Source of the DNA: Bilabrum cf. latius
Lineage: Eukaryota
Assembly: GCA_965178125.1 (NCBI GenBank)
Contig: CBCXTV010000011.1
Coordinates: 1-36,372 of the forward strand
Direction of reading: 5' to 3'
DNA: 36,372 nt
Shown: piece by piece, positions 1-36,372 of the stretch
Layout of the letters: each line of letters starts with the position of its first letter
Position numbering within the stretch: the stretch's first letter is position 1
The notes under the pieces: model-generated
The model's input: the letters and a program-made list of their open reading frames with translations, nothing else
Databases searched by the model: none
Told to the model about the DNA's origin: nothing
Made by a program: the position numbers and the translations under genes

Positions 1-390
1 CCGCTAGCATCCCGGCGACGGCGAGGTCGGCGCGGCCCCAAACGGCCAACCTCCAACGCCGGCCACGGGAGGGGGAGGCGCGACACCGGTGGCTCGATGC
101 GCGCCCACCCCTGCAGAGCGCGGGGGCGCGGAGGAGCAAGCCCGCCTGTCCCGGGCGGTGCAGGATCGGCCAGCGAGCCCCCACCGCGGCCATCAACTTG
201 GCCCCCGTGTCCAGCGGCCAGCCCTCCAAGAACGCCCAATCGAAGTACTCGAGCATCGCGATCTCCAGCGTCAGTAGGTCCTTCACCTCCAAACCGGCCT
301 CCTTGCAAAAGCCGTCGAACGCGCTCAGCCTCCGCTCGTAGTCGCGCTGGGTCGATTCGGCGACCACGTTCCATTCCAACCTCGACGGAC
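1..390 (-). pseudogene. N-terminal part of a DIRS-type tyrosine recombinase (frameshifted, truncated by window edge)
   Basis: Manual translation gives RLEWNVVAESTQRDYERRLSAFDGFC...LEIAMLEYFDWAFLEG...GAKLMAAVG, then in a shifted frame ALQGWARIEPPVSRLPLPW, resembling YR N-terminal regions of DIRS-like elements. Catalytic R-H-R-Y residues are not in the window. Confidence 0.65.
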
Positions 391-947
391 CACCGCTCGC
401 GGGGGAAGCCTTCCACGCCCTCATCGTCGCCCTCATCTCTTCGGTGCGCACTTCGGCCTGCATGGGCGCCCCAGCCCGGCGAGGCCGGACCGCAAGGGCA
501 CCAATCCCCCGAGAGCGGCGCGCGGGCGAAGCGCGTCGTGGCTGTGTCCGACCAGACGGAGCCCCGCGCGGCGGCGGCGACGGGCCCACCTCCGCGAAGC
601 CATCCGCGGCCGCCGACGCCACCGAACGCGCCCGGCCGGCCGCCGTGCGGGGCGCCGGCGGCGGGACACCCTTCAGCGCGTCGAAGGCGGCGCTCCGGCG
701 CATACCTCCCATGTTCGACCTCGGCAGCGCCCGATCGTCGCCGACACCGGCGTTCGGCGGCGGAGTACGAGACCGGGCACGGCGGGGAGGCCCCAGCGCC
801 GCCGAGGGCGTCGTCCGTGGCGGCGGGCTCGGCGGCGACGATGTGGAGCCGGGCGTCGCGAAATGCGCGGCGCCAGTCCGCCGCAGACACCTCTCCGGCG
901 CGGGCGGCGTCGGGCTTAGGCGGCCTCTCCCAAGGCGGATCGAACCA

Positions 948-1135
948 ACACGAGGCTTCGTCCGAGGGCTTCAACTCGCTGGCGATCCATCGAAAGCGAC
1001 AACGCGAGCCGGTGGCAAGAAGCAACGCTGCAACAGTGCGGCAAAGGCGAAGGACCTTGAAGTCGGCCGCGCGGCCCCCGTCCAAGGCTAGAGCCAAACC
1101 CAAGTTGTCAGTGAGCGCGAGGTGACGCTGCTGCT
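948..1135 (-). pseudogene. C-terminal half of DIRS-type RNase H
   Basis: Manual translation HLALTDNLGLALALDGGRAADFKVLRLCRTVAALLLATGSRCRFRWIASELKPSDEAS resembles the L.L.DN...KGRS...WI.SE.NPAD.SR pattern. Confidence 0.75.
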
Positions 1136-1519
1136 AGGCGGCGGCCCGCCGGAACTTCCGGCGGAGTCCCCACACCACTGCTCGCCCCTCTTTCATGTGA
1201 ATGGGTTCCTTACGGTGGAACCTACAGGCTTATATCAAGCGCCAGGGGCTCGAGAAGTCCGGATCCACCCACACGTCACTCTCCGGACGCGCACGTTCCC
1301 AACTGACCTTCCGCGCTCGGGCCGGACCCGACTGACACCCCGCGCAATCTGCGGCTGGAGCACCCCACTCGATGCACACGAAACAACAACCAAGGCCTGC
1401 CGCAACTGTGGGCCGCCGTCGTCGGCGCCGAGGACTGCAACGGGGGCGGTGCTACCCGGCTGAGGCGGGAGCCCGGCGACATCGGGGACGGTGGCTCCGG
1501 AGGTCGGCGGGGGTGCAGC

Positions 1520-1781
1520 GGCCGGCGCGGCGGGCGCCGGCTCCTCGGCCGGCGCGGCGGGCACCGGCTCCTCGGCCGACGGCAGGGTCGGGGTCAACGG
1601 CTCCGCGGCCGGCGCGGCGGACACCGGCTCCTCGGCCGGCGCGGCGGGCGCCGGCTCCTCGGCCGGCGGGCACGGCTCCTCGGCAGGCGCGGCGGGCACC
1701 GGCCCCTCGGCCGGCGCGGCTCCTCGCCGTCGGCGACAGGGTCGGGGTCAACGGCCGGCGCGTCGGGCACCGGCTCCTCGG
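1520..1781. repeat. Degenerate ~27-bp minisatellite (GGCCGGCGCGGCGGGCACCGGCTCCTC; EEPxPAAPA on the minus strand) inside a segment interrupting the DIRS element
   Basis: Several tandem, partly diverged copies are directly visible from 1520. Confidence 0.8.
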
Positions 1782-2064
1782 CGAGGCGGTCGGCCTGCAG
1801 CGCGCGCGCGGGTCCAGCCGACGCCCAGCGCGAACCGCCATGATCCGACCACTCCGCCACGCTCTGCGCTTGATGAACCGGCCAATCCGCCTCATGCACG
1901 GCGTATCCGTGAAGAGTGGCGTCCGAACAAGTCACGGCGGGGCTCCAAGCAAGGCTCCAATGAACGCACAACAACGGCACCGCTGCGAAAGCTGCTCGCA
2001 GCTCGTCGTAGACCGAGCACCACAGCGTGCGACGACACCGATAATGCCTCCGAATGAAGCTGTA

Positions 2065-3357
2065 GCACGACGAGAAGCACGCCCAACGCCGGACGATTCA
2101 TCAGCATCACTCACATGAGTGGGATGCCACAGGACGCATTCCAATTGCTGACCCGACACACACCGGGCGCCGAGACAATTCCTTCCACGCTTGGCGCAAC
2201 AAGCCGCGGCGGCGCTGGCCTGGACGCGCCAACATGCGGACTCCGTCGAGCTCCAGGCCAATGCACTTGATGACACGCCTCGCATCCTCGATCTCATGGA
2301 GAGGCAGCCCCCGCGACCGCAACTCTCTCTCGGCGACCTGGCGCGCAGCGCGGGCCTCTCCCGCGCGCGAGGCGATGAAGACCTCGTTGTCGACGTACAC
2401 GACGCGGGCGGGCTCACCTAGCGGAGGCACGCGCAACGGCTGACGATCGGCCGACTCGAGCCTGGACGATCCAAGGTGGGCCTGCTCGAGGAGATACCGG
2501 CGGGCCTGCTGCGTCCAACGAAGGGACCACGAAAATCCCATCGGAAGCACGCGCAAGCAAGGGATGATGAGCTCATCGGGCGAGGTGGCTCGTCCGCACA
2601 CTGACCTGACCCCAACGGACCCGGCGCGCACCGGACGCACTGCGAACAACCGACGCCAAGCCACGGGCAGCTCAAACTGGTAGTAACAGTCTGCTACGTT
2701 CTGCGCTGAAAAGTGCAAGCCGCCGGCATCCGGCGGGGCTGCAAACTCCACAATGGCGGCGCTTGATGCGAGACGAGTAGGCGGCGACCGCCGCAACCGC
2801 TGGTTGGCCCGGCGAGCGTCGATGACAAGGCGCAAGCGACCGCTCTTTTTGCGGGCGCAGAACACAGCAGCGTCTTCTTCGGCCGAATCGTAGTACTCAA
2901 TCATGCGCCGACGCGCAAGCTCTTCGACAAACCACAAGTAATCCTCTCCGCCTTCCTTCAGCGACGGGTCCCAGTAGGGCTGTGGGCGCCCCTCGTGCTC
3001 CCGATGGGCCTGCAAGACCTCCTTAGTACACTCGAGCGAAGAAGGCCCTTCCGCAAGGGAAGCGCGATCGCTCTCCGGCAGCACGTCAAGAAGAGGTACA
3101 GACCCCGCCTGTGCGGGCCACGAGATGAGGTCTCGGCGGAAGGGCGCAATGCAGCTGAGGCCTTCGGGTACGTAGTCCGAAGCCTTACTTCCGAGCAGCT
3201 CTGCAAGAACCGCCTGCGGCGGTTGACAATCCGGACCTGGCTGATCGCGAGCGACGGCCTGGCGGACGAATTCGGCGGCGGCCTCTCGGGCAACCGAAAG
3301 CCTCACGCCAGAGAACTGGGCGCGGGGGGCGCCGAGAAAATTCAGCGCCCACGCCAC
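2065..3357 (-). pseudogene. DIRS/Ngaro-type reverse transcriptase (frameshifted 3' end)
   Basis: Motifs FCARKKSGRLRLVIDARRAN, DCYYQF, LPMGFSWS and catalytic YVDN (2386-2397). Continuation SGQQLECVLWH and LMNRPALGV lies in other frames. Confidence 0.85.
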
Positions 3358-3496
3358 CTCGGTCTCTGCGCGACGCCGCGCGGGTCGCGGTCGCGCCGCT
3401 GCCCTTCATGGCGATTCCGCTCCTCAGGGCCAAAACTGTGGGGACGGGCCCCGGCCGCCGGAGAGGCGGCCATGGCGGTGGGAAAACCGCCGCCGC

Positions 3497-4673
3497 CTAC
3501 TTCGCTCCCTTGCGCGCAAGGGTCCTTTCTTCCTGGGCCTTGCGCTGCTCCTGTAAAATGGCAGCGTCGCACGCCGCCTTCTCGCTCATCCACTTCAGGA
3601 GTTCGGGCGACACCACGGCGCCGCCGGTGCGGCGACCCCGCCCGAGGAAGTACTCGGAGCCGTCGTACGTCCGCTTGCTGTCCGATTTCTTCTTCTGCTC
3701 GTGCTCGACGTACTGCAAGTGGCGCGCCGCCACTTCTGCCGACACCAGATTCGACAAGTCCAGTTGATCCACACACCTCATCATCTCGATGATCTCGCCG
3801 AGCGCCTCGTGAATGATGTTCGTGTACGCCTCCTCGTTCACGCCGTTCTCGTGGCGCCACGTGTGGTGCCGCGCAAGGACGCCGGTACCCATCTTGGCGA
3901 TTTCCTTGACCCACCAGGCGGCTGTGCGCGGGCCCTCCAAGGCCCAGTCGTCGAAGGACTCCTCGCGCAGCGCGTCGGCCGCCGACTGGATGGTCCGGTA
4001 GCGCTCCCCGGACGAGTTCCGCACGACGGCCAGCGTCCGGGCGTCGCCCGGGTCGGCACCGGCGCCGACCGGGCGCGGCGTCAACCGCGACCCCGGGCGC
4101 GCCCACGGAGGAGAGCCAAGCGTCGACCTCGTTGCGCGGCATCTTCTTGACCGCCGCCCACGAGCCCCCGTCCACCAGGGCCAAGGCGAGAGAGCCGCGC
4201 ACGGTGCCCGCATCGACGAGCGACGACGCGACCTCCTCGCCCACGTGAGGCGGCACCAAGTTGACCCAGACGTCGTCCAACTGCAAGGCGCCCGGGGCGA
4301 CCACCACCGCGTCCGGCGGGGCCGACAAGTCCGCCCCCGCCTCGGCACGGTAAATCTCGTCGGCGGCGGCCCGATACCGGTTGAAGGCGATCGTGCTGAG
4401 CTGCCTGGAGAACCAGAACCGGTACACGGCTGGCCATACCTCGCGCCCAGGCCGGGAGGGAGACACCCGGCCACTGGACTCTTGCGCACGCCCGCGAACG
4501 GGGGCACGGCAATGATCTCCGAGTAAACGTCGGCGTCGGGGGTCACCACGAACCATTACGTTCTCACCAACGCCTCGCCTCAACAGCACGCGTGCATGCC
4601 ATGGTTCCTCGGCCTCGCCGTTATCGACGAAGATGATGTCCCCGATCTCCAGCGGGGGGACCTCCATCGACAT
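3497..4673 (-). pseudogene. Gag-like ORF1 of the DIRS-like element (frameshift near 4545)
   Basis: MSMEVPPLEIGDIIFV...WHARVLL joins VTPDADVY...DWALEGPRTAAWW...HEALGEIIE...DQLDLSNLVSAEVAARHLQ. Lies directly upstream of the RT on the same strand. Confidence 0.6.
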
Positions 4674-6307
4674 CGGCACGGGCTCCTTCAAGCTCCGCCA
4701 CGATCTGCGCCGCGCCCGACGTCGCGACGAAACGGCCCCGGCACCAAGAGACGCCGCGAGCCGCGACGACGCCGAAGACGAGCCCCGCGACGAAGCCCAC
4801 CAGGGCGACCCAGAAGGGCACTGGTCTGTCCAGCGAGGTGGGATGCGAAGAGGCCCCGAGCAGCGGAGGGCGGCCTGAGCTAAGTCGCGCTGGCAAGAGC
4901 CCGACACCTCGCCGCCCCAGCCACGGAGGCCCGCCCATGCGACTCGACGCGCGCAAAAAGGATCTCGAGGCAAGAAGATGCGGAGGAGCACGGCTTCCTT
5001 AGGCTTTGCATCCTCATGCATGGCGTCCTCCCTTGCGCTCTGGCAAATCTCGTGAGTACTACCAATGCGGACGATCCGACATCGCTGTACACCATCCACG
5101 AGGAAATGCGGGGCAAGAAGAGCAGTGAGGTGACGGTCCGCATGCGCATCGGGAGGTGCACCGAGCATTCCGAGTCCCATGCCACGGCCAATCTCTTCAA
5201 CTACCACAGCAAGCCCGACGCGTACCGCCCCAAGAAGACTCGTTTGGAGAACTTGCAGATCCAAAATGGCTCGGACATCCAGCAAGTCAAGAAGGTCGGT
5301 CGCGCTCGGATGCTGAGTTCCAATGAGAACTCGCTGTTCGAGAACGTGTGCAAGAAAGACGATTTGATTACTACACCGCGTGCTCAAGCCACTTGACGAT
5401 CAATTGTTTCGACCGCGTGCCTCCGGAGCATCGCGGCAGCAACGCGGGCGTCGCGATCCAGATTCCGTTCGACATCTGCCAGAACCGATCGAACAAGAGA
5501 CCGAGGATCGCAGACCAAACCGTCAACGACAGCTTCCTCCGGCTCCGGTCAAGTGACGGCACAGAGTCCATGATCTCGGACAAGAACATTGCGAATGTCG
5601 CGCTCATAGGTGCGAGCACCAGCAATTCTGCCTCCTATTCCAGTGCCCCGCAGTCCAATGCGCCACCTCAGTCCGGGACCCAGAACCGACGGGTGCTCTT
5701 GGATCCAGACGCACTAGAGAGGCGACAAGTCTTCCAGCGAACGAAGCGGCGGAGGAAGGAGTCGAAGTCCCTTAACGTCAAGCACAAAGTGAGTGTGGTT
5801 ATGAACGCCGGCAGTATCGCTCGGACACACTTTCGGCGGGCGCCCGACTCCGACGACCTCCATCGTGGCATGTGGAGCTCGCCTGCCAACGAGGACGAGT
5901 TAAGAGACAGTGAGAGCACAAGGGAACGTGGCACAAGGCGGGTCGGGGGCAACGGCGGCAGCGCTCGCCGCCGAAGCGGTCAGACGGGGTGACGCGCTGC
6001 GATCTCCCGAGCCGCTTCTTGGGCGAATGAAGCCCGAGGCGACGCGTCTCGACCACAAGCAACAGCCTGGGCGCGGCTAGCGACGTCTTAGGCGAGGCGC
6101 AACTGCGCCAAGCCGGTGTTGCGCCGCCGTCGCGACGTCCATGGAGCCCGCCGGCTGGCCGGCGAGGGGCCGTCCCCCCCTCCAACACGCCAAGGACGCC
6201 GCCCGCCCGCCCAAATGCCCCTCCGCTTGAGCCCGCGCCAGTCCGGGCGCCTGCCCACTCGCCCGCCTGCCCGCATTCGCCCGCCCTCCCGCTCGCCCGG
6301 CCACTGC

Positions 6308-6476
6308 CTTCCAATAGAAGAGCGGGGTGTCGAGCTTTGTCGTGAAGATGCGTACGCCGCGCTTCTCTTTCTTGAACGTCCAACTGTCATACCGATCTAT
6401 CTCGAGGAGCCGGTCGAACTTCTCATGATGCGCTTCGAGGTAGGCGTCGAGGGTGACATCCTCGGAGCTCGGCCGC
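6308..6476 (-). CDS. Probable host-gene exon, START/lipid-binding-like domain fragment
   Basis: 169-nt stop-free segment (RPSSEDVTLDAYLEAHHEKFDRLLEIDRYDSWTFKKEKRGVRIFTTKLDTPLFYWK) bounded by a CCCCAG| acceptor and an AAG|GC donor. The W..KKEK.GV.I motif resembles the START N-terminus. Flanks are low-complexity and intron-like. Confidence 0.55.
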
Positions 6477-6549
6477 CTGGGGCTGAACCCGCCCGACTAC
6501 TTGCCTGCTCGCCCGCCATCCACCCGGCCTTGTCAACCCCGCTCGCGCG

Positions 6550-6760
6550 CCCGCCCCCGCGCGAATGGCCGGACCCGGGCCCGGGCGACGGGCCCGGGCC
6601 CTGTCCCGGCCCCGGGCCTGGACCCAAGGCCACGCCTCCCTTCCACTTCCACCCCCACAACCCCCCCACCACCCACCACCCCAGACCTCAAACCCCCACA
6701 ACGCCACAACCCCCCCCCCCCACCACCACCAACCGCCCCAACACCCCCCCCCCCCCCCCC
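6550..6760. repeat. Low-complexity C-rich tract ending in a long poly-C run; possibly poor-quality assembly
   Basis: CCCGGG-like repeats followed by C/A-rich runs and poly-C at 6744-6760. Confidence 0.7.
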
Positions 6761-7022
6761 GGTCGAGAGACACCTCCCGCCTGGCCTTCACGTTCATGAC
6801 TGCTTGAGCCGAAGCTGTACGTCACGAAGAAGGACATGACCACATAGCGTAGAACCATGGCTGCGCGCAAGGGAATGCTGGTTGTTTTCCGAAGTGAGCG
6901 CAAAGGAAGGCGCAGGTGAGAAGTGTCAAAGGGGCTATACAAGCGAAGAAACGCAAATGGCTTGCTGCAGCATTAGCCTGAGCCGTAGCTGCAAACAGGT
7001 TGACCAAATGCACTGCGAGTCT
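6761..7022 (-). repeat. 3' LTR
   Basis: Identical to 26317-26578 except two substitutions (CCGAAGTGAGCGC vs CCGAGGTGATCGC). Confidence 0.95.
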
Positions 7023-7035
7023 GGTGTGTCCTGGG
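7017..7035 (-). promoter_or_regulatory. Putative plus-strand primer site at the PPT position (non-purine CCCAGGACACACC|AGACTC)
   Basis: Abuts the 3' LTR; an exact 19-nt copy occurs at 20454-20472. Confidence 0.55.
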
Positions 7036-7512
7036 CGAGCTGTACGGCCCAAGACAATCAGACTGCAGGTCGTACATGCTCGAGCCCTGTGTGGCCCGAA
7101 CACTGAACGAAAAGGCACAAAGGGGTTGCGAGGACTGCGCGCGCAGCGCATCGGGCCCGCGTCGGGCCTCTCCTCGCACACAGACTGTACTGCGGTATCT
7201 GCCAGGCCACGCCTGGTGCATCCATTGAACAAAAGGCCGGGGTGCGACAGGAACCACCTGTCCACCCTAAAGGTTCCGACACTGCTGTCGGCTGTACTGT
7301 CACTGGTCGGTCGGGACTGCAGCACCTGCGGGCTTCAGCCGATCGGCATCCACACCGCGGCGCACAAGCGACGTCCGAAGGAGGGAAGCTCCACGGCATA
7401 AACCCACAGGCGTTCGTGCTGGCCCCGTGAGCCGAGCATCCGACTTTCCGACCTCAATGCCCCATTGAACTGAATGCTGAGATGGCTGAGTGAGAGCTGC
7501 CCCGAGTAGGCT

Positions 7513-10500
7513 TCAGCCGATCGGCATCCACACTACTCGGGGCTTCACCACGCTTCTTTCGGACTGCCCATCTGCAACCCAACATAGTCGTTCTAGGGAC
7601 CCCAGTCGGTGATCCTCGTCCTCCATCGGCGCCGTCGTGTCATTCGTCGGGGCCTTGCTCTCCCGGGCCCCAGTCTCGCTGGAGGGACTCGCACTGCTCA
7701 TTTCCTCGTCCTTGTCGTCGTCGTCTTCCTGACTGGTCAACGGCACTGTCTCCACCTCGTTCACAATGCGCTCCATGACGTGGTCCGCATGGCGGCCGAG
7801 CATGGCATGCATGATCGGCGGGAACTTGCCCGTATAGGCGCTCTGGTAGATCCGGGCGATGAACTCCGGGACCGTCATCATCGCGATGCGGTCGCCGACC
7901 TTCTCGGCGATCTCCTTGAACAACTCGGTCCCGATCTTGCTGATCCTCGTCATCGCCTCCTCGTCATGAAAGTCCCCGAATGCGGCCACGTCCTCGTCGG
8001 TCAGCTTGCCGTTGCCCTTCAAGGAGAAATACCACTTCGCGACGTCCGGATGCTCCCTGAGCCACTTGGCACTGACATAAGTCCCGCCGAACCATCGGGC
8101 ACGCGGGAAGGCCTTCTGGAGTCGCCGCTCAAGGAACCGATGGCGTCGGATGTAGGCCTGGATGAACGACAGATTGTCCCACAACACGGGGAAACTGATG
8201 TCCTGCCGCTCGTTCGGCCTGTAGAGGCACTCCTCGCGGCCGAGCTCGTCTCGCCTCACGAGGTGCTGGTAGTACGAACGCTTCCACTCTCCCTGTGACC
8301 ACTCGGTCTCCCAGTAGTTCCGGTACCTCTTCGGCACCTCCTCCTTCAGGGTCAGGTGCCATGGGAGCACGTGGTCATATGCGGGCTGCCACTGGAAGAA
8401 GATCTCCGGCACGTCCACTATGGCCTGGAGGTTGTTCGTGATGTAGGTCTCGATGGCCTCCTGCAAGACGATATTCTGGCGCACCGGCTTCCATGGCTTG
8501 TGGTGGACGGACTCGCTGTACCAATCACTGTCCGAACTGTCGTCGTCGTCACGTAGCGAGATGTGCGCGCTCCGGATGGCGGGCCACTTGGGTGCCCGTG
8601 CGCCCGCCTCGACACGTCGATAACATTGACCCGATGGCTTGCACTGGGCGGCCGTCCGAAGCACAACATTGCCCCTCTCGCGCTGGTCGTGCTCCTGCTG
8701 GGAGAACTTCTCGCGGAGCTCGCAAACACCGCGACAGGGCGTGTAGTAATCTGGAAAGCGGGACAACATTGAGAAGAAAGTTGAGGAAGTGGACTGCACT
8801 GGCCCGATTGCACACGTGCACTCCGCGGCCCACTTCTCCAAGTCCGGCTCGTCCCTGGGCTTCTCCGGGACGAAGTCTGCAAACGCGTTGGCCAATCGGC
8901 GCTTCTTCCGGCGGCCGTCGACCCAGAACTGGAACATGGATTTGGCGAGCGGCTCGACCATTGAACTTGATTCGAATTGGTATCCGATCGCCTTCGTCTG
9001 GTTCTTCGACATCTGGCCGAGGGAAGCAACAAAACCGCCGTTGGCTGGCCTCGCGTTGATTGCGTCAACTGTATCGGCAGGGCTGGTGAACCCAAACATC
9101 CCGGTGAGGAGTCTCAAGCCCTTGTTGTCCTTGTCGATCTCCCGGCCATAGGTGAGCGGTGGAAGCGGCCCGATGACCCCAACTGGTCCCATCGAGCCAT
9201 GGGGAATGCTCCACGGACCGCTCTCCTTCGCCTCGGTCATATAGCCGGTCTCAATCGGCTCATCCTGGCATCGACAATCATTGATCAGAAGTCTGTAGGA
9301 ATGGCATGTGTCCTCGTGGACCTTGGATGCCATGCGCTCCGCCATCTTCTCGGCCATCTCGCGGTAACGGAAACTCGTCGGCCTGCTCGCGGCGCGAGCA
9401 TATCCATTGATCCACGTTGTGCTCAGCGCCTCTCCGACCATCGTAATCGTCGACGAGCTCACCACCTGCTCCTTGCCGTTGCGCATTGCGACCTCGCCAA
9501 GGAGCTCTTTCTCATCGACCCGATAGAACTGGGAGTAGGCGCCCAGGCCGAACAACGAAAAGTCGTCCTTGTCGTACACGGGCCCTGGCTGTTGGTCGTA
9601 GCTCGTGAGGGCCCGGTGCTGGCGAGTGGCCTGGTCATGCTGCTTCTGCTTCTCTTCCTCAGCATTGATCGCGGCGTTCGTGGCACGCAAGGCTGCCCGC
9701 ACCTTCTGGCCGAAGCTCTTGTCGGGGTCAAGAGGATCGCAGACCAAGTCGGCAGCAAGTCCCACGCTGCCTTCAGTCTGTGTAAAGCAACACCCGTAGT
9801 CCGTGAGCTTCCGTCGCCTCAACTTGTGGATGCGGCCGGCCTCGCTGGCCTCGTACCGGCTGAAGACGTCCTGCTCTTTGCCATCCTTGTAGAACCTGCA
9901 ATTCTGGTTGTACAGCGCGGGGTTAAGGTCCGGCGTCGGCGCCACCTCACACATGATGTGGTAGGGAAAGCCGAACGGATCCTCCTCTGGGGTCCCGCGC
10001 TTGAGATCCTCGAGCACCTCGTCCTTGTCCTTCTCCTTGCCTTCGTCGAGCGGTCGGAGGAAGTTGACGTAGAGGCAGTAGCCCAAGATCCGCCTGCCAT
10101 TGACCTCGCGGCCATCTTGAAGCCGCTGCAAAGTCTGGCGGCCCTCTGGTGTCTTGAAGTGCGGAACGAGCTTCGGGTCTGCCCACCACTCGTCGTCCAA
10201 GTTCCACCAGTAGGGACGGATCGGGCACTCCCACTCCGCCTTCCAGTAGTCCCAGCTGGTCTCCTGCGACGGGTCGCCGTCGCCGAACAAGAACCATTCC
10301 TTCGGTGCTCTGAAACACACATCGGCCTCTTTCCCCGGCGGCACATAGGTGTTGTCACAGTCGGTCTCCCACTGCGAGCTGTCTCCGTTCTTGTTGCCGG
10401 GGATCTTGGCCACATGCCAGTAGGCCATTTCCGTGGCGTGGCCGAACCGCCAAAAGAGCCGGTCGTAGTGCTCGGAACGCCGGGTGTCGGTGGTGCCCTG

Positions 10501-13500
10501 CAAGGCACCTGCGTGGAGCCGAATCACCTCAATCTCGGTCTGTCGCGCACTGAAGGGATCGTCATCCTGCACGTCAGCGGGCTTCAGCCGATCGGCATCC
10601 ACACCGCTGACGGCGTCTCCCATTGAACCCATGGCATCTTCCCACACGTCGTCGTCGAACCGTTGGTAAGGCATCACAACGGCCTTCGGGTGCCCGCCAT
10701 CGTAGAACGAGTCCCGTATGCTCCTCTCGCGCGCCCGGGTGGTCTCGAAGCTCGTGCGCATCTGCTCAACCCTGGCACGCAGCGCGTGGGCACTGCCAAG
10801 CTGGTCCAACTGCAATCGCTGCTCAATCTCACCGGTCTTGACACGCTTGTACGCTGGCTCCTCATGCGACGACACGGTGACCATCGCCAGGAGCTCGCTC
10901 TGGTTGGTCGCCAAAGAGGGACACAACTGGGCCTTGCGTCCAAGCGTCCACTCATACCCCTGGTGGGCTGCAGCGGCCCACACACTGGCGCGCGTCGAGG
11001 GCGGATCATCGCGGTTGCGAACAAGGCCTCGGCGCGCACGCTCGACCTGCTCCTCGTCCAAGCGGTCGCGACTCTCATAGAGATGCTTCGAGTCTGCGGC
11101 CCCCACCGGGACGGTGGTGTATGGCATGACATCGTGGCGAATGAACGGTCGTGGGAGTTCGTTCTGGATTGGTGTGTCTGATGCGGAACCGGTGGGCTTC
11201 AGCCGATCGGCATCCACACCACCGGTCCCCTCTTCCATAGCCACAAGGTCCATGCCGTCGCCCTTCTGGTCAAGCAAGGGCGTGGCGCTGGTCGCACTCT
11301 GAGGGGCCAAGCGAGTCTCCAATGCTGTCGGTCGTTTCCGCGGTGCGCCCTGCTGACCGTCATCCCCAAGGGCGAGACTCGCAACCCTCTTCACAATCGC
11401 CTTGATGCACGAAGCCTCCGCCTCGCTGTGCTCGGACTCGTCGGTGTCGCCACCGGCTTGAATGCACGCCACCAACTGCTGCGCGTCCTCAGAGCTGATC
11501 TCGGCCTCATGCTCCACATGGTGGTTATCCGCCGCCTCGGGCGGAGGGGCTGTCGGCCTCGGCGCGCTGTTGAAGGCCGAGCCGTCGGGGAGCCTCGCAT
11601 AGTACTTGTCAATCCTCTGGTCGACCTCCTCGAGGCTCAGGCCCACGAGGCGCGAAAGCCACACCCTATCCTTGACAAAGTCCGGATGCGGCACCTCGAC
11701 ATTGAGCAAGCACTTGGGCGGAGAGCTGAGGCGCTCCTCTTTCTTCGTCAAGATCTGCCACAAGGAGGTGATGTCGCTCTGCTCCAAGCTGTGCGGATTC
11801 ATCCACTCCGTAGCGCGGGAGAAGCACTGCCTCGCCTTCTCCTTGATCGTGGCAACGTCCGGCGAGTCGGCCGGATCGATCGTCAAGCTCCGTTTCGGTC
11901 CCCACGGGAGATTCAACTGGTCCAACGCCGTCCCGATGCAGAAGGTATACACGAATCGGCACAGGGACACATAATCCTCCCGGAGCCACAAATAGGCCGC
12001 TGCAATCTCGTAGGCGTCGCCGATCTGTTCGTCTGTGGAGAACCAAGTGTCGAATGCATCAATGGCGTCGAAGATGTCCTGGAACCCACCATGTCCTTCC
12101 TCATATGCAGCGAGCAACCCGGACAAGCCTTTGTGCTCGTGCACGTACGTGTGGTTCTTGATCGCGACATAACGAGCCCGGGCCTTGAGAATGCCTGCCC
12201 GAAGGAGCAGCTCCGTGGCCGCCCAATCGACAATGAGCGAGCCCAGGTGGCTGAGACACTTGAGCTTGTCCTTGTGGCCCTCGTGACCGAACTTGTTCTT
12301 GAGATCGCACGCAACTCCAACCGCCAACAGGATGTCTTCATTGATCAGGTCTCTGGGGTCGTGCGCCCCTGCGAAATCCCGTAGGTGGATGAGCATTCTT
12401 CCCACTTCGAAGTCAATGTCAATCTGGCGCCTTCCATCCTTGATGTGCGTGTGCGCGTGCAGGAAACTCCTCAGGGCCCTCTCGCACTCCTCGTCGCAAA
12501 TCGGTTGACTGTACGCGAAGGGGTTCGGCTTGAACCAGTGGAGGACAACCATCAGCGTCTGCTCGATGGAAATGGAGCTCTCCAACACACTAGCCGTAAC
12601 CCATCCGCCGTCGTTCGTGCCCCATTGATCAATATGGTCGGCGAACGGATACGTCCTGGTGTTCTGCAGCGGGTTGTAACCGCCTGGGTAGAAGGACGTC
12701 GTCGGCGACCTGTGCTTGGCACGGACCGGGGGGAACATCGAAGCCGTGGCAGCACTTTCGGACGTATAGAAGGAGTGGCATCGCGGGCTGGGCTTCAGCC
12801 AATCGGCATCCGCACCAGCCTCGCCCATCGGCTCGTCACCGTCGCCGTCCTTCTGGCTTTCTTCCGGCTGCTTCGTGAGGTAGGCTTCATTGTTCACTTC
12901 TTCGGCGGTCTTCAACGTGAGTGCGAAGCGCTGGCTCCTTTCCTCGAGCACCTCTTCCTTCGTCTTGACGTCGAACAAGCCCTTGCCACCATTGGACTGA
13001 GGATCGAGGTGGTAGATGAGCTGGTCGAGCGTCGGGAGCGGCCACATGCCGCGCTGGAGGTGCTCCGCCCCTGGGATCATTCGATAGTGTAGCCTGCCGT
13101 TGCTGATCATCTCCAAGACAAGCCGTGCTCGAGCCCGCCACTTCTGACCCTTGTCGCCTGTGGCGGCCTCGTGAGCAAACTTGCGATTCCTCTTGTTGCG
13201 CTGGAAGTCGGCCTTGCTCTCGAACTGGCCCGGTCGCTTCCTCTGGTCGTAGCTGCCAGACCCGGAGACGACCTGAACGGCCTCCTGCTGCTGCACAAGG
13301 CTCAGCTCTGGCGACGAGAGACGCATGTTTGTTGGCGCGGCACAAGTCGTGGAGATGGCATTCCCGCCGGCGTCAATCAACTTCGAGCCGCTGGCATCGG
13401 TCAACGCGCCGGCCCTGTCATTGATCCAACCAACTTCGATCGCGTCGCGCGTGCCACCGGCTCCCTTCGGATGGTGGTTGTTCATCTCAATGGTATACGG

Positions 13501-14127
13501 CACGAGGAAGCTGTAGTCCAAATGTCGCCCGCCGCCGAGGGTGCTGCCCAAGTCGTGGTAGTGGCGGTCGACAAACCTCGTGCCCTCTGGGGTGACCTTG
13601 CCCTTGGCGACGACCGCCTGGTACTTCTGAGCCAAAAGACTCTCGGGTGCGCCATGTCCAAGCCGGGCCCTGGCGATCTGCTTGAGGTCCTGCCGCTTCG
13701 CAGAGCCGCTCTTGAACTCGTTCTCCAGGGTGCGCTTTCGGCTGAAATCATTGAACGGCGGGATGTCACCCTCATAGCTCTCGAGATCCATCACAAAGCC
13801 CGGCCTACATCGCACTGTCACCTTGGCGCACTTGGCCCGCAAGTCTTTGAAGATCCGCACATGGTCGTTGCCGTCGTGGAGAACGCGCGTGTTGAAGTCG
13901 CCTCCCTCGTCGAATCCAACGACGCACTCCGTCATGTCATTTTGCAAATCCACCGGGTCAATCTCATACTCGACAATGGCATCCCGGATAGCGTACTTGT
14001 CAACGTACTCCGGAGGCGTAGCCAAGAGGTAGACGTGGGTGATGTGCAAGTCCTCGGGGCGGAAGCCGTAGGTGGGAGACGTGCTGAAGCCCCGCCAAAG
14101 GTAAGCTGTTCGGCTTGGCGACCGCAC
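7513..14127 (-). CDS. Large extra ORF (2204 codons) downstream of pol; likely +1-frame continuation of ORF2; function mostly unknown
   Basis: 6.6 kb stop-free inside the LTRs, with no ATG at its start. The N-terminus (YLWRG...YGFRPEDLHITHVYL) appears to complete the ART-like domain begun in ORF2. Confidence 0.85.
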   Translation of the reverse strand: MRSPSRTAYLWRGFSTSPTYGFRPEDLHITHVYLLATPPEYVDKYAIRDAIVEYEIDPVDLQNDMTECVVGFDEGGDFNTRVLHDGNDHVRIFKDLRAKCAKVTVRCRPGFVMDLESYEGDIPPFNDFSRKRTLENEFKSGSAKRQDLKQIARARLGHGAPESLLAQKYQAVVAKGKVTPEGTRFVDRHYHDLGSTLGGGRHLDYSFLVPYTIEMNNHHPKGAGGTRDAIEVGWINDRAGALTDASGSKLIDAGGNAISTTCAAPTNMRLSSPELSLVQQQEAVQVVSGSGSYDQRKRPGQFESKADFQRNKRNRKFAHEAATGDKGQKWRARARLVLEMISNGRLHYRMIPGAEHLQRGMWPLPTLDQLIYHLDPQSNGGKGLFDVKTKEEVLEERSQRFALTLKTAEEVNNEAYLTKQPEESQKDGDGDEPMGEAGADADWLKPSPRCHSFYTSESAATASMFPPVRAKHRSPTTSFYPGGYNPLQNTRTYPFADHIDQWGTNDGGWVTASVLESSISIEQTLMVVLHWFKPNPFAYSQPICDEECERALRSFLHAHTHIKDGRRQIDIDFEVGRMLIHLRDFAGAHDPRDLINEDILLAVGVACDLKNKFGHEGHKDKLKCLSHLGSLIVDWAATELLLRAGILKARARYVAIKNHTYVHEHKGLSGLLAAYEEGHGGFQDIFDAIDAFDTWFSTDEQIGDAYEIAAAYLWLREDYVSLCRFVYTFCIGTALDQLNLPWGPKRSLTIDPADSPDVATIKEKARQCFSRATEWMNPHSLEQSDITSLWQILTKKEERLSSPPKCLLNVEVPHPDFVKDRVWLSRLVGLSLEEVDQRIDKYYARLPDGSAFNSAPRPTAPPPEAADNHHVEHEAEISSEDAQQLVACIQAGGDTDESEHSEAEASCIKAIVKRVASLALGDDGQQGAPRKRPTALETRLAPQSATSATPLLDQKGDGMDLVAMEEGTGGVDADRLKPTGSASDTPIQNELPRPFIRHDVMPYTTVPVGAADSKHLYESRDRLDEEQVERARRGLVRNRDDPPSTRASVWAAAAHQGYEWTLGRKAQLCPSLATNQSELLAMVTVSSHEEPAYKRVKTGEIEQRLQLDQLGSAHALRARVEQMRTSFETTRARERSIRDSFYDGGHPKAVVMPYQRFDDDVWEDAMGSMGDAVSGVDADRLKPADVQDDDPFSARQTEIEVIRLHAGALQGTTDTRRSEHYDRLFWRFGHATEMAYWHVAKIPGNKNGDSSQWETDCDNTYVPPGKEADVCFRAPKEWFLFGDGDPSQETSWDYWKAEWECPIRPYWWNLDDEWWADPKLVPHFKTPEGRQTLQRLQDGREVNGRRILGYCLYVNFLRPLDEGKEKDKDEVLEDLKRGTPEEDPFGFPYHIMCEVAPTPDLNPALYNQNCRFYKDGKEQDVFSRYEASEAGRIHKLRRRKLTDYGCCFTQTEGSVGLAADLVCDPLDPDKSFGQKVRAALRATNAAINAEEEKQKQHDQATRQHRALTSYDQQPGPVYDKDDFSLFGLGAYSQFYRVDEKELLGEVAMRNGKEQVVSSSTITMVGEALSTTWINGYARAASRPTSFRYREMAEKMAERMASKVHEDTCHSYRLLINDCRCQDEPIETGYMTEAKESGPWSIPHGSMGPVGVIGPLPPLTYGREIDKDNKGLRLLTGMFGFTSPADTVDAINARPANGGFVASLGQMSKNQTKAIGYQFESSSMVEPLAKSMFQFWVDGRRKKRRLANAFADFVPEKPRDEPDLEKWAAECTCAIGPVQSTSSTFFSMLSRFPDYYTPCRGVCELREKFSQQEHDQRERGNVVLRTAAQCKPSGQCYRRVEAGARAPKWPAIRSAHISLRDDDDSSDSDWYSESVHHKPWKPVRQNIVLQEAIETYITNNLQAIVDVPEIFFQWQPAYDHVLPWHLTLKEEVPKRYRNYWETEWSQGEWKRSYYQHLVRRDELGREECLYRPNERQDISFPVLWDNLSFIQAYIRRHRFLERRLQKAFPRARWFGGTYVSAKWLREHPDVAKWYFSLKGNGKLTDEDVAAFGDFHDEEAMTRISKIGTELFKEIAEKVGDRIAMMTVPEFIARIYQSAYTGKFPPIMHAMLGRHADHVMERIVNEVETVPLTSQEDDDDKDEEMSSASPSSETGARESKAPTNDTTAPMEDEDHRLGSLERLCWVADGQSERSVVKPRVVWMPIG

Positions 14128-17100
14128 GAAAGACGGCGGTCATGGGATGCGTGCCGTCCATGGCCAACATCGTGCCCTGAGGAAAATCCTGGGTCTCCGT
14201 CACCTGCGGATACTGACACGCCTTCTGGAAATCCTTGGTCATCCGCGCCATCGAGACTTCTGCCGACGGTCGTACCACAAAGGCTCCATTGATCATCTCG
14301 ATCGGGGGCCTCCGCCGCTGCTCCTCCGGGGTAGTGTTGCCGAGGTACCACGCACCGGCGGTGAGCGATCCGGTGCCGTAGCTCGGCGCAAAGCCGTGTC
14401 GGAGGATGAGCGGCACACACGAGGCCCACGTGCCATGGTAGAAGCACTCCGGCTCATCACCGAAGTCGCCCGGGATCGGGGTGCCATTGGGAATGCTCAT
14501 CATGTAGCCCGGCGGCATGACCGTCGCGGCAATCGAAAGCGTCTTCTGATACATCACCTTGTTGCTGGGCCACACGAACGAAGAATCCGGGTAGGATCCG
14601 GCATGCCGACACTCCAGGAAGAAATCATTGATCGAGGCGCGAGGCACATGCATCAACGGAAGGCTCACATCGGCCTGCTTCTGGACCGTCTCGTACTTGT
14701 ACGCGTACTCAAGCACGTCCAAGGAACTGACGGCCGTGTTGATGCTGCGGGGAGGCAGCAACTCCTCCTGCCTGATCAAGCTGGCCCGGAACGCTATGTT
14801 CTGATGGACCATGTCCGCGCTCGGAAGCCTGGAGTCCGGGAGCCGCTGCTCGTACTCCGGAAGGGCGACCCACGGATGGCCTTCACCCAAGTTCCGCTCG
14901 TACAGGAGCGGCTCGTCTTCGTACTCGTCGAAAGGCGGGTCCCATGGACCCCATCGCTGCTGCGCGTGCTGGTCCTCGTGGTGGTCCCAACGCTCATCGT
15001 CGTTCCATGCGTACTGGGCCCACCTAGCGTCACTCCACCAAGAGCGCTCCGGCTCCTGGTGTTGAGGCCAACCCCACTGCTGGCCCTCGTTGCTGGTGTA
15101 CGTCTGCTGCTGCGCCTCCCTGCCCGAAGTCCAGTGGCTACTGGATGACGACCACTGCTGTGTCGAGGAGGAGGCGCTGGGAATCGAATTCGGTTGACCG
15201 GTGGGGTTCAGCCGATTGGCATCCCCACCACCGGTCCAAGAGCTGCCGCTGCGCTGCCCGCTATTCCCGTCCGTCCATCCAGAATGCCAGCCGCTGCTGC
15301 CGGCCGACATCACGAAAAAGTATGATGCGACGGGTGATCTACTGGAGCGGGCGGTGCACGACACAACTTGGGAGCAGTCCCCTGGGACCGGAGTCCTAGA
15401 AACGGCTACTGGCGGGAGGACGCACACATAGTGAACACCATCCTCGGCAGGGCGAAAGCACGGACGCGGCGAATGGCTGTGAGAGATGACTGAATCGACG
15501 TGGCCTGCCGACTTCAGCCGATCGGCATCCGCACGACAGGCCACACGCATGTTGCTGTGATACGCCGCGCCATCGCCCATGTCGCCCACAGGCCGTTTCG
15601 CAGACCACACCTCTGATGCATGCTGAACCATCATGCTGCCGGACATCAACGTATGCAACAAATCGCGAGACACGGCCCCCTTGGTGAGGCCATCGGCTGT
15701 CATGTCGCGCGTGTCAAGCCAGACCATCGCAGACAAGACCCGATGATCCAAAAGCTCGCGCAAGTATTGAACATGCACGAACAGCGACTTGTCTGCCGGA
15801 ATCTTAACAGTGCTGGCGGTGACAGCTGCATAGACAGACTTGGCATCAACGTACAAAGACATGGGGACAAATCCGCCGTTCTCACGTCGCGCGCGCGCAC
15901 TCTCTGCTGTCATGGGCCCGGTCTCGACTTCGCGCAGCATTTGTGCGACCAGAATGCCCTGGTCGACCGCATCTCCCGCCGAGAGAAGCTCGGCGGCAAA
16001 CGTGCTGCGCGTAACATGCCTTTGCGACCGGCATGCCCACTCAATGACATGCGCTGGGGCTGTTTTGGTGAAGGAAGGATGTTGGCTGGTGGGGTTCAGC
16101 CGATCGGCATCCCCACCACCAGCCCGTCCGGCATCCTGCTGCTCTGCCTTGCCACTCGTTTCGCACCGGAGGAACAGCGCCCCTCGGAGGCTGTACCCGT
16201 CCTCCGGCTCCTTCTTGAATGCCGCGTCCGACACCACACGGAGGTGTGGGACGCTTGTCCGGTCAAAGGGTGCGAAGTGGAGTTTCTTGGGGTTGCGCTG
16301 CACCCAACGCAGCACCCGATTGAGCTTACGGGCATGCTCCACTCGTGGCTTGGCAACATTGCGCTGGAGCGCGCAGATGAAAACAAGAATATCAACACGG
16401 GTGTGTGCCAAGTATGCCAATGCGCCCAACAAGGATCGATACAGAGCATGCAATTCCGCCCCGGCCTCGTCACTATCGGCTCCGGACGAGACCTGTGGAT
16501 GCGCGATGGGCTTCAACGTGTTCGCAAAATGGATTTGGTCCAAGGTGACCGCAAGGGTCTTGGGGCATTGAACATGGCGCACACCACAATTGGTGAACTC
16601 ATACTTGTTCACCTTGAGTTCGCCGAAGACCTTCTGAATCTCGGTCAGGACCGTCTGGACAACTGCAGGGTCTCCAGCGAACTTTAAGTCATCAACATGC
16701 TTGGTCATTACCAACTTCAGATCCCCCTGCTTGTCATGGTAGTAGCACAACTCTTGGTCGATCGTACTCGGCTGTAGGCCGCACTTGTCCCTCGTGACCA
16801 TCTGCAACTTGAGAGAGAAGGCACGGGGTGCATCAACCAGGCCCGTGCCCGGCTTGTCACAGTGCAGCACCTCTGTGCGGGGATCGAAGGTCTCGAAGCC
16901 TGGAATCTGTCGGAGTTGGGACATGTTGTATGCCGGAAGATAGAAGTTAACCTCGCGTGCTGGCTCCCCTGTGAGCTTGGCAAGCTCCTCATACGTAACA
17001 CCCTGGAGGAAAGCCTTCGAGATGTCAGCGGCACAGAGAACCCAGCCGCGAAGAACGGCCTCCGACACAATGAGCTTCTGCGAGCCTCTGGTCGAGGTTC

Positions 17101-18724
17101 CAGCGTAGCGATCGATGTCCCACTTGTCAGCGTCCTTGAAGCCACGCACAGTAAGCCGTGCTCGGATCGTCCTCTTCGCGGTGGCAGACGAGTTCTGGAA
17201 GCCAGCCTTGGTTGCATCAACAGTCTGTTCCTCGTACTTGAATTTAAACACCCACCGCGTGTCGATCACATTCCACGCTTCCGTCTTCGGCTTCCGGCTG
17301 AAACACTGCAGCTTCGCCCAAGTCTGGAGCTCCTTGAGCATGGCTCCCTCGATTTCCGGCCAATGTTCATTGACCTGCTGGGGAGAGAGAACATCGTCGT
17401 CCCGCTGTACCACGGCACGCCTGGTATTGTTGGTCTCAACCTTCAGCACCAACTGCTCGTTGGACCGGACGGCCTGGCCGCCGGTACACATGAGATTCGC
17501 CGTGGGATAGGGGACGATGAGCTCCACACTGTCACCGAGCGTCTCGGGGGCATGGAGCGTGGAAGTCGTGTGGCCAAGGACATTGAGCTCGAGAAAGAGT
17601 TCCAGCGGGAGACGGTCTTCTGGTTGAAAGGAACTGTGAGGATCTGCCGGCTTCAGCCGATCGGCATCCACACGGCAGTCCTCGTTTCCCGCATCGCATG
17701 CCTCTCCCGTCGTGCCTGCCAACAGGACCATCTCGAGAACCTGCTGCATAGCCGGGTCCTCATGGACAAGAAACTCGGAAAGGAGAGACTGCCTGGTCCC
17801 ATCGCTCTCGTCCAGGTCGCTACTGCGCTCTTCTGGGATTGTCGACAACCTCGGCGCACTATCAGTGGCAACCGACGATGTACCCGACAGGACGGCACCG
17901 TTTTGCTGGGCCTGCTGCTCGACAAGGTCCACAGACTCCGCGTTGCAGTAGAATTGGATCACGCAGTAATTCGCCCAACATGGGCCCACTGCGGCCTGCA
18001 CGGAGAGTCGTGGTATACGGCCGGCGTGGTCTGCAACCTGTTCGTGGAAGACATACGGACCACCTCCCCGTGGCCACATCATACTGACACACAACTCATG
18101 TCCATGCGTTCCTCCGATGTGGCGCACTCCAACGCCGGCTTTGACCGCAACAACGTTGTCGAGCTGAAGATGGTTCTCGCCAAAGAATCGGGCCGCGCAC
18201 AAGAACTCCGCCCTGAACTGCGGCGAGAGCGGGCTCACGGTCCTGCGCCAGCCACTTGGCGTCTTCTCCGGGCCCAAGTTGATGGTGGTGCCTTCATTGA
18301 TCTGGTTTACCATTCGCACCACGGTCGACCACACAGTCCGATGCACGGGGCTGTTGTAGGTCGCGTAGGAAAGGTCCAAGGTGAAGTAGGAGAGATGGCG
18401 CCTGACATGACGTATCGCCACCTCATACAATCCCCGCAACCATCGCAATGTGATCATGCCCCGGGACAGGTTGGTCAGGTCGACCACAGTGGCTGGGCCA
18501 TACCATCCAGAGACGTCCTTGGTCGATGGCTCCCGGAAGAAGTCGACTTCGTCGCCCAACTGAAGATTGAGCTGCTCTCCGGCCATCGTCGTACGAGTGT
18601 TGAGCGCCCGACTGATCCTTGCCTGGGCCGACCCCTCGACCACAGCCTGCACTGGGCAGGACATGCGGCACTCGACCATAGACGGCATTGTACGGAGTCG
18701 AACCATTGACTGTGAGAAGCGCAT
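14000..18724 (-). CDS. Copia Pol part 2: integrase C-terminal domain, reverse transcriptase, RNase H, low-complexity linker, ART-like domain
   Basis: IN C-terminus (GDEVDFFR...WYGPATVV). RT: IDTRWVFKFK, RARLTVRGF, ADISKAFLQG, GLVDAPR, HVDD at 16688-16699. RNase H: SDAAF, RSTFAAE, YVDAKS, ADGLTK. ART-like: FYHGT...GF...DFQKACQYP. Confidence 0.93.
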   Translation of the reverse strand: MRFSQSMVRLRTMPSMVECRMSCPVQAVVEGSAQARISRALNTRTTMAGEQLNLQLGDEVDFFREPSTKDVSGWYGPATVVDLTNLSRGMITLRWLRGLYEVAIRHVRRHLSYFTLDLSYATYNSPVHRTVWSTVVRMVNQINEGTTINLGPEKTPSGWRRTVSPLSPQFRAEFLCAARFFGENHLQLDNVVAVKAGVGVRHIGGTHGHELCVSMMWPRGGGPYVFHEQVADHAGRIPRLSVQAAVGPCWANYCVIQFYCNAESVDLVEQQAQQNGAVLSGTSSVATDSAPRLSTIPEERSSDLDESDGTRQSLLSEFLVHEDPAMQQVLEMVLLAGTTGEACDAGNEDCRVDADRLKPADPHSSFQPEDRLPLELFLELNVLGHTTSTLHAPETLGDSVELIVPYPTANLMCTGGQAVRSNEQLVLKVETNNTRRAVVQRDDDVLSPQQVNEHWPEIEGAMLKELQTWAKLQCFSRKPKTEAWNVIDTRWVFKFKYEEQTVDATKAGFQNSSATAKRTIRARLTVRGFKDADKWDIDRYAGTSTRGSQKLIVSEAVLRGWVLCAADISKAFLQGVTYEELAKLTGEPAREVNFYLPAYNMSQLRQIPGFETFDPRTEVLHCDKPGTGLVDAPRAFSLKLQMVTRDKCGLQPSTIDQELCYYHDKQGDLKLVMTKHVDDLKFAGDPAVVQTVLTEIQKVFGELKVNKYEFTNCGVRHVQCPKTLAVTLDQIHFANTLKPIAHPQVSSGADSDEAGAELHALYRSLLGALAYLAHTRVDILVFICALQRNVAKPRVEHARKLNRVLRWVQRNPKKLHFAPFDRTSVPHLRVVSDAAFKKEPEDGYSLRGALFLRCETSGKAEQQDAGRAGGGDADRLNPTSQHPSFTKTAPAHVIEWACRSQRHVTRSTFAAELLSAGDAVDQGILVAQMLREVETGPMTAESARARRENGGFVPMSLYVDAKSVYAAVTASTVKIPADKSLFVHVQYLRELLDHRVLSAMVWLDTRDMTADGLTKGAVSRDLLHTLMSGSMMVQHASEVWSAKRPVGDMGDGAAYHSNMRVACRADADRLKSAGHVDSVISHSHSPRPCFRPAEDGVHYVCVLPPVAVSRTPVPGDCSQVVSCTARSSRSPVASYFFVMSAGSSGWHSGWTDGNSGQRSGSSWTGGGDANRLNPTGQPNSIPSASSSTQQWSSSSSHWTSGREAQQQTYTSNEGQQWGWPQHQEPERSWWSDARWAQYAWNDDERWDHHEDQHAQQRWGPWDPPFDEYEDEPLLYERNLGEGHPWVALPEYEQRLPDSRLPSADMVHQNIAFRASLIRQEELLPPRSINTAVSSLDVLEYAYKYETVQKQADVSLPLMHVPRASINDFFLECRHAGSYPDSSFVWPSNKVMYQKTLSIAATVMPPGYMMSIPNGTPIPGDFGDEPECFYHGTWASCVPLILRHGFAPSYGTGSLTAGAWYLGNTTPEEQRRRPPIEMINGAFVVRPSAEVSMARMTKDFQKACQYPQVTETQDFPQGTMLAMDGTHPMTAVFRAVAKPNSLPLAGLQHVSHLRLPPRGLAHHPRLPLGYASGVR
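14030..14450 (-). other. Gig2/PARP-like ADP-ribosyltransferase-fold domain spanning the ORF2/ORF3 junction
   Basis: FYHGTWASCVPLILRHGFAPSYG...TKDFQKACQYP...AVFRAV resembles the YHGT..I...GF..S...SRD..KA..YP pattern of Gig2/NEURL4-like ART domains. By-eye similarity only. Confidence 0.65.
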
Positions 18725-21700
18725 TGCCTGCGAAGACTGCCTCGGCGAGCACCCGGTCGAACGGAACGTTCAATCCGTCCTCCTTGCACTGTGTCACGAG
18801 TCGGTGCACGCAGTCTCGGAAAAGAGCGCCCCGTCGTTCGATGTATCTCGCATGCGTTTCTTTGGGGCGCACCACCAGGCGCACACCATGGTGGTTCAAG
18901 AAAAGCTTCGCATCGTCGCTGCCGGAAATGCCTCCCTCACCATCCATGATGAGCTCCTTCGGTGGGCCATGCGTCTGGAACCAAAGTCGGGAAACGCCAT
19001 TGATCAATGTGGACGCCTCCTTGTTCGGAATCACCTCGGCCGCATGCCACCTCGTGCAGCGGTCGAGCATGTGGAGGATGGTGTGCCCAGAGATGAAGAG
19101 CAGGTCGCACTCGACCTGTTCATTGAACCGATCCGGAATCGCTGAGTTGCTCGCACTCGTCGGCCCTGGTCTGCTCCACTCGCGACACACCGTGCACGAG
19201 TGCACGATGCTGGGCACCAAGTCCAGTGCCTTCTGCGGGACTCCTGCTCGATGGAGCATGCGCGTGAGAGTCTGGGCCGAGGCATGCCACCACCTGACGT
19301 GCAGCTTGCGCAAGACACGGCGAATGACTGCCTCATTGTTCGTCCGGAGGGCCCGGACCGAATTGCCGATGTCAAAGTGGGTCCAATCCGGCTGCGGCGC
19401 CTCGCCGACAGCAACGTCGGCGTGGCGCGGCCTTTGAACACGTCGTGGTCCGCCTTGGCCCTGTCCATCGGCTGCATCGTCTGGCACCTCCACCACATCC
19501 GGAGGCGGTGGCGGCGCCGGCCTGTACTCAGCTGGTCCAGAGCTACGAGTGGTTAGGTCGGGCGAAGCGGCTTCAGCCGATCGGCATCCACGCGCTTCGC
19601 CACGTTGTGCACGATCTGCCGCTATCACACGCTCCTCGTCAGCCGTGCCCATGGGGCGGCCGTCAGGATCAACCGGGGCGAGCCTCGCCGTCGGCTCGCT
19701 CGTGTCAGGAGGTAGCACCTCATGTGGACGGTCGCCGCGGGCAGCACGGGTGACTGGCACATATCCGGAAGCAAATCGGCATTCTCCAAAGCGTAGCGTG
19801 TGGGCAGGATCGTTCCGTTGGAATCTGTCTCGGCATGCCTGACACCCTGGGTGGAACGGAACAACATGGGGCCACGCACACTGGCCCACAATGCGGCTGT
19901 GTGTTGGGTCGTCCATGGCAATGTTGCGCTGGCATGCCGGACACAGGCAAGCCTCGTTACCAGGAGGCGCACGTCGGTCTCGAGCTGGCTTCTGTCTCTG
20001 TCCGTGGGGTCGTGGCACCAGCTGCGGCCCTGCCTGCGGTGCTGCTCCGGAGCCGGAGCTGGAGGAGGCTGCTCCGACCGGATACACGGCAATGCTTTCA
20101 TTGATCTGTTGCTCGAAACCGACCTCGACTGGGTAGCGTCCCACAAGGAGTGCAGGGTCGCCACCCAACGAAGCGAGATCTTCACCGCAATCGTCGAAGT
20201 GGTCCTCGACGATCTTCGCCCTCTTCTTGGCAACGTGAGGGTTGCCCGCCTCTTTCTGCATCTTGCGTCGCTCCTTCTCCTTCTGCTTCGCTTCGGTCGG
20301 AAACGCCAAGACTTCTCGATCGTGCTGCTGCTCCAACTGGTTGCCACTGTGTCCTGCTTCTGGGGCCTGCTGCGTCTGGTTAGTCGTGTTCACGTGTAGG
20401 TGGTACTTGTTGGATGGCCTGCTGGGTCCGCCCGCGGGCGGGCTCGAACTGCTGAGTCTGGTGTGTCCTGGGACGCCCTGAACCGGACCGCCAGACGGTA
20501 CCACCTTCGCGCCCAAGAGGATCAACAAGGCAACCACAAGCAACGCAAAGATGCGGCGGAACATGCCGCATGTAGTCCCTCTCGTCGGAATGGAATCGCC
20601 ATCTGTATCATCTGGAAGGTGGCATGTGCTGGCGACGTACACCTGCCGGTTGTCGCCGCTGTCGGGGACGAAAGTGCGAATGCCTCGGCGGACGAAGCGG
20701 AAGATGTCCGTGCCATGTATCTTGTTCCAGATGTCAAGCCAAGTGTGTCGCTGGCTCTGTCGCCTGCCATCGGGCACCGAGAACACGGTGACGCTCGTGC
20801 CAGAATTGATGGCGGGCAGAACAAGACTCTTCAACGTGTGCTCGAACCCTGGGTTCATCCGTGGGGGGACCTCGATGAGCAGCTGCTTGCCCTGCCACGG
20901 GAGATGGTCCTTGTTGTGTGCGCGCATCGCATCGGACAAGCGGTGCAAGGCACAACCGTTCAACCCGTGGTCTTTACAGATGCTCAACTTCTGGCGGCTG
21001 CCAATCATGTGCGCGGTTCCCATCACAAAGAATGCACTGAACCCTGAAGCATTGAACACACTGCACGGATAGGCTGCGGAAGGCTTGTCAAAAAGGGCCC
21101 CACCAGCTTCAGCCGATCGGCATCCACATGGTGGGGCCTGCTCTGCCTCTGGCCACTCGGCGAAGTCCTGTACCGTGGTCTCGAGATGGACCGGGAGAAT
21201 CGGGGGCGCCTGCGGTGCCTGACACTTCGGCATGGTCGGCGCCACCGTGCGAAACGTCATCACCTCGCTCTCGGTCGGCTCGACCACGGTCGGCTGCTCG
21301 CTGCTCTCCTGCGTCAACAGGCTTATCTTCCTCGTCGCCAGGTTCTTCTCGCCAAAGTTGCTGCAGGGGAGCAGAAGGTGTCCACTGGGTGACGTCTCGA
21401 GCTTGAAGCTCTCCGTGCCGGGAGGCAAAGCCTTCGTCAAGTCATAGTCCCCTTCGCCGCAGAAATACATGCGCATGTCCTGGAGGTCAAGGATCGCACG
21501 GGCATTGCGCATGGTGGCCAGGCCCAAGAGGCCTGGCAGTTCCGAGTTCGGAACAATCGGGGTCGTGAAGTCACCCAAAATGGCATCGGCCCTGGTGTCG
21601 GACTTGAGCACAATGGGCAAACGCACGTCCTTGTTGCACCACTGCGATCCGTGGCCGACCCCTGAGACACGGAGGGGCTTCGGCCTGGTGTGCTCCGACG

Positions 21701-24700
21701 GGCGATGCCCGTGCTCAATCGCCTGAAGTCCGAGCTTTCGGGCCCATTGGTCACCGCAAAGATTGCCCACAGAGCCTGGGTCGATGAGGAGGGCGCTGCT
21801 GCCGTCAATGGGCCTGGTGTTCATGTGATAGTAGTCGCCTGCTCCACTGACCCGCAGCTGCGCGTCCGGGCAATGCATGTTCTCGCACGTCGTGTAGTGA
21901 GTGGCCTCGCCCACTCCTATCGGCGCCGTGGTGGTCGTCTGTGGCTCGTTCTGCGTCGTCGTCACCTCGTCCTCCTCCGCACTCGGGCTGAACTCGGGGT
22001 CCACCTGCAGCAACTGGAGTTCCGGCCTGAACAGTGCATATTGCCGAAAGGCCTGCTTGACCTTTGGAGTCCAAGCCGCAATCGGAGTGCGTAGGAGACC
22101 GTCGACTCGATGGGAGCCGGGCTCTGCAATGCCCGGCGGATGGACAGCCCATAGCACGGGGGCGTTCGCCAAGCTGTCACGAGAGTTCCCTTCAGAGTCG
22201 ACATAGGCCTTGGCATAGATGGCCTCGTTGCACTTCGGACAGACCAAGTAATGGAACAGAGAGTCGCACGCATCGGATCCGTGCAAGTGAGTGTCATAGT
22301 CCTCGATGGCCTGCTCATACTTGGTCCGAAAGGCATTGTACTCCTGCATCTCATACTCGCCGTAGCACTTGGCATGCAGACGGCATCCACATGAGAGAAC
22401 CACCGTGTTGGGCTCGGCGGACTCGTTGTGGCCATCGCCATGCTTCGCCTTGTACCACGGCTGCTGGCAGATGACACAGGAGTCGTGGTGGTGATCGTGG
22501 TGCTGCCCCTGCTCCCCAACAGGCGGTCCCGCCGAGCTGCCAGCGACGACGCTGTCACACAGAGGTGCCGGCGTTGCTGTCGCCGCGGGCACTGCATCCG
22601 CGCGGGTTGTGGCTCGCCGGACCTGCAAGGGGTGCTCCACCGGCGTGTCGGGGGCGGCACGCTTCTCCACGGACGATTCGCGGGCTTGCGACGACGACTG
22701 CGCTGATAGGCTGGGACTGCGCGAGGCACGCCTTCGGCGCGGCAAGTCCTTCTTCTTGTTCTCCTTCTGAAAGTGTGTCCTCCGACTCGCACGTCGTGAA
22801 GCTGGCGCCCGTGCCGGTGCGGGAGTACCTGCGGGCACGGGGGCTATCGCCGGGGCTGCCTGCTGAATCGACTCGGCTGCCGCACGGAACGTGGAGGACA
22901 CATCGAAGGTCGCGTCGTGCATCAAAACGTCCTGGCTCGCCGGCATGGGGGCCAAGATCGGGTACGTGATCGGCGTTTCGTCGAGCATGACTACGCTCCC
23001 AATGCCTGAGGTCGCTGCCGACGGCGGCGCGGCCGTAGGCGGACGGAGCTGTGGTCTCCACTCGGCAAGACCCGCACTGCCTTGGGCACTCGCAACCGGC
23101 GTCGGGGGCGCAATGGTATAGCTCTGCGTGGTGGTGCTCCCCAGGGCGCTCTGTGCCGCGCTGAACACATTGAACGCCACGTTCGTCAGAGCGCCCCACG
23201 CCTGGCCACCGACCGAGTGAATTGCAGATTGGCTGGCGGGGTTCAGCCGATCGGCATCCCCACCACCAGCCTGTCCGGCATCCACAGCGTGCACTGGCAT
23301 CGTCGGGCCAGCGAATGTGCCATACATTGAACGACCCGGAACCGGATGTGTCCTTTGCGTACTTACACTGCCGCTGCTGGCCGAATTCCTGTCTGGCGTA
23401 AAAGACACAGGTGCGCTGGGGGTGTACAATGGGATGCCCGTGGTGTTGGGATTGTCCACATGGTCTGCGGTCGGCGGCTGTGCGCTCCCGGCTGGCCTTA
23501 AGTTCGATGTTCTCGGGGCCGGTGTGGGCTGCGCTGGCTGGAGGCCGGCGCTCTCCACGCCCTGGTATGTTGGGCCCACAGCGGCACCGGAAGTCTGCAC
23601 GGAGGCCTGCACAAGGGTGCGCTCGTAGATTTCCTTGCCGATCTTGTCACGCCAGCATTGGCCCATTTCTGCAATGTAGTCACGAGGCTGCCGCGGTCCC
23701 TCGAACTGATCTACTCGCCGCGGTCCCTCAGACTGTTCCGCCTCTTGTTGTTGCCGCTGGAGGTCCCGGTTCGATCGGATCACCTCGGCCAGGTGAAAGC
23801 TGCCGGGCCGAACATTCAAATGGTCGGCGTCCCGGTAGAACTGGGGGGCGAAGTGTTCCTTCTTCTGCTTGGTGTGCTTGAAGAGATCCAACACTGTGTC
23901 GCTCACTCGGTCGGCTGCTCGGTCTGTGCTGGCAATCAGGTGCCTCTCGCCATCGTCACGATGGCAGTAGCCCTGCTGCCGTTGGTAGCCGTCCAAGCGC
24001 TTCCTCTCGAACAAAGTCGGCCAGTGTGGGAGCTCCTGATTCATGGTCAGCGACTGATACTTCTTGTCCCAGGTGTATGTTTCCTTCTCGTCCAACTTGC
24101 TGGTGCCACTGTCGCCATCAGCGTACGACGGCTGCTGACTGCTTGCACTCGCGGGGAGATAACCTGCCCTCACCAGACTCGGCACTGAGCCACTGCTCGT
24201 GGAGCTGGCGTGTGAGGCGCCTGCGTCGTCGCTGTACTGGGAGTTCGTCATGAAAACCTGGCGAAAGTCACCAGATCCAGGGGATTGTTCAACCTGGAGG
24301 TGGAAAAGGACTGTGGAATGTCCATTTCCCACTGGGGCACGCGCGAGCTCTTCGTCGCTCCAGAGAGAGCCGGACGTGTCGACCGGCCTCGCCATGTGTT
24401 CATTGACCATGAAACCCTGGAACATCGGATTGCGCTCGGCGGGCCCTTGCGAGAAGGAAGATGCCGAACCTGGGCCCATCTGCCATTGAGACCACGAAGT
24501 CCCACCATAGTGCGTGAGCTGATCGTTTCCGGGTTTTCCTCCTTTCCCACCGGCCTTCTGAGGGCAGCGAGCGGCAAAGTGATCCTCAGACCCACAGATG
24601 CGGCACGTCATCACCTTCCCATCGGTTCCAACAGGGTTCCGCATGCGCCCGAAACCTCCTGCTGAGGAAGACTTGCCTTTTCCTTTGCCTTTGCCCTTTC

Positions 24701-26414
24701 CTTTGCCGAACAGGAAGGTGCCGAACTCGTGCATGTCCTGGGGGTCGCTGGCGTCTGCTAGGTACTGATGATGTCGCCGAGTGAACGGTTTTCCTTGGTA
24801 TGGTCGTCTCTTCTGGAAATGCCCGGCCTGATCGCGACGGAACTTGAAGAAGCGGAAAGCCCTGCGAAACCTTCTGGTCGGGCGCCGAGTCGCCCGGCGC
24901 CAGTCTCGCTTGGCCTTTCGGTACTGGAAGTAAAGCTGTTCGTCGCGCGTCTCGGCCTGACTGGGGTCGATATCGTCCTCACCATAGTCGGAGGAAGTGG
25001 CCGACGAGGACTCGGCGTCCGTCTCATACAACTCCCCATGGGTCATCAGGACGACCACGCTGTCCTCATCGGGCTGCGGTGGCGCAGATCCCTTCGAATC
25101 GGCGACCGGAAAGACTGATGCATATGAAGGCTGAGCGGCACAAGCTGACGGAGCGGCTTCAGCCGATCGGCATCCACACGCTCCGTCTTGCACATTGACC
25201 TGATTCCATGTCATCGGAGTCGGCTCCTGATAGAACGCCGGTGCGCATGCCTGGGTCCTCTCACTGTGAGTACTGTTGACAAGCATCGGAGGCGGCTCGG
25301 CCTGAAAGTAGCGAGATGCATCATGGCGCGCAGGTCGGGCTCGGCTCCGTCCATCGTGGAAGGTCTGCGTGACGCCGACAAGGGGGTTGGATGCATTCTG
25401 GTCCTGCATGCGGGCATAGACCTTGATGTCCCTAACCATGTTCGTGTATCCGGCATGTGTCGTGGGCAAGACATTGTCCGGGAGGTACTTCGTGACCTCC
25501 CACAAGGCATGCTGCGGGAGCCCACTCAAGCGGATCATCTGGTGGCAGTGGTGGCGCCACAGGAAGAACTCCTTCCCTTCTTCGAGCTGTCGCATCCGAA
25601 GATATTCGTAGCGATCGTGCATCTGTTCAAACGTCTCCGTCGGATGCCGCTCGAATCGATGGAGCTCGTCGTCAATGGCGTCCTGGTCGTCGGCCGCCCT
25701 CGGTGCGTACCTCTCAACAAGGTCAGAGATGATCATTGACACGGGGTCCTGGACATGGCCAGTCGTCTCATTCGTGCGGCCCCTGACGAGGTCGGTCGTT
25801 CGCCATCTCTGTCGTAGGAGGGCGGCACTGCCCTGCAAGCCGTTGGCGATGATGATGCCCAGCTCGTGATGCTGGTACCGGGTGACGCCGAGCCAACGCT
25901 GCAGGTCCTCGATGTATTCCCGCAAGGTGTAGCCGCGGTCCGCGGGATTCCAGGAAGGCGGCGCAGTCAAACTGCCCAACGTGATCTGACGCGCCTGCCT
26001 GTACGGGATCGCGTAGGAGACGATGGAGAGGAGTGCTGCAAGCACCGCTGCGTGAGCCATCCCCAACATGTAGTGCACACGGATGTGGGTGCCGTCGGAG
26101 GGGTGAATGCTCTGCTCAGCCTTCGGCGTACTTTCCGACGTCCGGTCTGTCGTGCGGCTCGCCTCCGTCGCGTCTGTCAAGTATTGCTTCATTGAACCGT
26201 CATCGTCAAGGATGCCGCCGGGTGGTGAGCCCGGCGGCTCAGACGTCTCCGAAGTCGGAGACGAAGGGGTGGATCGGTAGGAGAGAAAGTCCTGCAACCA
26301 CGCTGCTCCGCTACCAGGTCGAGAGACACCTCCCGCCTGGCCTTCACGTTCATGACTGCTTGAGCCGAAGCTGTACGTCACGAAGAAGGACATGACCACA
26401 TAGCGTAGAACCAT
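18423..26414 (-). CDS. Copia Gag-Pol part 1: Gag with CCHC knuckle, RING-like finger, aspartic protease, Cys/His modules, integrase (HHCC + DDE core)
   Basis: APPSWNP...YIEDLQRW (Gag); CRICGSEDHFAARC (24564-24605); RING-like 22230-22478; LLIDPGS...GLLG protease (~21470-21800); LHVRWWH...CTVC, VECDLLF, LIMDGEG, YIERRG, TPYNAVYGR integrase. Start uncertain (ATG at 26414 in the LTR, or 26192). The frame switches near 18652. Confidence 0.92.
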   Translation of the reverse strand: MVLRYVVMSFFVTYSFGSSSHEREGQAGGVSRPGSGAAWLQDFLSYRSTPSSPTSETSEPPGSPPGGILDDDGSMKQYLTDATEASRTTDRTSESTPKAEQSIHPSDGTHIRVHYMLGMAHAAVLAALLSIVSYAIPYRQARQITLGSLTAPPSWNPADRGYTLREYIEDLQRWLGVTRYQHHELGIIIANGLQGSAALLRQRWRTTDLVRGRTNETTGHVQDPVSMIISDLVERYAPRAADDQDAIDDELHRFERHPTETFEQMHDRYEYLRMRQLEEGKEFFLWRHHCHQMIRLSGLPQHALWEVTKYLPDNVLPTTHAGYTNMVRDIKVYARMQDQNASNPLVGVTQTFHDGRSRARPARHDASRYFQAEPPPMLVNSTHSERTQACAPAFYQEPTPMTWNQVNVQDGACGCRSAEAAPSACAAQPSYASVFPVADSKGSAPPQPDEDSVVVLMTHGELYETDAESSSATSSDYGEDDIDPSQAETRDEQLYFQYRKAKRDWRRATRRPTRRFRRAFRFFKFRRDQAGHFQKRRPYQGKPFTRRHHQYLADASDPQDMHEFGTFLFGKGKGKGKGKGKSSSAGGFGRMRNPVGTDGKVMTCRICGSEDHFAARCPQKAGGKGGKPGNDQLTHYGGTSWSQWQMGPGSASSFSQGPAERNPMFQGFMVNEHMARPVDTSGSLWSDEELARAPVGNGHSTVLFHLQVEQSPGSGDFRQVFMTNSQYSDDAGASHASSTSSGSVPSLVRAGYLPASASSQQPSYADGDSGTSKLDEKETYTWDKKYQSLTMNQELPHWPTLFERKRLDGYQRQQGYCHRDDGERHLIASTDRAADRVSDTVLDLFKHTKQKKEHFAPQFYRDADHLNVRPGSFHLAEVIRSNRDLQRQQQEAEQSEGPRRVDQFEGPRQPRDYIAEMGQCWRDKIGKEIYERTLVQASVQTSGAAVGPTYQGVESAGLQPAQPTPAPRTSNLRPAGSAQPPTADHVDNPNTTGIPLYTPSAPVSFTPDRNSASSGSVSTQRTHPVPGRSMYGTFAGPTMPVHAVDAGQAGGGDADRLNPASQSAIHSVGGQAWGALTNVAFNVFSAAQSALGSTTTQSYTIAPPTPVASAQGSAGLAEWRPQLRPPTAAPPSAATSGIGSVVMLDETPITYPILAPMPASQDVLMHDATFDVSSTFRAAAESIQQAAPAIAPVPAGTPAPARAPASRRASRRTHFQKENKKKDLPRRRRASRSPSLSAQSSSQARESSVEKRAAPDTPVEHPLQVRRATTRADAVPAATATPAPLCDSVVAGSSAGPPVGEQGQHHDHHHDSCVICQQPWYKAKHGDGHNESAEPNTVVLSCGCRLHAKCYGEYEMQEYNAFRTKYEQAIEDYDTHLHGSDACDSLFHYLVCPKCNEAIYAKAYVDSEGNSRDSLANAPVLWAVHPPGIAEPGSHRVDGLLRTPIAAWTPKVKQAFRQYALFRPELQLLQVDPEFSPSAEEDEVTTTQNEPQTTTTAPIGVGEATHYTTCENMHCPDAQLRVSGAGDYYHMNTRPIDGSSALLIDPGSVGNLCGDQWARKLGLQAIEHGHRPSEHTRPKPLRVSGVGHGSQWCNKDVRLPIVLKSDTRADAILGDFTTPIVPNSELPGLLGLATMRNARAILDLQDMRMYFCGEGDYDLTKALPPGTESFKLETSPSGHLLLPCSNFGEKNLATRKISLLTQESSEQPTVVEPTESEVMTFRTVAPTMPKCQAPQAPPILPVHLETTVQDFAEWPEAEQAPPCGCRSAEAGGALFDKPSAAYPCSVFNASGFSAFFVMGTAHMIGSRQKLSICKDHGLNGCALHRLSDAMRAHNKDHLPWQGKQLLIEVPPRMNPGFEHTLKSLVLPAINSGTSVTVFSVPDGRRQSQRHTWLDIWNKIHGTDIFRFVRRGIRTFVPDSGDNRQVYVASTCHLPDDTDGDSIPTRGTTCGMFRRIFALLVVALLILLGAKVVPSGGPVQGVPGHTRLSSSSPPAGGPSRPSNKYHLHVNTTNQTQQAPEAGHSGNQLEQQHDREVLAFPTEAKQKEKERRKMQKEAGNPHVAKKRAKIVEDHFDDCGEDLASLGGDPALLVGRYPVEVGFEQQINESIAVYPVGAASSSSGSGAAPQAGPQLVPRPHGQRQKPARDRRAPPGNEACLCPACQRNIAMDDPTHSRIVGQCAWPHVVPFHPGCQACRDRFQRNDPAHTLRFGECRFASGYVPVTRAARGDRPHEVLPPDTSEPTARLAPVDPDGRPMGTADEERVIAADRAQRGEARGCRSAEAASPDLTTRSSGPAEYRPAPPPPPDVVEVPDDAADGQGQGGPRRVQRPRHADVAVGEAPQPDWTHFDIGNSVRALRTNNEAVIRRVLRKLHVRWWHASAQTLTRMLHRAGVPQKALDLVPSIVHSCTVCREWSRPGPTSASNSAIPDRFNEQVECDLLFISGHTILHMLDRCTRWHAAEVIPNKEASTLINGVSRLWFQTHGPPKELIMDGEGGISGSDDAKLFLNHHGVRLVVRPKETHARYIERRGALFRDCVHRLVTQCKEDGLNVPFDRVLAEAVFAGNALLTVNGSTPYNAVYGRVPHVLPSAGCGRGVGPGKDQSGAQHSYDDGRRAAQSSVGRRSRLLPGAIDQGRLWMVWPSHCGRPDQPVPGHDHIAMVAGIV
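20454..20472 (-). promoter_or_regulatory. Internal exact copy of the PPT-position/LTR junction (candidate central plus-strand primer)
   Basis: GAGTCTGGTGTGTCCTGGG is identical to 7017-7035. Confidence 0.55.
26305..26316 (-). promoter_or_regulatory. Primer-binding site, initiator-Met-tRNA type (TGGTAGCGGAGC)
   Basis: Begins immediately after the 5' LTR with TGGTAGC, complementary to the ...GCUACCA 3' end typical of eukaryotic tRNA-iMet. Confidence 0.85.
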
Positions 26415-26578
26415 GGCTGCGCGCAAGGGAATGCTGGTTGTTTTCCGAGGTGATCGCAAAGGAAGGCGCAGGTGAGAAGTGTCAAAGGGGCTATACAAGC
26501 GAAGAAACGCAAATGGCTTGCTGCAGCATTAGCCTGAGCCGTAGCTGCAAACAGGTTGACCAAATGCACTGCGAGTCT
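26317..26578 (-). repeat. 5' LTR
   Basis: Direct repeat of 6761-7022, followed by the PBS on the minus strand. Confidence 0.95.
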
Positions 26579-27499
26579 CCTCCGACCGCGGCCGACGCCA
26601 TGGACAGCATGTTTTGCGTATGTCGCAGGCGTTCCGCCGTCTCCTCACGCGCGTTTTCACGCGCGGCGAGTTCTTGTCGTCGGGATCGTTCTCTGTAAAA
26701 AGCCGGGACGGCCCAGCTGCTCTCGTCGTCCCAACTGCGGCCGTTGTTCCCGTTGTTGCCGTTGGAGTAGTACCCCGCATTGTCTGATCGCTGGCGACCC
26801 CACCAGTTCGGCATCAATCCAAGTCGTTGAGGCGCACCGTCGGTGCCGCTTGCGCTGCCGGCGGAGCTCCCGCCGGGTCCCCGCGGCTGTCTGCCGGAGG
26901 TGCACTGGCGTCCCGCAACAAGCGACGCGCCACGTCGCGGTGGATCGGGTCCGCACTGATGCGCAGATGTCGCACCCACGAATGCCACACGCCAAGCTCT
27001 CGTGGTTGACACGGCCCCCAACTGAGCAGTTGTCGCCGGCACACCACGGTGGTGACCCGAGAGATGTAGGTCAAGCGGCACACGACCGCCACTTCAAACC
27101 CGGATTGGCAGTAGTGGTACAAGGCGGCGCCGTAGAGGCCCTGCCGCTGGGCGTCCATACCCCCCCGGCGGCCGGTGCGCTGCGTCGTCCGTACGGAGCA
27201 AAAACGGCGCGGCGGGCGCCACAACTGCCACCGGGGCGGAGGCCAGCATCGGAGACATCGCCAACTCACGCAGGCACCGACTGACACACCACTCACGAGC
27301 TCTTGTGCTTTACTCCAGACGTGTTTCCGGACATTCCCAACTCCATTCGATGCCAGCTTCGTGGCCGGCGATCATCGACACTGGCTCACACATCTCACGT
27401 TCAACGTTCTGCATGGAGTGAAACGCGAGACACACAACCTGACACACCACTCGAGCGCCACACACCGGATGCACTTCAAACGCCCGACCGACATCGAGC

Positions 27500-30400
27500 G
27501 CGCGCTGTCGCAACCTCTGGGCTGCCGCGTGGAACAGCCGCGCGCACGGGCTGCTTGTCGCATCGGCCACGAGAGAACACTACTCGCGACCCACGCCACC
27601 GGCCAACCGCACTGCAGTGGTTCCAACAGCGTTTCGGCGAACTCCTGTTGGGAAGAACGTGCGCCCCTTTCGAAGGTGACTCCAATCTGCCGCAACCGCG
27701 GCCACAAGTACGCATGGGTGTGGTGACGCGACAGCATCGCTGCGCTGAACGGTGGCCATACACTGCGGCTCGGAAGCATCGCGGCGCCCATGCAGAAAGC
27801 CGAATTGGGATTGGCCATCCCAACTCGCACACCGCGACTGAGACGCCCGCGACGGTCGTACACGCCCGCCGTCGAGTGGACGGCGGAAACCGTGTCGGCC
27901 GAGAGGGCCGCCCAAAGGAACACAAACGAGGGCAACGCGCCCTCTTCCTGCACTTGCAACTCCGGCGGGCTGCATCGTTGTATCGTCGCCGCGATGCACG
28001 ACGAGCACAAAGTGCGCGACAGCCATACGCCGTCGTCGACGTACAACAGGCCCACCATGTGGCGGGAAAAATGCCGGGCGCGTGGGATCTGAAGCACCTG
28101 GGCCGGCGACAGTCGGGCCACGGCGAAGGCTCGCGATACACGAATCGCTGCGGCCACCGGGCTGATAGGGCTTCCCTGTGGCAGGCCGTGGCGCTGCTGA
28201 AGCACCTGCGTGCCGATGGCAAACCGGTCGTCCTCATACAGGAACAACAGCGCGGACGCAATGGGCGAGAGCCAGACGCGGGAGAATAGCGGGTCTGCTG
28301 GCGCGCCCCGCCGCACTGGCCGCGGGTGTCCGCGGCTCTGCAGCAGCAAGTCCACCGCTGTGACCTGCTGTGATGTCCACCACAGCAAGAGCTGCTCGCA
28401 TGCCTCAAAGCACGACTTTCGGCCCACCGAAGTGAAGAAGTTGGCCACGTCGACTTTGGTTGCTGCAATCGGGTGCTCCCGATCCTTCCCGCACGACTTG
28501 CACGTATGTGATGCCGTGCGCGCAAGCGGCGCCAACGTCGCTGCCAGCATCTGCGGTAGCTGGTCGGGACTCGGTGCGTCGGGAACGGGCCACGGGCCCA
28601 GAGGACCCCAAGCGCCTTCGCCGCCTTACGGAGGGGCGCCCTGCTGGCGCCTCGCGGCCCCGCCAAGATTGGCCTGACGTGTCCGTGGGACTTATGGCAA
28701 GCCCACTTGCTGCCCATGAAGCACTTCCCTTTATACAAGAGATAGCCCGTCGTGATGCCGACGGGGGCCACGCAACCGGCGCGGACGAGGGCCGGACTTG
28801 AAGAGGAGCTCCTCGACGCGGCTCCGGAGGACTGCCAACGCTGTCTCCGGGCATCGGGGACCTCGACGAACCACGCATCGGCGCGGCCGAAGAAGCTGCG
28901 GACGTGCCGCTGATACACATCAGCTGGCACAAGCGCGCGCCGCGACAAGTCGCGGTCCACAGGGACGCACACCTGCGCCGCGGGAAGCTGCTGCCGCACC
29001 GCCGCAGCGAACGCCAGGGCGGGGGGGCGTCGCGATTGCAATTGTGTGGGTGCGCCAAGTGTCTGTCGAGCAACACGATCTGCAAGCAGCTCTGCCCGCT
29101 CTCTTGTCGATTCATGGAGCTGGAACCAACGTTGCAACCCAGATTGGGGGAGGGTCCGAGCGTCGTCCACATGGTCTGTCTGTGGATACCGCACATGGAC
29201 TGGACATCGCCAGATGAGTTCAAATGATTTTCGCTCCTCGAGACTGCCCGAAGGGTATGGCTGCACAAGTGTCCATTGGACCGCCCGAGCTGCGTGTCGA
29301 TGATCTGACAACTTCTCCGCACTCCCGCGGATGGGGCCCGGTGAGACCCGAAGCCGTGCTGCGACCATCTTTCCCAGGGACTCGCCCGCAACGGGCAACA
29401 CAATCCGCATGATCGCCCGACGCAGGCGGAGCTGGACGTCTCGCACCGATCTTCGGCGCAGAGGCAGCGGCCATTCCGCCGGACTCCATGGCACTAATCC
29501 CTTCTGGAAACGCTCGATTTTCGCTCGGGCCCGACGCATCTTGCGCATGCCCAGGCGTCCGGATCGATGCCAAAGTTCTGCGGCATACTGAATGGGGGTT
29601 GCCACGTCGCTGCCACACGCGGGCCCACGGGGCTCTGGTCCCCTGTTCGCTGAGATACAAGACATCTGCCCAAGAGTGCGCTCCAGAGAACGGTCTAGGT
29701 GGCCCTCCAAGGACCGTCTGCGCGGCTCCACCAGATTGCGCCTGGACGAGCGTCCGCCAGCTGCCGTAGTCAGTGATTCGACGAGGCTGTTGCACATCTT
29801 CCGTGATGCATCGATACACATTCTGAGCGCACTCCGCCAGGCCGGTGCGGCAACTTCGTTGCCATGGCCACGGCCGGGGGCGTAGTCTGGCTCTTCTTCT
29901 CGTGTCCGTAGGTTGTCGGTGTTGCACCGGAGGTTGCAAGCGTCTGATCGCCCGATGTTCTGCATCTGCGACGCATCGGCCGCTCTCTGACCACAAGACA
30001 AGAATGGACTGGTGTTGGGGCGCCCAGCGGCGCCACTCACGGTACCGAGGTCGGCTGCTATCCGGCGACGAGGACTCCAATGCGTCGCGGCATAGTGTTC
30101 TCTCCATCGACCGGCTGCTCCGACCGAGTTGCCCGATCCAACATGGCGTCTGGCAAGCTGCATTCGTCCAAGTACCAAGCATGTGTTTTCTCATGCAAGA
30201 TGACATACAAGCCGTGGAGTGTGGGATCATCAGACAATGCTCGCGACAGCGACTGCCGATGCCATGCATCAAGTGTCGCCCGAGACATCTGGCTCTGCGG
30301 GGCAAGCAACGCCGCCTGAACTTCCGGCGGCAACGCACGCATGGCCACGCGCCATCTACATTGGCGGCTCGGACTCTGAAGCCGGAGCAATGTGACGATG
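27500..30400 (-). mobile_element. Degraded Penelope-like retroelement with N-terminal GIY-YIG endonuclease (boundaries approximate)
   Basis: GIY-YIG-like GLYVILHEKTHAWYL...EHRAIRRLQPPVQ (29921-30215) lies upstream of PLE-type RT motifs VPVDRD, YLLYKGK...HVRPILAG, VDVANFFTSV, QRHGLPQGSPISP, YVDD. Several frameshifts. Confidence 0.75.
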
Positions 30401-32199
30401 CACGACACTGCCGACGCCACGGCCCAAATGCCCGACTGCTGACGGAGGGCCCGATCGGTGTCGGTGTTCCAAGATCTCGCACACAACTCTGTAACATCTC
30501 TCCGCAAGTCTCCACCGGCGGCCCCTGGACCATGGCCGGGCCCCATCCAGGCCCAAGAGCGTCGTGCCCAGGGCCCGCAGGGACTCCCGACCATCCAAGG
30601 GCCCGGCCAGGATGATGTCTGTGGCCGACCATCCGGAGATCCGAAGCAATCTGCGTGCCAGAGGACAATTGGAAGACTGAGCCAGTCTCTCGGAGAGTCC
30701 CCGAAGGACTCTGCTGCCCGGAGAAGACATGGGCATTCAATGCCCAGTTGGATCCGATCAAGAGCGCGAGCTGAAGCAACGAATGCATCCTCTGGGCAGC
30801 CATCGACCGTGGGGTGCTGCCGAGGAGCCGCCGTCGGCGGCGTTGTGTGGCCGCTGCGCGGCCAAGGAGAGGGCTTCCCGCCCTACGGACGGCGACCTGC
30901 CGCCTGGCGCCCGTCAAGGACAGCAAGGTGTACACGAACGTGTTGGCAAGTACGTCACGACTGAGACCACCGACCGACCAAACGGTGTATGGCGCCAGCG
31001 TTTCCTCGATGTGCCCGCGCTCGCCTCGCGGGTCTGCGGCTTTGTCTTGGCTTAGCGCCCTACATCGAGGAGCCTAAAAAACGGCATCGGGCGGAGCACA
31101 CACGTGCGCTTCCGTCGCTCACCTCTCGAGGAACCCCGTGATCATCACTGCGATTGCCACGCCATGCGCCCACGGCATGACTTCAATAAGCACTTCCATT
31201 GTCCGCGCTACGCTGCGCAACACTGCCACAAGCAATCGAAGAATCGTGGCCGCAAGCAAGAACAAAACTTCAAAGAGTTCGAACCAACTGCCAGGTTCAA
31301 CTTCATTGAGCATCTCGTGTTGCTGCCAACCGTCATCATCCAACATCGATCTCCCGTCTGTGTGCCGGCTGCACTCTCTCGCGAGCCATGCGCAGCCACA
31401 CCACAAGACTATGCTGAGCAACACGGTAGCTCTCATAGGAAGGATAGGTCACCTCCGAAGCACCACATCATCACATCAATGACCATTGCAGCCGGCATGA
31501 GCGCGGCTGTAAGGACAAAGCGGCACATCAACAACGGCGCATCGACTGGCCCTTGTACAACCGGCTTGCCGGCTGGCGGGTTGGGCCTTGTCGTGTCGAC
31601 TGGACGTAGGGCTCCCGGTCCACTGCGCGCAGCGGATGGACCTGCCAGGTGTGCCCCCGCCCCGGAGCCTGTATGGGAGCGCGCCCGCCTCCCTTAACTG
31701 CTTGCGCCCGACAGTCGCAAGTCCGCCCGGCGGCTTGAGGAGTGTATGCGGGCGGTGGTTGCTGCGGTTCACCGCGGTGACCTCGACGCCGCCTGGGCCG
31801 CTTGCGAGTTGGCGCTCACTCATTGGCATGCGGCCACCGCTGTCGCCGGCCCCCCTCCGCTCGCGGGGTGCGGTTAAGTGGCAAGTTCCGCACCCGCCTC
31901 CTACAGAGTCCGCTGGACTCCTGCATGCGCGGCGGCGGCTGGCGCTGCTCCAACTTGCTTTTCGGCCCACGCGTCTGGGGCGCATGCTGCCCGCGCCGCG
32001 GCCGAGCATGTGCGGCAAGCTTGCCTCGCCGAGCCACCCGGTGAGTGGTCGGTCGCGCTCGCCGCATGGACGCCGGACGCGCTACCGTCGCTTCTGGCTG
32101 CAGTGTGGAAAGCCGCGCTAAGTGGTACCACTTCTGCACCGACGCATGGCTGGCCCGCGGCCGTGCCATTACTCATGGGTCCGCCGCGACCCCCCGGCG

Positions 32200-34919
32200 G
32201 CCCCGCCGGCTTCTGAGGATCTGCCCCCGCTTGGATCGGCGGCGGATTTGCGCCGGCTGGAGTCATACTGGCACTCGCTTTGGCGGGTTCCCGCTGCCGA
32301 CCTCGACCTTAGGCCATGGGTCTCCCCTTTGGGCGAGCTCCCGCCCATGCCGGACCTGGACCCACTGCGGGGCGAAGCCCTTGCGGAGGTCGTCCGCGCG
32401 GCTGCCAAATCGAAGGCCCCCGGCGCCGACGGTGGACCTACGGCCACATGGCGGTTTGGCCCCCCGTCGTTTACGCCGCGCTCGCTCAACTCCTCATGCT
32501 CGTTGAGCGTCTTGGCCGCTGACCGACCGGCTGGGCCCCCAACACGGTGTGCCTCCTGCCTAAAGGTGGCACTCGTGACCCCGGCGACCGCTGCCCCATC
32601 GTTTTGATGTCTGCGGTCTACCATGTGTGAGCTGCGGGCGCGCGCGCAGCCTTTTCGGGCTTGGCTCCGCGCCGCGGGCGTGCTTCCCCCAGGCATGCGA
32701 GGGGCCGACCAGCAGGCAGGGCTCCTTGGGCTCCACATGGACCTCGCCTTGCGGTTGACTCGTTTGCCGCTTGCCGCATGGGAGCGGATCGCGACAGCCG
32801 CCCGGCTGCCGCCCGCCTAGTGGCGGCCTATGCTGGCGGCCTATCGGCTGCCGCGTTTGGTCCGCACGGATGGATTGGGTGGCTCTGCCCTCACCCCGGT
32901 GTGCGGCCTGGCCCCAAGCTGCCCCGCCGCGACCGACGAGCTTCCCATGGAGCTTTCTCATGGGCGCTTTGGCCGATGGCCACGTTACGGTGGCAACCCT
33001 CGCCGCGGCGCTCGCCGAGCCACGCCGTGGCGGCCCCTGTGACGCGGCCCGCGCAGCCCTGACCCGCGCCGGCGTCCGCATTGAGGGCGCCACTTGGCAT
33101 GGCGCGCACGGCCCGTGTCTGACTGCCCCGCTGACGCGCCCGCGCCTCGTGGTTGAGGACTTTCTCTTCGCCAGCTGGCGCGCGCACCGGTGGGCTCACG
33201 CCTGTGCCACGCGCGCACACTGCTCCCAGGTCCCTCGCCCGGAAATCGACGCGGCCTGTGCTTCGGTGGCGCGCCCGCGCCCCGCGGACCAATTGGGAGC
33301 TCTTCGCGCCGTGCTCGGCGGATCGGCGGTCACGCAGAGCTTGGCCGTCAAGTGGCGAGGGCGGCTCCGCCACGTGCCCCCACTGCTCGGGGGGGCCGAG
33401 ACCTGGCCGCATCGTTTTTGGGTCCGTCCCCGCTGGCAGTCCCACCGCCGCACCTGCGGCATGCAGCGCGCGCCCGCCCTGCCCTCTGTCTGGGCCATGG
33501 GTGTCCTTGCCCAAGACCCCGACCTCTTCGCGGCGCGCGCCGCGGCGGAGTCCTACGATCTGCCGCCGGCCCCGGCCCACCAGTTTCGCACGGTGTGGCT
33601 GGATGGCAGCGCAGTCGACCCCTCCGACCCTCTTTTGCGCCGCGTGCCGTGGTCGGTGGTCTGGCGGGCGGGCGCATAGGCAGGAATGTCCCCGCGGGTG
33701 CCCGGCCCGCAGACCGTGCCCCGGGCCGAGCTCTCGGCCTTGGTGTAGGCGGCGGAAGCGGCTGGGGGCCCGCTGCGCGCCTACTCTGACTGCAGCTATG
33801 TGGTGCATGGGGCGCACGCCCTGCAGGCCGGCCGCATGGCCTACCTCCTGGAGGGCCGGCACGGCGATCTCTGGGCACGCCTTCGCGCGGCGCCCGTTGA
33901 TGTCGTCAAGGTGCCCGCCCATCGAGACCCTCGGGGCGTGCGCCGACGAGTTGGTGCACGAGTTGGTGCCTTGGGCTGGCAATGATGTGGCCGACTGCCT
34001 CGCGAAGCAGGCCGCTCGGCTTCAGCGCGTCCGCCCGGCCCTCCGGGCCAGCCGCGCCCTGGACGAGTTGCAGCTGGCACATGACGTCATCGCCCGGGTT
34101 GAGTGCGCGGCGCTTGAGGCGGCGCGCGGCCCCCAGTGTTGGGCGCGCCACCGCGCGCCCAAGCGCCCCGCCCCGCCGCCCGCTGGGCGTAGCGTGCGGC
34201 CCCGCGTGGAGGCCGCCGAGCACCCGGCTGTGCATCGGTTTGAGTTCGCATGTGGGCCCCCGCACCGGGTTCGGGCAAGGCCGATCACGTGGCTTGCGGT
34301 GTGCTCCCGCTGCGGGATGCGTGCCTCGGGCAGCGGGCGGTGGGCGGCCCTGCTCTCCGTCGGCTGCCACTCCCAGCTCGCCCTTGCCCAAGCGACGCGT
34401 GGTGTGCAGCCCCGCCCGGGGGGTTTTGCCTGCTCGCGCTGCGGGCTGGCGATCCGGTCGGATCGGCGGCGGCTGGCGGGCCTGGCGCGCTGCCCCGTAC
34501 CCGAGCTTGCCCCCCGCTGCGCAGCCTTCGAAGCCGCTTGCCGGCACGAGCGCGCCCGCGTGGGGGCTTTTGTGGCTTGGCTGCGCATGGCAGCCCGCCC
34601 GGCTGACGACGCGCCTGCGCCCGTTGCCCCGGCTCCGGCGGCTCCGCCGCGTGTCGGTTTCTTCTACCGCGGGCACCACCTGCTCGCGCCGCTCGGCGCG
34701 GGCAGTCCCCTCTGCATCAAGTGCGACCGCCTCTGCCGTGCGGCGCGCACGCGTGCTGAGGGGTGCGAACCGCAGCACCCTCTGCCTCCCCGTGCAGTGG
34801 CTGCGTTGCGGGGCGGCCGTTATAACGCCGCGCTCGCCGCGGCCCCAGCATGGGCGGGTTCCCGTGCGGAGGAGGCTGGCTGGGTGCCGCTCGGCGCCGC
34901 TCCCGCCATGCCCGTGTAG
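32200..34919 (+). mobile_element. Degraded non-LTR retrotransposon (LINE) with RNase H and Cys-rich tail; RT core missing
   Basis: KAPGADG and LLPKGG...PIVLMSAVY (RT N-terminus); ETWPHRFW (zf-RVT-like); RNase H WLDGS, QTVPRAEL, YSDCSYV, KVPAH, GNDVADCLAK (33596-34010); C-terminal CxxC pairs. Many stops and frameshifts. Confidence 0.8.
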
Positions 34920-36372
34920 CTTGTGTTCTGACACCTGCCCGGGCTGCCACGGGCGGCCGTTGCTAGGTGTGCCGCGCGTGCAACGCGTCGCCCGGCCGTC
35001 GGCGCGCCCGCGCGCCGCGGTGATTCGTGCTGGGTCCGGGTCCGCCGTCCGGCGTGCGACCGGCACGCGTAGCCGTCGCCGCCCTGCCCGCGGCGCGCGC
35101 GCCCCGCCCCCCCCCGCTCCAAACCCGTGCGGGGCCTCTGCCCCCGCGCGGCGCGCCGGCCGTCGCTGGACAGACGGACGGGCGCGAAGCTTCGATCGTG
35201 TGCGCGGGGCGCCGTCCGGGGGGGGCGCGCTGCCGCGGCGTATTCACCGGCCGGCCGCCCGATGGGGGCGGAACGGATCGCGAGACAATGATCGACGCTG
35301 GCGGCCGCCACCTAGACACCGCGTTGCTGGCCATGGGGACATCCGCAGCGCACGACATGCCGCGCGCGCCTGGGCGTAGCCTTGGCAGCCTGGCTCGGCG
35401 CGGGCGGAGCCGGCCGCCTAGCCCTGCCAACCCGGCCCGACGCGTGGTGCGACGCGTTGGCGCCGGCCGCGCGCCGAGCGGCCCCGATGGGGGCCGCTCC
35501 GCGCTACGCGACGGCGTGAGCGCGGGCGTCGCTACACCCCAGTTTGGGCCCAGTGCGCGGGCCGCAGGCCCTGCATCGCCCCGGATTCGGGACGCCGCGA
35601 TTGCGGCCTCCCGGCTCGGTGGCTTAGGTGAGGACGCCCGCCCGCCGGCATCCGATGGGATCGCTGGCAGGCGGCATGCCCCGTTGGACCCTGCGGGGGC
35701 CGCGGGAGCCGTGGCCGGCGGCGCCCCGGGGGGATGACGCCCGGCCTGCAGCGCCGTCTTGTGCGCCAGGGACGGGCATGAGGCGGCTTACAACGGCGGC
35801 TTCGCCGGCCGGGGCCGGGTGGGCGGCTTAAGACCCCGCCGGCCGCGGTGCGCGTGTGCGCGTTTCTTCGGCAGCCCGGGCCGATGGGCCCGGATCGCGC
35901 TCCGGCGCGGCGGCGCGTCGCGCTTGTGCGTGTGCATGTTCGGCCGCTCGCGGCCAGGCGGACCCTTGGGACCGCGGCCGCTTCCGCACGTTGTGTTTGT
36001 GTTGCGGCACTTTCGTCACACTTTTCCCAGCCGCGAAATTGTCATGTTCCCGTCCACCTGTTGCATCGGCAGGGTCTGGGTGCCGCGAAACTTGCGGCCC
36101 AAGACAATCGGTCATAGATGCAAAGGTGCTCATGGCGGCGGAGGGAGAAGCAAAACCCAGCCGCGCGCACTTCCAGACAGGGTCTGCCGATTGGTGTGGA
36201 GCTGACTGTGTGGGCACCTATTGTCGACGAAGCTCGTTCGCGCATCCGATGCTTGCGGTCAAGTCTAGCCAAAACTGTCCCTAGGGTGGGCGGCAAGGCT
36301 AGAACCTGCTGCTGCAAATGTGGCCAGAGCCACAACTGTGGAGCTGCTTTCTTTGACACTCGAACAAGGCCA

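Follow-up and report, generated by a model that had tools for sequence, protein, structure and literature searches.

Cis-acting RNA structures are well known from retroviruses, where stem IIB of the HIV-1 RRE, the packaging-signal stem-loop SL1 and the CTE of type D retroviruses serve the export or packaging of unspliced RNA. In the purine-rich loops of such RNAs, the helix is widened by G.A and G.G-type pairs and recognised by nucleocapsid or an arginine-rich peptide. The packaging signals of retroelements usually reside in the 5' leader. Short palindromic units can also be found inside genes, as is the case of the Rickettsia palindromic elements (RPEs), which are in frame and translated. Packaging signals dispersed through a genome have been described for MS2, satellite tobacco necrosis virus, picornaviruses and the HBV pregenome under the name of packaging-signal (PS)-mediated assembly, with one coat protein presumed to bind per viral stem-loop (PMC6281560 and PMC7793301). 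In Amoebophrya, hairpin introners with family-specific conserved inverted repeats and 3-5-nt direct repeats are spliced out (PMC7789003). Whereas LTR retroelements are known to carry their cis-acting RNA signals as single structures in the leader or untranslated regions, we describe here a giant copia-type element in which a hairpin is repeated every ~1.5 kb through coding sequence. A first-pass annotation of this DNA had remarked that no such system was known in copia elements, and a full-text literature search indeed found no published report of such hairpins in these elements.

The window, i.e. the whole stretch of 36,372 nucleotides that was analysed, contains a 19.8-kb Ty1/copia-type element of which the minus strand is the sense strand, and all 13 hairpins lie between its LTRs (Table 1). 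The giant copia-type host proposed in the first-pass annotation is borne out by the LTRs and the domain motifs: two LTRs surround an internal region, a PBS-like sequence, GGTAGCGGAGC, which we take to resemble tRNA-Met primer sites, adjoins the 5' LTR, the reverse transcriptase (RT) is of the RVT_2 type, and the order of motifs along ORF1 and ORF2 (CCHC, DPGS, HVRWWH/DRCTRWH, HVDD, SDAAF) is the expected gag-PR-IN-RT-RH. The Pfam matches to CCHC, rve and RVT_2 are each under the curated cut-off (18.5 bits for a cut-off of 32.6 for rve, 29.2 for a cut-off of 31.6 for RVT_2), and no Pfam family matches ORF3. A total of 174 relatives were found; many among the 120 listed carry a precomputed PF07727 match. 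The giant copia-type clade probably resides in dinoflagellates.

Table 1 Features of the element and its hairpins, numbered from the start of the window
Feature	Position	Strand	Description
5' LTR	26314..26578	-	265 bp; 98.9% identity to 3' LTR
ORF1	18423..26498	-	gag-like (Arg-rich stretch + CCHC knuckle), RING-like Cys/His motif, protease DPGS, integrase
Hairpin 1	25147..25187	-	core 25156-25178; 9-bp basal stem; GCRSAEA, gag region; 64.6 bits
Candidate Gag binder region	24564..24932	-	arginine-rich stretch aa 523-578 + CCHC zinc knuckle aa 632-645; putative binding
Hairpin 2	23231..23271	-	core 23240-23262, TGG..ACC variant; 9-bp stem, one G.U
Hairpin 3	21096..21138	-	core 21106-21128; 10-bp stem; GCRSAEA
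Hairpin 4	19561..19601	-	core 19570-19592, CGT variant; 9-bp stem; upstream of integrase
ORF2	14000..18724	-	integrase end, RVT_2-type reverse transcriptase (HVDD), RNase H
Hairpin 5	17640..17681	-	core 17650-17672; 6+3-bp stem, one bulged A; upstream of RT
Hairpin 6	16084..16124	-	core 16093-16115, TGG..ACC variant; 9-bp stem; RNase H variable loop
Hairpin 7	15498..15546	-	core 15511-15533, TGC..AGT variant; 11-13-bp stem, G.U pairs
Hairpin 8	15196..15236	-	core 15205-15227, loop AAUC; 9-bp stem
ORF3	7513..14127	-	2204 aa; family fragments are sole relatives
Hairpin 9	12783..12824	-	core 12792-12814, loop GAUU; 6+3-bp stem, bulged A; ORF3; kept in fragments P0124, P0126
Hairpin 10	11185..11229	-	core 11196-11218; 11-bp stem, G.U; ORF3; kept in P0125, P0128, P0129
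Hairpin 11	10572..10612	-	core 10581-10603; 9-bp stem; ORF3; compensatory change in P0134
Hairpin 12	7499..7543	-	core 7510-7532; 11-bp stem; core TGA ends ORF3 (WMPIG*)
Hairpin 13	7322..7363	-	core 7332-7354; 4+5-bp stem, one bulge; 3' UTR
3' LTR	6758..7022	-	265 bp; 98.9% identity to 5' LTR

The 23-nt core of the hairpin, TGTGGATGCCGATCGGCTGAAGC, has 13 matches in the window when up to 3 mismatches are allowed, 8 of them exact. All are on the minus (sense) strand, none of the 13 being in antisense orientation, and all begin at exactly the starts given in the first-pass annotation; no core match was obtained in 100 shuffles of the sequence. The copies are spread over 17.9 kb, and 12 touch ORFs. 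A covariance model built from the 13 copies, a check that the annotation had proposed, scores them at 53-67 bits and, within the window, picks out no other sequence. The next match, in a search of both strands of the window and of 7 related loci, reaches 14.4 bits, so further or decayed copies are absent there, and the 16.5 kb of flanks outside the element contain no hairpin by either core match or covariance model. Hairpins occur at about one per 1.5 kb, with a spacing of ~1.5-2.1 kb in the 5' half of the element, and are placed somewhat regularly (coefficient of variation of 0.60, where random placement gives 0.93; P=0.04); the even intervals between the six 5'-most hairpins concern a subset chosen post hoc. 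There is no hairpin in the 5' leader of the element, which counts against a role in packaging.

The hairpin structure is maintained by selection on the sense strand; this holds for every copy and extends to related lineages. Each module is made of two parts, a basal helix of free sequence, different in each copy, and a shared, conserved head consisting of a bulged U, a G-C pair, a U.G pair, an internal loop of GGA/GAA and U.U, a 3-bp helix and a GAUC tetraloop. RNAfold returned this fold, which the first-pass annotation had inferred, as the minimum-energy structure of 13/13 copies, with energies of -22.7 to -30.5 kcal/mol, and the sense strand folds more stably than the antisense in every copy (mean difference of 3.6 kcal/mol). 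The basal inverted repeat is unbroken over 9-13 bp in 10 copies and is interrupted by one bulge in copies 7332, 12792 and 17650; copy-specific stems and three single-bulge copies had been correctly noted. In all, 91.3% of pair cells are paired as against 69.7% in shuffles, none of 500 shuffles reaching 91.3%, and sliding the 3' partners by 1-3 columns lowers the paired cells to 24-52%. Eleven of 15 pairs differ among copies on both sides, and the covarying core pair recognised earlier is pair 3:22, which is U-G in 8 copies, G-C in 3 and C-G in 2. The nine inner basal pairs of the 10 unbulged copies form 90 cells, comprising 87 Watson-Crick pairs, 3 G.U and no A.C; what had been claimed as mismatches in copies 11196, 15511 and 23240 are indeed G.U pairs on the sense strand only.

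Such very stable folds, together with the ~1.5-2.1 kb spacing in the 5' half, would suit a role in reverse transcription of a very long template, as programmed pause sites, as sites of strand transfer or recombination, or as internal plus-strand priming sites, and one contig (run X6) which joins 11221 to 12838, hairpin to hairpin, is a possible recombinant. We consider such a role very unlikely: a pause site would need no conserved 23-nt head, and the hairpins are not polypurine tracts, which, rather than hairpins, are the plus-strand primers known to us.

Within the ORFs, the core is translated as DADRL[KN]P 8 times and as GCRSAEA 3 times; a third frame, WMPIG*, provides the stop of ORF3 at copy 7510, while copy 7332 lies in the 3' UTR. 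Thus, 11/13 copies are translated, the ORFs of 2691, 1574 and 2204 residues reading through 4, 4 and 3 hairpins, one frame each. The two frames reported earlier (DADRLKP and GCRSAEA) are therefore both used, to which the third must be added. Because three frames are used and all core codon differences are non-synonymous (11/11, with 0 synonymous), the constraint is on nucleic acid and not on protein, as the annotation had argued. Each hairpin site forces ~14 otherwise meaningless residues into the polyprotein. Most of the hairpin lengths (41, 43, 45 and 49 nt) are not divisible by 3, and the ORFs run through the hairpins; an introner or hairpin intron was rejected on these grounds.

Related elements own dispersed sense-strand hairpins of their own, which are new here. 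The L220/L241 element (RT ~59% identical) carries 6 copies, all in sense orientation (6/6) and every one with a stem of its own; the 2.3-Mb bin to which it belongs contains no further match. These hairpins retain G-N-GGA...GAA-N-C with a covaried apical helix: two apical pairs that are G-C and C-G in our element are both A-U in the L220 type, which also has G-C in place of U.U; G1, GGA, C9, U12, G14 and GAA are invariant. The letters G5A6/G19A20 (letters only, pair geometry aside) are the same in 19/19 copies of the two lineages, and an alignment of hairpin 21106 with L220 hairpin 2083 puts both in one codon frame (GCRSAEA vs GERSFEA). L222 (RT 37% identical) has 10 copies, 10/10 on the sense strand, with a different conserved apical module; its sense strand is more stable in only 6/10 copies, which counts against the Gag-binding explanation that we favour below. 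The loop is GAUC here; L220-type hairpins have GUUC and those of the L222 type vary, so dimerisation via a palindromic GAUC loop loses support. In three further relatives, L221 (12.7 kb), L223 (5.5 kb) and L224 (3.2 kb), the dispersed motif was not found; therefore, the hairpins are not required by the whole clade.

Two readings of the module can be weighed against this comparison. Firstly, the motif contains a 10-bp palindrome, GCCGATCGGC, which, like the inverted repeats, could also form on DNA; the integrated element would then contain a cruciform or a protein site, or the unit would be a MITE-like palindromic insertion. A DNA-level feature is scarcely credible, however, since 29/29 copies in three lineages point the same way, even though the core, read from the sequence, has no stop codon in any frame of its reverse complement, and since the wobble pairs exist on the sense strand only. 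Terminal repeats are not conserved, the stems differing in every copy, and flanking direct repeats average 1.4 nt vs 1.6 nt at 2000 control positions; a MITE was rejected accordingly. Secondly, the head might be a kink-turn bound by a protein of the L7Ae/Snu13 family: GA opposite AG, then U.U and G-C beside a helix, match the non-canonical stem of box C/D letter by letter, a likeness that takes in the U4 5' stem-loop and L7Ae sites. We judge this most improbable. The loop is symmetric without a 3-nt bulge (4x4 in 13/13 copies here and 3x3 in 6/6 of the L220 type), a G-C pair stands in place of U.U in that relative, Rfam families give no match (0 at gathering score in the window), and no L7Ae-like domain was detected in the three ORFs (Pfam, E up to 1). 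The kink-turn analogy drawn in the first-pass annotation thus fails as family membership, the defining asymmetric loop with its 3-nt bulge being absent as judged from the minimum-energy fold and pair 3:22. In E-value mode, the best Rfam match of hairpin 7510 is F6 sRNA, at 20.5 bits for a gathering score of 46, and involves the stem letters of that copy only.

Retention was also followed at orthologous sites. Fragment relatives that are 62-91% identical keep the core at these sites, and the core peptide is kept in 6/6 diverged ORF3 fragments spanning a hairpin. In one fragment, P0134, V to A and D to G changes at paired second codon positions amount to a compensatory U-A to C-G replacement. 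These observations bear on the possibility that the hairpin is a selfish cassette, copying itself by template switching of the reverse transcriptase at a strong hairpin and tolerated in permissive loops with no role for the element. Such copying at the RNA level would give the sense orientation automatically, and some relatives are without hairpins. Hairpins 2 and 6 are near-duplicates of the whole module (16082-16136 vs 23229-23283, 96% identical over 55 nt); L222 and P0109 (73% identical) have 6 sites in common and differ at 2 others by clean 8-9-residue indels, and GDPGNRIPK is common to three P0109 sites. The hairpin-to-hairpin contig mentioned above points weakly the same way, its shorter side being 20 nt. 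Yet a purely selfish origin appears quite unlikely: 13/13 copies are intact and none is decayed, all basal stems have diverged with 87/90 cells still Watson-Crick and sense-strand wobbles as the only exceptions, and orthologous copies keep the core, with one compensatory change. Intact copies, paired though diverged stems and orthologous retention therefore indicate purifying selection on each copy and not birth and decay. Uniform heads as against fully diverged basal stems within one element present a concerted-evolution problem.

Our best guess, which we advance tentatively, is that the hairpins are candidate multivalent binding sites of Gag for RNA packaging. The 13 hairpins would be cis-acting structured modules of the full-length sense RNA, with the head as the place where a protein would dock. 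The likeliest such protein is the Gag of the element itself, the arginine-rich stretch and CCHC knuckle of which would read the purine loop; the Gag region of the L220-type element has the same arrangement of stretch and knuckle. At about one per 1.5 kb, the sites would nucleate the coating, selection and condensation of the ~19-kb RNA into particles. The modules would occupy protein loops or linkers tolerant of ~14 extra residues, and may be gained and lost as discrete in-frame units. Heads that are uniform within one element and different between lineages are a point against this explanation, as are the Pfam matches under their cut-offs, the lack of a dispersed motif in L221, L223 and L224 and the post hoc choice of the evenly spaced 5'-most subset. 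The same structural evidence would also be expected if the hairpins recruited a host factor instead of Gag, to bring a long RNA lacking introns out of the nucleus, in the manner of CTE-type elements, to protect it from decay or from internal trans-splicing or polyadenylation, or to localise it. The GGA/GAA platform common to two lineages with ~59% RT identity is what a conserved host partner would demand, and multi-copy retroviral export elements are known (PMC4829213). We nevertheless regard a host factor as unlikely, the apical helix and loop differing by lineage and the L222 head being wholly different, a pattern better explained by a partner that the element encodes and that co-evolves with it.

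Should Gag bind the hairpins, dispersed packaging signals would extend from RNA viruses to retrotransposons, with a bearing on the selection and condensation of very long genomic RNAs. A broader proposal, speculative and on balance doubtful, is that throughout this giant copia-type clade in-frame hairpin cassettes are dispersed Gag packaging signals, spread and lost as units, with heads co-evolving with their binder into a private code per lineage. If true, it would establish packaging-signal-mediated assembly in a retroelement for the first time and offer capsid-limited elements a way to reach ~20 kb. Other heads on the same design in relatives provide a natural swap experiment for RNA-protein specificity. 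The motif is also a compact marker for a very abundant repeat family and flags eukaryotic contigs misbinned into bacterial MAGs.

How, then, does this locus compare with the known systems? As short hairpin-forming units inside genes, the modules resemble the Rickettsia palindromic elements and the Amoebophrya introners (PMC7789003), but unlike introners they have copy-specific inverted repeats and no direct repeats, ORFs read through them, and all are in sense orientation within one retroelement. With the HIV-1 RRE and SL1 and the CTE they share a purine-rich internal loop; those elements are, however, single or few in copy number and mostly located in leader or untranslated regions, whereas here 11/13 copies are translated, in three frames and at ~1.5-kb intervals. 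The likeness to PS-mediated assembly, as portrayed in PMC6281560 and PMC7793301, lies in many stem-loops throughout the genome, coding sequence included, on the packaged strand, with a short motif on stems of free sequence. The corresponding features found here are stem-loops dispersed on the sense strand, also in coding sequence, and a shared head on variable stems. Two differences stand out: viral packaging signals are degenerate and share few loop letters, while the 23-nt head is identical in 8/13 copies here, and PS systems belong to icosahedral RNA viruses, while the present hairpins are carried by a Gag-bearing LTR retrotransposon.

The hairpins lie in a 19.8-kb minus-strand element that is delimited by two direct repeats and filled by three long minus-strand ORFs, the features of which are listed in the table below. 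That this is a giant element of the copia type, as proposed in the first-pass annotation, is supported by its domain order, its motifs and 174 relatives of its RT-RNase H part, with Pfam matches to zf-CCHC, rve and RVT_2 that all score under the curated cut-offs. The best of these relatives is 58% identical; among the matches listed, the only named ones come from Symbiodinium and Amphidinium, at ~39% identity, from which we infer that the host is a dinoflagellate or belongs to a related group. ORF3 has no Pfam family and no near-length homologue: its residues 1-1200 are matched only by 18 short predicted proteins of the same family (30-91% identity), and its C-terminal 1024 residues have no atlas match. 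One extra base in the window is absent from most contigs of four sequencing runs and, once it is removed, ORF2 and ORF3 become one frame, which suggests an ORF3-pol fusion in intact copies. Judged by its sequence, the window copy is damaged, its integrase-RT linker being shortened and frameshifted relative to that of L220, a locus encoding a related element. The same linker in L220 holds a hairpin (4461, hairpins being named by core start), and an imprecise deletion may have cost the window copy a fourteenth hairpin here. A RING-like Cys/His motif, unusual for copia elements, is also seen in L220 (frame 1), and the related protein P0099 carries Pfam zf-RING domains. No Pfam family was found in the 10 flank ORFs examined.

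Coordinates of features in the window and, in the last row, in the related locus L222
Feature	Position	Strand	Description
27-bp tandem repeat	1519-1720		7.5 copies; flank 73-77% G+C
C-run	6700-6757		long; adjoins 3' LTR
Direct repeats	6758-7022 and 26314-26578		98.9% identical over 265 bp
ORF1		minus	2691 residues; Arg-rich stretch, CCHC knuckle, RING-like Cys/His motif, DPGS protease motif, integrase
ORF2		minus	1574 residues; RVT_2-type reverse transcriptase with HVDD, then RNase H
ORF3	7513-14127	minus	2204 residues; downstream of RNase H; no recognisable family
Extra base	14103
GGATGCCGGAC	16126-16136 and 23273-23283	minus	adjoins hairpins 16093 and 23240 on their 5' side
Integrase-RT linker	~18560-18640	minus	~25 residues missing; frame changes there
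RING-like motif	22218-22478	minus	CVICQ...CGCRLH..C...CPKC; between gag and protease
GKGKGK-coding repeat	24672-24707		12/18-bp repeat past CCHC knuckle; length varies between runs, many loose contig ends
L222 open frame	3-3734	plus	1243 residues, open 5' end, 4 hairpins; ends 10 nt before 2035-residue gag-pol frame

When searched with the pattern TGTGGATGCCGATCGGCTGAAGC, allowing up to 3 mismatches, the window returned 13 matches, 8 of them exact and all on the minus strand (none in 100 shuffles). These are the 13 cores reported in the first-pass annotation, all recovered, and each is seen, in 40 nt of context, to be enclosed by an inverted repeat of its own, as described there. The 13 copies were made into a covariance model (47 columns, 15 pairs), which was run with filters off on the window and seven related loci, i.e. 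79.5 kb on both strands. The 13 copies scored 53-67 bits while the next match, at 14.4 bits, was the antisense of one of them. The copies thus number exactly 13, with no decayed ones besides; the model detected no copy in the LTRs, in the 16.5 kb of flanks or anywhere on the plus strand. A descriptor made up of basal stem, GGA, small hairpin, GAA and basal stem gave 12 minus-strand matches and 0 on the plus strand, versus 0.3-0.4 in shuffled sequence. A general scan for hairpin stems of at least 8 bp returned ~100 per strand, the GC-rich window being too noisy for it to reveal other families. Spacing of the copies is somewhat regular (coefficient of variation 0.60 versus 0.93 for random placement, P = 0.04), and the six 5'-most copies, a set chosen after the fact, are 1536-2134 nt apart. 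The GGATGCCGGAC segments beside two of the hairpins are partial second copies of the core's GGATGCCGA and may be remnants of tandem hairpins.

The fold put forward in the first-pass annotation is the minimum-energy structure computed by RNAfold for all 13 copies (-22.7 to -30.5 kcal/mol). Standard pairs form in 91.3% of its 195 pair cells, compared with 69.7% in column shuffles, none of which (0/500) reached the observed value, and pairing drops to 24-52% when the 3' partners are slid by 1-3 columns. Both sides change in 11 of the 15 pairs, and the covarying core pair that had been pointed out is indeed found, at pair 3:22 (U-G in 8 copies, G-C in 3, C-G in 2). The nine inner basal pairs of the 10 unbulged copies comprise 87 Watson-Crick pairs, 3 G.U and 0 A.C in 90 cells, and every copy folds more stably on the sense than on the antisense strand, by a mean of 3.6 kcal/mol. 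A site acting at the level of DNA is, in our estimate, hardly credible. The likeness to kink-turns drawn in the first-pass annotation did not hold up, the defining 3-nt bulge being absent, and we regard a true kink-turn as very unlikely. A hammerhead reading of the GA-helix-GAA arrangement was discarded by eye since the CUGANGA box is missing. No Rfam family matched the window at gathering scores, and the F6 sRNA obtained in E-value mode is a chance match to the stem of one copy.

Is the constraint on protein or on nucleic acid? Eight copies of the core encode DADRL[KN]P and three encode GCRSAEA; one copy reads WMPIG-stop, the end of ORF3, and one is in the 3' UTR. Among the eight copies in the DADRL frame, 11/11 codon differences are non-synonymous and 0 synonymous, which argues against protein-level selection, as this would give the opposite. 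The earlier claim that the constraint acts on nucleic acid, not protein, is thus upheld by the several frames used and by the nature of the codon differences. The reverse complement of the core, read directly from the sequence, is free of stop codons in every frame and, therefore, the single orientation of the hairpins is not forced by the ORFs. Nor are the hairpins introns, since they are 41-49 nt long, mostly not multiples of three, and the ORFs run through them. Direct repeats flanking them average 1.4 nt versus 1.6 nt in controls. A MITE or introner was rejected: conserved terminal repeats and direct repeats are both lacking, and the hairpins, to judge from the ORFs, are not spliced and, in the window, occur in a single orientation.

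Profile searches identified seven relative-encoding contigs in the prokaryote genome collection and none among viral contigs; searches for close-relative loci with the predicted protein P0002 found none in either collection. The contigs of loci L220-L224 and L241 come from bins named Rickettsiales, Planctomycetota, Weeksellaceae and 'uncultured bacterium', and are probably mis-binned eukaryotic DNA. The hairpin comparison uses relatives' DNA from two bins. L220 (RT 59% identical) contains GGAGAACGTTCGTTCGAA four times and L241, on another contig of the same bin, twice; all 6 copies are on the sense strand, each with its own flanking stem, and the 2.3-Mb bin holds no further match. Across these and the 13 window copies, G1, G3-G4-A5, C9, U12, G14 and G18-A19-A20 are invariant. 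Between the window and L220 types, two apical pairs change from G-C to A-U and from C-G to A-U, and the U.U becomes G-C. The platform common to both lineages is G-N-GGA...GAA-N-C on a small hairpin, the sequence of which is lineage-specific. Hairpin 21106 (GCRSAEA) and L220 hairpin 2083 (GERSFEA) align column by column in the same codon frame, and one gag linker contains both hairpin 25156 and the first L241 hairpin, ~13 residues apart (in an alignment of 29% identity).

In the more distant L222 (RT 37% identical), a different head, YGR-UCCCGGNNACAGGAUC, occurs ten times on the sense strand, with a 1-2-nt bulge, a 5-bp helix containing G.U or A-U, and an 8-nt loop with two free letters, on basal stems of 4-7 bp that are all different. 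The extra coding capacity of this lineage is upstream of gag. The peptide encoded by the L222 core is the DPGNRIP repeat of the predicted protein P0109, which is 73% identical and has six hairpin sites in common with L222; two sites found only in P0109 are clean indels of 8 and 9 residues. One RNase H loop bears window hairpin 16093, the L222/P0109 hairpin and a repeat peptide in P0015, and one RT finger loop bears L220 hairpin 5917 and a QPTE repeat of P0004. Two lineages have different heads at sites that look orthologous. That the hairpins are a selfish cassette spread by template switching is unlikely. L221, L223 and L224 have no dispersed k-mer above background, which means that the hairpins are not universal in the clade; GTCAGCTGAC, present three times in L221 with weak flanking stems, is ambiguous.

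Dispersed peptide repeats are seen in P0004 (ggQPTEa, 8 times), P0109 (gDPGNRIPk, 7 times), P0015 (gTLPEa, 5 times), P0107 (GHPE, 5 times) and P0030 (DPLV, 5 times), the hairpin cores of P0004, P0015, P0030 and P0107 being presumed from peptides alone. Among the 120 of 174 RT homologues listed, a 4-mer recurs at no fewer than four dispersed sites in 4, and none has the DADRL or CRSAE peptides. Back-translation in search of inverted repeats, as applied to the peptides on either side of the dispersed motifs in P0004, P0109, P0015 and P0107, is non-discriminating, giving 10.1 for the window's own hairpins versus 8.9 for mismatched controls. In the ORF3 fragments that span a hairpin site, the core peptide is kept in 6/6 while the flanks diverge. 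Two changes in P0134, V to A and D to G, fall on second codon positions that are paired in hairpin 10581, i.e. U-A to C-G, and P0129 (62% identical) has U3 to C, loop G to A and A21 to U, each compatible with the fold. Together, these results show a structure of the sense-strand RNA (or plus strand) that purifying and compensatory selection maintains in each copy, at orthologous positions and across several lineages.

Contigs matching window 7023-26294 number 58,408 in run X1 and 2,927, 4,566 and 244 in the three other runs (X5, X6 and X8), pointing to a very abundant element family; each of the four runs has a different coded organism label. Among the matches listed, no presence/absence polymorphism was seen at hairpins, and none of the best-supported 40 substitutions falls in a hairpin, a count that is uninformative. 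In one X6 contig, the upstream edge of hairpin 11196 (11221) is connected to a point just past hairpin 12792 (12838), with 17 other letters between. This single contig, the shorter side of which is 20 nt, may be a hairpin-to-hairpin recombinant.

What might the hairpins do? The head is common to all copies of one element and every basal stem differs; a conserved head on a free stem would be the anatomy of a protein-binding site. Since the head differs between lineages, the partner would be expected to co-evolve with the element. The obvious candidate would be Gag, whose Arg-rich stretch and CCHC knuckle occur both in the window and in the L220 type. Binding by a host export or stability factor, to be weighed against a head that changes from lineage to lineage, appears rather unlikely. 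One site per ~1.5 kb along a 19-kb RNA, at somewhat regular spacing, suggests nucleation of packaging or condensation, and we tentatively favour, at somewhat less than even odds, dispersed Gag sites that would nucleate packaging or condensation of the ~19-kb RNA. A role in reverse transcription we hold to be improbable. Dimerisation through the palindromic GAUC loop of the window type is weakened because the loop is non-palindromic in the relatives.

Outside the family, the exact 18-nt core occurs in at least 120 metagenome, 98 prokaryote and 1 viral stretches, with a single match in each. Of the 219 matches listed, 126 are without any pair flanking the core, and a stem-like flank, consisting largely of wobbles, is seen at only one locus (L033); as stems are lacking, we read these matches as chance. 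The introners of Amoebophrya have conserved inverted repeats with direct repeats at the intron ends (PMC7789003), an anatomy unlike that of the window hairpins. Hairpins go unmentioned in the main text of the Symbiodinium Ty1-copia paper. The first-pass annotation knew of no such system in copia elements and, in agreement, repeated in-ORF hairpins in LTR retrotransposons were not found described in the full-text literature searched. The hairpins would belong with cis-acting RNA signals and dispersed packaging signals.

Follow-up and report, generated by a model that had tools for sequence, protein, structure and literature searches.

ADP-ribosylation is one of the main currencies of conflict between hosts and their viruses or transposons, and to our knowledge has so far been known in this setting on the host side, in PARPs, ZAP and TASOR, as well as in systems of bacteria and phages. 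ZAP and TASOR both act on retroelements, as described in two reports (PMC4441479, PMC10578480). Enzymes have also been found within retroelements themselves: DNMT has been captured by dinoflagellate and charophyte retrotransposons (PMC5890265), a study saying that the copia superfamily is without DNMT, and containing no mention of ADP-ribosylation, and a preprint describes a PARP fused to a Ty3-type reverse transcriptase (RT) and integrase in one gene model from one Fusarium species (bioRxiv 10.64898/2026.07.25.740670). In the literature searched, no copia-type element was found to be described as having a domain of this kind, with most subscription journals and supplements being outside the scope of this search.

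The locus described here lies in a 36,372-nt stretch of DNA from Bilabrum cf. latius, the whole of which is referred to as the window. We propose, with a probability of roughly 0.7, that a segment flagged in an initial annotation forms the core of a PARP-like ADP-ribosyltransferase (ART)-fold domain of ~210 aa, located in an extension at the C-terminus of a minus-strand copia element's polyprotein, and that this domain is enzyme-like in its ancestral form and a pseudo-PARP in the window's lineage.

Structure of the retrotransposon

The Ty1/copia-type LTR element spans positions 6761–26578 (~19.8 kb), and all the features described below are on the minus strand. The coding region is flanked by 262-nt terminal direct repeats, the 5' LTR-like copy at 26317..26578 and the 3' copy at 6761..7022, which differ at two of 262 positions. 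By eye, the repeats do not begin and end in TG...CA, and their 5-nt flanks, GGAGG and GGGGG, agree at four of five positions. Directly after the 5' repeat, on the element strand, is TGGTAGCGGAGC, which by eye is like a tRNA primer-binding site, and which we take to resemble those for initiator tRNA. The element also contains 13 covarying hairpins that share a conserved core.

ORF1 (18423..26528; 2701 codons from stop to stop) encodes the gag-like and integrase portions of this polyprotein, with Pfam matches to zf-CCHC at residues 641-657 (E 1.4e-3; 19.1 bits against a cut-off of 20.8) and to rve at residues 2468-2552 (E 2.4e-3 to 3.4e-4, under the cut-off). Residues ~1880-2638 align to relatives of the RT, which run on unbroken into the RT part. 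In relatives such as P0086 a single protein matches ORF1 to residue ~2625-2638 and ORF2 from residue 40 onwards, and these alignment ends would place the first of the frame breaks, a +1 change separating ORF1 from ORF2, at 18615..18655, within the integrase C-terminal region. ORF2, open across 14000..18769, contains a copia-type RVT_2 reverse transcriptase (PF07727) at residues 501-715 (16625..17269; E 9.2e-7; 29.1 bits against a cut-off of 31.6). Hence the integrase, as rve in ORF1, lies upstream of a copia-type RT in ORF2, both scoring below their Pfam cut-offs, with homology extending down to E 4e-228 with proteins annotated with PF07727 and PF00665, in that order. At E<=1e-10 the RT has 128 homologues, of which many bear the PF07727 annotation and one, from Symbiodinium pilosum, is named RE2.

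Downstream of the RT, at 15680..16237, is an RNase H-like region (VVSDAAF ... AELLSAGDA ... YVDAKS ... ADGLTK) with motifs conserved in the RT relatives; as searches of Pfam and PDB sequences returned no match to it, its name rests on resemblance by eye. A W/Q/S-rich linker (14654..15319), with no Pfam match and an internal Met codon at 15308-15310, joins this region to the ART-like domain. ORF3 (7513..14139; 2208 codons) encodes the end of the domain, followed by ~2150 codons to which no function is assigned, terminating in a TGA stop borne by a hairpin. It matched no Pfam family and resembled none of the 120 RT relatives, and a homologue search with residues 440-1040 returned near-identical copies only.

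The ART-like domain and its family

The initial annotation placed an ART-like domain of the Gig2/PARP type at 14030..14450, fused in frame to the RT and RNase H. This interval does lie inside a real domain, albeit one that is larger, running from about 14653 to 14011 (14011..14653). The fusion holds because RVT_2 occupies the domain's own frame, 14000..18769, with the RNase H-like part of that frame known by eye and alignment only. The frame reads ...ECFYHGTWASCVPLILRHGFAPSYG...KDFQKACQYP..., and the HGT, GF and D..KA..YP motifs that prompted the original description are all present, each on family-conserved columns (H81/G82, G95 and A127/Y130/P131). H-G-T is encoded at 14429-14437, within FYHGT at 14429-14443; G-F at 14390-14395; and A..YP at 14207-14221, with the D of DFQKA at 14231-14233, as counted by hand. 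A frameshift had also been expected in this peptide, and a 1-nt insertion at 14103/14104 indeed splits the domain.

A 300-aa query ending at the domain retrieved 61 proteins at E<=1e-3, seven of them at <=1e-10, among 1.84 billion representatives, well beyond what chance resemblance would give. This ART-like family of 61 representative clusters has no family name, and all ten members that were looked up are metagenome or transcriptome records. The local family profile matches the piece of the window upstream of 14105 with an E-value of 5e-51 (profile positions 3-171), and, in the next frame, the piece downstream of 14103 with an E-value of 6e-8 (positions 174-208). The near-invariant family positions are H81, Y119, R161, Q181 and H193 (H…Y…R…Q…H), with DGTxPxR and ITH motifs also present; the window's domain keeps 28 of the 33 columns conserved at >=85%, losing V13, V118, Y119, R161 and Q181. 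Pfam assigned no family to the domain pieces at an E-value limit of 10, with HMMER filters dropping most matches above about 0.1. Neither did any family member reach the PARP cut-off (PF00644; best relative 20.6 against 26.7 bits), 11 of 64 relatives giving sub-threshold matches to PARP and three of 64 to Tpt1 (PF01885; 13.6-14.5 bits against a cut-off of 26). WWE, which occurs alongside several PARPs, exceeded its cut-off in P0051 (27.1 against 21.1 bits) and fell below it in P0052. Against the PDB, the family profile made weak matches at the HGT motif, to PARP10 (E 0.002), Tpt1 (E 0.006) and PARP15 (E 0.4).

Fold prediction also points to PARPs. The AlphaFold model of the relative P0010 has a pLDDT above 90 across most of residues 1-245, and the Foldseek matches listed at the top were all ART domains of PARP4, PARP1, PARP2 and PARP16 (best E 1e-4, probability 1.00). 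The window's domain (P0084, read through with an X at the break) was modelled with a pLDDT of 85.7 and a pTM of 0.81, and its top matches were again all PARP ART domains (best E 9e-4, probability 0.99), with both models having low TM-scores (0.18-0.41) and rmsd values mostly of 7-21 A. In VIA-align, an exhaustive fold search independent of Foldseek, the first 18 rows were all PARP-type or Tpt1, and most others were ADP-ribosylating toxins. The Z-scores were 8.3 for PARP16, 8.2 for PARP13, 7.9 for PARP4, 7.7 for PARP10, 6.0 for the TASOR pseudo-PARP, and 5.9, 4.4 and 4.0 for Tpt1 chains, values up to 8.3 being, by the tool's own note, also common for models without a true match. An Atlas feature search found PARP in 17 of the nearest 30 clusters, an ARTD15_N cluster being among those listed. 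The case for the predicted ART fold lies in the coherence of these match lists, rather than in any single score. With PARP ART domains heading two independent fold searches, the anticipated structural match for the frameshift-corrected domain was obtained, which supports a predicted ART-fold domain fused to Pol. As to the proposed affinity with Gig2/NEURL4-like domains, which are PARP-like ART domains, no Gig2/NEURL4 model or structure was among the matches listed by Pfam, the PDB profile search, Foldseek or VIA-align.

The domain also recurs in homologous elements: four of the 120 RT relatives, at 43-58% RT identity, bear it downstream of the RT and keep H-Y-R-Q. P0085, P0129, P0130 and P0132 each have the RT and the domain within one called protein, and in P0045 an RNase H tail is joined to the ART-like domain, with most of the 120 relatives stopping right after RNase H. 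A single ancient capture is not established, because the element-linked domains occupy three places in a quick midpoint-rooted tree.

Catalytic positions and alternative explanations

The suggested H-Y-E triad did not survive comparison with the family, where the three positions read H-Y-Q and are accompanied by an invariant R and H, nor with the window lineage, in which H…R…T…T…H preserves only the two histidines. The His of the beta1 HG[ST] motif (H81, 95% conserved) is H73 in the window (codon at 14435-14437), where FYHGT aligns to the HGT of PARP10 and Tpt1. The stacking Tyr is missing: family Y119 (88% conserved, in VPGVY) is an Arg in both the window (R137; 14243-14245) and P0001, next to which the window copy carries S and A in place of the P and V of other copies. 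The family R is T172 (14138-14140), and the family His is retained as H206 (14035-14037). Nor is there a catalytic Glu, with family Q181 (89% conserved) corresponding to T194 (14071-14073). ARTs carry this Glu where the penultimate strand begins, and in the predicted models that strand is opened by Q215 of P0010 and T194 of the window. Judged by strand order, rather than superposition, the family Y and Q probably sit where PARPs have their nicotinamide-stacking Tyr and their catalytic Glu.

Because the family Y and Q can be placed at these positions, the ancestral element-borne form, as in P0085, would probably be a mono-ADP-ribosyltransferase-like enzyme that binds NAD+ and is freed from the polyprotein. 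Canonical catalysis is doubtful in the window lineage, because H…R…T…T…H replaces the family H…Y…R…Q…H: having R, T and T in place of three of the five residues, it is most likely without canonical ADP-ribose transfer, and its domain, if acting at all, may be a binding or scaffold module, or pseudo-PARP. The present copy would be unable to make the whole domain. The anti-silencing, toxin or competitor-exclusion roles originally put forward are speculation.

An alternative is that the window-lineage domain is still an active NAD+ enzyme with altered chemistry, possibly working in a Tpt1-like manner on the phosphorylated RNA or DNA ends of replication intermediates, via H73, R176 and H206, which are retained, and the new R137. 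Tpt1 is the closest local match (23% identity, rmsd of 2.7 A over 83 residues), with the profile E-value of 0.006 and the three sub-threshold PF01885 matches in the same direction; the family has an extra invariant R and H that PARPs do not; copies show purifying selection; and the window's domain has retained 28 of 33 conserved columns. Three observations nevertheless make such activity unlikely. Firstly, three of the five invariant polar residues have been swapped, the nicotinamide-stacking Tyr among them. Secondly, 17 PARP-type chains outscore Tpt1 in Z. Thirdly, the hallmarks of Tpt1/KptA, an Arg-His-Arg-Arg tetrad and an N-terminal RNA-binding lobe, have no assigned counterpart in the domain.

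The copies of the element bear on whether the domain has any role. The extra base at 14103..14104, one of two T's, shifts the frame +1 within the domain, and is absent from contigs in all four public runs: the base at 14103 is missing from 16 contigs in X1 (depth 31964 of 58360), three in X5 (270.5 of 425.5), four in X6 (71.4 of 71.4) and three in X8 (37.9 of 37.9). Hence the frameshifted form is itself multi-copy, as a large share of the depth in X1 and X5 retains the extra base. Among copies, synonymous changes account for 20 of the 37 single-site variants, compared with the 27% expected from the spectrum (P 4e-4), and this purifying selection is the sole functional signal. The domain might be a passenger, a decaying fragment captured from a host or element and without a role for its carrier, in line with the loss of its putative catalytic residues, the frameshift in the present copy and in abundant copies in X1 and X5, and the absence of the domain from most RT relatives. 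However, this is made improbable by the excess of synonymous variants, by the confidently predicted fold with its retained conserved columns, by a reading frame that stays open for ~2150 codons beyond the domain, and by retention of the domain after the RT across such diverged elements.

We also attach little probability to the domain being the start of a separate gene, expressed from the Met at 15308-15310, for instance through a subgenomic or spliced RNA, as an accessory protein of ~2600 aa in which the ART-like domain lies close to the N-terminus. The closest relative, P0001, is called from the equivalent Met, the domain is 30-300 residues from the N-terminal Met in many family members, and RT relatives mostly end just past RNase H; yet the window has no stop from RNase H to the domain, the RT and the domain share one protein in the four relatives named above, and gene callers take the first Met on fragmentary contigs. 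Finally, a programmed +1 ribosomal frameshift at 14103/14104, tuning output of the extension, is very improbable, even though Ty-type elements use +1 frameshifting and the shifted form occurs in multiple copies in X1 and X5, since copies without the extra base read through and are the sole form in X6 and X8, the break is inside the folded domain, between two strands, and the site is, by eye, unlike the Ty1/Ty3 slippery sequences.

Relationship to known systems

The preferred reading, in which a eukaryotic LTR retrotransposon has a PARP-like domain within its polyprotein, would bring a player on the transposon side into ADP-ribosylation conflicts. It defines an uncharacterised, biochemically testable ART family, with H-Y-R-Q-H and sometimes WWE, in which canonical-looking and H-R-T-T-H forms within one element family are a natural experiment in enzyme versus pseudo-enzyme use. 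A broader and more tentative reading, which we consider possible rather than likely, is that a giant, single-ORF copia-type lineage of dinoflagellate-like protists bears its own PARP-like ART family, as a counter-defence or nucleic-acid/chromatin module, and that the 13 hairpins are protein-binding. This would be the first ART family borne primarily by retroelements; it may then have the H-Y-R-Q-H form in some elements, with the window lineage bearing a derived pseudo-enzyme, and the dispersed, one-core hairpins may be packaging or export signals on a ~20-kb RNA.

The domain resembles the H-Y-E mono-ARTs PARP16, PARP10 and PARP4 in its predicted fold, in the beta1 YHGT ... I..GF motif, in the Tyr on the next core strand of most family members, and in the WWE of two relatives, and its N-terminal helical part aligns with that of PARP16. 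It differs in that the family has Q at the third position, where PARPs have Glu, Ile or Tyr, and the extra invariant R161 and H193; in the R, T and T at three sites in the window lineage; and in being borne by a retrotransposon polyprotein. Tpt1/KptA RNA 2'-phosphotransferases share the HGT motif and local structure, but have lower Z-scores than PARPs, and PF01885 stays sub-threshold. Like the window lineage, the pseudo-PARPs PARP13/ZAP, TASOR DUF3715 and plant RCD1/SRO1 combine an ART fold (Z of 8.2, 6.0, 6.9 and 6.4) with replaced catalytic residues, although the searches made found no sequence-level relation between them, and these are host defence or regulatory proteins, whereas the domain described here is encoded by the element. 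In its setting it resembles the captured-enzyme retrotransposons, those with DNMT or the Fusarium PARP, which similarly hold a chromatin- or defence-type enzyme domain inside a retroelement ORF; the present case differs from them in being a new family, in copia-type elements, that is conserved across several diverged lineages.

Extent and fold of the domain

Near its end, the minus-strand ORF2 frame (18769→14000, 1589 codons from stop to stop) encodes ...ECFYHGTWASCVPLILRHGFAPSYG...KDFQKACQYP.... The initial annotation had placed a putative Gig2/NEURL4-like ADP-ribosyltransferase (ART) domain at 14030-14450, and the motifs it rested on are real: HGT (14429-14437), GF (14390-14395) and A..YP (14207-14221) all lie within this interval, in the minus-strand ORF2 frame. 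A 300-aa query ending at the ORF2 stop, searched against 1.84 billion representatives, matched 61 proteins at E<=1e-3 and seven at <=1e-10, with a single close relative, P0001, at 62% identity. All ten family members that were looked up were metagenome or assembly records. An alignment of the window and P0001 found no relatives in metagenome contigs; the domain alignment A4 found none in viral contigs, and matched three short metagenome loci. A word-based search of long proteins for the domain (region 1340-1555) had no matches, which reflects its limited sensitivity.

A local profile of ~211 positions, built from the homologues, was matched by both window pieces: positions 3-171 by that upstream of 14105 (E 5e-51), and positions 174-208 by that downstream of 14103, in the ORF3 frame (E 6e-8). 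Hence the domain extends over ~14653→14011, with a +1 shift of frame interrupting it at 14103/14104. Chance occurrence of the motifs is ruled out by these profile matches and the 61 homologues. Among the strongly conserved columns of the family are R17, F27, W29 and P30; H81 and G82 (YHGT), G95, G101, G103, Y119 (VPGVY), A127, Y130 and P131; D155, G156, P159 and R161 (DGTxPxR), R165 and W175; and Q181, F184, P186, I191 and H193 (ITH).

In metagenome locus L001 (585-1215), and with the same structure in L003, ~590 nt break up a relative of the domain after DGTLPLQAV. An intron at this place, which would have pointed to cellular genes, was dropped as evidence, as the interruption has a 5-nt direct repeat, ATAAG, on either side and no GT-AG reading. 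It may be an intron of the introner kind, or an inserted transposon that duplicated 5 nt of its target.

Pfam gave no match to the window's domain pieces at an E-value limit of 10. Among 64 relatives scanned, 11 had sub-threshold matches to the PARP family (best 20.6 bits, against a cut-off of 26.7) and three to Tpt1; a WWE domain was found above its cut-off in the homologue P0051 (27.1 vs 21.1 bits), and below it in P0052. Sequence searches of the PDB with the window piece alone reached Tpt1 and PARP10 at E ~1, aligned on the HGT motif, and improved with a 40-sequence family profile (PARP10 E 0.002, Tpt1 0.006, PARP15 0.4).

The AlphaFold model of the homologue P0010, built with the 40-sequence alignment, is confident over residues 1-245, and its top Foldseek matches in the PDB were solely the ART domains of PARP4, PARP1, PARP2 and PARP16 (best E 1e-4, probability 1.00), with low TM-scores (0.18-0.39) and large rmsd. 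An exhaustive VIA-align search, independent of Foldseek, ranked PARP16 (Z 8.3), PARP13 (8.2), PARP4 (7.9) and PARP10 (7.7) highly; its first 18 rows also held PARP1, PARP15, PARP2, tankyrase, PARP3, RCD1, SRO1, the TASOR pseudo-PARP (6.0) and Tpt1 (5.9), and the rows thereafter were mostly ADP-ribosylating toxins. As Z near 8 is common for models without a true match, the weight rests on the coherence of the match lists. The window's own domain, read through the frame break with an X and modelled with family rows (pLDDT 85.7, pTM 0.81), likewise had only PARP ART domains as its top Foldseek matches: PARP4 (E 9e-4), then PARP16, PARP2, PARP1, PARP10, PARP12 and PARP14. The ART fold expected by the initial annotation was thus recovered from the frame-corrected peptide. 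PARP clusters were 17 of the 30 nearest in a language-model feature search. We therefore put the probability that the domain adopts an ART fold, as modelled, at about 90%; an ART/PARP-type fold is well supported, in a domain family distinct from Pfam PARP.

Catalytic positions and variation among copies

The models place the His of HGT on the first core strand and the Tyr of VPGVY on the next. ARTs carry their catalytic Glu at the opening of the penultimate strand, and in the P0010 model this strand is opened by Q215, profile column Q181; judged by strand order, the family's Q181 would therefore occupy the position of the catalytic Glu. Hence the H-Y-E triad that had been anticipated did not hold up, the family instead having H-Y-Q and two more invariant residues. 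This set, H-Y-R-Q-H (columns 81, 119, 161, 181 and 193), is almost invariant across the 47 family members whose sequences cover the greater part of the domain.

At these five columns the window has H73, R137, T172, T194 and H206, its lineage having lost three of the five near-invariant residues. Of the replacements, the R and the first T are also found in P0001, whose sequence is cut off before the remaining positions. The window retains 28 of the 33 columns conserved at >=85%, those lost being V13, V118, Y119, R161 and Q181; in other copies of the element, the Arg has P and V next to it, as VPxVR. None of the 40 best-supported of 146 variants altered the window's Arg and Thr states.

These variants came from comparing the contigs of four public sequencing runs, from four studies, with window 13600-14900. 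This stretch is a high-copy one, run X1 alone contributing 2898 contig pieces. The sole recurrent indel inside the domain was the absence of one letter at 14103, found in all four runs: in 16 contigs of X1 (depth 31964/58360), three of X5 (270.5/425.5), four of X6 (71.4/71.4) and three of X8 (37.9/37.9). Copies without the extra base encode ...KPNSYLWRG... in a single frame, like the relatives; programmed +1 frameshifting at 14103/14104 was set aside partly for this reason, and the window copy instead carries an insertion of one base. As the extra-base form keeps a large share of the depth in X1 and X5, it is a variant present in multiple copies and not an error of assembly.

The 40 best-supported variants were also scored in the ORF2 and ORF3 frames, and 20 were synonymous. 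Leaving out one triple change in a single codon, 20/37 were synonymous, where the observed mutation spectrum would give 27% (P 4e-4). Among copies, the coding sequence of the 13600-14900 region has been under purifying selection. Across this region, the window has A where contigs of the four runs have G at 26-32 places, and G where they have A at 13-16; on the coding strand, the window copy has T where other copies have C. This skew is compatible with C-to-T decay of the window copy, or with GC-biased evolution.

A giant copia-type element

The host element is bounded by 262-nt direct repeats (6761-7022 and 26317-26578) that differ at two positions. Directly after the upstream repeat, on the element strand, is TGGTAGCGGAGC, which by eye looks like a candidate tRNA primer-binding site. 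Pfam matches were zf-CCHC and rve in ORF1 (26528→18423, minus, 2701 codons) and RVT_2 in ORF2, all below cut-offs with small E-values. The reverse transcriptase (RT) and RNase H-like region had 128 homologues at E<=1e-10 among long proteins, many with PF07727 and PF00665 annotations and one bearing the name RE2 [Symbiodinium pilosum]; these annotations point to dinoflagellate-type copia elements. The RNase H-like motifs are kept in the RT relatives, and this region had neither a Pfam match nor a PDB sequence match. In the relatives, a single protein holds both the integrase part, which corresponds to the ORF1 end, and the RT part, which corresponds to ORF2; the break between ORF1 and ORF2 is therefore probably another +1 frame change particular to this copy, near 18615-18655 (minus) inside the integrase C-terminal region, where relatives read through.

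If both breaks are bridged, ~6400 residues of the element would be encoded in a single frame, in the predicted order gag-like, integrase, RT, RNase H-like, W/Q/S-rich linker, ART-like domain and ~2150 further residues. The last correspond to the ~2150 codons without a stop at 7513-14010 (minus), within ORF3 (14139→7513, minus, 2208 codons), which matched no Pfam family and had only near-identical copies as homologues. An Atlas feature search with ORF3 gave weak leads (best 0.86), including RNase III clusters, whose scores of 0.81-0.83 fall short of the level at which the tool is trusted; an RNase III-like ORF3, so far unsupported, would be of interest beside the hairpins of this element.

These hairpins are built on a ~22-nt conserved core, GTGGATGCCGATCGGCTGAAGC, with an inner palindrome, GCCGATCGGC. 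There are 13 copies, where 0.58 are expected by chance, starting at 25171, 23255, 21121, 19585, 17665, 16108, 15526, 15220, 12807, 11211, 10596, 7525 and 7347 (minus), all on the coding strand inside the element. Each core is flanked by complementary arms of 9-11 nt that differ between copies, and all 13 therefore fold to the same predicted hairpin, comprising an outer stem, a 4x4 internal loop (GGAU/UGAA) and a 3-bp apical stem. Pairing occupied 88.5% of cells vs 67.8% in shuffles (0/500 reached it), and compensatory changes affect 12 of 13 outer pairs. In eleven copies the core is read as protein, in one of two frames (..DADRLKP.. or ..CRSAEA..), and the third frame of the core supplies the TGA ending ORF3. 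The 16108 copy forms an insert within an RNase H loop that is variable. The core motif occurs in P0001, and is absent from 120 RT relatives; no Rfam family was found in the window at the gathering threshold, and a literature search for the core sequence gave no paper. The hairpins are possibly dispersed protein-binding signals, for packaging or export, or a mobile mini-palindrome.

Around the element, the flanks are GC-rich (64-78% GC) and contain further long frames, at 2107-3405 (-) and 27372-28625 (-), in which RT-like YVDN/YVDD motifs were seen by eye, so that the element sits amid other retroelement remains. A GC-rich tandem repeat of 27-nt period lies at 1491-1815.

The local profile found the domain in four of the 120 listed RT relatives, each time downstream of RT: P0085 (RT 58% identical, domain at 788-1107), P0129 (45%), P0130 (44%) and P0132 (43%). 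H, Y, R and Q are kept in all four, and the last H also in P0085. Most of the listed relatives stop a few residues past RNase H. The N-terminus of the domain homologue P0045 is the tail that follows RNase H in RT relatives, and P0044, another homologue, shares sequence with P0085 past the domain; it is thus probable that several family proteins that look "stand-alone" are pieces of element polyproteins. A quick, midpoint-rooted tree puts the element-linked domains at three positions, and does not demonstrate a single capture or its direction. Of the proposed fusion to Pol, the ART fold in the RT frame stands, and the triad does not; in intact copies the domain is very probably part of the Pol frame. 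Other extra Pfam domains occur in the polyproteins of RT relatives P0117, P0160 and P0163, namely dUTPase (PF00692), DnaJ (PF00226) and RING-type (PF17123/PF13639), and this copia lineage seems prone to gaining accessory domains.

Proposed working and comparison with known systems

In its H-Y-R-Q-H form, the domain probably binds NAD+ in a PARP-like cleft and, after cleavage from the polyprotein, acts as a mono-ADP-ribosyltransferase-like enzyme. Its possible targets would be a host defence or chromatin protein or, alternatively, nucleic acids of the element itself, at their phosphorylated ends, by a Tpt1-like reaction. In the window lineage, where Arg replaces the stacking Tyr, and Thr replaces both R161 and Q181, the reaction would most likely have been lost, with the domain persisting in a binding or scaffolding role, as in known pseudo-PARPs; we lean towards a non-catalytic domain in this lineage. 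In the window copy itself, translation in the RT frame stops 35 codons past the insertion, without the last two strands, and this copy's domain is therefore non-functional. Any effector role of the domain is speculation.

The fusion of a PARP-type ART fold to Pol is supported. A literature search, largely of journals outside subscription, found no description of an ART or PARP-like domain in copia-type elements. According to PMC5890265, which never mentions ADP-ribosylation, dinoflagellate retrotransposons captured DNMT domains, and the abundant copia superfamily is said to lack DNMT. A PARP-family protein fused to a Ty3-type integrase and RT is mentioned, for a single Fusarium species, in bioRxiv 10.64898/2026.07.25.740670.
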